Positions 1 to 64,000 of a stretch of 64,000 bases of DNA are shown here, one piece after another. Made by a program: the position numbers and the translations under genes. A model generated the notes under the pieces. The model worked only from the letters and a program-made list of their open reading frames with translations, did no database searches and had not been told where the DNA came from. How positions within the stretch are numbered: position 1 is the first letter of the stretch; every line of letters begins with the position of its first letter. This stretch comes from Selaginella moellendorffii (lineage: Eukaryota > Plantae > Lycopodiophyta). The stretch lies in assembly GCF_000143415.4 (NCBI RefSeq), contig NW_003314278.1, positions 2,128,408 to 2,192,407 of the forward strand. Direction: 5' to 3'.

Positions 1-90
1 TCGCTAGCCTGAGATACATCTGCTCGGCATCTGCCTCTTACAGCATTTGCCCAGAAAGGGCATCTTTCTTCACGCAGCATTTGCCACATG

Positions 91-118
91 TTTAGGGTTT
101 AGGGTTTAGGGTTTAGGG
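91..118 (+). repeat. (TTTAGGG)4 plant telomere-type repeat inside the transposon intergenic region
   Basis: Four exact TTTAGGG units; degenerate equivalent at ~24706-24731 in copy B. Confidence 0.85.
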
Positions 119-1590
119 TTTAGCAATTCAGTAGCTTGATAAACATGCAAATACAGAACTTGATGCAAAATCCTTGGATATGTCACAATGCCCTTAGGAC
201 CATAAACACATTTCAATAGAGAGGGTCCTTTCATTTCATAACTCCTTACGTAGATCTTGGTGAAACCAGAGTTAGTGAAGTTGGTTTCTTGTGATCCCGC
301 ATCTGATTGTGATGTCCCTTTGTAGTGTCGATGGAAAGGTCAATGCACACCAAACTGTAGAATCTTGGAGCAAAATAACGGTCGGATCTATGGCAAATGC
401 CCCTGAAACATTGTAAGGCTCGTGTGGTCTCATGTGGTGTCCGATCGAGATGCTTCTTTGCAGGGTCATCAAGAAGGACATTGTATACCATTCTGTAAAA
501 TCTAGTTGCGATCTAACGGTTGGATCTCCAGGAAACTCAAAACAATCTCGCGCGTGTCAGAATATTCTAGGAATATACTCCTATGTGCTCCTGAAAATGG
601 CATGCGGCCCCACGCCATTCAAGAGATAACGCCAGATGACGCCGAGCATTTTTTGGTGCATTTTTTGGGATCAAAATTGCATGAGCCCACATGCTTGAAC
701 GTCACATCAAATCCTCTGACAATTTATTTAGCTGAACATCTGGCATTTTTGGAAATACAAGATGCTTTGGAATATCCAATCATGCATGGTATAAATATAG
801 CGAGGGTATTAAATGATATCCCAATCATGATCTTTCTTTTGGATTTCGCGTGCATGCAGTCCGAGGAATGATGACGTTGCGGATTTCTTTTGGATTTCAC
901 GCATGCGCGCGCCGATCCAGAAATTAATGGTGGCGCCCAAGTCCGAGAAATGATGACGTGGCGGGATTACCAACCGTCGTGACATTTCGCGCGTGTGAGG
1001 TTAGGTTTTGCATTTTGCTTCGTACTCGCGCTCGCACACTCGCGCTCGCATCGCGCTCCCACTCGCGCTCCCACTTCTCTACAGGTTTCTCGTGTGCATC
1101 GGCGTCCACTCGCGCTCGCATCGCGCTCGTGTGCATCGGCGTCCACTTCAAGACACACCCAGTTTGTAACTTCGCCGCCAACTCCGCCGCCCACTCCGCC
1201 ACCCACACGCAGCCCACTTGGCGTCCCGGGAGATTTCAGCGCCACTCTCCAACTGTAAGTGGCAGAGTAGCCTTGCTGCTACAATCCGCTGCACACACAG
1301 TGCACATTCGCCAGCGAGTCCGGTTGTCACGCCTCCATTCGGCTTCAAATGGTAAGTCTTTTAGGCCAAGTAAAAAATGGCATGAGGCCACATGCCATTC
1401 AGTAGCAACATTGGCATGCACCGATTGGGCTCTCGAGTGCAGTCCGGTTACAGATGGCGTGTAGCCTCACGCCATCTTAGGATGCAGCCTCAAGACATCT
1501 GATGCAGTGGTGAATGGCGTGTGGCCTCACGTTATTTCCAGCTACTAGCTTTTCATCTGTCAGCTCTAATTGTTGTGCATTTCTGAACAG

Positions 1591-2248
1591 GCGAGGAATT
1601 GCGTTCTTCTTCCAGCCACTGTCAATGTGGATGCAGAGAAGGGGGAGGAGCTCACCAGTTGGACTTTCGGGATAGAAGGCGAGGATCTGAGGCTGTACAA
1701 CACAGATGGTGGGAGAAAAGAATGCATGGGGATCCTCATCCAAGTGACAGACACTCCATGCAGTTCCATGCAAGAATATGGACTGGCACTTGTGGTAGAG
1801 ACAGCGTCTGCCTTCAAGATCCACCTTGCACATCCTAGCGGCTTCCCGGAGGGGGGCAGCGGCTATGAGGAATTCCTAGAGGGAGCTAGGGAGAGGTTGT
1901 CCAGGAGGCCCACAATTTCAAAGACGCTGCGGGTCTATGAAGATCACATGGAATCCACGGACCTCACCTACGGCGATGTTCAAAAACTATATTCCAACAT
2001 TGAGCCGTTGAGAGTGACTCCAGTTCGCGAAGCAAAGGGGAAGGGGGTCGATCTGGAAACTACCTCAAAGCAGAAAAGGGTGGTCAAGCTCAAGCCGACG
2101 TCCGACTCTCCTGCTCCAAAAAAGAAGCTACTCAGTGATGCCATTGCCTCGGGTTCGAACACTACACCCACCAAAAAGAAGAGCCGCAAAGAGCAGAAAG
2201 AGCAAGAAGAGGCAGCAAAAATCGTCGCAGATAATAGTACTTGTTACT
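1591..2248 (+). CDS. Partial duplicate of the 5' coding exon of the transposon accessory gene (runs into N gap)
   Basis: Protein identical to that encoded at 4419-5068 (ARNCVLLPAT...DNSTCY), preceded by a ...TTTCTGAACAG acceptor. Confidence 0.7.
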
Positions 2249-2878
2249 NNNNNNNNNNNNNNNNNNNNNNNNNNNNNNNNNNNNNNNNNNNNNNNNNNNN
2301 NNNNNNNNNNNNNNNNNNNNNNNNNNNNNNNNNNNNNNNNNNNNNNNNNNNNNNNNNNNNNNNNNNNNNNNNNNNNNNNNNNNNNNNNNNNNNNNNNNNN
2401 NNNNNNNNNNNNNNNNNNNNNNNNNNNNNNNNNNNNNNNNNNNNNNNNNNNNNNNNNNNNNNNNNNNNNNNNNNNNNNNNNNNNNNNNNNNNNNNNNNNN
2501 NNNNNNNNNNNNNNNNNNNNNNNNNNNNNNNNNNNNNNNNNNNNNNNNNNNNNNNNNNNNNNNNNNNNNNNNNNNNNNNNNNNNNNNNNNNNNNNNNNNN
2601 NNNNNNNNNNNNNNNNNNNNNNNNNNNNNCAAAGGAATATGGCAATAGGCTAGCAGGGGCCAAAGATGGCATGAGGCCTCATGCCATCTTGATATACACA
2701 CAGCTGCAGGCAAGTAAAAACATACATGACAATACGCTAGCCATGAAATTGCAAGGGCCCAAGATGGCATGTGGCCTCATGCCATTTCTAAATGTGGTCC
2801 TAAACCATTCCATGGTGAACATACCAGGAAGCACAAGTGCCGAATATCAAGAGGAAGCGGTAGCCACACCAAAGACAG

Positions 2879-3010
2879 TGCCGCTCGCAACACCGCAACT
2901 ACTCGTAGCGCCGCTCGCAACACCGCAACTGCTCGTAGCGCCGCTCGCACAAACTGCCACTCGCATAAACTGCCGCTCGCAATGGCGCTCGCAATGCCGC
3001 AACCGCTTGT
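2879..3010 (+). repeat. 30-bp tandem repeat (GCCGCTCGCAACACCGCAACTRCTCGTAGC) with degenerate GCTCGCAA units
   Basis: Direct inspection; also present at ~23777-23907. Confidence 0.75.
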
Positions 3011-3805
3011 AGACGCATAAACCACAGCTCACAACGCCGCTTACACAAGCAGCGCTCACTGCGCTCAGCGGAACCAAGAACACGGCGCACAAAAATGATA
3101 GACCTAGGAATGAGTTCGAGAATTCAAAAATAACACACGCTTGAACGTCACATCAAATCCTCTGACAAACCAGATCTTATGATTCCTCTGACAAATTTCA
3201 AACTGAGTAGCTTCTAGACTTTGCTGTCGGAGGTTGAACTTTGTCACATCATGTCCTTGCCTCGATCCAGCTGTGCCATGTCAGTGATTCGAACTTTGCC
3301 ATGCCATGTCAGCGATCCGCGCCAAGATTATTCGCCGTGTAAAGGAATAATTATGCTGTGTGTGTACGTCCATTTATGGCAATATAATGCCACATGCCAT
3401 TCAAGAGATAACGCCAGATGACGCCGAGCATTTTTTGGTGCATTTTTTGGGATCAAAATTGCATGAGCCCACATGCTTGAACGTCACATCAAATCCTCTG
3501 ACAATTTATTTAGCTGAACATCTGGCATTTTTGGAAATACAAGATGCTTTGGAATATCCAATCATGCATGGTATAAATATAGCGAGGGTATTAAATGATA
3601 TCCCAATCATGATCTTTCTTTTGGATTTCGCGTGCATGCAGTCCGAGGAATGATGACGTTGCGGATTTCTTTTGGATTTCACGCATGCGCGCGCCGATCC
3701 AGAAATTAATGGTGGCGCCCAAGTCCGAGAAATGATGACGTGGCGGGATTACCAACCGTCGTGACATTTCGCGCGTGTGAGGTTAGGTTTTGCATTTTTC
3801 TTCGT

Positions 3806-3970
3806 ACTCGCGCTCGCACACTCGCGCTCGCATCGCGCTCCCACTCGCGCTCGCATCGCGCTCCCACTCGCGCTCGCATCGCGCTCCCACTCGCGCTCCC
3901 ACTTCTCTACAGGTTTCTCGTGTGCATCGGCGTCCACTCGCGCTCGCATCGCGCTCGTGTGCATCGGCGT
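3806..3970 (+). repeat. GC-rich ~23-bp tandem repeat (CACTCGCGCTCGCATCGCGCTCC), copy-number variable between element copies
   Basis: Two more units here than at ~1024-1140; diverged version at ~25634-25765. Confidence 0.8.
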
Positions 3971-4418
3971 CCACTTCAAGACACACCCAGTTTGTAACTT
4001 CGCCGCCAACTCCGCCGCCCACTCCGCCACCCACACGCAGCCCACTTGGCGTCCCGGGAGATTTCAGCGCCACTCTCCAACTGTAAGTGGCAGAGTAGCC
4101 TTGCTGCTACGATCCGCTGCACACACAGTGCACATTCGCCAGCGAGTCCGGTTGTCACGCCTCCATTCGGCTTCAAATGGTAAGTCTTTTAGGCCAAGTA
4201 AAAAATGGCATGAGGCCACATGCCATTCAGTAGCAACATTGGCATGCACCGATTGGGCTCTCGAGTGCAGTCCGGTTACAGATGGCGTGTAGCCTCACGC
4301 CATCTTAGGATGCAGCCTCAAGACATCTGATGCAGTGGTGAATGGCGTGTGGCCTCACGTTATTTCCAGCTACTAGCTTTTCATCTGTCAGCTCTAATTG
4401 TTGTGCATTTCTGAACAG

Positions 4419-7400
4419 GCGAGGAATTGCGTTCTTCTTCCAGCCACTGTCAATGTGGATGCAGAGAAGGGGGAGGAGCTCACCAGTTGGACTTTCGGGA
4501 TAGAAGGCGAGGATCTGAGGCTGTACAACACAGATGGTGGGAGAAAAGAATGCATGGGGATCCTCATCCAAGTGACAGACACTCCATGCAGTTCCATGCA
4601 AGAATATGGACTGGCACTTGTGGTAGAGACAGCGTCTGCCTTCAAGATCCACCTTGCACATCCTAGCGGCTTCCCGGAGGGGGGCAGCGGCTATGAGGAA
4701 TTCCTAGAGGGAGCTAGGGAGAGGTTGTCCAGGAGGCCCACAATTTCAAAGACGCTGCGGGTCTATGAAGATCACATGGAATCCACGGACCTCACCTACG
4801 GCGATGTTCAAAAACTATATTCCAACATTGAGCCGTTGAGAGTGACTCCAGTTCGCGAAGCAAAGGGGAAGGGGGTCGATCTGGAAACTACCTCAAAGCA
4901 GAAAAGGGTGGTCAAGCTCAAGCCGACGTCCGACTCTCCTGCTCCAAAAAAGAAGCTACTCAGTGATGCCATTGCCTCAGGTTCGAACACTACACCCACC
5001 AAAAAGAAGAGCCGCAAAGAGCAGAAAGAGCAAGAAGAGGCAGCAAAAATCGTCGCAGATAATAGTACTTGTTACTATTCCAACAATGTATATACAATCG
5101 ACGTGAGCCGTATCGACATCCAAAGCAAATACAACCACAGGCTAGTATCTGATGAGTGGGTGGAGAAACTGAAGCAGAAGATGCTGGCAAGTCCAGTAAC
5201 ACCCGACATCGCAGACGTGATCCCCTACTACNNNNNNNNNNNNNNNNNNNNNNNNNNNNNNNNNNNNNNNNNNNNNNNNNNNNNNNNNNNNNNNNNNNNN
5301 NNNNNNNNNNNNNNNNNNNNNNNNNNNNNNNNNNNNNNNNNNNNNNNNNNNNNNNNNNNNNNNNNNNNNNNNNNNNNNNNNNNNNNNNNNNNNNNNNNNN
5401 NNNNNNNNNNNNNNNNNNNNNNNNNNNNNNNNNNNNNNNNNNNNNNNNNNNNNNNNNNNNNNNNNNNNNNNNNNNNNNNNNNNNNNNNNNNNNNNNNNNN
5501 NNNNNNNNNNNNNNNNNNNNNNNNNNNNNNNNNNNNNNNNNNNNNNNNNNNNNNNNNNNNNNNNNNNNNNNNNNNNNNNNNNNNNNNNNNNNNNNNNNNN
5601 NNNNNNNNNNNNNNNNNNNNNNNNNNNNNNNNNNNNNNNNNNNNNNNNNNNNNNNNNNNNNNNNNNNNNNNNNNNNNNNNNNNNNNNNNNNNNNNNNNNN
5701 NNNNNNNNNNNNNNNNNNNNNNNNNNNNNNNNNNNNNNNNNNNNNNNNNNNNNNNNNNNNNNNNNNNNNNNNNNNNNNNNNNNNNNNNNNNNNNNNNNNN
5801 NNNNNNNNNNNNNNNNNNNNNNNNNNNNNNNNNNNNNNNNNNNNNNNNNNNNNNNNNNNNNNNNNNNNNNNNNNNNNNNNNNNNNNNNNNNNNNNNNNNN
5901 NNNNNNNNNNNNNNNNNNNNNNNNNNNNNNNNNNNNNNNNNNNNNNNNNNNNNNNNNNNNNNNNNNNNNNNNNNNNNNNNNNNNNNNNNNNNNNNNACGA
6001 GGACTTGTGCACGACTCTGAGAGCTCGTGCGCTATTGAAGGATTGGATCTTCGAGCAAGTGGCCGTGGAGAGGGTGAGCATCGACACCACGCAAGAGATG
6101 ATGGAAGCGCTGGAGTTGTCAAATGAAGACATCGACGAGTACGTGAAGGGGGCCCCCAAGTTCATCGATCTGCTGCGGGATGCCACGAAAAGTAAAGCTG
6201 AGAAGTTGGATCAGTATCCAAATTTCATTAAGATTGATGTCGACCGCCGGCTTCAGAAACAGCTCGACCCCGCAGCAGAGGCCTATCGAGAACCTTACCG
6301 GGTATACTTGAATTCGGATGAGGATCAAAGGTGGAGGAGCATCGTTTCCCGCGGAGATGAGCAGGTCAAGAACATCTTTTGTGTGATGGACTTCACAAAC
6401 GAGGAGATCACTCATGCAGACGAAGTCAGCTCCATCATTGACTTAATGGTGGGACTTGCGGAGGTGGAATCTTCAGTCCACTATATGATCTACGACTCCG
6501 AATCCTATCACAAGTTCTGGAAGGCCTTGAACGAGGTGAAGGCTCGGTTGAAAGGCAAGGAGATGCGGGAGATCCATGGGATAATGGCTAAGAAGAAGAT
6601 ACCGACGAATGTCCGCATCTTCACACTCGCCCTTGTTATTGGTCCTGCAGCAGAGTGGGACTGGAGTGACTTCCCAGCTTCGTTCAACAAGGCCAATCGA
6701 ATTGATCTGAGGGAGGTCAATTTACCCGTGCCTGAGGAACTGAAGACGGCTATGGAGCTTTCGAATCCAAAGAAAGCTCCAGGTGCAGCATGGGAAATGC
6801 TCAGCTGGGTCTTCAACGCAATAGCGGGTGGGTCATCTGCTTCCGACTCCAAGGGCAAATGCGTTGTCGAGTACAACTGCGGCGGACTATTCTTTCGAGC
6901 CGCACTACTCAAGGGTGTCCCTTGTGTTGCGGTGACAAACTCCATTGAAGAGATGACTTCAATGGAGCATATAATTACAGTTGCCAAAGAAAAACAGTAT
7001 CTTCTCTGCGAACCTGGTGAGTACACACTTTAAGTTTAAATGTTATCTCACAAGCTCTGTATGCAGGAGCATGGCCACCCCCAGATGCTGAAACGGCGTT
7101 AACAGCTACTTTTGAAGATACCCATGTTGGGCCGAGCTCACAACCTGCACAAGGTAAGGTCACGTGAGGCCTCACGCCATTTTGATTATAGATCGTTGTG
7201 AATATTTAGACACGAGGACTGAAAAGCGCACTGGTGGCGCATCGAAGAAGGACAAACAGAAAAGCAATAGGAAAAAAGGAGGTACAAATTATATTTGCAA
7301 TGGCGTGTGGTCTCATGCCATTCCTTGCAGGAGAAACTTCTTCAAAGGCAAAACAGGCAAGCACCAGCCAAGCTCAAACTGACAGTGGTCATAAAAAGCG

Positions 7401-9840
7401 AAAGCACGTTGGACAGTCGTCGAGATCAGAGGCGTTTGATTCGAAAAGGAAGAAGGGCAACGAAAAGATGATAGGTAATGCCTCGCGGTTATGGCGTGTG
7501 TGCTCATGCCATTCATTGCAGATCAAGGGCTGAGTGAAAGCAGGCAGTCACCACCTCATGACTCAGATTCCTATGGCGGACTCCCCTTCCCCAATCTCAA
7601 TGGAGAGGTACAATGGATGAGGGAAGCTTTTCAAGGCAGGGCCACGTTTTTCTCATCTCGTCGTCTTCGAAGGGTGCAAGAACGTGCAGAAACCATGTTA
7701 AGACAGTCGGGTGAGGATACGGTCCTAGGTCACGCACTAAAACAAGCTATGGATGTCTTGTATTTTGAGATGGAGACTCGGCCAGATGATTTTCCCAAGA
7801 TGGTCCTGGAAGAACAAGCCATCCAGCCTGAGCAGCCTATGGAAGAAATGCAGGAGGGGGATGAGGAGCCAGAGAAAGATAATGAGCAAGAAGAGCAGAA
7901 GGACGAAGAGGAGGACAAAGAAGAGGAGGACAAAGAAGAGCAGGACGAAGAGGACTTGGATGGTCCTCACAATGGTGACGATCACAATAACGACGACGAC
8001 GATGATGACGACGATGGCCAGCCTGAGGTGGCCAAAGAGCGGCGGAGGAAGGTCATACAAGACAAACCATCAGGTAAATAATAATACATCCATTCCTAAC
8101 CTTTTACCATTTCTAACATTGTCCATGTAGGTCGCAGAGCAAATGGTAAGTAGAGATTATTCAGTTGAATTTACAAACTCTAGCCTTTAGTGTCGAGGAA
8201 GGATAGTGCCAAGCAAGGGTCGAAACGTATGTCCAATCCTTCAGAATCAGCAGTGCGCTCAAGTGATATCGGTCCTAGTTCCTCAATAGCAGTTGATGGT
8301 AAATACAGTATAGTCGATTCAATGTGCTAATGAGTTTGTTTTTAGTAGCACGGGAGGATACCATCTCAATCGAAGGGAGATATTTGGACATGCATATGGA
8401 TCCGCCAGTGGACTCTACTTGGCTGCAAGAGTCATCAGAGCTGGTGGAGGCCACTATCCATATCAACGCCAAGCAAGCTGACCACGCTCCACTTGATGCT
8501 GCCCATACCACTGAGTCAATCTTGTCCACGTATCCAACTGACGGTGACCAGGCGCCATTGGACCCACATGAGGCCGCCCCAGCCGCCGAGCCGGTCGTAT
8601 CCTCATTTCCAATGGACTCAACGTGTGCCCAATCGTCTGACTACGCGCCGTTGGAACCTCCCTACACCGCCCCTACTGCTTGTTCGGTCATGTCCACTTT
8701 GCCAACGGAGGCACCAGCTGAAATGGCGTGTGATCACACGCCATCGGAACCACCCCATGCCACTGTTGAGCCAGTTGTACCAGAGTCTACAGCTGAAATG
8801 GCATGTGCCCACACGCCATCGGATGCGATTGACCCCACATTGCAGAGGAGAGTATTTCCGCCCTTCACGTTTCCTCGACCAAAACCCTCTCAACGACCAT
8901 CGGGAGCAACATTCGCTAATATTGTAGATGGTAAAATTGACTTGTACCATTTTTTATGCTGACGCATTTCATTTCAGAGTCACGGCGAAGGTACTGTATC
9001 GTTTTTGATCTGAACGGTGTCCTTTTCTCCCATGAGCGTGGCTCGTCCTCGAATGTCATTGCACCCTCCAAAGCCTGTGGTCGCAAGTTGGTCAAAAGAG
9101 ACAGATTCACATTAATCACACGGGAGAAACTGCGGGATCTAATAATGACCATGCGACACTTAAAACAGAGGGCCGGGTTCAATTTGCAATTGGGAGTTTG
9201 GACATCCATGATGCGCCACAATGCATTAACGTTGCTACAGATGATGCACGATCAGACGCGAGTAATATTACCATTTGACTTTCTCCTAACGCAGGAGGAT
9301 TGCTTGACTATGGTCCATGTGAGGGGTAGCAAGCCCATCTTCGTCAAGCCAGAGGCTGTAGTGATGAACCGGACTGCTAGCTCAAGTGAAATCCTCATCA
9401 TCGATGACTCGCCGATTAAAACTGCAGCGAACACGCACACATATGCAGTGCACCCCATCTCTTGCAGTATGGAAACTAGGGAGAAGAAACCGTATGTTCT
9501 GGGGGACCTTGCAAAACGGCTTGGAGCGATGGTGATAGAGAACCGGCCAGTCCAGGAGGTGGCTGCAGAAATCAACCAAATGGCAGATGGAACGGTATAT
9601 CAGAAGCCATTTGATCGGACAGACACCAGTCATCATTTATGGCATGTATATTGTCTAGCCAAGCACTATCCGCATCTCCATAATCTGCTCAACCGGATGG
9701 GTTCTTCGACCACTGAACATGAGCGTGGACATATTAGAGAAGAGATGGCATTACTATTGGGTTTAAATCCTGATAGTGTGGAGAGTGATGAAATTCCAAG
9801 ATTATTGTATAGGCGTTGGAGGCAAAAAATAACAGTCTGA
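4419..9840 (+). CDS. Transposon accessory protein (spliced, ~1600+ aa): ParB/Srx-like domain + degenerate beta-class N6A/N4C DNA MTase fold + basic/acidic/Pro-rich linkers + FCP1/SCP-like HAD phosphatase domain
   Basis: The ORF pieces join in frame across GT-AG introns at 7017-7066, 7154-7209 (or -7191), 7282-7330, 7475-7521, 8074-8130, 8146-8190, 8299-8345 and 8931-8977; stop at 9838-9840. Motifs: IDVSRI..HRLVSDEWVEKL..FYAVSGQHS (ParB-like; the SGQHS part is read from copy B because A' has a gap there), NPKKAP..GKCVVEYNCGGLFFRAALLKGVPCVAV (MTase motif X/I/II-like), IVFDLNGVL..VWTS..FVKP..LIIDDSP (HAD/FCP1). The 5' exons and start codon are uncertain (possible ATG 4177). Confidence 0.75.
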
Positions 9841-10258
9841 GATGGCATGTATTTATTTAAAAATGTAACTTATTATGGCATGGTGTTCCATGCAATTGTA
9901 TTAATATTAAAAGACAATTCTTTGAGAGGATTTGCATTATACTAGAAGTGTTACAGCATGTTATTGGAAGTCTACGAAGTTGTTTTATTAATAATGGGAA
10001 AGTAAAGATTGAATGGGGACTTGGGCTCCACCTAGACTCGGAGCAACTGAGCCAATATTAAAAGGATGGAAAGAAATTGGACGACGATGACAAGGAGAAG
10101 AGAGAGGTGAAGCAGTGGCAGGGGGAGGAGAAGTGATTGAGTAGACATTTCCTTGTTTAAAATAAAATGGCATGTGCCTCAATGCAGTTGAATTTTGTTA
10201 TATTTATATACTATATAAAGGTTTGGAAACCTTATTTTACAAGTGGGATAATGACAAT

Positions 10259-10282
10259 TCCCACTTTAACGAAATAGAGCTT
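10259..10282 (+). repeat. Right terminal inverted repeat of transposon copy A'
   Basis: TCCCACTTTAACGAAATAGAGCTT, identical to 39506-39529. Confidence 0.9.
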
Positions 10283-10289
10283 TTAAGTA

Positions 10290-13200
10290 AGTGTTAGCAA
10301 CGTCTTATCGATATCTCAAACCCAAGAGACCAATCCAAAGCAAATCACAAAGAACATGTGGTATTGCGAAAAGCTATAAGCCATCAAAGAAAATAACTAA
10401 CTATCATGAAAGATCATCAATCATCCCCTCAATAAAGAGTTATATAATCATCGTCTAAAAAGGAATCCACCATCCCAAAGAATGGCAGATCATTCCATAC
10501 CAACAATAATCAAGCAAAACCTTTTGACAAGGATAATGAATTATCCTAGATGACAGTCAATCATCACCAATGATTGCTAGATGCAAATACTAACTTCAAC
10601 ATCAAAGCTAAGAGCCAAAATGCCTTCCCTAACAACTTCTAACAAATGGAACAATGAGCATAAAACTCAAAGAACCAAAAGCTTGAAAAAGCCTCTAACC
10701 AAGTCTTGCCTAATAATGATCACAAGTCTCATAGAAGCTAACTTCAATGCGAAAGAAGAAATCGTGATGCAACTCACAATATTTTCCTCAACACATCCAT
10801 AAGCCAAACTTCATAATGCTAAAGCTAATGAAGAGTATATATGCATCAATCCAAAAGCTAAGCATAACGAAGCTATGCTCAACAAGTGATCATCAAACAA
10901 TCCTCCATGAATCCATCTATAGCAAGACATAACTCACTTCATAATAAGCCCAAAAAGAATCATTAATGATCGCTATATCCCGAACTCAAATCCAGCAAGG
11001 ACTCAACATTCTAATATCGATCACTAACTCTTCCTCTCGTAGAGTTAGCATAGTCTACGACTAAATCACTTTTCAAGGAAAAGCTAAAGCTCAACCCTCT
11101 ACTAAATAATCTCCTCTAAAACACAACTAACTCAACTTGCCACTCAGTTTGTTTGAATGTCAAATAGTTGCTAACTAGCAAATGCACGAATGTTAACAAC
11201 ACAAAGCTATAGCCAAATCATCAACACTATCTTTATCAAGACTAATGAAACTCAATATCAATCTTATGGAGAGACATCTCATTTCACTTGAATCTCAATA
11301 TCAACAATGTTAATGACAAAGCATCACTTCAATGCCATCAACACCAAAACAAAGCTAAAAGAAAGCACAAGTGAATCACCACTCAAAACTCTCCAGCAAC
11401 CAAGCTAACCAAAGTCGAAGATACCTTAGTCAGTATCCGAGACCAATCCTCCAACAAAACTCAGTTACAGATAACACTTCATCAAGGAGTGATTCACCAC
11501 GTCCAAGATTCAATGAAATCCAACACTATGGACTAGATGTAACCAAATGATATCGACAGAGGTAGAGTCGACATATCAACATGGAAAAACCATATAAGTC
11601 TAACGACATGATCCTCCACAACATCATCCGGTAAAGCAAGCCCATCATTGCTAAATCATCATCGAGCGAAGCAAGTATCAACAATCTTTGGCAAAATCTA
11701 CAAGCAATCACTAATTGCAAAGCAACCAACAATCACTCTTCAACTTGTCTACACAAGACCCAAACACTAACTCATGTCATCGAGTCACATACTTGTCCAA
11801 CATGAACACAATACCCCAGGTACGAGATAAAAGTTTATAGACAAGCACAAACTAAATGACCACTCGAATCCAACTCAACCGCAATAAGCTCACTAATGCA
11901 TTTAGTCAATGGCTCTGAGCATGCCTTGAAGATGCTAGCTATGTGATCATCACTCAGTCAAAACTAAAGTGAAGACCATGAGATGGACTCATATCAGTAC
12001 ATAACCTCCTCATAGACATAGCTATAGTATGGGTACCAACATCTCAACCTCAAACAACTAAGTTGGACATCACCATCCTCAGCCAAGGCACAGGGCCACC
12101 AAGACTAAGTCAAGATCAGTGAAAGCTCACTACTCTCATAGAGTCTAAGCGAAATGCAAGGTGCAACCTACCACTGAGCATAATGCTACAAAAGAAAGCC
12201 ACAAGAGTCACCCTTCTTAGAAAAGTGCAACGGCCACCTTTCTACACCAACTCCAGACTCTATCCAACTCAATTGTCTTAGCCCCAAAAATCAGCATCCC
12301 TTTCAGGTCGCATCATACAAACTACTTACTAAGGTTTAAGCCAACCGAAGCCAACTTCAACCCCTTCAATAGTTTGTACTGGCTTACGAAAACGGAATGG
12401 TTTTCGAGCAAAGTGACCAACAGATCAGCCATTAGAAAATTCTAAGAAAATTTGTGGAAAATTTTCCATCCTAGAGAAAGAATGACTCTCAGTCCAAGAA
12501 TGCAAACTTTCAAGACTCATCCAACTTCCTTCTACTAACAACTTCACATAAGTTCACCTCAACACAAATTCTCATGATCCATCAATATGCTTAAGCATCA
12601 AACATCTTTGCCCATCTAACTGATATCCAACACTGACATCCACAAAAATGCAAAATGAATATCCAAGGTTTGATCATGAAGACCATATCTCCAGATTTCC
12701 ACATTGCACTAACACTCTTTTTCAACTATCTTCAAGATCCAATGTGAAGCCAAAACACTAACAAGAAAAATGACATGGAAAATCAAGCTCTTAAGAAAAT
12801 TCTTCATTACTCGAATCAACAATGCCACTTCCACTAACACAAGTGTTAGTGACGTTAATGCCCCAACTACACATTTTCTCCATTCAACAATTTACTCCAA
12901 GTGCTAACGGATTAACCGATGAGTTATAGCAAATGAATGCTATAACCCTTTTCCAACACCTTAATGGGCAAACTCTAGGAAACAAGGTACCTACTTAAGC
13001 TTAGCATAATGGACCACTATCGAGAATCCAGTCAAGGCTACTACAATGCTACTTTATGCAAGTAGACTAGTTTCACCATCAACCACTTTGGGGTTGATCA
13101 TCGTTTAACCAAGCAACTTCGTAAACACATTGCTCATTATCACATGGATATGATATAAATCACAATGACTTGATCATCAATCAAGCAACATTATGAGCAA

Positions 13201-14255
13201 TGCCCATGTCACTACTGCAAAGGTTTATGTGAATATCAAGTGCCAACTCGATTCAACAAAATGCAACATAAATGCCACACCCCATCAATAGAGATTTACA
13301 ACACCTAACACCACTAACTTTTGTTCACAACACGGACAAGATCATGCCACTCTCTTTCCGACCAAACTCAACATTAATCCAACACCAAGCTACTCAAGGA
13401 GCAATAACAAGGTTCCTTGGAAAAGAATTGAGCATTGCAACCCAAGTCTTCCAATAGCAAGCCTAGACAAAATGGTATAGCACTTCACTGCTATCCATCC
13501 CACAACTCACCACTTGCAAGACTATCATGTCCAACATACATCAAGGTAGGGACTCTTGATTGCATAATGTGAACACAAGCAATGAGTTAACACCTCGTTG
13601 CAAATCATCTCTCCAAGAAGAGAAAATAATTTACGTGTTTGATCCTTCGTCCCCGATGACTCTCTTTTCGGTCTCATCTTTGACCAAACCTCAATGTTGC
13701 TTTTGCACTGCCTTCAGTTCAATCCAAGAAAAGTTTATGAGAGAGCATGGCAATGACTACCTGAACCAATAGACTAATCCCTACAGTCTTGGTTGATTCA
13801 CTTGTAATCATGCCTAGGAAGGATCCACTAGTGCCGTGCTACACAGCTACAGACCAACCTATTTGCCACTCATAGCAAACCCAGGGAAGGTTTACTTTCT
13901 CCCATGGTACAAGGAACAACTCATGGAACCATTGGAACTCATGGAACCACTAATATGCTAACATTAATCCTGCCAACTCAAAGTGTAACCTCAAGCTGCT
14001 AATGTGCCTCACTCACAAGCCCAAGCACAAACTCGTGCAAACGGAACGTCTCAATCCATCTTATGAGCCCAAGAGCAAGCTCATATAATACGGTACAAAA
14101 CGGTAACCGAAACCATACCCAAGGAACGATTGTGAAGTCTTTGCACCCAAACATGTACCCATTCGGATCATCGTTTTCATCTCTACGTATGCAACGAGAC
14201 TAGTTGCCCAATCTCATTGAATAGTACTCGCTGAGACTCATTCTCTGATACCAAA
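10290..14255 (-). mobile_element. Heavily decayed LTR-retrotransposon internal region (no intact ORF)
   Basis: Ends in a tRNA-iMet PBS (TGGTATCAGAG on the minus strand, 14243-14253) abutting the LTR at 14256. Strong strand compositional skew and only fragmentary ORFs. Left boundary approximate; superfamily not resolved. Confidence 0.5.
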
Positions 14256-15357
14256 TGTAGCGCACGTGGTTTTGACCCCTTATTCTATGGTGATTTACCA
14301 TAGGATAACACCATGAAGCGGAACCTAAACCCTCTTTATGCCATGTGACACATGCCATGTGTCATATGCCACGTGTCCAAAGGACAATAGTGTGGAACCC
14401 GAGGTTCAAGGCCTTGGGCCACTGAACGAAGGAACGATGCCAAACTCCCAAGCATGGAGCCAAGGAGGGATAGAACCAAACCACAGAGCAACTTCTGAGC
14501 ATACAGCCCAAGGAGTGAAGGGACAGGAGCCCGGAGCGACTTAGAATAGTCCTGGAGTAACCAGCATCCTAATGCTAGGACCAGCACGCAAAACAAAGCC
14601 AAACGGAGTCTGGCGCTATTTCGGCATACCGGTGGCCTAACATGAGGACATGGGTACTTCACCAGCTAGCATGGAATGGAACTTGGGCTTAGACCCAAGC
14701 CAGACGTAGAACAAAGACAAGCACGCAAGCAGGAGCTACACTATACCTTAGGTTGGTCGGCCATGCTCAACCTACCCACTATCCTTACTATACATTTGGA
14801 ACCCCCCATAGGCCCCCCCCCCCCCCCCCCCCCCCTTGAGGAACACACGCTTTGGGCTTTCACCCTAAGCCTCCCTTAGTATCAGGAGAATTTGGATACG
14901 GGATGAACACCATTGTGTTCAGGCCAATCTCTATATACCGTAGATATGCCAAATGAGCAAATCTAGACACTTTTCATAAATAGCATTTGGGACCGAAATG
15001 AGACTAACACAAAGGGCATGATAGCGAGGGTGTTTAGTAGACACAGTAGGCTATCATCTAACGATATTGAGGGACTAATCTCAATACGCAAGGGTTCTTG
15101 TCAAGCCAGTGCAAGACAGAGCAAAAGAGAACTAAGAGCCAGGCCGAGTATGCTCAGCTAGAAACACATAGGAGTTCCTACCTTATGTCCATCTTGCTAA
15201 GTACAGGTGGTAAGCCCAGTAAACTAACACTTGAACAAGAGGGGCTGCTAAAGGGAACGAGCAATACCGACCTCCTGCCATCGTGGCAGTAAGGTAAGAG
15301 TGTCCGTAAGGACTAGTCGACAGGTAACTTTCGATACCCAAAGTCACATGCGCGACA
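14256..15357 (-). mobile_element. LTR (TG...CA, ~1.1 kb), 5' LTR of the decayed element; same family as 59506-60667
   Basis: TGTAGCGCA...TGCGCGACA termini; end-to-end similarity to 59506-60667; adjacent PBS. Confidence 0.85.
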
Positions 15358-15498
15358 ATTCCTACAGATATGCATAGGAGGCCAGCAAGAAAAGGTAAGG
15401 AAATTAAATTTATTGGTACCATCTCCAAGTAGAAGTAAGGTAAAATAAACTTGGCTTAAACACTTGAGTGTGAGATTTTCTTCACAAAGTATATCATT

Positions 15499-15744
15499 GT
15501 GCTTGCAAAGGAGTATATACTCAAAACAAAAGGTGGAGAGTACACAATTGTTATTCAAGACTTTTCTTTTTGCACATGTCCAGACTTTACGAAGCATGAG
15601 GAACATGGGAAGGCATATACTCCTTGCAAGCATACGTACTACATTTTCATCAACATCTTGCACCAAGATCCTAAAGTGGATATTCATATATACCAAGCAA
15701 GCCTTACTATTGCCGAGTTGCAAAAAACTTTTGGAGCTAATTAG
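15499..15744 (+). pseudogene. SWIM zinc-finger coding fragment
   Basis: YTIVIQDFSFCTCPDF...PCKHTYYIF matches the CxC-x(n)-CxH SWIM pattern. The region just upstream is interrupted by the LTR. Confidence 0.6.
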
Positions 15745-16389
15745 ACTTTCTAGAACTTTTGATGTTTATTCTCTATCAATAATATAAACTAATTATACCT
15801 TACATAATTAATTAAAATATTTTATTATTTCACTTTTCATTTCATATACTTGCGAGTGTTCTTTTTGCAATACTGCCCATAATATTCGTGAGTCTCTATT
15901 TTTGTCTTTACCATCTCAAAAAATATTTTATGGTAGTCTTTCGGGTGCATGATGTTGCAATGTGTTGTGAGAGTATATGTACCATTATAGTTTTTTTTTT
16001 TCCTTTCAAATGGTTATATGGCCTTATATAGAATCTTAGTTTAAATTTAATAATTTTAAAATTCTGACAAACCTAACATTTACTAGCTAGAAAGCACAGA
16101 GTACAAATTTAAAGAAGTGACAAGAATACTCTTTTTGCAAACATTTTATTTTATATTCAAACAAACGGCCCTATCATTACATGTAGTAAATATTTAAATT
16201 ATTAGAACAAGAAGTGTCCTTTAGAACATTTTTATCTATATAATATATAGAGAGTTATGAAATTATTAGGTTCACTATAACCTTAAAATTTTAAAGTTTA
16301 TAATATTTGTACTAAATTACAATTGAAAATTGAGCTCAACTTGTGAGCTCAACTCTTTAACTCGTGAGCTCAAGTATGGTCCACGCTCT

Positions 16390-17050
16390 TATCCTTGAAC
16401 TTAGGCAGTAGCAGCATCAACCTCCATTGGAACAAGACTATCTCCCACTTTAAGTGGAGCTAAAGAACGTGTAACAAGAAGTGGGAAACGCAATGTCTCA
16501 TAAAGTTGTGCCAAGCGATGAGCATATCAAGGGTGGCTGGAGCAAGTGCATGCACAAGTCTTACCAAATCATGATAAAATGCTGGCCATAACATTCCCAA
16601 CTTGATTGGCTCCGATATATTTGGCTCTGCATGAAGCAAGAAGCTTCAGAAACAAATGCCAAATTGCATCACTAATTCAAATAACCTTTGATGAAGATGA
16701 TGCAATTATGAAAAACATCATCACAATTGTCGATATGTCCAAATGCACATTTAAAGATATCTAGTAAAATATTCCAATTTGTATGACTAGCTACGCTCAA
16801 ACCATTGTACCATTGCAGCACTATCCTTTGAAGACATGTGGGAAATTCACACAAATGCTGTGCATCATCCCAAGAATGATATGTGGCAATTACTGTAAAG
16901 TGATCAAACCAATAATACACATCATCCCCAAGATTCCCATGGAAAACTCTAGCCAACCACAAAGGTTGGCAATAAGAGCAAGAGGAACTGTACCATATGT
17001 CATGAATACTGCCATCAATTGAGTTTGATTGTTCAATTACAACCACATAG
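16390..17050 (-). pseudogene. Decayed Ty3/Gypsy gag-like fragment (left arm of a large inverted repeat)
   Basis: CLQRIVLQWYNGL..NWNILLDIFKCAFG resembles Retrotrans_gag; LVPMEVDA (gag PMEVD motif) at ~16410-16435. Confidence 0.6.
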
Positions 17051-17164
17051 CATTGAGCAATTATACCAATTGCTACTCCAGAGTCAAAAGAGGAGAAGAC
17101 TACTACTCTACTATAAAGATGAATGAAAAGGAAAAAACAAATGAAAGAAATGGTAAAGTTGGAA

Positions 17165-17447
17165 GGAAAGCTAGATCTAGATAATGCAAAACTAGATTTA
17201 AACCAAAATCCCAAAAAGAAAGAGCAAAAGAAAAGAAATGGAAAAAGCTGAATCTAGACAATGCAAAAGCTAAATCTAAACCAAAATCCCAAAAGGAAAG
17301 AGCAAAAGAAAATAAATGAAAAAAACTAGATTTAGACCATGCAAAAGCTAAATTTAAACTAAAATCCCAAAATGAAAGAGCAAAAGAAAAGAAATGGAAA
17401 AAATTGGATCTATACAATACAAAAGCTAGATCTAAACCAAAATCTCA
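17165..17447 (+). repeat. 78-bp tandem repeat, ~3.6 copies, A-rich
   Basis: AAATG(G/A)AAAAA recurs at 17236, 17314 and 17392. Confidence 0.8.
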
Positions 17448-18649
17448 AGTTTAAACACTCCTTAAGGATAATCAAATGTGCCCCTTATCTCCACCAATAT
17501 GAGTGCATGGAATATAGAAAGAGAATATAGAAACTGTGTATATCAATTAGTCCAAAAACCTTATTTTATATACAAGATTGAAACTAAATCCGATGGCTAC
17601 CAAAATCCCACTACACTAATATTAGTATATAACATCATAACTGTACACTTGGACCACACATGGTTAATTTTATATTCTATATATTTTACTAGTATATAGA
17701 TTAGTATTAGATTGGTAAAGATTAGTATTGATTACAATTTTAGCATTAAACTTATACTAGATAAAGGAGGTTTAATACTTCCTAGTATATTATAGGAAGT
17801 TTAATACTTATACTAAAGTATGTTCTATTATATTCTTTGTAAGGAAGTATAGGAACATGTAGGTTAGTATATTAAGTATGCTATACTAATACTTCCAATA
17901 CTACCTATTCCTAGTATCTAGAGTATACTAGGAAATGTTTTATATTAAAGGAACCTTAATACTTATACTAGATAAAGGAAGTTTAATACTAAAATTTAAT
18001 TTATTCAACTCTTACAGCTTCCAGACTCTTACATTTCCTTAAAGTACTTGTTATTTTTTGGAATGCCTAATCAAACCTTTATGGCAATGGATATACCTAG
18101 AATATGCTTAAATATCATTTAGATTCATCTTGTATTTATAATTGTATAAATACAATTATAAACACTTATATATAGGAAGTGTTTGTATTTCTAAATACTT
18201 CCTAGTATATTCTACTTTACTTTACTCTTTAATAAGATTAGTCTTGTGCTTATAAATCATAAATATATTTTAGAATTATAAACTTACAATTATATTAATA
18301 AATAGAAATAATACTACTATTAAGTAAACCAAGCATTAATATTTTTAATTATTTAAATCTAAATTATCACTAATTAAAATTTCATTGAGCTAATAAATAT
18401 GTATATTTCATATATTCTCTTTCCATATTCCATACACTCACATTGGTAAAAATGAGGGGCAATTTTCATTGTCCTTAAAGAGTGTTTACGTTTAGGATTT
18501 TTTGTTTAAATCTAGCTTTTGCATTGTTTAGATCTCCCTTTCCATTTCTTTTCTTTTTTTTTTTGTCTTTTTCATTCATTTTCATAGCAAAGTAACAATC
18601 TTCTCCTCCTTTGACTTTGAAGCAGTAGTTGATGCAATTACTTGATGCT

Positions 18650-19170
18650 ATACGATTGTAATTGAACAACCAAACTTAGTTGATGGTGGCATTCATGACA
18701 CATGGTACACCTCCTTTTGTTCTTGTTGCTAATCCTTATGTCTGGTCGGAGTTCTTCCATGGGAATCCTAAGGATGATGTGTATTATTAGTTTGATTACT
18801 TCACAATGATTGTACATATAATTTTTGAGATGATGCCTGATGTTTGCATGAGTTTTTTATGTGTCTCCAAGGAACAGCACTACAGTGGTATAATGGTTTG
18901 AGTATAACCACTCGTAAGGATTGGAGTATTCTCTTGGACGTCTTCAAATGCACATTTGGACATATCGACAATTGTGATAATGCCTTCCAACACTTGCATC
19001 GTTTTTGTCAAGGGCCATTTGAGTTGGTGATGCAATTTGGCATTTGTTTTTGAAGCCTCTTACTTTGTGCGGAGCCAAATATATTAAAGCGAATCAAGTT
19101 AGGAATGTTGTAGCCAACACTTTGTCAAAATTTAGTAGGACTTAAGCATGTACTTGCTCTAACTACCCTT
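18650..19170 (+). pseudogene. Decayed Ty3/Gypsy gag-like fragment (right arm of a large inverted repeat)
   Basis: CLQGTALQWYNGLSITTRKDWSILLDVFKCTFG; inverted homolog of ~16530-17050. Confidence 0.6.
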
Positions 19171-20277
19171 AATGATGCTCTTGCAAGGTTTCCTGTTACT
19201 AACAATGGCACTATTGGCTTTGAGAATGGGGACGTTTACAGAAGGGGTTATAGACTCTAGAGAGAGGATCTCTTTCGGAGCTACAGCAGGGGCTAGAGTG
19301 GGAGTCCCAATGATCGGCAGAGTCGTGGATGAAGTCGGTCTCCTAAGCTCACGGGCGATTCCTTGACAGCTATGGAGTCGCCAACGATGGTGGCTAGGCG
19401 AGATCATTCGATCGATCAGGGACGCAAACACAGCAGCTCATTTCTTTTGAGAACCAACGGAGCGCACCAAAAGTTTGATTTTGAACCCTAAAAGCTCAAT
19501 CAACGGCTCAGATTTAGGTTCGCTTAACATATATGTATGTTTTTAGGGTTCTAGCCACAAGCTTTATTTCGTTAAAGTGGGATTTATTCAGTAAAATGGG
19601 ATTAGGTACAAATTTTCAAGTATTTGAAAATGACGTGAAATTATATATTTTTTGTCCAGGGGCTAGACATATCTGGGACATGGTGACTAGCGCAGTGACT
19701 TTATGTCCAGACTAAGTCCATCTGGTTGTATAATAAATCTCATTGTCAAGGTGAACAAGCCGAATCTGAAGCTAAAGAAGAGCGATGGCATGCGCGCACA
19801 CACTATTTGTTTGCTCATTGAGCGTGTGGTGAGCTTTCCAAGATGAACGTCATTCCTATTAGCCAAACATATAACTTAATGATGAGAACATTTAGATATT
19901 ATTCAATGTTATCTTTTTCTAACGAATCTAATTGTGAAGGTGTAGCAAGAGGCATTGCTAGTCTGGAGAAGTCATTTAACTCATTTGACCCTTAGTGTAT
20001 TTTCATGAAACTAAATAACATTCATATTATTAAGGAATTTCTCTAGTACCTTTTTTTTACGACATAGAGGCTTGCATTTCTTTCAAAGGTGATTTAGTAA
20101 AAGGCCTGAGGGCACATGCCATTCTATTTCTCAGACCGGTATTAAGATATACTAGTGCAAAGGGAAAAAGGTATTTGGTGATCAAGTAAATGGCATGAGG
20201 GCACACGCCATTATAAGCCTAAGCGCTAGTGGACACCTCCTTTTTGGTGTCACGCCTCACGCCATCACGCCATGCCA

Positions 20278-23200
20278 TCACGCCTCCTCTGATTCAGATT
20301 CGGATTGTTCACCTTGAAATAAAATACATTAAAAACTTAGTAAAGGAATATTAATGAATCTCACCTTGAACCCGGGTTATGAATGCTCTTGCTGCATCTC
20401 TTGCATGGTCTGGCAAGGTGATGGTGGCACTCTGCTTCCGCATCCAACCATGCACAACATTATCCACCGATATGCTCATGCTGGGATCCCTTGGATTCAG
20501 CACCTATCTCTTTTCTAGGCAATCCTTCGTATATCCGGAACTTGGCTTGAACCACTCCACAGTTACATTGAAGGAGTTAGTTTCCGCGTCCTCCTCTGCA
20601 TCAGTGATGCAGCGCCCCACCCATATCATTTGTTTTTTATTACTGGGTCTGACAAGCACGACCATTCCTTTGCAGACCTGTACTAGATTGAATGCTGAAT
20701 CCGGCTTCTTGTTCCTCGGCCCATAATAGTGATCCTCAACATCGTTATCTGTCACTGCATTTCCAGAGGACATTGTTCCGCTACTATCTGGTGCTCTAGG
20801 TTCTGGCCAAAAGGACTCTTCCAATTCTTCATATACAACCGGCCCATTTTGGATAGCAGATATAATCTTCTCCCAGTATTCGAGCAAAAGCTTGCACCTC
20901 TTAAAATAGGATTCTCCACCAAACACCAACCCCCTCTTCCAGAAGGCAATATGCTGTCTAATCCCGGCCACTATACTTTCCTGGTCTTTGAGTCTATCCG
21001 GGTGCATCGGCCGTGAGGAATCCTGAGGAATCATAGGTTCCCCAGTTATGGGATCTCTCTTGAAGAGTTCAATGCCATCCACTGGCAGCCACAGTGTGTC
21101 CCATTCTCTCATCTTGTACCTCATCACTAGAGCACCGTCACGCATGCTGAAATGAAACTGAAGAGGCTTGGAGTGGCCAATCAGCATTTTGGATCCGTCC
21201 CTGATGTAGCCTCTTACAAACCCCTTAAAGTCTTGAACCTCTGTCACAAGTGCAGCTTCAACAGTGCCTTTGATGCAATTTTGGAATTCATCGTAGAGTT
21301 GTGGGAGGGTGAGGACATTGGATCGCCGGAGGGACTCTGCCAGGTGACTGAACATGGCATCAACGCCTTCATGAGTGTGCCCAACCATAAGAAAGCCAAG
21401 TGTAACCGTTTCAAATATGCCTTTGGCAACAAGCATCGCCAAGTACGCGAAGACGTACATGTTTTTGTTCTCACTGCCAGCATTGTCTGTTTGGAGCAGA
21501 AGATGGGGTGGAAGGCCACATCGGCCGCAAGAACTTCCTTGAGATTTTGCTTCGTTTGGATGAGGCTGTGCATTCACCGGGCGACCAGCCTCATCGGAAT
21601 GGCATGAGGCCTCACGTGATAACCCTACAATCTGACGGCCAACATATTCACTGGGATGGCATGGGGCCCCACGCAATACTGCAAGCCTTTGCTCCTCCTC
21701 CAGCTGAACCCTGTATGGGGTTCGATCGACAAGGGCCTTATGCAAGGGTTGGCCGTTCAGCTCAGTCTGCGCACTTTGCAGAGACCTTAAGTGTTTTGCT
21801 AGGGACGCAATCATCATGTTTGCACCCCCACCACCCCATAGAGGTACAAAGAAGTTCCCATAGTTCTGGGCACCATGCCCATGAGCGATTATGCCAAACA
21901 GAGACACAGGCAGCTGCATGGATGAAGAGATTGCCTTGGGGGCAGGATTGAGTTGAGGTAAGCACGTCTTTTTCTGGTCCATTTTGTCGTGGATGATGCA
22001 GAGGTAAGAGTTAGGTCTCTCCATGGAGAGAATTCTGTTATGATAATATGCAGTCCTGCAGCTTCTCTGCTCGATGTTGTGGTCGAGCCGCCTTCTAACC
22101 AACGTCTCTCACTCTTGAGCGCTGCAAGAATTCTTCGACAAAGCCATTTTGATAGCAGTGCACTCGTCACACTTTGAAAAGCTGGAGTACTTTCCTATAC
22201 TCACATCCCTGAACCTGTTGCTCCACAATCTACTAAATCTAGATTGGCTCAGCTTCCTGTAGCCATTACTCTGGAGTTCCCAATTCACATCTTCCAATAT
22301 GGCCCCCTTGGTATACATGGAAGGGAGAACTCGTTGGGTGTCTCGTGTTCCATCTTCCAAGAGGCGGGTTTTATGTGGTTGCTGCTCGCTACATGTCTCG
22401 ACAAACCTCTTGAAGATTGCCTCTCCATATACAACATGACCCTTAGTTTTGTGTGTACCGTCGTTCCCATGGACTGCCTGTTGAACCCTTTGTTCTTCGA
22501 ACTCAGTTTTGATTCTGTAGAATGTGCTTTGAGAGACTCCATAAATGATTCTCCATGCCTTCATGCAGACCAAACCCCTCTGGAAGACCATGCCCCCCAC
22601 CTGATGTTCTGAAGCATCAACAGATGACCGTAATGCCTCATACACAAAATTGCGAGCTGCCTTCTAGGACAATGTCTTGTATCTTGCTCTCTCCTCTTCA
22701 ATAGCATCTCAATCAGCATGTTGACAGCACCTCCTCTTGCAACAAGCAACTGTCGAGACCATTCGAACCTCCATCGCCATTTTCTGCCTTTTCGGTTCGT
22801 TGCTCAGATCCCTTTGGCTGCGCTGTAGGAAGGTATACTTTCTTTTCCCATGAAGAGATGTTCTGTCATCAGTTGTAGTGGTGTTTGATTGTGAATCCTT
22901 CACATTCTCAAACACTAAATGCCTCAATTTCCACCGCACAATGCTTCCAATAGTCAGACTGTTTTCTTCTGTGTCAACAACCTTTAAAATCGCAACTCCA
23001 ATATTATCCCAGCCCAATTCTTGATTAGCAACCGCATCTCTTGGATCGACAACTGTGGCTAAGCCCTCAGCTACCACCTCCCCCTCGGGGTTGTTTAGAA
23101 ACACCTTTTCCTGAATCCATGTAGCACGGTTCTTAAGATCCACGGAGGGAACATGCGTCGCACTTGCGCTGTCCCCAACATTTGCTTTCTTCTGCAGATT

Positions 23201-23419
23201 TTTCAAGGCAACAACAACATTTACCCCGACGACCATCTCTCCTCGTTCAATAGCGACCACATTCCCATCGAAGACAGTCTCTACTGATACAGCAGCATTG
23301 CCTTCCCCAAGCCTTTGACAGTGTATAACAAAGTTCCGATCCATAGACACAAGGGTCCCTTTTGCAACTCTCTTCCCACCATTCAAAATCTAAACCTTTT
23401 CCCCAACCCTGAAGGCCAT
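20278..23419 (-). pseudogene. Transposase (~1000 aa) with five in-frame nonsense codons: two N-terminal Tnp1/En/Spm-like repeats, Cys-rich region, RNase H-fold DDE/D core, C-terminal SH3/Tudor-like beta domain
   Basis: ORFs 23386-22709, 22645-22109 and 22102-20504 are all in one frame from ATG 23419. Motifs: IIHDKMDQ, LQTDNAGSENKN, FLMVGHTHEGVDAMF. Terminal intron 20364-20313, then GEQSESESEEA*. Confidence 0.85.
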
Positions 23420-26400
23420 TCTGAAAGTGCAGAAAAGAAGTTAAGACCATACAAAAAATGATTGGAGAATGGCATAAATCATAACATACCAAATAGCATG
23501 AGGCCACATACCATTATTCAAACATGCTATTGACACCCACGTGAAATTTCGCATTCACAAAATTGGCATGAGGCCTCATGCCATCTTGATATACACACAG
23601 CTGCAGGCAAGTAAAAACATACATGACAATACGCTAGCCATGAAATTGCAAGGGCCCAAGATGGCATGTGGCCTCATGCCATTTCTAAATGTGGTCGTAA
23701 GCCATTCCATGGTGAACATACCAGGAAGCACAAGTGCCGAATATCAAGAGGAAGCGGTAGCCACACCAAAGACAGTGCCGCTCGCAACACCGCAACTACT
23801 CGTAGCGCCGCTCGCAACACCACAACTGCTCGTAGCGCCGCTCGCACAAACTGCCACTCGCATAAACTGCTGCTCGCAATGGCACTCGCAATGCCGCAAC
23901 CGCTTGTAGACGCATAAACCATAGCTCACAACGCCGCTTACACAAGCAATGCTCACTGCGCTCAGCGGAACCAAGAACACGGCGCACAAAAATGATAGAC
24001 CTAGGAATGAGTTCGAGAATTCAAAAATAACACACGCTTGAACGTCACATCAAATCCTTTGACAAACCAGATCTTATGATTCCTCTGACAAATTTCAAAC
24101 TGAGTAGCTTCTAGACTTTGCTGTCGGAGGTTGAACTTTGTCACATCATGTCCTTGCCTCGATCCAGCTGTGCCATGTCAGTGATTCGAACTTTGCCATG
24201 CTGTGCCAGCGATCCTCGCCAAGATTATTTGCCGTGTAAAGGAATAATTATGCTGTGTGTGTACGTCCATTTATGGCAATATAAGGCCACACACCATTCA
24301 AAGAATAATGCTAGTCGAGCATTTTTTGGTGCATTTTTGGGTTCAAAATTGCATGAGCCCACACGCTATAAAGTTTACCTATACCAAAAATAGAAACAAC
24401 TTTATTTACTTGGGAATTTAAGTGGTTGAGGCATTTTTAAACTTACAAACACATGCCCTACTTACATTCCTTTGGTTGCTTAAAATTCAAAAATATTATA
24501 AACCTTTCTTTTTGCATTTTCAATGTTTTCAATTATGGTTTTTGATTTTCGCAGGACCAGTCTAGTAATCTATTTGCATCCTGTCATGTTTATAGCTAGC
24601 TTTCATTTGTCCTCTTCGCTAGCCTAAGATACATCTGCTCGGCATCTGCCTCTTACAGCATTTGCCCAAAAAGGGCATCTTTCTTCACGCAGCATTTGCC
24701 ACATGTTTAGGGTTTAGGTTTTAGGGTCTAGCAATTCAGTAGCTTGATAAACATGCAAATACAGAACTTTATGCAAAATCCTTTGATATGTCACAATGCC
24801 CCTAGGACTATAAACACATTTCAATAGAGAGGGTCCTTTCATTTTATAACTCCTTACGTAGATCTTGGTGAAACCAGAGTTAGTGAAGTTGGTTTCTTGT
24901 GATTCCGCATCTGATTGTGATGTCCCTTTGTAGTGTCGATAGAAAGGTCAATGCACACCAAACTGTAGAATCTTGGAGCAAAATAACAGTCGGATCTATG
25001 GCAAATGCCCCTGAAACATTGTAAGGCTTGTGTGGTCTTATGTGGTATTCGATTGAGATGCTTCTTTGCAGGGTCATCAAGAAGGACATTGTATACCATT
25101 CTGTAAAATCTAGTTGCGATCTAACGGTTGGATCTCCAGAAAACTCAAAACAATCTCGCGCATGTCAGAATATTCTAGGAATATACTCCTATGTGCCCCT
25201 GAAAATGGCATGCGGCCCCACGCCATTCAAAAGATAACGCCAGATGACACCGAGCATTTTTTGGTGCATTTTTTGGGATCAAAATTGCATGAGCCCACAC
25301 GCTTGAATGTCATATCAAATCCTCTGACAATATATTTAGCTGAACATCTGGCATTTTTGGAAATACAAGATGCTTTGGAATATCCAATCATGCATGGTAT
25401 AAATATAGCAAGGGTATTAAATGATATCCCAATCATGATCTTTCTTTTGGATTTCGCGTGCATGCAGTCTGAGGAATGATGACGTTGCGGATTTCTTTTG
25501 GATTTCACGTGCATGCGCGCGGCGATCCAGAAATTAATGGTGGCACCCAAGTCCGAGGAATGATGACGTGGCGGGATTACCAACCGTCGTGACATTTCGC
25601 GCGTGTGAGGTTAGGTTTTGCATTTTGCTTCGTACTCGCGCTCGCATCACGCTCCCACTCGCGATCACGCTCACATTCGCGCTCATCTACCTTCTCTACA
25701 GGTTTCTCGTGTGCATCGGCGTCCACTCGCGCTTGCATCACACTCGCGCTCGCATCGCGCTCGTGTGCATCGGCGTCCACTTCAAGACACACCCAGTTTG
25801 TAACTTCGCCGCCAACTCCGCCGCCCACTCCGCCACCCACACGCAGCCCACTTGGCGTCCCGGGAGATTTCAGCGCCACTCTCCAACTGTAAGTGGCAAA
25901 GTAGCCTTGCTGCTACGATCCGCTGCACACACAGTGCACATTCGCCAGCGAGTCCGGTTGTCACGCCTCCATTCAGCTTCAAATGGTAAGTCTTTTAGGC
26001 CAAATAGAAAATGGCATGAGGCCACATGCCATTCAGTAGCAACATTGGCATGCACCGATTGGGCTCTCGAGTGCAGTCGGGTTACAGATGGCGTGTAGCC
26101 TCACGCCATCTTAGGATGCAGCCTCAAGACATCTGATGCAGTGGTGAATGGTGTGTGGCCTCACGTTATTTCCAGTTGCTAGCTTTTCATCTGTCAGCTC
26201 TAATTGTTGTGCATTTCTGAATAGGCGAGGAATTGCGTTCTTCTTCCAGCCACTGTCAATGTGGATGCAAAGAAGGGGGAGGAGTTCACCAGTTGGACTT
26301 TCGGGATGGAAGGCGAGGATCTGAGGCTGTACAACACAGATGGTGGGAGAAAAGAATGCATGGGGATCCTCATCCAAGTGACAGACACTCCATGCAGTTC

Positions 26401-26964
26401 CATGCAAGAATATGGACTGGCACTTGTGGTAAAGACAGCGTCTGCCTTCAAGATCCACCTTGCACATCCTAGTGGCTTCCCAGAGGGGGGCAGTGGCTAT
26501 GAGGAATTCCTAGAGGGAGCTAGGGAGAGGTTGTCCAGGAGGCCCACAATTTCAAAGACGCTGCGGGTCTATGAAGATCACATGGAATCCACGGACCTCA
26601 CCTACGGCGATGTTCAAAAACTATATTCCAACATTGAGCCGTTGAGAGTGCCTCCAGTTCGCGAAGCGAAGGGGAAGGGGGTCGATCTGGAAACTACCCC
26701 AAAGCAGAAAAGGGTGGTCAAGCTCAAGCCGACTGTGAGACACAAAATCCCTAGGCCCCAAAGTGGAGCCGGAAGGGCGCCACATGGTAGTGGCCGAAGC
26801 GAGAGCCAAACGAGCGTAACACGTTTGGACCAGAAGCTCCGACTTGAAAAGTCAAGAGCGGGAGTGGAACTCCCAACGAAGTGCTCGAGGAACGAGCACG
26901 AAGCGAGCAAAAGGCAAGGCTCCAAAAAGGGACCCAAAAGGACCAACACATGAGACGTGGGAGT

Positions 26965-27348
26965 GTCCGAGATGGACTCGAGTTAGAGTCCGAAGTGGAG
27001 TCCGAGATGGACTCGAGTTGGAGTCCGAAGTGGAGTCCGAGATGGACCCGAGTTGGAGTCCGAAGTGGAGTCCGAGGTGGACCCGAGATGGACCCGAGTT
27101 GGAGTCCGAAGTGGAGTCCGAGATGGACCCGAGATGGAGTCCGAGATGGAGTCCGAGATGGAGTCCGAAGTCGAGACCGAGACCGGGACCGAAACCGGGA
27201 CCGAGACCGAGACCGAGACCGAGATCGGGACCGAGACCGAGATCGGGACCGAGACCGAGACCGAGGCCGAGGCCGAGACCAAGCCCGAGCCCGAGTCCGA
27301 GTTCGAGTCCGAATCCGAGTCCGAGTCCGAGTCCGAGTCCGAGTCCGG
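26965..27348 (+). repeat. Compound minisatellite in the 5' LTR (GAGATGGAGTCC-type 11-mers, GAGACC/GAGTCC hexamers)
   Basis: Direct inspection; source of spurious low-complexity ORFs. Confidence 0.85.
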
Positions 27349-30300
27349 AGCCTGAGAGGGTGAAAGCCCAAAGCGTTCGTCTCCCAGATCCTGGGGGGTT
27401 TGGTGAGCCCCAAAAGTATAGTAGGGGGAGGACTGCAGTGAAGCCAGTTTGGCCAGGAAAGGCCAGTTTGGCCCAGGAAGGCCAGACCCAGTTTTGGGTG
27501 ATGAGCTGCCCACTGGGAAGTCCAAGACTAGAGTGAACACAGACCGACAAGCGGGGTAGCTTGGTGAAGTGTTCAAGAGCCGGCTCTAGTTCCCCCGGGA
27601 GATCGACTGGCCGATGCTCCCAGTCCAAGTGTGGGTGGCACTACCTACTTGGATACCAGGTGTGGCTCAACGAAACCTCGCTCTAAGCCCATGGCTAGAG
27701 CACCTAAAGGCGAAAGGCGGGGAGAGTACCTAGGTGGCTCGCGTAAGGCCACGGTGTTCCGAAATGTTGTCCCAAAGGCCCAGACTGTGGAAAGGAAGAG
27801 GAGCAGTCCTCTGGGGTAGTGACCAAGGACACAGTCGTGTGGTGAGGAAGTCCCAGAGGACCGTGGGACTTAGTGGTCGGGCCTGTGGGTCTCGGTCCAG
27901 TGGCAGTGTTGGCAAACACGGCCAGGGGCAGAAAGGGACTTAGTGGGGACTGACAGAGCGATATTGGGGAAGGCTATTCCCCTTGTCGGTGGGCATCCTA
28001 AGGATGCTAAGGAGTGGATCTGAGATGACCACTCACGGATGGTTTGCCTAGTCTTGGGGAGCCAAGACTGTGATGCAAGGGGTATTGGACTACCAGTGTG
28101 GCAAAGGTGAATGGGCATGGCCTTAGCGTAACGGGCCGAGATGTCAGTGGTACCTTTGGGTGTCGGTCATGGGATCGGACACGTGGAGCACTTGGACCAA
28201 GTGCAAAGGTTGAGTGGCATGGATGCCATTCTCGGGGCTAGCAAGCCCCAAGTCCTAAATGGGACTTATGGAGGTTGTGAATGAGACTCCTCCAAGTGGT
28301 CGGAGGTGTGGTTAAGTGACTAAAGTAAAATGGAAAAATTAGTCGCTTACAATTTGGTATCGGAGCTGTTCCTTAGTCTGACTTTTATTGGTGCTCAAGT
28401 ATATCACCACTGGTGTTGGCAACGGAAGGTCCAAGAAGTGGGCCTATCCTTGAGGAGTAGTAGGTCGGGAAGACATGGCTCTCCATTACAGTTCATGTGT
28501 GGACTTGTAGACAAGGTGGTGGATAGAAAAGGGGGCCAATAATGGAACGACTTTGGGATCTTGGGAACAGTGCAAGGTTTTCCTCATTGAGTTGAGGAGG
28601 TGATCCAGATGAGCATTTGACTCAGCAAACGGGCTAATGTAGTTGGGGTAAACAACTATAGTTGGGATCACGGGGAAGATAGAGACTCCAAAAACAATAA
28701 AGGAGTCACGGGTTTATCCTCACATGGTTGAGGCTGGTGCTCATGAAGGTGAGACCGGAATGGATGACCGTGAGAGGTCAAGTATGGATGAGGACACGAG
28801 TCCTCGAAATGGTAGCCGAGGCTACCTCTAATAAATGCTGGAACAACCCAAGGAGTTGGGGGTGTATTAAGTGGATGAGTTGGTATTCTCATCACATGGA
28901 CAAGTAGTCCTAAGGGGTAAAGGTTGCCCCCAGGGAACAAATCAAGTGACGGAGTAACACTTGTGAAAATAGTCCCTTTGAGTAGGACAGGAATGCAAGA
29001 AGTGTATTCCAGTGAGCTAGTGCCTCACAAGTAGGACCTTACGGGTCGGTGGATTAACCAAGTCCAAAACTGCTAGACGACTCAACTAGAGTCAAGGGAT
29101 GGTCCTAAAAGGACTGATAGAAGCATTTGGATTGAGGTGCGTTGTACCCCACAAAGGATGGGGGGGGATCATAGGATCCAAGGATGAGAACAGAGAGTAT
29201 TTCATCGATGACAAAATGTGCCATGCTAAAGTTATGGGAAAGGTGTTCCCAGAAGAAAACAACTTTGACATAAAGTTGTGTGTGACCTCTATGGGGCAGT
29301 GCTAACAGATGGTTGGCATGAGAAAGAGTGGTGTTGGTCTTGGCAAAGACTTAGACACGAAGGGAAATGTCATAGAGGTAGGCTCGTGGAGCCGATGGTG
29401 TGAAGACACCAAATGTGCCAAGGTGTGATACCTTGAGGCTATGATGGTGGGTTCATGAGAACCCCTTGCTAAAGGAATCCCAATGGAAATGGGAATGGCA
29501 TAGCCTAAGCTGCAGAGCATGCAGTTGGAGTGTGGTGACCCAGATAATGATGGAGGTGTGAAAGCACCAAGCAATGAGTTGTAGGACTTGACAACTATGA
29601 GGCAACTAAGCAAGAGGTGCAAAATAACTGATTAAACGGGTAGAAGGTAGCTACCCAAGACTTCTAGTATAGGGAAGTCGGATATACCCTTACGGGGGAT
29701 AAGTTTCTTATGTTGCGATATAGTAAGTCAATGTCATAAAAGGAAATACTCATTGTCAAGAAAGCCATCATTGGGACACCCGAACACTCTAGAACACTAG
29801 AAGGTGGTGTTTGATATCGCGAGGGCAATGGATAAAGCCCAAGGGACTAAGTCCCTAGCGAATGATGGATAGAAGGTGCTATCCAAATGTCCAAGGTTGC
29901 GGAGACAGGAGAGGACTGTCTACCCAAGTTGGACAAAGCCAAAAATGGAATTTTGGCAAGGCTAGTGATGGGCATGTAAAGGCCCATAAGCAACAATGTA
30001 ACCCCAGTGTGTGGGATTATAAGCTGAGCATACCCGGATTGAGGAACCACTCCCTGGGCTATTGGGTAGGTTCATCCCTAAGAATACTTGCTAAGGCATG
30101 ATAGAAAGTGCAAAGCTATCCTCCTGGTCTGGAGGAGAATGACCGAAGGAAAGGTGTGAAGCCAAAGGCAAGTAGTGTTGGGATGGAACTGAACCATAGA
30201 AATCAAAGGGCATATCCAACAGTGGTTATGGAAGTTGGGAGTGGAGAATCAAGAGGGTGCTCGAGGATGTTGTTGCTAGCAACCGTGATGCCATGGAGAG

Positions 30301-32676
30301 TCTAAAATATGGAATTGTCCATGTTAGACTATATGGCAACTATAAACCTTGCGAAAGGGGAGGCCTTAGCAAGCTGAGGGACAGAGTTCCTTCAAAGTTC
30401 CCAAAGACGATTCTAGGTAGCGTAGTACCTAGAAAGGCCAAGTGTAAATGGTTCATGGAACGCGCGAAATCAGAGTGGCGCAGCAGAAGTGTGGTCTTGA
30501 AGCTTGCCATAAGGCAAGGTTATCAAGGTTAGGGAAGTAGTTCCCGAGTGTTCAAAGAGAGGGCTTTGAACGAAAGTTGATGGTCAAGGACTTTCACGCT
30601 TATGCAGGAACCATGTTACAATGGTCGGAGGACTTGCCAAGTGAGATTGGCACGTCGGGGGAACAAAGACCCTAGTTGAAGGTGATATCTTCAAAAAGGG
30701 TGGGCCAGGGGGCCGAGCATGGAGGAGTCCATGCATGATCATAGACATGTCAAGTGAGAGGACTTGGCAGTGTGGAGGAACTAGGTTCCTAAGCTGTGAT
30801 CTGTAGCGCGCTTTAAAAATAGGTTGGTGCACCGGCGTGGGGAGTCACGCCAGGCATCTAGTGTGATGTCGTCCGTAGATGCATATACGGAGGTTGGGTT
30901 TGAGTCCCGACCCTCTAGTGCTTGGGTTCGAGTCCCAAATCACTAGGGCGTGGTGATGGTTTGGAATATGAGGACACTCATATTTCGGTGGTCATGGACT
31001 CTCAGTGGGGAGACTGGTTTGGGCACACCGCCAAGCGAGGGATGCCTCGGAGTCGTGATGCACGGTTAGATTGCTTAGTGTGAAAGCTCAGCATATCTAA
31101 CTTGAACACTTTGGTGCAAGTGGCACCAAGGTCGTGGTGAGTGAGATGGGGACACCTAATCTTAGTTGCTATGAACCCTTGGCCGTAAGGGCTAGCTTGG
31201 GTGCACCGCCAAGTGTGGGGGATGCCCCCGGGGTTATAGTCAACAACTTGGAGGTCTAGAAAACCAAGTACCTCTTGGCAACTCTGTTAAGGTGCCAAGG
31301 TGAGATCACTAGGTGATCTTATGGCCAGAAAAGGACAAGGTCCTTGGTTGGCTAAGGAATGAAGTTCCTGGTTCAAAATGTTGAAATTGAACTGTTTAAG
31401 GTGGTGTGGCTTGGTCGTGATAACCAAGTGGAAAGAGCACCTAAGGGAAATAAACTATGTCCGTGCGATGGCATAGTGAGTCCGAGGAAAGTAGTCTCTA
31501 TAAAAGACCCATGGGAGGGTCACGAAGTTGGGCCGTGGATAGAGCCCATAGCAGAAGATGCTAAAGAGACGTACTAGGGGTGAACATCCTCCGGACTTGG
31601 CAAAGAAGAGTCTTTGCTATGGAACCAAAACAATACCTCAAGGAGGGAGGTAGAGATTCGATGATGCTTGGTGCAACAATCAACGGATAGGAGCAAAAGA
31701 TGAGTGGCCAAGATAGGGCCGTGGAATCCCTTGGAAGGAATCCAAGTGACAAAGTTAGGCGAGGAACACTAATGTGTTGGACGCTAACAAGTTGCGGGAA
31801 AGGAAGTGTGTTTCCAAGGAGGGATTCCGAATTGCTCCGATTTGGCGAAAGTGGAAGCTCCAAAGGAGGGAGCGGTAAGGTAGCCAAATGATAGGGCGAT
31901 GAACAGCCCTAGCACAAAGTATGATAACTGGAACTTTGACACGAAATAGGAGAGAGGATGATAGTGCCCTCGAGTAGAGAACTTCCTAGGATGGGAAGTG
32001 GAGTTGCACAAAAGGTGCAAGGCAAGGTGTCGGAGACACCTAGGAAATTGACTCCAAGAAGTCAAAATTCAAAGTTCCAAAGTGCAAAGGTTATATCGAT
32101 AGAAATTGAAACTACTCGAGAAGGAGTAGTGGGATTGACTTAGAGAAGGGTCTCTAAGAGGTTTAGCGAGAACTAAACCAATAAAAGGAGAGAACCACTC
32201 CATGTGGTCCAATCAGTCTCTAAGTTGGGGAGACTACCCTCCTTAGAGGATATGCAAGGCATGGTGAGCATTTGGTGTCAAACCATTGAGGCATATGCAA
32301 AAGGCATGGTGAGCCTTCAATGTCAAACCATTGACAAATATTGGCTAAGTGCCAAGGATGGAAATGGTAACACATACGAGTGTTACTTTACAAAATGGTT
32401 TACCGTTCGATGAGGACATCGAACTTCGTCTATGGGTGGTGGAGTTGTGAGACACAAAATCCCTAGGCCCCAAAGTGGAGCCGGAAGGGCACCACATGGT
32501 AGTGGCCGAAGCGAGAGCCAAACGAGCGTAACACGTTTGGACCAGAAGCTCCGACTTGAAAAGTCAAGAGCGGGAGTGGAACTCCCAACGAAGTGCTCGA
32601 GGAACGAGCACGAAGCGAGCAAAAGGCAAGGCTCCAAAAAGAGACCCAAAAGGACCAACACATGAGACGTGGGAGT

Positions 32677-33223
32677 GTCCGAGATGGACTCGAGTTAGAG
32701 TCCGAAGTGGAGTCCGAGATGGACTCGAGTTGGAGTCCGAAGTGGAGTCCGAGATGGACCCGAGTTGGAGTCCGAAGTGGAGTCCGAGGTGGACCCGAGA
32801 TGGACCCGAGTTGGAGTCCGAAGTGGAGTCCGAGATGGAGTCCGAGATGGAGTCCGAGATGGAGTCCGAGGTGGACCCGAGATGGACCCGAGTTGGAGTC
32901 CGAAGTGGAGTCCGAGATGGACCCGAGATGGAGTCCGAGATGGAGTCCGAGATGGAGTCCGAGGTGGACCCGAGATGGACCCGAGTTGGAGTCCGAGATG
33001 GACCCGAGATGGAGTCCGAGATGGAGTCCAAGATGGAGTCCGAAGTCGAGACCGAGACCGGGACCGAAACCGGGACCGAGACCGAGACCGAGACCGAGAT
33101 CGGGACCGAGACCGAGATCGGGACCGAGACCGAGACCGAGGCCGAGGCCGAGACCAAGCCCGAGCCCGAGTCCGAGTTCGAGTCCGAATCCGAGTCCGAG
33201 TCCGAGTCCGAGTCCGAGTCCGG
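32677..33223 (+). repeat. Compound minisatellite in the 3' LTR, expanded relative to the 5' LTR
   Basis: Same units; the 3' LTR is 1781 bp versus 1618 bp for the 5' LTR. Confidence 0.85.
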
Positions 33224-36200
33224 AGCCTGAGAGGGTGAAAGCCCAAAGCGTTCGTCTCCCAGACCCTGGGGGGTTTGGTGAGCCCCAAAAGTATAGTAGG
33301 GGGAGGACTGCAGTGAAGCCAGTTTGGCCAGGAAAGGCCAGTTTGGCCCAGGAAGGCCAGACCCAGTTTTGGGTGATGAGCTGCCCACTGGGAAGTCCAA
33401 GACTAGAGTGAACACAGACCGACAAGCGGGGTAGCTTGGTGAAGTGTTCAAGAGCCGGCTCTAGTTCCCCCGGGAGATCGACTGGCCGATGCTCCCAGTC
33501 CAAGTGTGGGTGGCACTACCTACTTGGATACCAGGTGTGGCTCAACGAAACCTCGCTCTAAGCCCATGGCTAGAGCACCTAAAGGCGAAAGGCGGGGAGA
33601 GTACCTAGGTGGCTCGCGTAAGGCCACGGTGTTCCGAAATGTTGTCCCAAAGGCCCAGACTGTGGAAAGGAAGAGGAGCAGTCCTCTGGGGTAGTGACCA
33701 AGGACACAGTCGTGTGGTGAGGAAGTCCCAGAGGACCGTGGGACTTAGTGGTCGGGCCTGTGGGTCTCGGTCCAGTGGCAGTGTTGGCAAACACGGCCAG
33801 GGGCAGAAAGGGACTTAGTGGGGACTGACAGAGCGATATTGGGGAAGGCTATTCCCCTTGTCGGTGGGCATCCTAAGGATGCTAAGGAGTGGATCTGAGA
33901 TGACCACTCACGGATGGTTTGCCTAGTCTTGGGGAGCCAAGACTGTGATGCAAGGGGTATTGGACTACCAGTGTGGCAAAGGTGAATGGGCATGGCCTTA
34001 GCGTAACGGGCCGAGATGTCAGTGGTACCTTTGGGTGTCGGTCATGGGATCGGACACGTGGAGCACTTGGACCAAGTGCAAAGGTTGAGTGGCATGGATG
34101 CCATTCTCGGGGCTAGCAAGCCCCAAGTCTTAAATGGGACTTATGGAGGTTGTGAATGAGACTCCTCCAAGTGGTCGGAGGTGTGGTTAAGTGACTAAAG
34201 TAAAATGGAAAAATTAGTCGCTTACACTGACGTCCGACTCTCCTACTCCAAAAAAGAAGCTACTCGGTGATGCCATTGCCTCGGGTTCGAACACTACACC
34301 CACCAAAAAGAAGAGCCGCAAAGAGCAGAAAGAGCAAGAAGAGGCAGCAAAAATTGTCGCAGATAATAGTACTTGTTACTATTCCAATAAAGTATATACA
34401 ATCGACGTGAGCCGTATCGACATCCAAAGCAAATACAACCACAGGCTAGTATCTGATGAGTGGGTGGAGAAACTGAAGCAGAAGATGCTGGCAAGTCCAG
34501 TAACACCCGACATCGCAGACGTGATCCCCTACTACCGAACAATGAAGGGCAAGACGAGGTATCCAGACTTGATTAATAGGAAGGTGTTGGACGATCAGAA
34601 CATCCGGTTCTATGCCGTCTCCGGGCAGCATTCTAGCTTGGCGATGCAAGAGATAGTTGTGGATATTATGGTGGGCGAGGAGGTGAAGAAAGTCTTCAAG
34701 ACAAGAGTTGTCCACCTGGTAAAAGGCAACTTGCCCCTCCGATCTATCATATACATCTCCCACGCGCAGAATGTCAAGCAAGAAACGTGCTACAAATCGG
34801 GTCTGCATTGGCATTGGCACGAACACGGAAGCTCTGGGTTCAACTGAAGAAGCCACAAAAACCAAGACAATGACGTGCACTAGCAACTAGCGCCTCGCAG
34901 GTAAGCCTCGTTGCATGTGGCATAGCATGTGGCCTCACGCCATTTCCATTGCAGGAATTCTCGAGTCTTCTCTCGAAAACACTGGGGGTCAATGACACAC
35001 TCAGCATCCATAACATTCTACTCGCGACAAAAGTTGTTTTTGACAAATAGGTAGATGTGCTGAGGAGGTACCATGACGGGGAGTTACTAAACTCAATGGG
35101 TGTGGAGGACGGCCGGAAGCCCAATGATTTGAAGCTCAACGCCTTGCGTTTCTCGCGGTCTCTAGACAACGACGACCTTTTGACAGTGGCTAATGCTCTT
35201 CTACGTAGTGAGGTAGTCTTCAATAAGACCAAAATGACTCCCGGCTATATTGTGACATACGAGGACTTGTGCACGACTCTGAGAGCTCGTGCGCTATTGA
35301 AAGATTGGATCTTTGAGCAAGTGGCCGTGGAGAGGGTGAGCATCGACACCACGCAAGAGATGATGGAAGCGCTGGATTTGTCAAATGAAGACATCGACGA
35401 GTACGTGAAGGGGGCCCCCAAGTTCATCGATCTGCTGCGGGATGCCACGAAAAGTAAAGCTGAGAATTTGGATCAGTATCCAAATTTCATTAAGAGTGAT
35501 GTCAACCGCCGACTTCAGAAACAGCTCGACCCCACAGCAGAGGCCTATCGAGAACCTTACCGGGTATACTTGAATTTGGATGAGGATCAAAGGTGGAGGA
35601 GTATCATTTCCCGCGGAGATGAGCAGGTCAAGAACATCTTTTGTGTGATGGACTTCACAAACGAGGAGATCACTCATGCAGACGAAGTCAGCTCCATCAT
35701 TGACTTAATGGTGGGACTTGCGGAGGTGGAATCTTCAGTCCACTATATAATCTACGACTCCGAATCCTATCACAAGTTCTCGAAGGCCTTGAACGAGGTG
35801 AACGCTCGGTTGAAAGGCAAGGAGATGCGGGAGATCTATGGGATAATGGCTAAGAAGAAGATACCGACGAATGTTCGCATCTTCACACTCGCCTTTGTTA
35901 TTGGTCCTGCAGCAGAGTGGGTCTGGAGTGACTTCCCAGCTTCGTTCGACAAGGCCGATCGAATTGATCTAAGGGAGGTCAATTTACCCGTGCCTGAGGA
36001 ACTGAAGACGGCTATGGAGCTTTCGAATCCAAAGAAAGCTCCAAGTGCAGCATGGGAAATGCTCAGCTGGGTCTTCAACGCAATAGCGGGTGGGTCATCT
36101 GCTTCCGACTCCAAGGGCAAATGCACTGTCGAGTACAACTGCGGCGGACTATTCTTTCGAGCCGCACTACTCAAGGGTGTCCCGTGTGTTGCGGTGACAA

Positions 36201-39200
36201 ACTCCATTGAAGAGGTGACTTCAATGGAGCATATAATTACAGTTGCCAAAGAAAAATAGTATCTTCTCTGCGAACCTGGTGAGTACGCACTTTAAGTTTA
36301 AATGTTATCTCACAAGCTCTGTATGCAGGAGCGTGGCCACCCCCAGATGCTGAAACGGCGTTAACAGCTACTGTTGAAGATACCCATGTTGGGCCGAGCT
36401 CACAACCTGCACAAGGTAAGGTCACGTGAGGCCTCACGCCATTTTGATTATAGATTGTTATGAATATTCAGACACAAGGACTGAAAAGCGCACTGGTGGC
36501 GCGTCGAAGAAGGACAAACAGACAAGCAATAGGAAAAAAGGAGGTACAAATTATATTTGCAATGGCGTGTGGTCTCATGCCATTCCTTACAGGAGACACT
36601 TCTTCAAAGGCAAAACAGGCAAGCACCAGCCAAGCTCAAACTGACAGTGGTCATAAAAAGTGAAAGCACGTTGGACAGTCGTCGGGATCAGAGGCGTTTG
36701 ATTCGAAAAGGAAGAAGGGCAACGAAAAGATGATAGGTAATGCCTCGCGGTTATGGCGTGTGTGCTCATGCCATTCATTGCAGATCAAGGGCTGAGTGAA
36801 AGCAGGCAGTCACCACCTCCTGACTCAGATTCCTATGGTGGACTCCCCTTCCCCAATCTCAATGGAGAGGTACAATGGATGAGGGATGCTTTTCAAGTCA
36901 GGGCCATGTTTTTCTCATCTCGTCGTCTTCGAAGGGTGCAAGAACGTGCAGAAACCATGTTAAGACAGTTGGGTGAGGATACGGTCCTAGGTCACGCACT
37001 AAAACAGGCTATGGATGTCTTGTATTTTGAGATAGAGACTCGGCCAGATGATTTTCCCAAGATGGTCCTGGAAGAACAAGCCATCCAACCTAAGCAGCCT
37101 ATGGAAGAAATGCAGGAGGGGGATGAGGAGCTAGAGAAAGATAATGAGCAGGAAGAGCAGAAGGATGAAGAGGAGGACAAAGAAGACGAGGACGAAGAGG
37201 ACTTGGATGGTCCTCACAATGGTGACGATCACAATAACGACGACGACGATGATGACGACGATGGCCAGCCTGAGGTGGCCAAAGAGCAGCGAAGGAAGGT
37301 CATACAAGACAAACCATCAGGTAAATAATAGTACATCCATTCCTAACCTTTTACCATTTCTAACATTGTCCATGTAGGTCGCAGAGCAAATGGTAAGTAG
37401 AGATTATTCAATTGAATTTACAAACTCTAGCCTTTAGTGTCGAGGAAGGATAGTGCCAAGCAAGGGTCGAAACGTATGTCCAATCCTTCAGAATCAGCAG
37501 TGCACCCAAGTGATATCAGTCCTAGTTCCTCAATAGCAGTTGATGGTAAATACAGTATAGTCGATTCAATGTGCTAATGAGTTTGTTTTTAGTAGCACGG
37601 GAGGATACCATCTCAATCGAAGGGAGATATTTGGACATGCATATGGATCTGCCAGTGGACTCTACTTGCCTGCAAGAGTCATCAGAGCTGGTGGAGGCTA
37701 CTATCCATATCAACGCCAAGCAAGCTGACCATGCTCCACTTGATGCTGCCCATACCACTGAGTCAATCTTGTCCACGTATCCAACTGACGGTGACCAGGC
37801 GCCATTGGACCCGCATGAGGCCGCCCCAGCTGCCGAGCCAGTCGTATCCTCATTTCCAACGGACTCAATGTGTGCCCAATCGTCTGACTACGCGCCGTTG
37901 GAACCTCCCTACACCGCCCCTGCTGCCTGTTCGGTCATGTCCACTTTGCCAACGGAGGCACCAGCTGAAATGGCGTGTGATCACACGCCATCGGAACCAC
38001 CCCATGCCATTGTTGAGCCAGTTGTACCAGAGTCTACAACTGAAATGGCATGTGCCCACACGCCATCGGATGCAATTGACCCCACATTGCAGAGGAGAGT
38101 ATTTCCGCCCTTCACGTTTCCTCAACCAAAACCCTCTCAACGACCATCGGGAGCACCATTCGCTAATATTGTAGATGGTAAAATTGACTTGTACCATTTT
38201 TTATGCTGACGCATTTCATTCCAGAGTCATGGCAAAGGTACTGTATCGTTTTTGATCTGAATGGTGTCCTTTTCTCCCATGAGCGTGGCTCGTCCTCGAA
38301 TGTCACTACACCCTCCAAAGCCTGCGGTCGCAAGTTGGTCAAAAGAGACAGATTCACATTAATCACACGGGAAAAACTGTGGGATCTAATAATGACCATG
38401 CGACACTTAAAACAAAGGGCCGGGTTCAATTTGCAATTGGGAGTTTGGACATCCATGATGCGCCACAATGCATTAACGTTGCTACAGATGATGCACGATC
38501 AGACGCGAATAATATTACCATTTGACTTTCTCCTAACGCAGGAGGATTGCTTGACTATGGTCCATGTGAGGGGTAGCAAGCCCATCTTCGTCAAGCCAGA
38601 GGCTGTAGTGATGAACCGGACAGCTAGGTCAAGTGAAATCCTCATCATCGATGACTCACCGATTAAAACTGCAGCGAACACGCACACATATGCAGTGCAC
38701 CCCATCTCTTGTAGTATGGAAACTAGGGAGAAGAAACCGTATGTTCTGGGGGACCTTGCAAAACGGCTTGGAGCGATGGTGATAGAGAACCGGCCAGTCC
38801 AGGAGGTGGCTGCAGAAATCAACCAAATGGCAGATGGAACGGTATATCAGAAGCCATTTGATCGGACAGACACCAGTCATCATTTATGGCATGTATATTG
38901 TTTAGCCAAGCACTATCCGCATCTCCATAATCTGCTCAACCGAATGGGTTCTTCGACCACTGAACATGAGCGTGGACGTATTAGAGAAGAGATGGCATTA
39001 CTATTGGGTTTAAATCCTGATAGTGTGGAGAGTGATGAAATTCCAAGATTATTGTATAGGCATTGGAGGCAAAAAATAACAGTCTGAGATTGCATGTATT
39101 TATTTAAAAATGTAACTTATTATGGCATGGGGTTCCATGCCATTGTATTAATATTAAAAGACAATTCTTTGAGAGGATTTGCATTATACTAGAAGTGTTA

Positions 39201-40479
39201 CAGCATGTTATTGGAAGTCTACAAAGTTGTTTTATTAATAAGGGGAAAGTAAAGATTGAATGGGGACTTGGGCTCCATCTAGACTCGGAGCAACTGAGCC
39301 AATATTAAAAGGATGGAAAGAAATTGGACGATGATGACAAGGAGAAGAGAGAGGTGAAGCAGTGGCAGGGGGAGGAGAAGTGATTGAGTAGACATTTCCT
39401 TGTTTAAAATAAAATTGCATGTGCCTCAATGCAGTTGAATTTTGTTATATTTATATACTATATAAAGGTTTGGAAACCTTATTTTACAAGTGGGATAATG
39501 ACAATTCCCACTTTAACGAAATAGAGCTTCCACCAAGGTAGGGATATGGTGTCCAAGAAAGTGAGAGTGTGGCTGATCCTGCAAGGATCCACCTCCCCAA
39601 ATTTTGAGGTGTTAAGTGAGTGCTCCAGTATCAGTTTGAAATTTCTTTGAAAGCTTCTTCTCATTTGCGAATCTTGACACCACAAATAGTGATGCGGAGC
39701 TCGCAATCCCCACTGACTCGCCCATGTGGCTGGCCAGTTGGAAGGGTTCTCATACAGGCTCATGAGGGCAGTCGGTGGGGTTTGGGAACTCTGCATGACT
39801 GCTCATGGGATCAAGATTTGTGTCATGGTGTTAGGAAGCTGTCAATCTGAGCCAGAGTTCCTTCGGCGTCTTCGTGTTCTCCATGAGCAAGTGACGCAGA
39901 AAGTAGCAGCCTTCATGGCCAACTTCCCAGTGTCTACTGTTGAGTGTGATATGTGCTACCTTTCTCAAGACTGAGGGAAGAGATCAATCGTTTTTGTAAT
40001 AGAAACTTGTTTTTGTAAAGCACATCCTAGTAGCGTGATATAGATTCACAAGCAAGATTAGCAGCCTGGCAGTGGGGCTTTCGCTCTTGGTAACTTTCTT
40101 TTCTCGACTCCTTTGGATGACAAGCAGATGAAGATCACACGTCCAGGGAATGTTTTGTATCTGCTATAAATGAGATCTGTCCGGCCGATCATGTGAGTGT
40201 TTTTTTGAGTTCTTTTCTTATGAACGACCAACGCCAATGTTTCCAGCAAAATATCGCTGCGATAGAGAAGGAAAATATTTTCAGGAGAAGTTTTACAACT
40301 TTGAAAAGCTCGAATCACACGACAAAAATGCAGGTGAATCTATCTTCTTGTTCTCGATCAATGCATTTTACTGGCTTTCTAGTTCTCGAATGATTCGTGC
40401 TGTGTTTGGACAGGCAAATGAAGATCACATGTCCGGGAAATGTTTTCTATCAGAAGATGTTCGAAAGGAAAAGGGAGTT

Positions 40480-43200
40480 ATTCAAAAGTCGTAGAGTCCT
40501 TGGGAGTGTGAACCTCATATTGTGATGAAGTCGAATAAGAGTATTCATTTCTGCATCAATTATCGTTTATTAAATGAAATAACAATTTTGGATGTGTACA
40601 CTCTTCCTCACATTGCTGATCTTTTGGATCATTTAGGGAGAAGCCATTGGTTCACCAAGTTAGATCTTTCTTTTGGGTACTAGCAAGTACTAATGGCCGA
40701 AAAACATATTCCTAATACGATTTTTCGTATACCATTTGGTTTATACAAGTTCTTGGTGATGCCATTTAATTTAAATAATGCTTCAACAACTTTCCAGTGG
40801 ATGATGGATAAGGTTATTTGCGATATGCTAGAGATGACTACTGACTTTATTGATGATATATTAATCCACTCAAAGGGGATATAGGAGGAACATGTTCGTG
40901 ATGTTCGTAAAGTGTTGGACCAGTTATGGGAAGTTAATTTAAAGTTGAAACGGTTGAAGTGCATATTTGGGTCCAAAGGTACAACTTATTTTGGGTATTA
41001 TATTTTTTATGAGAGTTTGCAAATTGATCTTAACAAATTTGTGGCTATTATAAAGTTCCCTACTCCAAAGTGTGTAAATGATGTACAGTGCTCCTTAGGC
41101 AAGGTGTAATATCTTAATCATTTTGTTGATCATCTTTCTGATTGCACTACACCATTGTGACTGTTATTAAAGTCGTTAACATCATCTTTCATTTGGTCTA
41201 TAGACTATGAGTAGGTGTTTATAGATTTTAAAGAGCTATTGACGATTCCTTCGATTTTAGTGTATCCTAATTATACTCAACCTTTCATTTTGCACGTGGA
41301 TGCTGTTGATATCGGTCTTGAAAGTGTGTTGATGCAAAAGAGCCTGAGTGTGCTTGGTCAGCACCATCCCATTGTATATATTAGTTATACATTACAACTA
41401 GTGGAGTTGAACTAATCCACAATAAAGGAGTGTTTAGTAGCAGTTTCAAGTTTTGAGAAATTTCATCTATATTTACATGGTTCTCGAATATTATTAGAAG
41501 GTGATCATATTGCAATTACTTTATTATTGAAATTAAAGAACTTAGTTGGTCATACTGCTCGGTAAACTTTGAAGCTTCAGATATATGATTTTGATATTGT
41601 TGGGGAGTTCTATGTTTGATGTTAATGCCCTTTTTCGAGCTCCTTTTCCTTCTTCACTCTGTTCTCATGTTTTTTACGACCTAATTGTTCCAACATTTGT
41701 GGAGTTTCTAGATGAGGATTCTGTGCTATCAACAGTTGTTGTACTTGATATTCAATGTCCACAAGGTGTAAAGTAGGATTTACCTTCTCTTAATGAGATT
41801 CATGAGGCTCAAAAGATTGAGTTGTGGATTCGAAGGCTTTACAATGGGTTTAAGAATCTTGCATCACTTGATGATAGCTTGCCATTTTAGCATTTACATT
41901 CTCAATATCACCTTGAGGATAGTTTTCTTTATTTTCTGGGGACAGATCCTGATGATAATTTATGGTTGGTGGTGCTTTCAATCTTTATTCTATGCTTTCT
42001 CCATGCCTACCATAATTTTCCTATTCTAGATGGGTATATAGAATATTACTATGTGACCAAGAAGTTGCATAGGTCTTTTTATTTGTAGTGCATGTGATCA
42101 TAGGATGAGTTTTGAATATACTGTCACTATGGCTATTGGCTGGAAATGCGACGTGATGTTATTTGGTATGTGCATAATTGTGTTTAGTGCGAAGCTCGTA
42201 ATATTCCCCCTTGTGATACGGAAGGATGGTTGGAGTTAATTGCAATTTCCTATCTATTTAAGTTAGTAGCGTTTGATTTTATAGAATTTTTTCCACAATC
42301 AACTATTAGTAATGGGTATGTCATTATTGCTTCTGACTACTTGACTCACTAAGTGGAAGTCAATGCTCTTGCTAGTGTATTTACAACTACTATTAGATAC
42401 TTCCTTTTCAATTAAGTGGTGTTCCAGCATTCCTGTCTGGAGTAGATTCTTTCGGATAATAGTCCTGTACTTATGGTTGAGGCATTTCATATTTTGACGT
42501 CTCGGTTGGGGATATACCACACTTTCACCAACGCTTATCATCCACAGTCAAATGGTTTTGTGGAACAGCTCGTTTAGACCTTCAAAGGGATGATCGCAAA
42601 GTATATAAATTTTCAGCATTTGGATTGGGATGGTTATTTGCCATCTTTTCAGTATGTGTATATTATAGAGGTGCAAAATTCTATTGGTGCTTCACCATAT
42701 AAACTCTTATATAATCATAATCTAATATTGCCAATGGAGTTGGGTTTACTTTCATGATTGCCATGGGCTACTAATGCTAAGTCGTGGGATTAATATTCGA
42801 TGAGCATTTTTCCACTTATCCAAGTAAAGTCTATCGAATATTTAGGCTATGTACAAGTGGAATAACAATGATGTTACAACTCTCATCATCATCCATTTAC
42901 GGAGTACAAAATGGATTTCTTGGTATTAGTCCATTTTTCCCATCTTACAGTATATGGTTTATCTAAAGGGCTCCTTGCTTAGTGAAAAGGTCTATATCAT
43001 GTGTTGTGGCAAGTTGGACTGTAAGTTTATAAGGTTCAGCATGACATCTAGCAAGCCAATCCTTTAGAAATTGTGCATGTACAATGGCTAAAATACTTTG
43101 TACAAAGTGATCAAGAACAATTGACACCACTTATAGATCCATTGATGCCTCCTCCTAATGTTCTTTTAGATCTCAACCCATCCACAAAAGAACTCTAATG
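40480..43200 (+). pseudogene. Decayed Ty3/Gypsy pol (RT - RNase H - integrase)
   Basis: YRLLNEITILDVYTLPHIADLLDHL..FTKLDLSFGY, KFLVMPFNLNNASTTFQ, FIDDILIHS, PFILHVDA, AYHPQSNGFVE; many stops and frameshifts. Confidence 0.85.
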
Positions 43201-43708
43201 GTCTTTCATCATTATATAAATTAGAGTTTTTGGGCTAATGAATATACACATTTCTTGTATTCTCTTTTCGCACTTATATAGCTTCATTTAAATAATTGAA
43301 AAAAAATTATACTAATATAAATGAAAGTAACTGTTCTTCTTGACAAGTTCTAGATGCCCATCTTAGAAGCTCACCACTACCTATATTGATACCACAATGC
43401 TGTCTATAAGAGTTTCTTGGGCTTTACTAGATCCAGGTTTGCAATTGCTGACAAAAAGTTCCAACTTGGAAAAAAGAGTTATTCCATCTAAGAAAAGGAG
43501 AGAGAAATATATAATTCCTCTATGTCACTCAGATCATCAGGAGCCATCTGAATTTGCGGTCCTCTGCCCAAAATTCGCAATGCTCAATGGATGATGCGCC
43601 ATTGATGAATCTCTGCCTTTAATAGTGAAAAAATTTGAAATCAACACGTGGCAATATATGGCGCGGCCGCGTAGAAGGAAAGAACCCTAAAAGGAGTTTC
43701 CTCAATAT

Positions 43709-44599
43709 ATGGAGCAGCCAGAGAGCAGACACCGCGAGGACGTGAATGCGCTGGATCCGCTCATCCTGGGCGGGATCATCCCGGACGTGGTGGACGATTT
43801 CGTGCCGTGCTGCGAGATGGCGGTCTACTACGGTAAGGATCAGGTCACAAACGGGTGCGAGCTCGCACCCTTTGCCACAAGTTCGCCCCCAAACGTGCAG
43901 ATCGCCGGGAACTTCGATGATGGCTCTCTCTTCACGCTGGTAAAGCTCCCTTCCTCGCTCTTTCTCGCGATTCTTCTAGGCCTGGGTATAGTCGCATTCT
44001 TTGCTGGAAATTTTTCTAAAAGAGATCGTGCTTCTCTATTCAGGTGATGACGGATCCTGATGCTCCAAGTCCGGCTGAGCCATCACTGGGGGAATATCTT
44101 CACTGGTAAGCAGCAGCAAAGCAGCGCGGCTTTATGCCAGAATCATCACTTCCACTAAAACGAAGAGCCGTAGAAAACAATAGAAAGAAAAATCTCACGC
44201 TTTCCTTGGTAGGCTGGTGACTGATATTCCCGGAGGAACAGATCCAAGCAAAGGTAAGCCGCATTTCTTTCCTCCATGCGCGAGCGAGAAAATAAAATCT
44301 ACACAAAAGAGAGTGATAGTTTTTCTCGACGAGCAACTACTATTTGAGCGCACTAATGCATTCGTTGCTTTGGTCTGTGTTCCTCGTTGACAGGGAAAGG
44401 GGTGCTGCCATATGAGAGACCAAAGCCACCAGCAGGCACGCACAGGTACACGTTTTGTTTATTCAAGCAAAGCAGGCCCATGATGGCACTCGCGCCCGTC
44501 ATCCGGAGCAACTTTAGCACCAAATGCTTCGCTCAAGAGCACGGCCTGGGCCTCGCAGTCGCAGCGCTGTATTTCAAAGCACAAGGCATGGAGCCATAA
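43709..44599 (+). CDS. MFT: PEBP family protein, MOTHER OF FT AND TFL1-like
   Basis: Canonical 4-exon structure 43709-43939, 44044-44105 (62 bp), 44213-44253 (41 bp), 44394-44599; DPDAPSP, HWLVTDIPGGT and GTHRY motifs. Confidence 0.9.
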
Positions 44600-46011
44600 C
44601 AACTTGTAAGTGTCTACATGAACAGTGTAAGTTGCAAGCTTGTCTCCCAAAGTTTTCTTTTTTTACTAAGTTTTTCGTGCTCTTTTGCCCGACGAGCTAC
44701 TGTGTGTGTCGATCCAGCTGGTGCTTGACGATTTACAGCGCACGCAGGAAAGCTCGAGCTTATCCGCAGTTTTGTTCCAGGAGAGGATTCAGGGAGCTCT
44801 CTTACCAATAAGTAACGAGGACGAAAAAGTGAAAGAAGTTTGGCTTTGGGTGGTAGCAGTAAAGCCGGGGGTCTCTTTTCGCAGCTCTCAGCCTCGGAGA
44901 GGAACTTGTTCCTGATCGTGTCTTGCTGCTCCAACTTGTTTCTGCGCGGAAGCTGCTGCGCAGAGATTTGATCCAGCACGCAGAATGCGACTTACATTGT
45001 ACACTGACAGGATTTTGCTTTTTCGACATCAAATCGCGCGGGACGAGCTAGCTATTCTTCTGCTACTTCGTCGTATTTGCTACTACAAGAGCACGACGGA
45101 TCACTGTTTGGATCACTGTTCAGAGAGGGGAAAAATGCAATTTTCCTGTTGTTTGTGCGATTTTTAAGTTTGGATAGAGCTTCCATTCTTTTGTCTCGTA
45201 GATCTTAGACCAGTTGGTAAAGCTTACACATTTTTTATAAGCGTCTGGATAGAACTGTATGTACATAAATTTATGGTCGCTGGCCAGAAAAGAACGCGCC
45301 AGCTAAAGAGAAGGGGATAGAGATTGACAAAAAGCACTCACCCCTTAAAAAAAAAAAAAAAAGGGGAGAAAAGGACTATGGCGGCTACTGCTACTACCGC
45401 TACTTTTGCCTGGCAAAACACTACTCGCTCTAACAGGAAGGACGGGAGATCCATCACCAAGTTGGCCTTTAACAAAACAAAGCCTTCTTCCTGGTGGGAG
45501 GGACTCTCCATAGCTACGCTCCACTCTAACCATGCCTGTCTAGAGAACAAACACTACTTCCTAGTGCACTGCAAGCAAAGCAAAGGATCGCTTTGCTCGG
45601 AGAGCTTTTCCACTCTCCTGCTTACTTACTACTCTATACTGAAGGAAAGGTACCGGAAAGGAAAAAAAACGGAGGAAAAAAGAGAAGACTCGACGTAGGG
45701 ATGACTCCTGCTCCTCTAGCTACCTATGTAGTATTTACATAGTAGCGTAATCGTAATGCTCACCTCGGAGGAGATCCCCGCTGGTTGCGATGGGGATCTC
45801 AGACTCACCATTGTTGGAACTTTGGAACTTTTGAGAGTGGTGGTAACCAGCCAGCAGCAGCAGCAGCAGCGCTCTCTCTAGTTGTTGCTCCAGAGGATCA
45901 CTCGTATCCTCGTGTCCTGTTGTTGACGTTGTTTTGTTAGTTGTATCCTCCTCGATACTAGTTGCTGGCTTTCCACAGCCCCAGTCTAGTAGTACTGTGC
46001 GTGGTCGTACT

Positions 46012-46012
46012 G

Positions 46013-46050
<38 letters not shown>
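46012..46050 (+). repeat. (GTA)n microsatellite
   Basis: Direct inspection. Confidence 0.9.
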
Positions 46051-46051
<1 letters not shown>

Positions 46052-46106
46052 ACTTTGCTAGAGTGGTTCTTCTCGGCAGCCAAGAGCAGCAGCAGCTGTT
46101 CGTTGC

Positions 46107-47819
46107 TTAGAAGGGACGGCGGAGGCGATGAACATCCCAGGAGAGATCCTCAAGCTCGATGCTTGGAGCGTTTGTGAGCAGATTATCAATGTCCGCCCAC
46201 ACGTTGCCACCACTGGCGGTGGTGGCGACGGAGCTATTCACCAGTGATCCGGCCCCCGGCGATAATAATTCTTCGCTACACACCACAGACGCGAGAGCTT
46301 TTTCTCCTCTAGAGCCCGCGAGCTCGAGGAGAGAGCCTGCGTCGGTGGTAGTGGTGGTTGTTGAAAAATTATCGGGGGTAGCCATCGCACGGTGATAGCA
46401 GCTGTCGCCATCGCCAGTAGTAGTACTCGTTGGGGAGACGCAAGGAGCGCTTGCGTAGCCGGCTCCTGTTCTTGCCGTCGCTGTTCTTAGTGATGTTGTA
46501 GCTAGCACCTCCTTGTTGACTGGAATCGCTTCCACGAGGTCCTCCTCCGCTACGTCCTTCTGAGCCTTAACTTTAGCCGCTGCTGTCGTTGGTTTGGATG
46601 CATCCAGCTTCGATGCAGTCTGCTGAGAAATCGCCTGTAGTTTCGCTTCTAGAGTCGATTGAAACGTCGTACTACTTCCTCCTCCTCCTTGATCTTGTCC
46701 ACTCCACCCGGACTTACTTGCTTCTTGCTGCTGTGCACGATATATATGTTGAATCTGTGGAAAGTTGAGGCGTGCATACTCGCCTCTCAACTTGTAAGCT
46801 GCCTGGTCATACGCGTAGGCTGCGTCTTCGGCCGTGTCAAACGTTCCTAGCCAGAGCCTGGTTCGGTTCCTCGGCAGGCGGATCTCCGCCACCCACTTCC
46901 CCCAGTGCCGCTGCCTCACTCCTCTATACAGCTTCGAGGGCCCGACTCCAAGCCTGCGATCCTTGCTTACGTGCTTCATGGACTGGCCCCTCGGGCTCAG
47001 GTTCAAAGTCTCACTCCAGTATCTAAGCTGCTGCTGCTGTTGCTGATGGTTTAGTAGCTGGGAGTTTTTCCGATCAGCTGCTTGGTGGTGGTGCTGTTGT
47101 TGTTGCTGCTGCTGTTGTTGATGTGTCTGCTGTTGATGAAATAAGACGTGATTCTGTCTTTGATGCATGAGTAGCATCTGTTGTTGCTGCTGCTGACCCC
47201 ATGCTCGAATCTGCTCGAGCTGTGACGCTCCTTCCTCATGGATCGCTTGCGTCATGAAAAGTGGAGCTCGAGCGATGCTCTCGGGGTACCAAGGCGGAAC
47301 CTCTGGTGCTCCAGACGTGGACGTCGGTGACAAGACCATTGTTGGCCCGCTCGCTCCAACGAAATGATCGCAAGCGGCCGCCGGAAGAGGAACCTGCTGG
47401 TGTGGGACGGGCCAGACGCCAGCCCCACCCGCGATTCCAACGTTTCCGGCTTGAGCTCTCGAGGGAGACGGTGTCGTGGATCCCGCAGTGGAGGTGTCGA
47501 ACACGTCGCCACTGCTCGAGGAGCTAGCTCCAACATTAAGCTGATGATGATGGTGGTGATAGAGTGGCGGCGACGGCTGTTGTTGTTGGTAACCGTGGAA
47601 CCCCTCAGCAACATAGCCGGCTCCTTCTTCTTCGTACGACGAGGAACTTGACGACGAGTCGGAGCTGTCCGGAAGCTCCAATCGTGCTAGAGCTTCCACA
47701 TTGTCAAAGTGCTCCAACGTTCTCGCGAGGTCCCCGTCGAACGCAAACTCCCGGTCGAATCTAGCTGCGATGGGTAACTCGGCGGTAGCTGTTGCCATGC
47801 TCGCGGAATTTCTTGCCAT
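46107..47819 (-). CDS. AP2/ERF transcription factor, DREB A-6 / RAP2.4-like, poly-Q rich, intronless
   Basis: [59 protein letters not shown]; LEAKLQAI; C-terminal PSIE..LSWD. Confidence 0.93.
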
Positions 47820-49782
47820 ACACTACGCTGCCAACTGGATTTGTACGTTGGCTGATGATCTAAGGTTGGTTCTTCTGTGGCGACTGGCTTACTTGCGAAG
47901 CAAAGAAGAAGATCTTCTAAGGGAAGGGGAAAGAAGGAAGGCTTGCGAGAAATGGAAGGAAAGAAGAGCTGCTTGAGAAGTATGGAGAGAAAAGAAGATG
48001 AGCCTTGAAGATCTATGGATTTTAGTAGAAGAAACGAGGAGATCCTGGTCTGGGATGTAAGCAGGCACTCTACCAACTTGTAAGCTTGTGACTTGTACAA
48101 GGCAATGCAGCAAGAAGCGCAAGCAAATGAAGATGAGGTATATATGTGCGAGAGGATCAGTGAGAAGTCGGGTGCTTTTCCTTTTTTCTTTGCAGGATCT
48201 AAGAAACGGAGCTAAGCACAAGGGATGGAGTCCAGAGGAAAGCGGAGAAAAGAAGCTCCTCAGATGGGAGGCTACGCAGGGGCTACTAGACTAATCAAAG
48301 ACGAGCAAGGAAAAAAAAAGGGATGGAGGAGCTTTGATGCATCCAGGGACAGGAAAGAGAGCCTAGAGGTCAACAGAGCTACAAGGATTTTCAATACGGA
48401 GGCTGCGAATTAGGAAGGGAGGAGGAAAAAGAAGAGAAATCTCTCTCTTGGCTGGGTCACAGATTCTCACACCAAATGCAAGGATGGAAGAATGCCATGG
48501 CAAGCATACAGACCTAAAACTCGTCGTCGACGCCGCGGGCGGTAGAATGCCTGCCAAGATCTCAGATAGGAAGCATGAAAGGGATCTGGAGATGCCAGGG
48601 AAGGAATTGGGAGTGTATTGTCAGTCGCCGCCACAGATCATTCCTCGAGCGCCGCCAAAAAATCGCTCTCTCGCCGCCTTCTCTTCCTCCTCTTCTTCTT
48701 CCGCTTCCACGAATTTCTGGCTATGGAGGAGATCGTATAAAAGCACCCCTTAACCTCGGAGGGTTTAATTGCCACGTCACCAAGTTAGTGACTAAGCCAC
48801 GATTTAGGTCAGTGCGTATCAGGACACCTGTCAGGCGGGAAGAGTGACGTGCCGGTGTGGCCGCCACCACCAACCGGTGTATACCGGTGGACATACATTG
48901 CGGGCGCCGTATGTTTACTGATGTGACAAATTGGATTCTTGCGTATTGTCTGCTTGCTCACGTATAGCAATCCGCCGCGTGTCCTTTCTAGAAGTTGACT
49001 CAATCGCGACATGACGCGTGTCCGCGGGATTAGCGCGGCTTGAGCACCTGTTCCGCAAGATAAGATCCATGTCTGGGACGGGACGGGGGAGATGGTGGGA
49101 CAGATGGCGCGTTCCCATTTGCGGGAGGACTTCCACAGGTACAGTTAGGGCGACTAGAAAACACACGCAATGTGGTTGGGAACTGACGCGTGGCGATCAC
49201 TTTGTGTGGCTATGGTGGGAAGTTTATCTCAACGTCCATGCTATGGTTCCATTTAGTGTCGATCACGCGTTTCCATTTGCTATGGTGTTTTATATCATGT
49301 AGTTGACAAAATATGAGGCCATTAGAAGGTAAGAAGTTTGAGGCGTGTCCTTGTTTCTCTGCCACACACCCCAGGAGATGACAGCCAAATGGGGACAAAA
49401 GGCCGAGCTCTAGCGATGGCGACCCAAGAGGGTCAGGAGGAATGGAAGAAGGCTCATTGCACGATGGATGAATGATAGAGTCACAACACACACACTAATC
49501 GGGACAAACAGGAGAATTCTGGGCATAAACAAGCTAAAGTGTGTGTTTTAAAATCAATGCCGTGAGAGGGAGTATTTGTTTTTAACAATGATCGATTAAA
49601 GACTAGACGAAGAGTGGGACAAATCACATGCGTTGGAGGTATGTGTGATCGTGATCCGCCCGGAAACTTTTGCTAATCAGCGAGCACTGGAGATTGATGT
49701 GATCGACATCGTGCTGGTACTAACTTACTGTGGATGGATCACTCTCTCCAGATAAAAAATGGTGATACTATCATACAAGGAA

Positions 49783-51900
49783 CTATCGATAAAGTCCGCC
49801 CAAGATCACTGGAGATTGATCGAGCTTGGTCTTGCGTCTCATCGCCTTCCGGATAACTAAAACGTCGTCTTTGCTGCCAGCCTCGGCATAGAGATGGGAG
49901 AGGAGTACGTACGGAGACTCGGCATCCACGCCGGCCTGGACGAAGAAGCCGGCGGCTCGGTTACCTCGCCGTACATCGCCGTGGCTCCGGCAAGCGCCCA
50001 GCAGCGCCATCCAAGCCTCGTAGTTTGGCTCGAATGGCATCGAGTTGACGAGCTCCTCGGCCTCCACGAGTCTCCCACTCCGCGCGAGGAGATCCGTGAG
50101 GCAGACATAGTGATCGTAGATGGGAGTGAGGCCATAGTCGCAGGAGATCGAGTGGAAGTAGCCCCTAGCTCGGTGGAGGAGCCCGGCGTGGCTGCAGGCC
50201 GAGAGGACGTTCACGAAAGTTATGATGTCCGGGACGAGTCCCTCGAGCTCCATGGCGAGGAAGACGTCGAGCGCGGCCTCGCCGTGGCCGTTGCGAGCGA
50301 ATGCCGTGAGCATTGCGTTCCAGGAGACCGAGTCCCGGACGGGCATCTGCTGAAACACGGACCAGGCGCCGGCGGCGAGGCCGGATCGACCATACATGGT
50401 GAGCGCCGCGTTTCCCACCGCGACACTGTCCTGGAGGATCCCCGGGTGGACGATGCTGGCGATGAACGCGCTGCCTTCCTCGGCGTTCGCGATCCTGGAG
50501 CACGCATCGAAGATGGCGATGTATGTCACGGAGTCGGGGCTCACGCCATGTAAGTCCATGAGCCGGAAGACGTCCATGGCCAACTTGGTATGCCCGTTTC
50601 GGGCATAGCCCGAGATCATGGCGTTCCACGAGACAACGGCACCTTGGGCGAAGGCGTGAGAGATGGTATCTTCGAGCACGGCTCTGGCGTCGTCCACTCG
50701 ACCACTCTGTGAATATGCCGCAATCATGGAGCTGGAGGAGACTGGGTCGCGGTGGTGGATTTTGTCAAAAGCTTGCCTTGCGTCTTCCAGGGAACCATTG
50801 ACGGCGTGGGCTTGGATCATGACGTTGAGAGAGATTTGGTTGTGGCTGGGCATTCGTTGAAAGGCGAGCTTGACGCTTGCGAGACTGGCGTTGTGCGTAA
50901 GCGCTTGGAGAAGTGTGTTCCAGGAGACTATGTCTCTCTGGGGGCTGACGGTGAAAAGCACTTTAGCTTCCTCGAGAAGTCCCTTGGATGAAAAGAGCTG
51001 GATCATGGCGTTCCAGGTAAAGAGATCGCGGTGAGGCATGGTCTGGAAGAGAGCTTTCGCGTGATCAAAATGACCACCCGAGGCGTACGCTTGGATCATC
51101 GAGTTCCAAGACGCAACGCTTCTGTGCGGCATGATATCGAAGGCCGTCTTGGCGACTTGGAAGCCTGTACTGCTGGAGAACGCAGCGATGAAAACGTTCC
51201 AGAGAACAGAATCTCTCTCGAGCATGGAGTCGAAGAGTGACTTTACGTGAGAAACATGGCCTTTGGCAGCAAATGCTTGCATCATAATCGTTCCGGCCAT
51301 GAGACTGATTTCTGGAAGATTGTCAAACACTTCCTGGCAACCGTCAAGGTTAGACATATCGGCGTACGAATTCATCAACGTTGTCCAGGAGATAAAGTCG
51401 CGAGAAGGCATTTGATCAAAAAGACCTTTAGCAACGTCAAGATGCCCAGATTGGGCATGTGCCTGAATCATAACATTCCATGCGGCAGTGTTTGGCTCAG
51501 GCATCAAGTGAAACAAATCTTTTGCTTCTTCTAGTTTTCCTTTCTGTGAGAAAAATGCAATGATCGAATTCCAGGAAACCACATCTCGACTCGGCATTCT
51601 CTCAAACGCTATCTTTGCCGACTCCAGATGCCCGTTGTGAGCATATGCACTAAGCAGAATGTTCCACGAGAACTTATTGCGTCGAGAGAGGCGATCGAAC
51701 GCTGAATGGGCATGGATCGCACTTCCACAGCTGCCATACATTTGCACGACGAGATTGCCCAAGTAGAGATTGCCTTGGAGAGAGACATCGCTGAGGACCT
51801 GGTCGTGGAGACGATGTGCCTGTGGCAACGATTTGCACTGCCGGAGGAGAGAGGCGATCGATTTCTCGTCGGAAATGTGGCTGATGGATCGCGCAAACAT
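49783..51900 (-). CDS. PLS-class pentatricopeptide repeat protein with E domain (no DYW)
   Basis: Repeated FxxMPxRDxVSWNxM motifs; LSACSHAGL, HYVCLTDLLARSG, WMALLGACRSHG, YVLLSHLY. Confidence 0.92.
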   Translation of the reverse strand: MFARSISHISDEKSIASLLRQCKSLPQAHRLHDQVLSDVSLQGNLYLGNLVVQMYGSCGSAIHAHSAFDRLSRRNKFSWNILLSAYAHNGHLESAKIAFERMPSRDVVSWNSIIAFFSQKGKLEEAKDLFHLMPEPNTAAWNVMIQAHAQSGHLDVAKGLFDQMPSRDFISWTTLMNSYADMSNLDGCQEVFDNLPEISLMAGTIMMQAFAAKGHVSHVKSLFDSMLERDSVLWNVFIAAFSSSTGFQVAKTAFDIMPHRSVASWNSMIQAYASGGHFDHAKALFQTMPHRDLFTWNAMIQLFSSKGLLEEAKVLFTVSPQRDIVSWNTLLQALTHNASLASVKLAFQRMPSHNQISLNVMIQAHAVNGSLEDARQAFDKIHHRDPVSSSSMIAAYSQSGRVDDARAVLEDTISHAFAQGAVVSWNAMISGYARNGHTKLAMDVFRLMDLHGVSPDSVTYIAIFDACSRIANAEEGSAFIASIVHPGILQDSVAVGNAALTMYGRSGLAAGAWSVFQQMPVRDSVSWNAMLTAFARNGHGEAALDVFLAMELEGLVPDIITFVNVLSACSHAGLLHRARGYFHSISCDYGLTPIYDHYVCLTDLLARSGRLVEAEELVNSMPFEPNYEAWMALLGACRSHGDVRRGNRAAGFFVQAGVDAESPYVLLSHLYAEAGSKDDVLVIRKAMRRKTKLDQSPVILGGLYR

Positions 51901-51978
51901 AACCCAAACCCACGATTCATGGAGTTCTTCATCGCCTTCTCATGGAAAAACCGCAAAGAGGGTTTTTTCTGATGCTTG

Positions 51979-52614
51979 ATGGCTGTGGCGGCGATGATCG
52001 GTGGTGGCGGTATCGGGAGAGCACGACTCCCAGCTTTCCACCGTGATGGGCGCTTTGCTTTCGATCCATCCTCTCCCCAGGTACTACTTATCTTAAGAGT
52101 AAGCACAACACGATCGATCTATCAGCGAGTGATCAAGCTTTGCCGATTCTCTTAGTTTGCTCGAGGGCGACTGACGATCCGGAACGCGCGCGTCGCGAAT
52201 GTGGAAATCCCAAACAACAAGCGCATCGAGACATCGCTCCAGTACATCCACGGCATCGGCCAGACAACCGCCAGGCAAGTTCTTCTCGACGCTGGGATTC
52301 TAAACAAGAAAACGCAAGAGCTGTCCGAGAAGGAGCTCTCCAAGATCCGCGACGAAGTTGGCAAGTATATGATCGAAGGAGACCTTGTGAGCTTTCTTTC
52401 TTTCTTTTTGCCTTCTCTGGAGGTTGATCGATCAAAACTCTTGCAGCGGCGATTCAACCAGCTCAACATCCAGCGTTTGATCGATATCAAGTGCTATCGG
52501 GGGTTGCGACACCTTGCCGGATTGCCAGTCCGAGGCCAAAGAACACGAAACAATTGCCGGACTCGCAAAGGCAAGAAGAGAACCATAGCTGGCAAGAAGA
52601 AACCCACGAGATAA
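51979..52614 (+). CDS. RPS13: Nucleus-encoded plastid 30S ribosomal protein S13
   Basis: Exons 51979-52080, 52156-52386, 52447-52614; transit-peptide-like N terminus; [25 protein letters not shown]...[18 protein letters not shown]. Confidence 0.9.
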
Positions 52615-52632
52615 GTTGTGTTCAAGATGCAA

Positions 52633-55506
52633 TCAACCGCAGCTTGCTTCCGCGTGTAGATTCGATATCAGAACATACGGTAGTGCATTCTCCGGATCCA
52701 AGCGATAAATTCTATCGCCAGCTCGCGATGCTCGAGGTCCATCGCCATGGCTCTTGCAAGCGGCCAGATAAGTCGTCCAAGTTGCGGGATCACTCGACAA
52801 TGCTTTGATATCCACCGGCATAACTCCGATCAGATCCTCGGCCTCCTGGAGCTGGCCAGTTCGTCCCAAGAGATCCACCATGCAGACATAGTGATCCTCC
52901 CTGGGACAGATGTTATAGTCGGCTCGCATGGAAGCAAAGTATTCCTGTGCTCGTCCAAGCAATCCGGCATGGCTGCAAGCCGAGAGGATGCTCACAAAGG
53001 TGACGCTGCTGGGCTTGACCCCCTCGAGCTCCATGGCTTGGACGATCTCCAAAGCTCTCCTCCAGCCACCATTTTGAGCGAAAGCCGCGATCGCGATGCT
53101 CCACGACACTTCCGTCCGGTGAGGCATGCTCTGGAAGAGCTTCCACGCTCGGCCCGGCGATCCACACTTGGCGTACATGTTCATCACGCTGTTGGCAACG
53201 ATCGTCTGGAGCTCCATGCCCGATTCCGCGACGCAGGAGTGGATGATCTCGCAAGTTTTGAGGCTGGCCACCATGGACCCGGCCTCGAGCACGCTGAGCA
53301 GTGTCTTGGAGTTTGGCTTGACGGCCTCGAGGTCCATCTTCTGGAAGACGTTGATCGCTGCTCGCCAGTCTAAGTTGTGGACGAACCCGGCGATGAGCGC
53401 GTTCCAGGCCGCGACGTTCATGCGGTGGTCCATTCGCTGGAAGATCTCGGTGGCTTTAGTCGTGTCCCCGGCTTGAGCGTAGGCCGAGATCATCGTCGTC
53501 CAGGTGATGGAAGTTCTGTGAGACATGGATTCGAAGAGCTCGCCTGCTTCTCTCGCCGCTCCAGCAATGGCGCAGGCCTGGAGCATCGCGTTGCAACACA
53601 CGGTGGTCTTCTCCGAGTCGGGCATCGATTCGAAGAGTCGCTTGGCGTCGAGGAACCGATCGCTCTGCGCGTAGGCTAAGATCATCACCGTACAGCACAC
53701 AGCGCTGTGGTATTTGAGACACTTGAAAGCTCGGATCGCAGCATCGATTCTCCCGTTTTGAGCATACGCTGTGATGATGGTGATGACCGAGGAGACTTCG
53801 CGCTTGGGGAGTTTCTGGAAGAGATCCTCCGCTTCGTGGAGGCGGCCGTTCTGGGCATACGCTTGGATCATCGCGTTCCACAAGAAAACGTTCCTCTGGG
53901 GAGCTCCGAGGAAGAATTCTTGAGCATTTTCTATCATCTCGCTGTCGGACATGGCCGCCACCATGATTGTCCACACAACAACGTCGTGCTGCGGCATTCT
54001 CTCAAACATCTCTCTCGCGAGATCAAAGCTCTTGTTCTGCGAGTAAGCGTGGACCATGGCTGTCCAGGCGATGATGTTCTTCCGCTCAAAGCGATCAAAC
54101 AGTGATTTCGCATTGAAGGCATACCCGTTTTGGGCATACGCTCCGATCATAGTCGTCCACGAGACAACGTCCCTCTTAGTCATGCGATCAAACACAAGCT
54201 TCGCATTTTCAAGGTCGCCATTGAGGGAGTACGCCTGAAGCATCGCATTTTCGCAAGCTAGGCTCTTCCAAGGAAGAGACTCAAACAGGTTCTTGGCCTG
54301 CTCGATATGCCCGCCTTGGGCATACGCCGAAACCATTATAGTCCACGATACGGAATCCTGGAGTGGCATGGAATCAAAAAACTTCCTGGCTTCTTGAACA
54401 TTTCCGCAAAGAATTTGGAGCTGAAGAGCGGAGTTTAGTGTCATCGAGCTGTGAGAAGGCATCCTTTCAAACAATTGCTTAGCGGGTTCTGCATGCCCGT
54501 GCTGGGCATACGCCTGGAACATCGCACTCCACGAGACAACGTTCTTATGCGGCATCAAATCAAAGCATCTCCTTGCTTTGTGAGGATCATCAAACTCGCC
54601 ATAGACTGTGATCATCGCCGTCCACGAGAAAACGTCGCGCTCCGGCATCGTGGAGAAGATCTCCTCGCATTGACCTACACCGGCATTTGCTTGGAGCATT
54701 GCGTTCCACGAGACAAGATTTCTCTGGGGCATCCTCAGGAACACGCTGTAAGATTCTTGAAGATAGCCATTTTGGGCATAGCCAGCAGCCATAGCCGTCC
54801 ACGAAATAAGATTTCTTTCTGGCATAGAGTCAAACAAAGATCTCGTTTTGTCAAGATGCCCAAAATTGGCATATGCTGTAAGCATAACAGACCAAGAAAC
54901 GTGGCTGTGCTCTGGCATATAATGATATATTTCTTGAGCGAGATCTAAATTACTACTAGCAGAGGCTTGAATCAAAGTATTCCAGGACATGTAATCCCTT
55001 TCGGGCATCATGTAGAATAAATCATTTGCTTCTTCCAAATGCCCTCTTTGGGCATATGCTGAAAGGAGAGAATTCCAGGTGATAGTGTCGCGCTCCGGCA
55101 TTCTATCAAAAAGCCCTTTCGATTCACCCACAGCATTGTTTTGGATGCACGCAGTGATGATGATGTTCCAGGAGAAGGCGTTGCGGCGCTGGATCCTCGC
55201 GAATGCCGAGAAGCAATCGCGGAGGCAGCCACAGGTACCATACATCCGGACGAGGAGATTTCCCAGGAATGTGTCGCGTTCGGAGCCCATCACCTGGAGC
55301 TCGGCGTGGATTTGCCTTCCGCGGAGGAGATCCCTCGAGCTGCTGCATTGGCGGAGAATAGAGGCGAATGTAGCGTTGTTTGCTGGGGATCCTGGCGATT
55401 CTAGCCATGGCGGAGCTTGATACCTCAGAGAATTCGTGGAGGAGTAGCGCGCGACTCTCAGGCGACTGGGTTTTGGCGAATTCAAACGAATGCCGCATAC
55501 GAGCAT
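52633..55506 (-). CDS. PLS-class PPR protein (long array of short 31-aa motifs) with E domain
   Basis: 957-aa ORF of tandem PPR motifs ending LSACSHAGL...HYVCMVDLLGRTG...PYVLISNL. Confidence 0.92.
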   Translation of the reverse strand: MLVCGIRLNSPKPSRLRVARYSSTNSLRYQAPPWLESPGSPANNATFASILRQCSSSRDLLRGRQIHAELQVMGSERDTFLGNLLVRMYGTCGCLRDCFSAFARIQRRNAFSWNIIITACIQNNAVGESKGLFDRMPERDTITWNSLLSAYAQRGHLEEANDLFYMMPERDYMSWNTLIQASASSNLDLAQEIYHYMPEHSHVSWSVMLTAYANFGHLDKTRSLFDSMPERNLISWTAMAAGYAQNGYLQESYSVFLRMPQRNLVSWNAMLQANAGVGQCEEIFSTMPERDVFSWTAMITVYGEFDDPHKARRCFDLMPHKNVVSWSAMFQAYAQHGHAEPAKQLFERMPSHSSMTLNSALQLQILCGNVQEARKFFDSMPLQDSVSWTIMVSAYAQGGHIEQAKNLFESLPWKSLACENAMLQAYSLNGDLENAKLVFDRMTKRDVVSWTTMIGAYAQNGYAFNAKSLFDRFERKNIIAWTAMVHAYSQNKSFDLAREMFERMPQHDVVVWTIMVAAMSDSEMIENAQEFFLGAPQRNVFLWNAMIQAYAQNGRLHEAEDLFQKLPKREVSSVITIITAYAQNGRIDAAIRAFKCLKYHSAVCCTVMILAYAQSDRFLDAKRLFESMPDSEKTTVCCNAMLQACAIAGAAREAGELFESMSHRTSITWTTMISAYAQAGDTTKATEIFQRMDHRMNVAAWNALIAGFVHNLDWRAAINVFQKMDLEAVKPNSKTLLSVLEAGSMVASLKTCEIIHSCVAESGMELQTIVANSVMNMYAKCGSPGRAWKLFQSMPHRTEVSWSIAIAAFAQNGGWRRALEIVQAMELEGVKPSSVTFVSILSACSHAGLLGRAQEYFASMRADYNICPREDHYVCMVDLLGRTGQLQEAEDLIGVMPVDIKALSSDPATWTTYLAACKSHGDGPRASRAGDRIYRLDPENALPYVLISNLHAEASCG

Positions 55507-55737
55507 TCAATATTTAGGGTTCTTGGCCATCGCGCGTCGCGCTAGCGAGGATGATCGTGCCGCTATCGATGGCGATGTGAAAGATTTCCATGCGGAAGGC
55601 CGGGGCGACGAATGTAAGCGCTCTCTTGATCGCTTTGGATCGCATTTCACGCTTTTCTTGCTCAGTGGAGCAGCAGCACTCTTGATCTAGAGCATTTCTT
55701 CTCGGGAGATACCCAGTATCCTGCCAGTTCTCATCGG

Positions 55738-57987
55738 GTGTGCTTGGCGAGGAGGAGGAGCTCCTCGATTTCATGGAGCTCCAATTCGAGAGCTCCTTGC
55801 CGGGAATCCAGCCAAGGTTTCAGGTACTGCGACGACGGGCAGCTCGTGAGGGTAGAAAAGATTCTAGCTGCATTGAAGGTTTGCAGCAACTCCAAGGATC
55901 TCAAGCAGGGCAGGATCATTCACGCCGATGCCACTAGCAGTGGCGATATCTCCGACTTCTACGTTGCAAACAGCCTCATCAACATGTATGCGAAGTGTGG
56001 AAGCATGGCCGACGCTCGCAAGGTCTTTGACGCCATGAAAGCTCGCACCGCAGCTTCGTGGACCGCCTTGATGTTTGGCTATGCCGAGAACGGGCATCCG
56101 GAGCTAGCTCTGGAGCTTTTCCAGCGGATGATACAGCTCGACTACGCTCCAGATGCCAGGAGTTTGGTTGCTGCTGTCCAGGCGTGCATCAAAATGGCCG
56201 AGGCTGAAGATGGCAAGAGAGTTGGAGGTAAGAGCTTGAAGCTCCAAGCACTGGAGAAGGGAATGGCGATTCACTATGAAGCTGCGAAGTTGGGTGGGAT
56301 GGACACGGATATCTTCGTCGGGAACACGCTCGTCAACTTATATGCCAAGTGTGGGAGCATGGTGGAAGCTCGCAGGATCTTTGACAGGATTAAGTTCCAC
56401 AATGTGGTGTCTTGGACGTCGCTGCTCATGGGATACGCCGAGAATGGGGAAGGGGAGCTGGTTCTAGCGCTCTTCTCGTCGATTCAAGAAGAACGAGGGC
56501 CCTGCGCACCGAATGCTCGAACTTACGTCGCTGCTCTGAAAGCTTGCACGAATCTAGCCGAGGCCGAAGAGGGACAGCAGGTTGATGGAAGGATTGTCAA
56601 GATGAGGAGCCTGGAAAAGGGTCTGGCATTGCACTCTCGAGCTGCAAAGCTCGGTTTCGTGGAGAACATGTACCTGGCCAGCACTCTGGTGGACATGTAT
56701 GCCAGATGTGGGAGCTTGCTCGATGCTCGAGAGGCGTTTGAGAGGATGCCAAATCGAGACGTGGTGTCTTGGAACGTTCTCATATTGCGGTACGTAGACA
56801 GTGGTGACGGAGAGCAGGCTTTGGAGTCGTTCGCTCGGATGAGCGGTCGAGCAGACTCGCTCAGCTGCGTTGCTGCCTTGAAAGCTTGCACAAACTTGGC
56901 TTATAGAGAAGAGAACAGAGAACTGGATGGCAAGATGGTGAAGGTGAAAAGCCTGGAGAGGGGCATGGCAGTCTACTCGCTAGCAAGACGAAAAGGCTTC
57001 CATACGGACATCTTCGTAGCCAACACTACCATCGACATGTATGGGAAATGCGGGGTCACAGCTGACGCGCGCAAGGTGTTCGACAGGATGCCGCTCCGGA
57101 CTCTGGTTTCCTACAACGCTCTGATGCTGGGATACGCAGAAAATCAGGAAGGGAAGCTCGGGTTAGATCTGCTGGCAGAAATGGATTCAGACAGATCACT
57201 CTTGGAAGAACCAGATGGCCGGACTTTCGCTGCTGCTCTAAAGTCTTGCGGGAGTGAGGCATCGCTGCAAGCTGGAAAATATGTCCACGCTCGTGTCTGC
57301 AGCTCCAGCCTTGAGACGGATGCGGTTCTAGTTACATGCTTGCTTCACGCCTACGGAAAGTGTGGGAGTTTGGTCGACGCTCATCTGGTTTTTGACTCGG
57401 TTTCTGGGAGAGTTTTGGAAACTTGGACAGCGCTTATGGCAGGATACAGTCAGCTAGGAGACACGGAACAGGTATTCGATCTCTTTTATATGATGCAAGA
57501 CGAAGGCTTGCAGCCAGACGGAATAACTTTCGTCTGTCTTCTTACAGTTTGCAGCCATGGCGGCCTCGTGGAGACGGGAAAAAAGCTTTTCCGCGCAATG
57601 ATATCGAAATACAGGATTAAACCTTTCATCGAGCACTACCACTGCATGGTGGATATCCTGGGACGAGCCAACGAATTGGATGCCGCTCTAGCATTGGTGG
57701 ACGAGATGCCTTTTAAGCCGAGTGCCGTGACATGGATGACGGTCCTAGGTGCCTGCGTGAAGTGGAAAAATGTGGCGGTCGGGAGGATCGCATTCGAGGC
57801 CCTGCTGGAAATCGACGAGAAGGATGCTGCGAGCTACATGCTTATGGCGGCCCTTTACCGCAGCACAGGAATGTGGAAAGAGCAGTCTGTGGTGGAAGAG
57901 ATGAGAATCGCAGCACAGGCCTGGGCCAAGACGGGGCGTAGTTGGACGGATCAAGCTGGAATGGTTCATAAGTTCGTGCCAGATTGA
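55738..57987 (+). CDS. PLS-class PPR protein with E domain; three P-L-S triplets carry a ~20-aa insertion
   Basis: NSLINMYAKCGS, HYHCMVDILGRA, WMTVLGAC and YMLMAALY motifs; true start uncertain. Confidence 0.9.
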   Translation: MCLARRRSSSISWSSNSRAPCRESSQGFRYCDDGQLVRVEKILAALKVCSNSKDLKQGRIIHADATSSGDISDFYVANSLINMYAKCGSMADARKVFDAMKARTAASWTALMFGYAENGHPELALELFQRMIQLDYAPDARSLVAAVQACIKMAEAEDGKRVGGKSLKLQALEKGMAIHYEAAKLGGMDTDIFVGNTLVNLYAKCGSMVEARRIFDRIKFHNVVSWTSLLMGYAENGEGELVLALFSSIQEERGPCAPNARTYVAALKACTNLAEAEEGQQVDGRIVKMRSLEKGLALHSRAAKLGFVENMYLASTLVDMYARCGSLLDAREAFERMPNRDVVSWNVLILRYVDSGDGEQALESFARMSGRADSLSCVAALKACTNLAYREENRELDGKMVKVKSLERGMAVYSLARRKGFHTDIFVANTTIDMYGKCGVTADARKVFDRMPLRTLVSYNALMLGYAENQEGKLGLDLLAEMDSDRSLLEEPDGRTFAAALKSCGSEASLQAGKYVHARVCSSSLETDAVLVTCLLHAYGKCGSLVDAHLVFDSVSGRVLETWTALMAGYSQLGDTEQVFDLFYMMQDEGLQPDGITFVCLLTVCSHGGLVETGKKLFRAMISKYRIKPFIEHYHCMVDILGRANELDAALALVDEMPFKPSAVTWMTVLGACVKWKNVAVGRIAFEALLEIDEKDAASYMLMAALYRSTGMWKEQSVVEEMRIAAQAWAKTGRSWTDQAGMVHKFVPD

Positions 57988-58179
57988 AGCGAAGCAGGAA
58001 AAGACCTTGTAAACCTCTAAACGCATGCTCAACGGCGACAGAGGTAAATCTCAGTTTGTTTCCTTATATCGACCTCTTTGACTAAAAGCTTTTTTTTTTG
58101 CAGAGCATGCATTTGAGCAATGAATTGATTTGTTACCGCCTCCCTGATGGTTGGAGCTCCAGAGACATTGCAAAGAGAG

Positions 58180-58557
58180 TGCTAGGTTCTCCAGAACCCA
58201 GCTGCCAGTTGCCAGGTAGAACCAGGCTACCAGCTGCCAATTCTGGAGAACCCTTTCATCCTCGAATAACATTTTTCCATGTGTTTGTTAATGGTTTCGC
58301 CACAGCCTGTTAAGAGGCAGCTCCCGGGTAGGGCAAGCACATTCCCACCCAGAACGGGTGAGCCAAGCATTAGCCCGGCGAGCACGTTCTGGAGGGAACG
58401 AGCGAGGTCGTGCCTGGGAACAGCCTTAACAGGTTGTGGCGAGACTGTTAACAGACATGTGGAAAAATGTTATTCGAGGATAGTAGGGTTCTCCAGAATT
58501 GGTAGCTTGGTTCTTTAGAACTTGGCTGTTGGTAGCTAGGTTCTGGAGAACCTGGCA
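58180..58557 (+). ncRNA. Long imperfect fold-back (candidate pre-miRNA/hpRNA or MITE remnant)
   Basis: Arms ~58180-58330 and ~58410-58557 are reverse complementary; mismatches are mostly G-U compatible on the + strand. Confidence 0.5.
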
Positions 58558-59505
58558 GTTGTCAGCCACGTTCTCGTAGAGAAACTGACTCGATCTGACG
58601 GTTGCCAATGGCTGGATCAAATTAACGGGAGAGCCATAACCCGTTAAGGTAATGCGGGAGTGCTATATTATAATTAGATGATTTTTAAGTAGTTTAACAT
58701 GAGTCTCCATCATCACAATTTAATGTCTTGTTCTCCAGAACCAAACCATTCCCTTCCTAGTATATGTCCAAAGAGTTGACAATTCTTGGAAGTACATAAT
58801 GGAAGTTTCTCCAATTCCAATTGCAATATATGCTCTTTGTTATTTGACTGTATGTATTCACTAAAGGCCAATCTGTAAAACCCAGTTTCCAGATGAAATG
58901 GTTTTAGAGCTAAGCACATTACTGCATTGCATAAGTAAATTTCCTAGATTGGTAACTTGAAAAATACAAGAATCCCCTTAACTAGTGAATCTATTTAATA
59001 TTTGTCTAGTGAAAGGTGCAATGGAAATGCATAATGTACTTCTACCATTTTTACTAGTTGCAGAGATAATTATTTTGATTATATAAAACAAAATTGCAAT
59101 CTATTTGTATAAGAAGCCTGTATTATTGGAAACCAATGCTTCATTAGACAATGTTGTTGGAGCTGGAAAAATTGGATTTTCTGCAAATTACAAGACTTTA
59201 CAACATCACCTCCTTTTGGAAGGATAAAAGGCAATTAGAACTTTCTAGTTAATGAGCCAAGATCTGAAAGAATATCAGAAAAAGGCATTAGTAGATTTGT
59301 AAGTGGTGTAACTTGTTTTTGATCCTTTTATATAAAGTGCTTAAGCTATTATATATATACAATTTCTAGAGGATTGGCTTATTGAATGTCATATCAAATC
59401 TTGGTGCAATCCAACTTGGTGCAATAATTAATACCCTTCCACTAAATAAAATGCCTCTTAAACAAACTATATATTATAAAATTGGGAAAGCAAACCAATA
59501 CCAAA

Positions 59506-60667
59506 TGTAGCATATGTGGTTTTTACCCTTTATCCTATGGTGATTTACCATAGGATAACACCACGAAGCAGAACATAAACCCTCTTTGTGCCACATGACA
59601 GATGCTACATATCACATGCCACGTGTCCAAAGGAACGTGGTGTGGAACCCGAGGTTCAGGGCCTTGGGCCATTGAACGAAGGAACGATGCCAAACTCCCA
59701 AGCTTGGAGCCAAGGAGTGACGGAACCAAACCATGGAGCAACTCCCGAGCATACGGCCCAAGGAGCGAAGGGATAGGAGCCCGGAGCAANNNNNNNNNNN
59801 NNNNNNNNNNNNNNNNNNNNNNNNNNNNNNNNNNNNNNNNNNNNNNNNNNNNNNNNNNNNNNNNNNNNNNNNNNNNNNNNNNNNNNNNNNNNNNNNNNNN
59901 NNNNNNNNNNNNNNNNNNNNNNNNNNNNNNNNNNNNNNNNNNNNNNNNNNNNNNNNNNNNNNNNNNNNNNNNNNNNNNNNNNNNNNNNNNNNNNNNNNNN
60001 NNNNNNNNNNNNNNNNNNNNNNNNNNNNNNNNNNNNNNNNNNNNNNNNNNNNNNNNNNNNNNNNNNNNNNNNNNNNNNNNNNNNNAGGAACACATGCTTT
60101 GGGCTTTCAGCCCAAGCCTCCCTTAGTACCATAGTACCAGGAGTTAGTCTCTGGGACAAGTTCAAAACTTACTAAATATGGAATGTCCTTAGATTGTGAA
60201 TTTGGACACGGAACAGACACCATTGTGTTCGGGCCGATCTCTACATTCCGTAGATATGCCAAATGAGCAAATCTAGATACAATCTAGAAATAGCATTTGG
60301 GACCGAAATGAGACTAACACAAAGGGCATGATAGCGAGGGTGTTTGGCAGACACGGTAAGCTATCATTTAGCGAATATTGAGGGACCAAACTCAATATCA
60401 TGGGGGTTCCCAACACTAACAAATGCAAGTTAACGAATGAGTTTCTCTAACCAAGTCAAGTATGCTTGACTAATAACACTTAGGAATTCCGTCCTTATGC
60501 CCATTTGGTCAAGTGCACACGCGAGGACCAGTTTCTCAACTAGCTTAGGCGGAGACTAATAATGGGTCCAGAAATACCGACCTCCTACTTTCATGGCAGT
60601 AAGGTAAGAGTGTCCGTAAGGACTGGTCGACAGGTAACTTTCGATACCCAAAGTCACATTCGCGACA
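59506..60667 (-). mobile_element. Solo LTR (contains N gap)
   Basis: TG...CA termini; 5-bp CCAAA flanks both sides (59501-59505, 60668-60672); homologous to 14256-15357. Confidence 0.85.
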
Positions 60668-60833
60668 CCAAATTATCCATTTTGTACTCTATAGGTGAAT
60701 AATGGTGGGAATTATAGTGCTATTATTATCCGACTTATACATAGCCTAAGTGTTTAGTAAACTCTACTAATCTCAGAACTTAACATTGGCAACTTATGGC
60801 AATCTTAAAGATAAATTTAAATTTGTTAACAAC

Positions 60834-61768
60834 TGTAACGCATGTGATCATGGGATGAGATTTGGATATATTATCACCATGGATCCTTGGAACCTTGGGG
60901 GATAAATGGGGATAAAATAGAAATTAAACCCGTGCTATTAGCTCCAATACCAACTGTAACACACTTTATTTCTCTCCCTTTAAGCCAACTAGAAAAAGGG
61001 CAATTGCTTGATGAGAAAGCCCTTAGTGGCTAAAAAATATAATATACCCTTGAACAAGGTATATTTCTACCCCTAAATTTAAAATCGTACGTATTAGGCA
61101 TCCATGCGTACGTCCTTCCTCTTGTGTGGGAGTATCCATGGATGAAGGTATCCACCGTGCATAGGAGTGTGGTATAGGTGGATGACTAGCTATCTTACAT
61201 AAAATAACTAATCTACATAATGGAAGGATTTGTAGATTCAGTGCGGGACTATAGTATGCTGGTTCCCCTTGGCTTAATAGGGGTTGTTAGTTAATAGTTC
61301 CCATTGATTAGTGGCTACTTAAAAAATATAATATACCCTTGAGCAAAGTATATTCCTACCCCTAAATTTGAAATCGTACGTATTGAGCATTCATGCATAT
61401 GTCTTTCCTCTTGTGTGGAGTATCCATGAATGGAAGTATTTACCATGGGATTGCGGTATGGGTGGATGACTAGTTATCTCACATGAAATAGTTGGTTTAC
61501 ACAATGGAAGGATTGGTAGATTCAGTGATGAAATGGAGGTGTTAGTTCCTTTTGGCTCAATAGAGGTCGTTAGTTAATAGTTAATGAGGACATTGACATC
61601 TCTAAAGGGGGGGTGAGTGTAATGCATGTGATCATGGATCATGTGATCACTGTAAATCCTTGGAACTTTACAGGATAAATGGGGATAAAATAGCCACTAA
61701 AGGCTCTCTCATTAAGCAATTGCCCCTTTTCTAGTTGGCTTAAGGGGAGAGAGATAGGGTGTGCTATA
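60834..61768 (+). mobile_element. TRIM-like small LTR element, rearranged
   Basis: TGTAAYGCATGTGATCATGG at 60834 and 61618; PPT AAAGGGGGGGTGAG before 61618; inverted LTR end plus PBS-like TGGTATTGGAGC at ~60941-61032; internal ~290-bp direct duplication. Confidence 0.55.
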
Positions 61769-64000
61769 GCAATATACCATATAAAAATTTATATAGTGAA
61801 ACACTAATGGAACTTTGTACCCTTATGATATATATATACTAAAGAGACAATAAATAATCTCAAGTTGAATATTGAAAGTTTACATACTTTGCTTTGAACA
61901 AGCCATTTTACTAACCTATCCATCTGTTAATAACAAACACTCATGAAATTGTGGTGTATCACTGATTAAGATATTAAAATTTGAAATACTTTAGCCATAA
62001 ATGCAAGACCATTATCTAAGAGAATTTCATCTGTACAAAATTGTTACAATACCACTTCATTGAAGTGGAAGTATCTAATAATAGTCATAGATACATTAGC
62101 AAAAGCACTAACTTCCACTTAGTGAGTCAAGTATTCAGAGGCAATAATGACATACTTGTTATAAGCAATTAACCATGGAAAAAACCCTATTAAATCAAAT
62201 GCTACCAACTAAAAAAAATGTGAAACTACAATTGACTCCAACTGTCTTTTTATAGCATGAGAGGGAGTATTATAAACTTAGCACTAGACACAGTTATACA
62301 CTTACTGGATAATATTATATTACATCTTTAGGTAAAATAAAGATTTATGTAGCTTCTTAATCATATGATAATGTCCCATGTGCCCGTTTAGAATAGGAGA
62401 GCCATAGTAAGCATATAGAAAGCATGGAATAAAGATTGAAACACCACTAACCATGAATGATTATTAGGATTAGTCCTCACAAAATAAATAAGGTCATCCT
62501 TAAGGCAATATTAAGAATATAAATGCCAAAATGACAAATCATTAGCAAATGATGCAAGATTCTTAAACTCATCATGAAGTCTTCAGATTGACAATTTAAC
62601 TTTTTGTAAAGAGAAGGTAAATTTTGTTCCATATTTTGTGGACACTAAACATTAAATATAACAACTGCTAACAATAAAAATTTACTAAGGTTGGAACAAC
62701 AACTTCATCAAAAACAAAAGAAAAGAAGAGAAAAGAGCTAAAAAAATGTATCAATATCAACAATAGAATATCCTAGATGATGAACAATTTTAAAGTTATA
62801 TATTTAAGACTTTAGAGCTTATTTAGCAATACAATCAATCAAGTTCTTTTACTTTAATAGTAAAGTAGCCAGCCTGAGAACCATGTAAATATGCATGAAA
62901 CTTTTTGAAACCCTAAACTACTATTAAACACTCCTCAGTCATGAAGAAGTTGTCACGAATGTGATTATGTGTATTGAAAGTTATTTTTTAGCTAATTCTT
63001 ATAAATATTCTTTCTTTATTGACACAACAATAGAAGGTCGGTATTGTTATACCCTTTTCTAGTCTCCATTTAATTTAGTTGAGAAATTGGTCCTCGTATG
63101 TGCATTTAACCAGAAAAGTATAAAGACAGAATTCCTAAATGCTATTAGTCAAGTATACTTGACTTTGGTTAAAGAAACTCATTTGTTGGATTACACTTGC
63201 AATATTCTAGGGAATCTTACTCAAATGCTATATGATGACTATAGGGAATCACATCAAGCTCTGTTGTGCATAAGAACCCATAACCAAATTATTGTTAAAG
63301 GCTCTAATGTAATACTCTGTATCGGTAATTACTACAAGAAAAGGAACCAAATAGAATACAAAGAAAAGATAGGAAAGTGAAGAAGTTTTAGAGCTCTAGG
63401 ATCAAGGGAAAAAGATGTGAGGAAATTTAATCACAAAATTGAGAATTCAACCCTAGAAAAGTGGTAGAAAGAATTAAAAACAATGAAGAAAAAATAAAAA
63501 ACAAAGAAAAGAGCAATAATCCAAGAATAAAGCACTAATTAAGATTGTAGGTTTTGAGGTTTCTAAACTTCTAAAAAGTTTCTTAAATATCATTATCATG
63601 AATGTGACTTTAGGTGTTAAAATATACTTATCAACCAATCCTTATGGATACTTGTTTATTACTATCATGACGGTAAAAGATTGGTACAATTGGATTTCTT
63701 TATGAACCCCTTTTGTGCTAATGGAATTTACTGAATATCTCTATTGTACTTAAACCAAACTTGTGCTAGTGAAATTCACTAAATATCTCTAATGTACTTA
63801 AACCGAATAAATATAAAGATAGAATTCCTATAAAGGATATTGAGTGAATGACTACATCTTGAACAGAATTATAAATGCAGTGATTGTAGATCTAAATAAT
63901 CTAGATACGTTAAAATTATATAGTTTTTGTTATGTTTTATATTTTTGGTTCTTAAAGAATTGATGTTATACACTAGTCAATATGATCTTCTCGATTGAAG

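Follow-up and report, generated by a model that had tools for sequence, protein, structure and literature searches.

Does a high-copy plant transposon carry a DNA methyltransferase fold that has lost its chemistry? The question is raised by a 242-residue domain encoded at 6290–7017 (+) in the window, the 64,000-nucleotide stretch of Selaginella moellendorffii DNA that we analysed and to which all positions refer. A preliminary description, made from the letters of the sequence, had proposed a cryptic, probably dead beta-class N6A/N4C DNA methyltransferase (MTase) fold at 6290–7010. On balance, we lean towards the reading that the domain derives from a ParB–MTase fusion, namely from its beta-class amino-MTase half (PF01555 type), and is now catalytically dead.

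The gene runs from a ParB/Srx-like domain through a helical linker to the 242-residue domain, and on through disordered basic and acidic linkers to a NIF/FCP1-like HAD phosphatase-like domain. Its upstream part in the ORF list (4398–5231, +), which probably belongs to the same long exon as the 242-residue domain, closes with 54 residues from the start of the ParB/Srx-like domain. An assembly gap of 765 N (5232–5996) conceals the remainder of the ParB-like domain as well as the junction with the exon at 5999. Directly after the gap, the translated frame is open from 5999 to 7033 (+), and a GT donor at 7018, rather than the stop codon at 7033, closes the exon. In this copy (copy A), the frame is open across 339 codons. 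The helical linker (5999–6289, +) lies N-terminal to the 242-residue domain; it has no family match in Pfam, and a low-confidence AF2 model places helices at residues 2–70. Downstream of the domain, a predicted 49-nt GT..AG intron (7018–7066, +) is followed by predicted short exons at 7067–7153, where the frame resumes, 7192–7281, 7331–7474 and 7532–8063 (together spanning 7067–8063, +). These exons encode the low-complexity linkers, first basic and then acidic, and their Pfam matches consist only of low-complexity noise. The terminal exon (8978–9840, +) matches Pfam family PF03031 (NIF) with an E-value of 4.2e-06, and its 27.0 bits exceed the gathering score of 21.8.

The domain had been described as transposon-borne, and this holds: it is part of a cargo gene, behind the ParB-like domain, and the carrier, a DNA transposon present in very many copies, has a DUF7869 transposase. 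The transposase ORF of a second element in the window (copy B) lies at 20504–22099 (−; Pfam PF25273 DUF7869, E 2.9e-42), and the second copy of the 242-residue domain lies at 35552–36277 (+), with 94% amino acid identity. A tblastn search of the 64-kb window with the three domains found no further paralogues, and none of the literature we searched describes this gene in a plant transposon. Copy B is decayed, with stops (one at exon codon 333) and a frameshift. Copies A and B differ by 19 non-synonymous and 7 synonymous codon changes; 78% non-synonymous changes are expected, which indicates neutral divergence. The frame is kept in most genomic copies, which are very numerous, with single-base deletions in a minority of contigs (one run only). 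In the single run labelled RNA, we found no spliced joints, and its contigs are unspliced. The neutral divergence, the damage to copy B and the unspliced contigs are what one would expect if the domain were non-functional, decayed coding sequence without a current role. Nevertheless, we consider this very unlikely, given the long open frame of copy A and its retention by most genomic copies. Moreover, any transposon copy should drift neutrally once inserted, which is uninformative about the active source element. The stretch 6290–7017 is coding, and what it encodes is a real domain within a transposon cargo gene of several exons.

All peptides quoted in the preliminary description are present in the translation of 5999–7033 (+), and in the order given. 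The first is IFCVMDFT (6374–6397, +), whose end overlaps DFTN (6389–6400, +), the tetrapeptide set against motif IV (DPPY). VHYMIY lies between this peptide and NPKKAP (6764–6781, +), which is set against HPTQKP, and WEMLSWVFNA precedes GKCVVEYNCGG (6854–6886, +), set against motif I. LFFRAALLKG (6887–6916, +) and VPCVAV (6917–6934, +) follow and are set against helix A and strand 2 (motif II), respectively. The description had called the catalytic and SAM-binding motifs eroded, and indeed no intact one is present in the domain. DFTN does not match the (D/N/S)PP(Y/F/W/H) pattern of motif IV, the sequence VVEYNCGGLFF is read where motif I would show DPFxGSGTT or FxGxG, and VAVTNS lacks the acidic SAM contact of strand 2. 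Since DFTN stands for DPPY, EYNCGG for DPFxGSG and a threonine for the ribose-binding acid of strand 2, the domain is, judged by its residues, most likely not a methyltransferase. The sole match to [DNS]PP[YFWH] in the whole gene is SPPH at 7548. We rejected it as a displaced motif IV, since its place is a disordered linker and only this copy has it, SPPP being read in the family majority and in copy B.

A read comparison lists family-majority changes at six positions within 6290–7010 (6308, 6686, 6695, 6836, 6922 and 7008), with 43 weaker variants beyond this list. Since none of the listed changes falls in DFTN, NPKKAP or EYNCGG, the degenerate motifs are probably a family trait and not the result of decay in copy A. 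A motif IV site free of listed family-majority variants would also suit an active enzyme with a non-canonical D-hydrophobic-x-D/N motif, be it an unusual methyltransferase or a SAM-fold enzyme with other chemistry. However, position 4 offers no aromatic residue for stacking on a flipped base, and the contacts proposed for motifs I and II are changed as well, in an alignment that is itself unproven; an active enzyme is thus improbable from the residues at hand.

Database searches placed the domain in no family. Pfam gives no match to PF01555 even at an E-value of 10, and the gathering score is not reached. Searches of the domain against PHROGs, NCBIfam and PADLOC (hmmscan, E 10) and against the PDB (phmmer) returned nothing relevant. 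A phmmer search of 1.84 billion representative proteins found no relative; its lone match, a thrombospondin (TSP1)-repeat protein, is spurious, the same 45-residue stretch being matched ten times. Word-indexed searches, run for both the domain and the ParB exon, yielded nothing, and neither did tblastn against plasmids or a scan of JGI metagenomes. Weak matches of the domain to the RIOX1 winged helix, SLT, GapS6a and HamA were judged to be noise. The last of these (PADLOC, E 0.0066, 13.8 bits, domain residues 36–113) would be compatible with a PD-(D/E)xK-type nuclease-like fold related to HamA/DUF1837. This is hardly credible, given that the score is at noise level for the number of searches and that such a fold appears neither among the Pfam matches nor among the ESM-Atlas neighbours of the domain.

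We also assembled our own reference set for PF01555 from 50 non-redundant phage MTases. The profile built from all 50 members (hmmsearch) gives the domain −2.3 bits, a score equalled or exceeded in 1137 of 2000 shuffles; positive controls score 153–160 bits and phage and plasmid ParB–MTase fusions 150–160 bits on PF01555. Profile–profile alignment, put forward earlier as a check, does not bear the assignment out: hhalign in local, global and low-mact modes returns a probability of 0.1–0.2% and P of about 0.3–0.5, and its best path departs from the motif mapping of the preliminary description. That mapping is colinear with the permuted order IV–VIII, target-recognition region, X-I-II-III; the ordered-block score is at chance level. 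With a seven-block PSSM from 48 PF01555 proteins, the real sequence scores −13.8; 1000 shuffles average −13.0 (sd 7.1), and 519 of them are equal or better, so that by this measure the motif resemblance does not rise above chance. At the sites of the mapping, the motif IV block ranks 79th of 328 positions, the HPTQKP block 17th of 324 with a negative score and the motif II block 129th of 328 with −13.1 bits. The motif I block has its best position at the mapped site (1 of 324), yet its score there is −5.1 bits.

Structure prediction, also suggested beforehand, did not confirm a Rossmann MTase fold. From single sequences, AF2 reached a pLDDT of no more than 35–36 for the whole exon as well as for the domain taken by itself, and Foldseek comparison of the poor model with the PDB retrieved generic alpha/beta fragments, which are noise. 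Both runs show the same elements at low confidence, strand-helix-strand-helix-strand followed by helix-helix-strand-strand, the order expected for beta4-alphaD-beta5-alphaE-beta6 ... beta1.

It is the protein language model, and no other type of evidence, that supports the fold assignment, and on this basis the domain may adopt an MTase fold. When the domain alone is submitted to ESM-Atlas, the top three clusters are unnamed and score 0.94, with 183–189 of 256 features shared and a recognition of 2843. PF01555 is carried by 79 of the 100 nearest clusters, the named PF01555 matches scoring 0.86–0.89 with 130–149 shared features. A 400-residue ORF of copy B leads to the same family. The predicted model of the rank-1 cluster (pTM 0.61) aligns to PF01555 models over 192–231 residues, with TM scores of 0.53–0.59 by hit and 0.38–0.76 by match, and its matches include a 536-member ParB_N+N6_N4_Mtase cluster. 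By the tool's own account, its hits are leads only, notably at scores below 0.9, and a third of shuffled proteins also obtain ten neighbours from the same family; shuffled proteins seldom reach 0.94 together with high recognition and over 170 shared features.

The upstream ParB/Srx-like domain can be seen in full only in the decayed copy B (34374–34787, +; ESM-Atlas), and tblastn with this exon matches 5070–5231 of copy A at 98%. In ESM-Atlas, the exon scores 0.97 (200 features) with a eukaryotic cluster and 0.93 with ParB_N clusters, and the model of its rank-1 cluster matches ParB_N models with TM scores of 0.58–0.65. ParB_N (PF02195) is absent from its Pfam matches, and our own ParB_N profile, built from seven phage fusions, gives −1.3 bits, which is chance level; genuine phage ParB–MTase fusions are likewise missed by Pfam ParB_N at E 0.001. 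PADLOC reports a weak match of the exon to MTase_II PDLC03334 (E 0.021). VSGQHS occupies the place of DGRHR, the GxxR or DGxHR-type box. The assignment of a ParB fold to this exon is indirect. ParB_N followed by PF01555 is a known phage architecture, and our reference set contains real fusions with the same domain order.

An unrelated alpha/beta domain, lineage-specific or of another fold, would explain why the HMM, profile and PSSM tests are all at chance, why 1.84 billion proteins contain no relative, why AF2 confidence is so low and Foldseek finds generic fragments, and why the named PF01555 matches fall below the 0.9 line of ESM-Atlas. The motif order and the language-model neighbours would then be coincidental or generically Rossmann-like. 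We regard this explanation as possible but rather doubtful, because the top ESM-Atlas matches are of the kind rarely seen with shuffled proteins, PF01555 had already been named by an independent reading beforehand, and the adjoining exon leads independently to ParB_N, a known fusion partner of PF01555. The proposal of a beta-class MTase fold is supported in part, with the ESM-Atlas neighbours and the ParB_N-like domain upstream in its favour and every classical sequence test at chance.

Under descent from a ParB–MTase fusion, the source of the module would be a fusion of the phage or plasmid type, and its MTase half would have passed beyond profile detection; the domain has most likely diverged past the reach of sequence profiles. 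Next to the ParB-like domain, it could now act as a scaffold or bind DNA without catalysis, and its putative target might be the element's own dispersed 22-bp palindromes, whose sequence reads ATGGCRTG-N6-CAYGCCAT. The binding of DNA or modified bases put forward in the preliminary description likewise stays at the level of inference.

Phage and plasmid ParB_N–N6_N4_Mtase fusions (PF02195 + PF01555; examples are L040, L047 and L055) resemble the plant gene in having a ParB-like domain, a helical linker and then the MTase position, with a core of similar size. They keep DPPY, HPTQKP and DPFxGSGTT, whereas the plant domain has none of the three and no PF01555 score. The plant gene also differs in being eukaryotic, multi-exon, transposon-borne and extended by the NIF phosphatase-like domain. 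DIRS1 retrotransposon polyproteins contain an MTase-like domain that is predicted to be inactive, having lost its catalytic and substrate-binding residues, and for which a binding-only role has been proposed (Iyer et al. 2015, PMC4738411). Like the plant domain, for which the fold is a candidate, it is a transposon-encoded amino-MTase fold predicted to be inactive. However, it belongs to the PCIF1-like clade of group 2, is not permuted and resides in a retroelement, and the likeness carries no claim of kinship.

Active beta-class N4C MTases that retain TSPPY are encoded by host genes in Marchantia (MpDN4MT1a/b) and bdelloids (N4CMT). They would share with our candidate the PF01555 type and acquisition by a eukaryote, and the Marchantia pair demonstrates that such proteins can occur in land plants; the Selaginella domain differs in lacking a TSPPY-type motif and in being transposon cargo. 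Chlorophyte and chytrid proteins that join ParB-HTH to a Dam-type MTase stem from phage ParB-Tls (Iyer et al. 2015, PMC4738411) and likewise combine a ParB-type module with an amino-MTase in eukaryotes. In contrast to our candidate, they belong to the M.EcoKI/TaqI-like group and not to the beta class, and no land-plant or transposon-borne example is reported. DUF3723 (PF12520) is a conserved cargo gene of Starships, the large fungal DNA transposons. Pfam DUF3723 does not match the plant protein, but the second-nearest ESM-Atlas cluster of the ParB-like exon carries it (0.96, 195 features), a lead only, which concerns the upstream domain and not 6290–7010.

If the fold is true, a eukaryotic DNA transposon took up a phage-type ParB–MTase module that lost its chemistry, gained a CTD-phosphatase-like tail and, in a land plant, then multiplied to a very high number of copies. 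It would be the second case, together with DIRS1, of transposons retaining a dead amino-MTase fold, and a concrete candidate for the recognition by a transposon of its own DNA. It would also illustrate that a domain invisible to HMMs can still be placed by language-model features, a placement that needs structural confirmation before it is trusted.

The first motif of the NIF-like domain is DLNG. Since this is not DxDx(T/V), phosphatase activity is doubtful on present sequence grounds. In a broader and unlikely scenario, several transposon families in Selaginella moellendorffii would share the ParB-like clamp, a beta-class MTase fold with a conserved, non-canonical D-hydrophobic-x-D/N motif and the CTD-phosphatase-like cargo, all acting jointly on the 22-bp palindromes of their own element. 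Such a system, derived from a phage ParB–MTase, might mark or shield the element's own DNA or its transcription, with a new activity or ligand in the MTase fold. Two of the 22-bp palindromes lie within the gene itself, at 7300 and 7491, in introns between the short linker exons.

The candidate methyltransferase domain (242 amino acids, window 6290–7015, +) is encoded in a 344-codon open frame at 5999–7033 (+), which starts directly after an assembly gap (N run 5232–5996). Translation of this frame yields all the peptides cited in the preliminary description, in the order stated there. The stop at 7033 is bypassed by predicted splicing from a GT donor at 7018 to an AG at 7066, which carries the frame on into 7067–7153; further short exons are predicted at 7192–7281, 7331–7474 and 7532–8063 (all +), followed by several small ones. 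The contigs of a single run labelled RNA all cross the predicted introns unspliced. In some DNA-run contigs, 59–63 nt around a palindrome at 7491 are missing (7483–7549); the skipped segment is offset from the predicted intron 7475–7531, so it is absent from some genomic copies. The terminal exon (8978–9840, +) carries a NIF/FCP1-like HAD domain, matching PF03031 with 27.0 bits (cut-off 21.8). It starts with FDLNGVL, making the first HAD motif DLNG and not DxDxT, and judging from this motif the phosphatase may be inactive too.

The gene is the cargo of a repeated element. A second copy (copy B), with approximately 97% DNA identity to the first (copy A), lies at roughly 34.2–39.1 kb, and a third, partial copy lies at 97–2248. 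Copy B spans the sequence hidden by the gap in copy A and reveals, upstream of the exon, a ParB/Srx-like stretch (34374–34787) with VSGQHS at the place of the DGRHR of ParB. A frameshift near 34790, together with stops near 35049 and at exon codon 333, marks this copy as decayed. Of the 1017 exon bases, 27 differ between the copies; 19 of the codon changes are non-synonymous and 7 are synonymous (78% non-synonymous expected), and the divergence is neutral decay after insertion. This pattern would suit a domain that is itself decayed, non-functional sequence; the frame of copy A is open throughout the domain, and we consider this explanation very unlikely.

The preliminary description proposed a probably dead beta-class methyltransferase fold. 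In Pfam, PF01555 (N6_N4_Mtase) does not match the exon even at E 10, and no relevant family matched the domain in PHROGs, NCBIfam or PADLOC. Nor was a relative of the domain found by phmmer against the PDB, by word-indexed protein searches, by tblastn against plasmids or by a metagenome scan. A phmmer search of 1.84 billion representative proteins found no genuine relative; its sole match, a thrombospondin-repeat protein, was judged spurious. We built a reference set of 50 non-redundant PF01555 proteins, including seven ParB–methyltransferase fusions, seeded with E. coli YhdJ and viral relatives. Three of its members, used as positive controls, reach 153–160 bits on the Pfam model. Against a profile of this set, the plant exon scores −2.3 bits, which 1137 of 2000 shuffles equal or exceed. 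The HMM–HMM comparison called for in the preliminary description did not confirm it, with an hhalign probability of 0.1–0.2% (P 0.24–0.53) and a forced long alignment that departs from the proposed motif mapping. A test for seven conserved blocks in order gave −13.8 for the native sequence and a mean of −13.0 (sd 7.1) for shuffles, of which 519 of 1000 scored at least as high; at the proposed positions, the motif I block alone is top-ranked, yet its score is negative. By classical sequence measures, the resemblance to methyltransferases is thus no better than chance. These results would fit an unrelated alpha/beta domain, an explanation that the language-model neighbours described below speak against but that we regard as a real, if lesser, possibility.

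It is language-model neighbours alone that suggest the methyltransferase fold. An ESM-Atlas feature search with a 400-aa copy-B frame placed PF01555 clusters at 0.81–0.83 among the 100 nearest, which we took as a lead only. The domain alone (6290–7015) gave a sharper result, with three unnamed clusters at 0.94 (183–189 of 256 features shared), a recognition of 2843 and PF01555 in 79 of the 100 nearest clusters. According to the tool's calibration, a score of 0.9 is attained by 4–10% of shuffled proteins and 0.95 by 1%; 170 shared features occur in only one or two of ten chance matches. The model of the nearest cluster (pTM 0.61) matches PF01555 models over 192–231 residues, with a TM of 0.53–0.59 by the hit and 0.38–0.76 by the match; a 536-member ParB_N + N6_N4_Mtase cluster is among them. 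A nuclease-like fold, a kind that none of these neighbours represents, appears the least probable explanation.

Queried alone, the upstream ParB-like exon lies near eukaryotic unnamed clusters (0.95–0.97) and ParB_N clusters (0.93); its nearest-cluster model superimposes on ParB_N models with a TM of 0.58–0.65, and PADLOC gives a weak MTase_II match (E 0.021). Queried separately, the two domains therefore point to the two partners of a fusion known from phages, in the correct order, and it is chiefly for this reason that we rank methyltransferase descent above its rivals. Since genuine phage fusions likewise lack a Pfam ParB_N match at E 0.001, the HMM miss says little about the ParB half; it weighs more for the methyltransferase half, whose genuine members score very high on PF01555. 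The nearest clusters of the ParB-like exon are from Cnidaria and Mollusca, and one Ascomycota neighbour contains DUF3723, the gene conserved as cargo in fungal Starship transposons, which hints at a ParB-like cargo family common to large DNA transposons across eukaryotes.

Structure prediction, also suggested in the preliminary description, lent it no support. No relatives were found in the collections searched, and AlphaFold2 was therefore run without an alignment, on the whole exon and on the domain alone, with low confidence both times (pLDDT 35.5 and 36.4); a Foldseek search of the PDB with the second model returned nothing at E ≤ 0.001.

Under the proposed mapping, motif IV is DFTN, motif I is EYNCGG and strand 2 ends in threonine where an acid is expected. 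A scan of the whole gene for (D/N/S)PP(Y/F/W/H) matches once, at SPPH (7548) in a disordered linker, a chance change private to copy A; copy B and the family majority have SPPP. Listed family-majority differences from copy A in 6290–7010 (6308, 6686, 6695, 6836, 6922 and 7008; 43 weaker variants are not in this list) all fall outside the proposed motifs, and the degeneracy is therefore probably a family trait. An active enzyme would need a non-canonical motif, and we think it unlikely. The catalytically dead part of the original proposal agrees with the gene's lack of a canonical motif IV and its fold with the neighbours; every profile and motif test stayed at chance. Most likely, with modest confidence, the domain would be a relic beta-class fold that no longer transfers methyl groups and is retained beside the ParB-like domain to bind DNA or act as a scaffold. 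A precedent is the methyltransferase-like domain of the DIRS1 retrotransposon, which is predicted to be inactive and binding-only (PMC4738411).

A candidate target, which we infer, would be the element's own 22-bp palindrome, ATGGCRTG-N6-CAYGCCAT. It occurs 21 times in the window (597–8798 and 20190–39122), always inside element copies and never in 6290–7010; its sites fall in short predicted introns (e.g., 7300 and 7491), and those at 8723 and 8798 are part of a coding exon, where they are translated as EMACDHTPS and EMACAHTPS. The architecture of the cargo gene is unusual and testable. No plant transposon bearing such a gene is described in the literature searched, which is weak evidence given its partial coverage.

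The copy-B element also has a transposase frame (DUF7869, E 2.9e-42). In two DNA runs from this organism, 16,728 and 46,949 contig pieces align to 3.9 kb at ≥85% identity, indicating a very abundant, mostly young family. Copy B has an insertion of ∼8 kb (26040–34220) within its cargo gene; the ends of the insertion share 300-nt direct repeats (26734–27033 and 32446–32745) and 12-nt tandem repeat blocks. Within 97–5076, two stretches (607–2248 and 3389–5076), 2.8 kb apart with an N gap between, both correspond to the 5′ portion of the element, which reflects a partial copy, nested or in tandem, or else misassembly. The DNA of the window is that of a land plant, and host genes lie next to the elements, with an AP2-domain frame found by domain search (46107–47816, −) and three PPR genes (49783–51897, −; 52633–55503, −; 55738–57984, +), two of them with E motifs.

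Follow-up and report, generated by a model that had tools for sequence, protein, structure and literature searches.

Dispersed 22-bp palindromes in a Sola-like DNA transposon of Selaginella moellendorffii: candidate self-recognition sites for an element-encoded protein

Bacterial ParB/parS systems combine a palindromic site of about 16 bp, present several times per element, with a ParB protein encoded in cis. In eukaryotes, ParB-HTH methyltransferases have been placed in chlorophytes and chytrids (PMC4738411). In the red alga Bostrychia, the ParB-like gene PAG3 of a Plavaka transposon adjoins inverted-repeat arrays, and its product has been proposed, as an idea untested in the accessible part of that preprint, to bind and modify the element's own sequence (bioRxiv 10.1101/2025.02.11.637652); the self-binding idea for a ParB-like transposon gene is thus already in print. 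A similar proposal accompanies Sola1-1_Ec32 of Ectocarpus, in which a gene for ParB and N4/N6 methyltransferase domains lies opposite the transposase and is suggested, in the text available, to bind its own transposon (PMC12477816). VANC motifs are concentrated in the non-coding regions and introns of VANDAL elements (PMC5735166); the motif is 9 bp long, forms same-orientation tandem arrays in a Mutator-like element, and both binding and demethylation have been shown (PMC5735166, PMC10398659). Spm TnpA and the AtMu1 transposase are likewise described, in the accessible portion of a preprint, as element-encoded, sequence-specific regulators that act via clustered cognate motifs (bioRxiv 10.64898/2026.08.24.746577).

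We analysed a 64,000-nucleotide stretch of the Selaginella moellendorffii genome (contig NW_003314278.1, positions 2,128,408 to 2,192,407), referred to here as the window, which contains one copy of a DNA transposon with both ends (element B) and a second, gapped copy (copy A). Feature coordinates are collected in Table 1. Without the nested LTR element, which served only as a control, element B is 12,476 bp long. The sequence CCAC is found at both sides of it, a 4-bp target-site duplication seen at one insertion, as is reported for Sola DNA transposons in the accessible text of one paper (PMC10741241), and its 27-bp, 93% complementary terminal inverted repeats (TIRs) fall within the 11-1124 bp reported for Sola. 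Copy A terminates at the same right TIR with a different flank. Together with a DUF7869 transposase gene, these features point to a DNA transposon with a DUF7869/Sola-like transposase. The observed/expected CpG ratio is 0.68 in the element and 0.97 in host genes, which suggests a methylated history. The family is apparently very abundant, judged from its summed contig depth, which exceeds the depth on host genes by a factor of thousands (about 5e5 against about 200 in run X1) and is not a copy number. The window also holds PPR-E and AP2 host genes and plant telomere-like repeats, which together with the very short introns would suit a non-seed land plant.

Table 1. Features of the window, with positions counted from its first letter.
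Feature	Position	Strand	Remarks
Copy A	1..10282		second copy, gapped, internally duplicated; 96-98% identical; 17 sites
Element B, TIR DNA transposon	19559..39529		TIR pair and target-site duplication; right end also marked by three run X4 contigs with other flanks
Left TIR, 27 bp	19559..19585	+	93% complementary to right TIR
Four sites (19785, 20101, 20190, 20244)	19785..20265		between the left TIR and the 3' end of the transposase gene
Predicted transposase gene	20315..23420 (approximate ends)	-	PF25273 (DUF7869), E 3e-42
Two sites, 57 bp apart, same frame	21599..21677		variable insert of transposase coding region (alignment A1)
Three sites	23493..23682		predicted 5'-UTR introns of transposase; GT/AG signals only
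Three sites (24348, 25205, 25284)	24348..25305		between the divergent genes
Predicted multi-exon accessory gene	25702..39087	+	divergent to transposase; interrupted by nested LTR element
Three sites	26011..26169		in predicted intron 25986-26224
Nested LTR retroelement	26734..34228		7.5 kb; two ~1.4-kb repeats, 98% alike; 5-bp target-site duplication with one mismatch
ParB-like domain (DUF3723/ParB_N look-alike)	34380..34805	+	atlas and PHROG
Site	34922..34943		predicted 54-nt intron 34901-34954; CTCAC 17 nt before 3' end
Middle alpha/beta domain	35612..36256	+	N6_N4_Mtase atlas lead, 0.84 only
Site	36421..36442		predicted 38-nt intron 36416-36453; CTCAC 17 nt before 3' end
Site	36562..36583		predicted 49-nt intron 36544-36592; CTCAT 15 nt before 3' end
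Site	36753..36774		predicted 47-nt intron 36737-36783; CTCAT 15 nt before 3' end
Two sites, 75 bp apart, same frame	37970..38066		low-complexity coding linker of accessory gene
NIF/FCP1-like HAD domain exon	38225..39087	+	PF03031, E 2.6e-5
Site	39122..39143		directly 3' of accessory gene stop
Right TIR	39503..39529	-	inverted-repeat pair; X4 contigs leave the element there

The repeated site is a 22-bp palindrome with the consensus ATGGCRTGWGGCCWCAYGCCAT, each 11-bp half reading ATGGCRTGWGG. Over 44 half-sites the counts at successive positions are A40, T42, G33, G41, C40, A22/G21, T44, G43, A20/T17, G41 and G31. Exact matches to the pattern number 21 in the window (0.00 expected), and 32 when up to two mismatches are allowed (0.08 expected). 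With a symmetric profile, 40 sites score above 14 bits, against a null mean of 0.05; having been trained on the sites of element B, the profile is circular for that element, to which it adds the sites at 24348 and 25284. An earlier, sequence-only reading had placed 20 copies in element B and six in copy A, and every one of these positions holds a site, ten of the 20 exactly. It had also described the spacer and flanks as variable. The flanks are indeed unrelated, with a median identity of 0.30 and a maximum of 0.48. The spacer does not vary freely: G is found at position 10 in 41 of the 44 half-sites, A or T at position 9 in 37, and G at position 11 in 31. Since the central six bases are constrained, the site is better seen as one continuous 22-bp imperfect palindrome. 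At its CpG position the motif has CA 21 times, CG 18 times and TG three times; decay of CpG on its own should produce equal numbers of CA and TG (P 3e-4), yet CA greatly exceeds TG, implying a base-by-base reading of the sequence.

The sites are closely confined to the element. A scan inside versus outside it, suggested as a check on the earlier reading and carried out within the window, placed 39 of the 40 profile sites in the 21.6 kb of element DNA (22 in element B, 17 in copy A) and one in the other 40.9 kb (P 3e-17). That one, at 50528, is weak, with three mismatches, and lies within a host PPR gene. The nested LTR element has no site above 14 bits; one at 30832 scores 10.2 bits, inside the null range. 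The motif was not found in viral contigs. This distribution bears on the idea that a dimeric host transcription or chromatin factor binds the sites and is exploited by the element. Sites lying in UTRs, in introns and in the divergent promoter region would suit any regulatory factor, including one from the host. Against it stand the finding of just one weak site in the 41 kb outside the element copies and the use of unrelated palindromes by related elements; moreover, plant factors usually bind sites shorter than one of 22 bp with about 18 constrained positions. We consider a host factor very unlikely.

Where within the element do the sites lie? Predicted coding DNA makes up 67% of it, yet contains only four of the 22 sites (P 4e-6). 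Predicted introns account for 8.6% of the element and for ten sites (P 5e-6), of which three belong to 5'-UTR introns; the remaining eight are in other non-coding DNA. Among gene-body sites, seven of nine are in introns, which make up 13% of the sequence (P 2e-5). All four of the motif-bearing micro-introns (38-54 nt) take from the right half of the palindrome a branch-point-like CTCAY, 15-17 nt from the 3' end; branch-point-like words also occur 14-18 nt from the 3' end in five of six motif-free introns. An introner-like origin of the introns was considered and dropped, because they have only the 22 bp in common. The intron placement and branch-point overlap did not figure in the sequence-only reading, nor did the differing palindromes of related loci.

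We infer the exon-intron model of the accessory gene from its sequence: nine predicted GT-AG introns of 38-57 nt separate exons that keep a single reading frame from 34229 as far as the stop. RNA run X24 has no reads on 34230-39600, and covers the host AP2 gene about 150x; spliced reads over the predicted accessory introns were not seen. Contigs of run X20, which we only guess to be RNA, pass unspliced through two predicted introns, and could derive from DNA of an abundant repeat. The frame in element B is spoiled by four premature stops and a frameshift at 34807. Two of the four stops were compared with copy A, where both are sense codons, and the frameshift is absent from X4 and X1 contigs.

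The branch-point overlap raises the possibility that the palindrome folds into a hairpin, in RNA or in a single DNA strand, or influences splicing by covering or uncovering the branch point; with CTCAY so regularly placed in the four micro-introns, a hairpin could sequester it. The arms do not behave as a hairpin would require. They show no covariation, Watson-Crick pairs between positions 6 and 17 numbering 10 where 10.5 are expected, and between positions 9 and 14 eight where 7.7 are expected, with 13 of 22 mismatched. On the transcribed strand A-C mismatches are as common as G-U (five and six). Moreover, eight of the 22 sites are located outside predicted exons and introns, and an Rfam search gave no match. 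A hairpin or splicing signal is in our judgement highly improbable; a splicing side-effect is compatible with the explanation that we favour below. Arms that do not covary imply instead a double-stranded site for a dimer, and the overall pattern suggests a two-fold symmetric protein reading double-stranded DNA. Element B has 22 full sites against three isolated half-sites, and this, with the independent arms and the avoidance of coding DNA, lends support to the view, first put forward in the sequence-only reading, that the palindrome is probably the binding site of a dimeric protein.

Could the copies have no function, having arisen through local duplication or through template switching at a palindrome and spread with an element that was itself successful? 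The sites are clustered, 54-98 bp apart within clusters, and the four coding sites are two in-frame duplicated pairs, as duplication would produce. Between copies A and B, the motif positions show no significant excess of conservation over the rest of the non-coding DNA (6/306 differences against 73/2688, P 0.57), a comparison of little power, and repeated DNA of any kind can pass the loose test applied to the related loci. Duplication does not explain, however, why 22 bp are kept while the flanks are unrelated, or why CA is favoured over TG, and template switching would perfect the symmetry of the sites, yet their arms vary independently. We regard this explanation as very unlikely. No pattern was seen in the helical phasing of close sites.

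Two genes of the element could supply the binding protein, and it is probable that some element-encoded protein binds the palindrome. The accessory gene encodes the ParB-like domain noted in the earlier reading, which on that ground thought a parS-like role of the palindrome attractive. That domain stands as a lead, with atlas scores of 0.96-0.97 to DUF3723 and unnamed clusters and 0.92 to ParB_N, and a weak match to a PHROG ParB-like profile (E 0.26), but Pfam, PDB and homolog searches gave no match. The CTP-binding motif of ParB is GxxR; the corresponding residues here are GQHS (in SGQHSSLA), and the arginine is missing. No member of the ParA family was found among the nine element ORFs scanned. 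For the middle domain, an assignment as a beta-class N4/N6 methyltransferase was not supported, the domain scoring below shuffled sequences against an HMM of 32 relatives, with an hhalign probability of 0.2%. Further profile and homolog searches for a methyltransferase found no match, a resemblance by eye to methyltransferase motifs was dropped as evidence after the profile test, and a single-sequence fold model reached a pLDDT of 34. An acidic linker joins this domain to the NIF/HAD domain. Homolog searches for the accessory domains yielded none; the sole representative match, a thrombospondin-repeat protein, was judged spurious.

The transposase is predicted to comprise two SH3/Tudor-like N-terminal domains, a Cys-rich/HTH region and the DUF7869 core; the gene in element B is broken by stops and a frameshift. 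Twenty-seven relatives were found among 6,514 candidates, those with names being from Riccia and Tribonema. Alignment A1 has three conserved aspartate motifs, HDKMD, DN and HTHExxD, which may be catalytic. Sequence searches matched no structure to the transposase. A model of the N-terminal half of a related transposase, that of locus L004 (mean pLDDT 66), has two small beta-barrels with weak Agenet/Tudor/KOW matches, all with Z below 8, and a putative HTH/winged-helix domain matching domains of CENP-B, TnsB and MuA (Z 5-6). Foldseek with the transposase N-terminal half found no match at E 0.001, and only weak tandem Agenet/Tudor rows.

Comparison was extended to 74 loci encoding related transposases, 27 of which were dropped as redundant to leave 47. 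The palindrome of the window is absent from the 74 apart from one weak match, and different palindromes occur instead. Locus L004 has 11 copies of one upstream of its transposase, at about 140-bp spacing; others are present in five copies in L031, four in L028 and one to four in L001, L002, L003 and L005. In G1, a group of related loci, a palindrome with a GTGGCCAC core occurs in 2-19 copies in eleven non-redundant loci, by a profile seeded on four of them, the G1 loci being homologous and not independent. Palindromes fall within apparent transposase introns in L037, L019, L050, L054, L016, L028 and L031. By a strict, flank-independent test, three of the 47 loci beat the null by at least 2, and none of five controls did so. 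A looser survey is not specific: it is passed by 15 of 34 loci and by four of 13 controls, and five of the 15 are plain tandem repeats. Homologs of the ParB-like, middle and NIF domains were not found in any of the 74 loci, including the G1 loci, for which about 4 kb upstream was scanned; most of these loci are short, decayed or truncated, and even the ParB-like domain of the window has no Pfam match, which limits this negative. At the edge of L031 there is a divergent ORF. A TIR-like core shared with element B lies downstream of the transposase in three of nine loci examined (L004, L006 and L007), and the HTH-like helix of the transposase is conserved among relatives; a search for the TIRs of G1 elements did not find them. 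With TIR core and helix conserved and palindromes different, the palindrome evidently changes faster than the end-recognition system.

These observations bear directly on which of the two proteins is the binder. Since the transposase appears, from the model of its relative, to have an HTH-type domain of its own, it could bind the palindromes as internal enhancer or autoregulatory sites, leaving the ParB-like gene with another job. Some related loci bear palindromes and have no detectable accessory homolog, the G1 loci have palindrome arrays to either side of the transposase and within its intron, and a Mutator transposase alone is reported to activate its family in Arabidopsis, as far as the accessible text shows. 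Set against this, the TIR sequence is unrelated to the palindrome, most sites are kilobases from the element ends, and relatives whose palindromes differ completely have kept the HTH-like helix and the TIR core. Binding by the transposase, the main rival explanation, seems to us rather unlikely.

The explanation that we favour, tentatively and with slightly less than even confidence, is that the palindromes are family-specific self-recognition sites bound by a dimer of the element's own ParB-like protein. Each half (ATGGCRTGWGG) would be read by one subunit, and binding would enable the family to recognise its own copies and to regulate them. Sites would accumulate where sequence is cheap, in UTRs, introns and variable protein linkers, partly through short in-frame duplications, and may fit introns of 38-54 nt because the right half can double as a branch point. 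By analogy with VANC and TnpA, the bound protein might promote expression or counter silencing. We count against this explanation the lack of accessory homologs in relatives, the missing CTP arginine, the want of excess conservation between copies A and B, the poor specificity of the loose survey of relatives and the RNA results on the predicted introns. A more elaborate version is unlikely: that the ParB-like protein loads at the palindromes, spreads, and delivers methyltransferase-like and CTD-phosphatase-like domains that keep the family active, as a repurposed bacterial-style ParB/parS module whose 22 bp serve as branch points and whose site each family has rewritten.

How does this locus compare with the described systems? 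As far as the published accounts go, it resembles the Bostrychia Plavaka, likewise a DNA transposon, in encoding a ParB-like accessory protein and in having inverted-repeat units in several copies. The latter differs in host, a red alga, in its EnSpm/Plavaka transposase, in having tandem arrays next to PAG3 and in its 2OG oxygenase partner domain, whereas the sites of element B are dispersed through both genes, in unrelated flanks and in predicted introns. With Sola1-1_Ec32 it shares, again on the text available, large size, TIRs, a 4-bp target-site duplication and, on the opposite strand, a gene that includes a ParB-like domain. That brown-algal element has 282-bp TIRs and a recognisable N4/N6 methyltransferase, and the main text of the paper nowhere contains 'palindrom' (PMC12477816); element B adds an NIF/HAD domain, and its methyltransferase is a lead only. 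Like VANC/VANDAL, so far as these are described, it pairs an accessory gene with a family-specific motif that is enriched in non-coding DNA and introns and diverges between families. It has a 22-bp palindrome with unrelated flanks and DUF7869, not a short tandem motif in a Mutator-like element with a VANC gene, and the accessible VANC papers report no ParB-like domain (PMC5735166, PMC10398659). Palindrome arrays do occur in relatives, namely G1 and L004. The Spm TnpA motif differs, as described, in being 10 bp, non-palindromic and confined to the termini, and TnpA is an HTH protein derived from transposase. Bacterial ParB/parS offers the palindromic site, the ParB-like domain in cis and several sites, but here no ParA was found, the CTP-motif arginine is absent, the site is 22 bp, and a segregation role is implausible for an integrated element. 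The system is VANC-like in placement and turnover and parS-like in symmetry, and belongs to neither.

Finally, a literature search found no land-plant ParB-like transposon gene, no record of this motif or of a defined site, no intron/branch-point overlap and no account of DUF7869; subscription journals, Repbase reports and bioRxiv supplements lay outside the search, and the Bostrychia inverted-repeat figures among the last bear on novelty. The targeting of a transposon's own sequence has been demonstrated only for VANC and the TnpA/transposase regulators. For the algal ParB-like accessory genes, self-binding has been published as a guess, and the accounts available define no site. The land-plant element described here offers a sharply defined 22-bp candidate site together with a candidate protein, in what is apparently a very abundant family, and makes that guess directly testable. 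If it is true, the double use of the site as a branch point and the family-specific palindromes would show how such sites can spread at low cost.

Each arm of a 47-nt inverted repeat near the left end of element B terminates in a half-site (one 11-bp half) of the palindromic motif, and copies of the motif are contained in an internal direct repeat (24316-24367 / 25251-25303). In copy A, the second copy, which carries an internal duplication and gaps (window 1-5231), the join near 3390-3477 passes through this same direct repeat, suggesting that a deletion or misassembly lies there. A short TTTAGGG run resembling plant telomere repeats (window 24698-24731 and 90-123) sits within the element, between its two genes.

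Coordinates of features in and around the element
Feature	Position	Remarks
47-nt inverted repeat	window 19746-19792 and 20271-20317	83%; near element B left end
Two tandem SH3/Tudor-like barrels	L004:1965-2600; window 22709-23420	transposase start
NIF/FCP1-like HAD domain	window 38225-39087	end of accessory gene
Host island	window 46107-57987	AP2 gene, expressed, and three PPR genes, the latter intron-poor

Among the loci encoding related transposases, five (L001, L004, L006, L007 and L008) have in common a 16-bp palindrome of GGTGTTTATAAACACC type, 3' of the transposase stop, which is conserved between them, unlike their upstream palindromes. The G1 elements, a group sharing a palindrome of its own, have a common sharp downstream end (…TAAATATGTGTT; L019:12695, L037:7138, L073:3668, L016:8245, L014:12833); a search of the G1 contigs for a matching upstream TIR found none.

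The canonical first motif of HAD domains is DxDxT. In the NIF/FCP1-like domain of the accessory gene, an unusual cargo for a transposon, this motif reads DLNGVL, and the domain may be inactive. For the transposase, the top structural matches of the tandem barrels, although weak, are tandem Agenet domains that read H3K9me, and the barrels could thus possibly target the protein to chromatin.

What the first reader, a model, noticed from the sequence alone, without database searches (positions are those of the whole stretch)
19559..39529. Large plant DNA transposon carrying a ParB / pseudo-methyltransferase / CTD-phosphatase gene plus dispersed palindromes: candidate self-targeting anti-silencing system
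Seen: a bounded element (24-bp TIRs, CCAC TSD) with two divergent genes, a DDE/D transposase and a ~1600+-aa accessory gene, plus ~20 copies of one 22-bp palindrome; further copies lie at 1-10282. Established: bacterial ParB loads on palindromic parS sites; ParB-MTase fusions occur in phages and mobile DNA; FCP1/SCP phosphatases act on the Pol II CTD; Arabidopsis VANDAL transposons encode VANC proteins that bind short motifs dispersed through their own element to undo silencing. Inference: this element encodes an analogous but unrelated protein-plus-site system for self-recognition, chromatin or transcription control, or transpososome assembly. I do not recognise this architecture from described plant transposon families.
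Basis: partly seen in the sequence, partly recalled or inferred. Interest (0 to 1): 0.93.

Follow-up and report, generated by a model that had tools for sequence, protein, structure and literature searches.

The report
Sola1 plant transposon with palindrome-linked accessory gene
This is a defective copy of a Sola1-type cut-and-paste transposon in a land-plant genome; besides its transposase it carries a large, conserved gene built from apparently inactivated enzyme domains and about twenty copies of its own 22-base palindrome, a design also found in a liverwort and not described in the literature I could search.

Summary
There are 24-bp TIRs at 19559 and 39529 flanked by CCAC, two divergent genes, and a 22-bp palindrome (33 copies in the window, all inside the two element copies, 0 expected).

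- 26734-34226 is a nested 7.5-kb non-autonomous LTR retrotransposon that splits an exon of the accessory gene, so the DNA element is about 12.5 kb.
- The transposase frame has three in-frame stops.
- The transposase (Pfam DUF7869) has the DDD motifs of Sola1. With the 4-bp TSD, this places the element in a known superfamily already reported from moss.

Domain calls:
- The FCP1/SCP (NIF) domain is confirmed, but DxDxT reads DLNGV.
- The N4/N6 methyltransferase-like domain is supported through liverwort homologues (hhalign 94.8%, E 5e-8). Its catalytic and SAM motifs are degenerate.
- ParB is not confirmed.

Riccia sorocarpa elements have the same design (transposase, divergent MTase-like/NIF gene) but a different palindrome, with 51 copies in one locus. 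A terminal 17-mer is shared between Riccia and the window. The accessory gene is under purifying selection (omega about 0.45).

The most likely function is that the accessory protein recognises its own element through the palindromes. Binding and anti-silencing are inferred, not shown. Verdict: a new variant of a known kind.

The parts
19555..19558 (.). left target-site duplication CCAC
   Evidence: read directly; same 4 bases at 39530-39533
19559..19582 (+). left terminal inverted repeat AAGCTTTATTTCGTTAAAGTGGGA
   Evidence: 23/24 complementary to the right end
19585..19601 (+). subterminal 17-mer TATTCAGTAAAATGGGA, a near-repeat of the TIR core; identical to the terminus of the Riccia element (L001 14274-14290)
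20507..23389 (-). Sola1-like DDD transposase (Pfam DUF7869). One frame of 961 codons with three in-frame stops (22709-11, 22664-6, 22109-11). D1 IHDKMDQ 21974-21994, D2 DNAGSENKN 21461-21487, D3 GHTHEGVD 21359-21382
23390..26224 (.). region between the divergent genes, holding nine palindrome copies and simple CG-rich repeats; presumed promoters and 5' UTRs
26225..26733 (+). accessory gene, first visible part of the long exon; it continues at 34232 and is cut by the LTR element
   Evidence: the frame is continuous across the empty site of copy 2
26734..34226 (+). nested non-autonomous LTR retrotransposon, not part of the system. LTRs 26734-28351 and 32446-34226, PBS TGGTATCGGAGC at 28355, purine-rich tract before 32446, TSD CCGAC/CTGAC
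   Evidence: no long ORF, and the two ORFs tested had no Pfam hit
34232..34844 (+). accessory gene exon continued: basic linker, then the conserved N-terminal domain (VYTIDVSRID at 34392-34421, SGQHSS at 34620-34637). ParB/DGQHR-like by motif only
   Evidence: hhalign against the Riccia family: 96.2%, E 2e-9
34901..34953 (+). short GT..AG intron candidate containing a palindrome
   Evidence: read directly
35051..36256 (+). accessory gene exon with the degenerate beta-class N4/N6 methyltransferase-like region. Motif X-like NPKKAP at 36026-36043, motif I-like NCGGLFF at 36137-36157. No DPPY; the candidate site is VSIDTTQ at 35336-35356
36784..37325 (+). accessory gene exon with an acidic low-complexity linker
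37550..38206 (+). open frame rich in P, T and E (a linker exon, or partly intron); holds two palindromes
38188..39084 (+). accessory gene last exon: NIF (FCP1/SCP-type HAD phosphatase-like) domain. The catalytic motif reads FDLNGVL at 38251-38271 (DxN instead of DxD)
   Evidence: (PF03031, E 2.6e-5, 24.4 bits against a cut-off of 21.8)
19785..19806 (.). palindrome copy (left subterminal, degenerate)
20101..20122 (.). palindrome copy
20190..20211 (.). palindrome copy
21599..21620 (.). palindrome copy inside the variable linker of the transposase
21656..21677 (.). palindrome copy inside the variable linker of the transposase
23493..23514 (.). palindrome copy
23563..23584 (.). palindrome copy
23661..23682 (.). 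palindrome copy (exact match to the pattern)
24348..24369 (.). palindrome copy
25205..25226 (.). palindrome copy (exact)
26011..26032 (.). palindrome copy (exact)
26088..26109 (.). palindrome copy
26148..26169 (.). palindrome copy
34922..34943 (.). palindrome copy in the short intron candidate
36421..36442 (.). palindrome copy (between exons)
36562..36583 (.). palindrome copy (between exons, followed by a ..TTACAG acceptor-like site)
36753..36774 (.). palindrome copy (followed by a ..TTGCAG acceptor-like site)
37970..37991 (.). palindrome copy
38045..38066 (.). palindrome copy
39122..39143 (.). palindrome copy (right subterminal, after the stop of the accessory gene)
39506..39529 (-). right terminal inverted repeat
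39530..39533 (.). right target-site duplication CCAC
1..10282 (+). second, partial copy of the same element (right part, from the intergenic region to the right TIR). It lacks the LTR insertion, has two assembly gaps and an assembly-type internal duplication, and holds 14 palindrome copies

Best explanation
Shown. 19559-39529 is a decayed copy of a Sola1-group (DDD, 4-bp TSD) DNA transposon of a land plant. It is about 12.5 kb once the nested 7.5-kb LTR retrotransposon is removed. It carries two divergent genes.
- The transposase is a pseudogene here.
- The accessory gene encodes roughly 1500 aa. In order, it has a conserved N-terminal 'GQHSS' domain, a degenerate beta-class N4/N6 DNA-methyltransferase-like domain, acidic and P/T-rich linkers, and a C-terminal FCP1/SCP (NIF) phosphatase-like domain.
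- The MTase-like domain lacks DPPY and FxGxG, and the NIF domain has DxN instead of DxD, so these are probably binding modules rather than enzymes.
- About 20 copies of one 22-bp palindrome lie in the non-coding parts: subterminal regions, the region between the genes, and introns. A few lie in protein linkers. The ancestral form is ATGGCGTGnGGCCnCACGCCAT.
- Riccia sorocarpa elements share this three-part design but use a different palindrome. The terminal transposase-site motif is the same in both.

Inferred. The accessory protein, probably as a dimer, reads the element-specific palindromes through its methyltransferase-derived and/or N-terminal domain, and so marks copies of its own family. 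The phosphatase-like domain then engages a phosphoprotein, most plausibly the RNA polymerase II CTD, or the transpososome. The effect would favour expression or mobility of the element.
For: Anatomy.

Sola1 membership:
- The invariant D / DNxxxxNKN / GHTHxxxD motifs match the Sola1-1_AP core FDLEK..TPQ / YSDNCGGQNRN / GHTQS in the Majorek 2014 supplement.
- Sola is defined by a DDD transposase and a 4-bp TSD and is present in moss (PMC10741241; PMC9033089).

The accessory gene belongs to the family:
- Riccia locus L001 has a DUF7869 gene divergent from an 805-aa gene and a NIF gene.
- L005 has the same accessory gene.
- There are 19 Riccia paralogues, and P0051 holds the MTase-like and NIF domains in one protein.
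- The window N-terminal domain against the Riccia profile gives hhalign 96.2%, E 2e-9.

MTase-like domain:
- 11 of 18 Riccia members hit PF01555 weakly.
- The Riccia profile hits M.RsrI at E 8e-4.
- hhalign against three bacterial N6_N4 MTases gives 94.8%, E 5e-8.
- The window exon matches the Riccia profile at the same motif, E 0.002.

NIF domain.

Selection: omega 0.45 between the window copies (36 synonymous, 57 non-synonymous, p 2e-4) and 0.14-0.73 between Riccia subfamilies.

Palindromes:
- 33 in the window against 0 expected, all within the elements.
- 51 in L001 against 0 expected, none in its flank.
- They are present in all three Riccia loci, and absent from the two DUF7869 loci where no accessory gene was seen.
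- Only 2 differences in the 11 palindromes shared by the two window copies (242 bases), against 3-4% divergence overall.

The terminal 17-mer is conserved while the palindromes differ. This argues that the transposase reads the ends and something else reads the palindromes.
Against: - No binding or expression data exist.
- The window MTase-like exon has no significant match of its own to bacterial MTases. Its match to the Riccia profile is weak (probability 13%), so that domain call is transitive.
- The exhaustive phmmer search found no relatives.
- Structure models were poor (pLDDT 34 and 51) and the fold search gave nothing.
- The co-occurrence of palindromes and accessory gene rests on few, related loci.
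- The exon-intron structure is inferred from open frames only.
- Both genes are broken in this copy.
- Two palindromes lie inside the transposase frame and two inside an accessory-gene frame, so they are not strictly non-coding.
Confidence: 0.5

Rival explanations
1. The palindromes are binding sites for the transposase itself, serving as internal or subterminal enhancers of synapsis like the subterminal motifs of En/Spm or Ac. The accessory protein acts elsewhere.
For: Many DNA transposons carry repeated transposase-binding motifs. Three palindromes lie in the left subterminal region and one in the right. The N-terminal DNA-binding part of the transposase is uncharacterised.
Against: The palindromes are spread over the whole 12.5 kb rather than concentrated at the ends. 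The terminal motif TATTCAGTAAAATRGGA is identical in the window and in Riccia while the palindromes are unrelated in sequence. The two DUF7869 loci where no accessory gene was seen have no such palindromes.
Confidence: 0.2
2. The palindromes are cis-elements for host factors, or structure-forming sequences (promoter or enhancer sites, splicing signals, hairpins that feed or evade small-RNA pathways), and are independent of the accessory protein.
For: Nine copies lie between the divergent genes where the promoters should be. Four lie just upstream of acceptor-like sites in the accessory gene. Each half carries a CpG that decays to TpG/CpA, which fits methylation of these sites.
Against: Host-factor sites would not be expected to be replaced by an unrelated palindrome in another lineage while the gene design is kept. 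There is no Rfam match. The stems are only about 10 bp.
Confidence: 0.17
3. One reading: a ParB-type protein loads on parS-like palindromes and spreads, giving a VANC-like anti-silencing system.
For: There is a motif resemblance of VYTIDVSRI...RFYAVSGQHSS to the ParB/DGQHR N-terminal domain. From my own knowledge, N6_N4 MTases are often fused to ParB domains in phages and plasmids. VANC proteins bind dispersed motifs in their own element (PMC5735166).
Against: There is no HMM, profile, structural or BLAST support for ParB. The arginine of GxxR/DGQHR is replaced in both lineages. No HTH was detected. No methylation or expression data exist.
Confidence: 0.1
4. The accessory gene is a captured host gene fragment without function for the element.
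For: Plant DNA transposons often capture host fragments (general knowledge). The domains look enzymatically dead.
Against: The same multi-domain gene in the same divergent position occurs in the window plant and in a liverwort whose transposase is only 27% identical. Omega is below 1. No host homologue was found.
Confidence: 0.03

Closest known systems
Sola1 group of the Sola superfamily of DNA transposons (Bao et al. 2009; reported from the moss Physcomitrella)
   Same: DDD transposase with the Sola1-type motifs, a 4-bp TSD, short TIRs, and occurrence in a non-seed plant.
   Different: Published descriptions that I could read mention only the transposase. One survey gives a mean Sola1 length of 5.4 kb in bivalves. 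This element adds a roughly 1500-aa accessory gene and a dispersed palindrome. Repbase entries could not be checked.
VANDAL21/VANC21 of Arabidopsis (Mutator superfamily; PMC5735166)
   Same: A transposon-encoded accessory protein alongside short element-specific motifs spread through non-coding parts, with the motifs differing between subfamilies.
   Different: A different superfamily and an unrelated protein. The motifs here are 22-bp palindromes, not 9-bp direct motifs. The anti-silencing effect is untested here.
En/Spm (CACTA) TNPA with its subterminal 12-bp motifs
   Same: A second element-encoded protein is proposed to bind repeated motifs within the element (my own knowledge).
   Different: The motifs here are not confined to the subterminal regions, and the protein is unrelated.
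Bacterial and phage beta-class N4/N6 DNA methyltransferases (PF01555, e.g. M.RsrI), including ParB-MTase fusions
   Same: The motif X-I-II region is homologous.
   Different: The catalytic DPPY and the FxGxG SAM loop are lost. The protein is eukaryotic, transposon-borne and fused to a NIF domain. The ParB part is unconfirmed.
Inactive methyltransferase domain of DIRS1 retrotransposons (Iyer et al. 2016, PMC4738411)
   Same: A mobile element carries a catalytically dead MTase domain thought to act as a binding module, possibly linked to RNA polymerase II.
   Different: A different MTase clade (PCIF1-like, group 2), and a retrotransposon polyprotein rather than a separate gene of a DNA transposon.
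FCP1/SCP-family CTD phosphatases, and inactive relatives such as Tim50 (my own knowledge)
   Same: The NIF fold scores above the Pfam cut-off.
   Different: The second catalytic Asp is replaced: N in the window, E in Riccia. The context is a transposon.

Membership tests
Sola superfamily, Sola1 group | DDD catalytic triad in an RNase H-like core with Sola1-type motifs | tested here: met
   D (IHDKMDQ), DNAGSENKN and GHTHEGVD are invariant or near-invariant in 16 homologues. Sola1-1_AP has FDLEKVLTTPQ, YSDNCGGQNRN and GHTQS. This is a motif-level comparison only.
Sola superfamily, Sola1 group | 4-bp target-site duplication | tested here: met
   CCAC on both sides. The definition is from PMC10741241. 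Only one complete insertion was available.
Sola superfamily, Sola1 group | terminal inverted repeats | tested here: met
   24 bp, 23/24 complementary.
Sola superfamily, Sola1 group | significant full-length similarity to reference Sola1 transposases (Repbase/Dfam) | not testable with these tools
   No Repbase or Dfam library is available. Pfam has only DUF7869 for this family.
Pfam DUF7869 | score above the gathering cut-off | tested here: met
   144.9 bits against 26, E 2.9e-42.
ParB/Srx N-terminal domain (ParBc, DGQHR, DUF262) | profile match to any ParB-superfamily model | tested here: not met
   No hit in Pfam or NCBIfam for the window or Riccia proteins. The PDB profile search found no ParB. 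hhalign against P1 ParB gave nothing.
ParB/Srx N-terminal domain (ParBc, DGQHR, DUF262) | GxxR / DGQHR nucleotide-binding motif with its arginine | tested here: not met
   The window has SGQHSS and Riccia has (S/C)GQHSS. Both the Asp and the Arg are replaced.
ParB/Srx N-terminal domain (ParBc, DGQHR, DUF262) | ParB/Srx fold | tested here: inconclusive
   The AlphaFold models had pLDDT 34 and 51. Foldseek against the PDB gave no match with E < 0.03.
ParB/Srx N-terminal domain (ParBc, DGQHR, DUF262) | adjacent HTH that binds a parS palindrome | not tested
   No HTH family was reported by Pfam. No dedicated test was run.
beta-class N4/N6 DNA methyltransferase (PF01555) | homology of the motif X-I-II region | tested here: met
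   Riccia family profile against three bacterial MTases: hhalign 94.8%, E 5e-8. M.RsrI at E 8e-4. The window exon is linked only through the Riccia profile (E 0.002) and by collinearity.
beta-class N4/N6 DNA methyltransferase (PF01555) | Pfam gathering score | tested here: not met
   Best score 21.7 bits against 26.7. The window exon has no hit.
beta-class N4/N6 DNA methyltransferase (PF01555) | catalytic (D/S)PP(Y/F) motif IV | tested here: not met
   The candidate sites read VSIDTTQ (window) and VFLD(V/L)THP (Riccia).
beta-class N4/N6 DNA methyltransferase (PF01555) | SAM-binding FxGxG motif I | tested here: not met
   The window has YNCGGLF and Riccia has FFSGGVF, with one residue missing relative to FAGSGVT of M.RsrI.
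FCP1/SCP (NIF, PF03031) phosphatases | Pfam gathering score | tested here: met
   Window: 24.4 bits against 21.8. Riccia P0051: 22.6 bits.
FCP1/SCP (NIF, PF03031) phosphatases | DxDx(T/V) catalytic motif | tested here: not met
   The window has DLNGV at 38251-38271. Riccia P0051 has DVEGL.
VANC-type sequence-specific anti-silencing system | accessory protein binds motifs in its own element and removes DNA methylation | not testable with these tools
   This needs DAP-seq or ChIP and methylome data. Only the arrangement (accessory gene plus dispersed lineage-specific motif) is seen.
VANC-type sequence-specific anti-silencing system | Mutator-superfamily element with a VANC homologue | tested here: not met
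   The transposase is DUF7869/Sola1-like and no MULE domain was reported.
LTR retrotransposon (the nested insert) | direct LTRs with TG..CA, PBS, purine tract, 5-bp TSD | tested here: met
LTR retrotransposon (the nested insert) | gag-pol coding capacity | tested here: not met
   The longest open frame is 118 aa, and the two ORFs tested had no Pfam hit. The insert is non-autonomous.

The most novel reading that the evidence does not exclude
Sola1 elements of early-diverging land plants carry an old self-recognition module. It would be a DNA reader built from a dead methyltransferase (plus a GQHSS domain), fused to a dead CTD-phosphatase-like domain, and it would co-evolve with its own CpG-bearing palindromes scattered through the element. 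Its role would be to counter host silencing or steer RNA polymerase II on its own copies. That would be an independent invention of the VANC principle, made from pseudo-enzymes.
Probability: 0.25. Interest if true: 0.85.

Novelty: new variant of a known kind. Interest (0 to 1): 0.65.

Why it matters
Very few transposon accessory proteins have a known role. In plants, VANC is the only clear case of a sequence-specific protein with which an element recognises itself.

This case pairs a multi-domain protein made of apparently inactivated DNA-methyltransferase and CTD-phosphatase folds with element-specific palindromes. The pairing is conserved between a liverwort and the window's plant, whose transposases are only about 27% identical, and the sites differ between them.

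That gives a directly testable protein-site pair: EMSA or DAP-seq, then methylome and expression assays in a transformable bryophyte. It also gives a first functional handle on the little-studied Sola superfamily, and an example of how bacterial-type DNA-modification domains are reused as readers.

If the protein does not bind the sites, the result is still a useful annotation: DUF7869 corresponds to the Sola1 transposase, and several Riccia 'hypothetical proteins' are transposon genes.

Tried and rejected
- Word-index search with the 402-aa exon alone found nothing. The length window excludes full-length relatives, so the search was wasted.
- Exhaustive phmmer of the same exon against 1.84 billion representatives gave only a spurious thrombospondin-repeat protein.
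- The palindrome was not found by the short-range inverted-repeat search. It was found as a direct-repeat family instead.
- tblastn of the window exons against the Riccia loci gave nothing significant. Homology needed profiles.
- AlphaFold of the N-terminal domain with 4 sequences gave pLDDT 34. AlphaFold of Riccia P0045 with 24 sequences gave pLDDT 51. Foldseek against the PDB gave only noise.
- ParB tests were all negative: Pfam, NCBIfam, PDB profile, hhalign against P1 ParB, and tblastn against plasmids.
- I looked for bacterial ParB-MTase fusions to use as comparators. The seven MTases I fetched (L006-L008, L010-L013) have no ParB part.
- GingerRoot and Ginger were considered because of a weak integrase hit and the lycophyte/bryophyte distribution. 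They were rejected: GingerRoot has a 6-bp TSD, 100-150-bp TIRs and an integrase-type DDE.
- CACTA/Chapaev was considered because of a weak TNP1 hit and a possible 3-4-bp TSD. It was rejected because there is no CACTA terminus and no Transposase_21 hit.
- The left ends of the Riccia elements lie outside the fetched loci, so their TSD could not be read.
- The first dN/dS run on the Riccia exons was invalid because of frame breaks in L005, and was redone per open frame.
- Bao et al. 2009 and Yuan & Wessler 2011 are not held in the library.

Full report
**1. The observation**

AAGCTTTATTTCGTTAAAGTGGGA starts at 19559, and its reverse complement (one mismatch) ends at 39529. CCAC lies directly outside both ends.

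The 22-bp palindrome is real. The pattern ATGGCRTGNGGCCNCAYGCCAT with up to three mismatches occurs 33 times in the window, against 0.00 expected from shuffles:
- 19 copies lie in 19559-39529.
- 14 copies lie in 1-10282.
- None lie elsewhere.

A self-comparison shows that 1-10282 is the right-hand part of a second copy, 94-98% identical, ending in the same TIR. That stretch has two assembly gaps and what looks like an assembly duplication.

**2.

*A nested LTR retrotransposon.* The second copy lacks 26734-34226. This segment has every hallmark of an LTR retrotransposon:
- direct repeats at 26734-28351 and 32446-34226, 98-99% identical;
- TG..CA ends;
- a primer-binding site TGGTATCGGAGC two bases after the 5' LTR;
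- a purine tract before the 3' LTR;
- a 5-bp duplication, CCGAC/CTGAC.

Its interior has no open frame above 118 aa, and the two ORFs I tested gave no Pfam hit, so it is non-autonomous. It sits inside an exon. The reading frame ...KLKP|TSDSPTPKKK... is continuous across the empty site in copy 2. The DNA transposon proper is therefore about 12.5 kb, and in this copy its accessory gene is split.

*A broken transposase.* The transposase is one frame of 961 codons (23389->20507, - strand) with three in-frame stops. A 95%-identical public protein reads through them. This copy is dead in both genes.

**3. The transposase and the superfamily**

The 534-aa open piece matches Pfam DUF7869 (E 2.9e-42). 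It has homologues in Riccia sorocarpa, in Tribonema minus and in metagenomes. No other Pfam transposase family and no PDB chain matches, even with a profile.

The alignment of 16 homologues has invariant or near-invariant D (KMDQ), QxDNxxxxNKN and GHTHxxxD. In the window these read IHDKMDQ, DNAGSENKN and GHTHEGVD.

The supplement of Majorek et al. 2014 prints the RNase H-like cores of Sola1-3. Sola1-1_AP has FDLEKVLTTPQ, YSDNCGGQNRN and GHTQS, a clear motif-for-motif match. Sola2 and Sola3 differ more.

Sola is defined by a DDD transposase and 4-bp TSDs and is known from the moss Physcomitrella (PMC10741241; PMC9033089). I therefore file the element under Sola1. Two caveats apply: the comparison is at motif level, and no Repbase profile was available.

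The host genes in the window are an AP2 gene, three intronless PPR genes (one with an E motif) and rpS13. They show a land-plant genome.

**4. The accessory gene**

Open frames on the + strand give, in order:
- 26225-26733 plus 34232-34844;
- 35051-36256;
- about 36784-37325;
- 37550-38206;
- 38188-39084.

*NIF domain.* The last piece matches NIF (PF03031) above the curated cut-off (24.4 bits against 21.8). The catalytic DxDx(T/V) reads DLNGV.

*No sequence relatives.* The 402-aa piece has no Pfam or PDB match. It has no relative in an exhaustive phmmer search of 1.84 billion representatives.

*Riccia loci.* The way forward was synteny. In Riccia locus L001 the DUF7869 gene is divergent from an 805-aa gene and a NIF gene. 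A second locus, L005, has the same accessory gene at 56-84% identity.

*Homology of the N-terminal domain.* The window N-terminal domain aligns with the Riccia proteins at 25-28% identity, sharing VYxIxV..I, TPxIADxxP and (S/C)GQHSS. A profile of both found 19 Riccia paralogues and nothing else. One of them, P0051, has the MTase-like and NIF parts in a single protein. hhalign of the window N-terminal exon against the Riccia family gives 96.2%, E 2e-9.

*Methyltransferase-like domain.* The Riccia family supports this call in four ways:
- 11 of 18 members hit PF01555 weakly, always on its C-terminal part.
- The family profile finds M.RsrI in the PDB (E 8e-4), aligning HPxxK...TVLDFFxGxGV.
- hhalign against three bacterial N6_N4 methyltransferases fetched from plasmids gives 94.8%, E 5e-8 over 76 columns.
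- At least 13 of the 19 sub-threshold tblastn hits in plasmids fall on annotated methyltransferases.

The window exon matches the Riccia profile at the same motif only weakly (E 0.002, probability 13%). It does not match the bacterial profile on its own. For the window, the call rests on transitivity and on collinear domain order.

In both lineages DPPY is absent and FxGxG is degenerate: NCGGLFF in the window, FFSGGVF in Riccia.

*ParB.* This call has no support. Pfam, NCBIfam, the PDB profile search, hhalign against P1 ParB and tblastn were all negative. Two structure predictions were too poor to use (pLDDT 34 and 51), and the fold search returned noise. What remains is a pattern resemblance of ...RFYAVSGQHSSLA... 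to the DGQHR/GxxR strand-turn-helix of the ParB superfamily, with the Asp and Arg replaced. I leave it open.

**5. Is the gene functional for the element?**

Between the two window copies the accessory exons show 36 synonymous and 57 non-synonymous differences. This gives omega of about 0.45, with a binomial p of 2e-4 against neutrality. Between the two Riccia subfamilies, omega per exon is 0.14-0.73.

The divergent arrangement is kept between elements whose transposases are only about 27% identical. A captured, decaying host fragment is therefore unlikely.

**6. The palindromes**

*Position.* In the window they lie as follows:
- in the subterminal regions;
- between the two genes (nine copies);
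- between open frames of the accessory gene, one of them in a 53-bp GT..AG intron candidate at 34901-34953;
- twice in the poorly conserved linker between D1 and D2 of the transposase;
- twice in a P/T/E-rich frame.

*Sequence.* The flanks extend the symmetry (AAATGG...CCATTT). The R/Y positions are CpG-to-TpG/CpA variants of an ancestral ATGGCGTG..CACGCCAT. This is the signature of methylated CpG decay.

*Conservation.* The 11 palindromes shared by the two copies differ at 2 of 242 bases, against 3-4% divergence overall.

*Riccia.* All three DUF7869 loci in Riccia carry a different palindrome, C[AT]T[CG]GGGACGCGTCCC[GC]A[AT]G. L001 has 51 copies between 655 and 13679, against 0 expected, and none in the 8.6-kb flank. 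They often form 27-28-bp arrays and show the same CpG decay (GATGCGTC, GATGCATC).

*Loci without the accessory gene.* The Tribonema locus and one metagenomic DUF7869 locus, where no accessory gene was seen, have no such palindrome.

*Termini.* By contrast, the element termini are conserved. The Riccia elements end in ...TTTTACTGAATACTTAGAT. The 17-mer TATTCAGTAAAATRGGA occurs exactly at the Riccia terminus and at 19585-19601 next to the window TIR, whose core is a near-repeat of it.

Conserved ends together with lineage-specific internal palindromes suggest two separate recognition systems: the transposase for the ends, and another protein for the palindromes. The obvious candidate is the accessory protein. 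Its methyltransferase ancestry implies a fold that reads short, often palindromic, sites.

**7. Mechanism**

*Shown:* the anatomy, the conservation of the design, purifying selection, and the lineage-specific sites.

*Inferred:* the accessory protein binds the palindromes and marks its own copies. Through its phosphatase-like domain, which probably binds rather than cleaves, it would engage the Pol II CTD or another phosphoprotein to favour expression or mobility.

*Rivals:*
- The palindromes are transposase sites.
- They are host-factor or structural elements.
- The accessory gene is a captured junk gene.

I give the main reading 0.5.

**8. Known or new**

The superfamily is known. Searches of the held literature found no paper linking Sola, or any DNA transposon, to an FCP1/NIF domain, a ParB-MTase-like gene or such palindromes. 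The survey of eukaryotic N6A methyltransferases by Iyer et al. lists no such clade. It does describe a dead MTase domain in DIRS1 elements, a useful parallel. Repbase could not be consulted.

I rate the finding as a new variant of a known kind, with moderate to high interest.

Noticed in passing
window 26734-34226: A young non-autonomous LTR retrotransposon (LTRs 98-99% identical, 1.6-1.8 kb). The LTRs contain long arrays of 12/35-bp and 6-bp repeats (GTCCGAGATGGA, CCGAGA) that differ in length between the two LTRs. The interior has strong GC skew and no coding capacity.
   Followed up: partly
window 90-123: 4.9 copies of GTTTAGG, the plant telomere-type repeat TTTAGGG, inside the intergenic part of element copy 2. 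TRF did not report it at the matching place of copy 1.
   Followed up: no
window 16520-17533 and 18406-19180: Inverted duplication (76-81% identical) just left of the element, with a 78-bp tandem array at 17167-17448. It looks like another element with long inverted ends.
   Followed up: no
window 14248-15357 and 59498-60667; 41844-42495 and 61976-62572: Further dispersed repeats (75-88% identical) shared between the two flanks. They belong to other repeat families.
   Followed up: no
window 46110-57984: A host gene cluster: an AP2-domain gene, three intronless PPR genes (one with an E motif) and a ribosomal protein S13 gene. These show a land-plant genome.
   Followed up: partly
window 20507-20800 (C-terminus of the transposase): The C-terminal roughly 90 residues (..MVVLVRPSNKKQMIWVGRC..VEWFKP..) are conserved in the family. 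The family profile weakly matches the BAH-PHD protein SHORT LIFE (E 0.069), and one Riccia paralogue is named BAH domain-containing. This may be a chromatin-reading domain.
   Followed up: no
L001 3379-3538, 6983-7086, 9192-9954: In Riccia the palindromes often form head-to-tail arrays with a 27-28-bp period. The window element has only single, dispersed copies.
   Followed up: no
window 10283-10286: The right end of copy 2 is followed by TTAA, not CCAC. The left end is outside the window, so its TSD cannot be read.
   Followed up: no
window 23774-23907, 25625-25852 (and 2880-3000, 3806-4046 in copy 2): CG-rich 12-30-bp tandem repeats (GCCGCTCGCAACACC..., ACTCGCGCTCCC) lie between the divergent genes, interleaved with the palindromes.
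   Followed up: no
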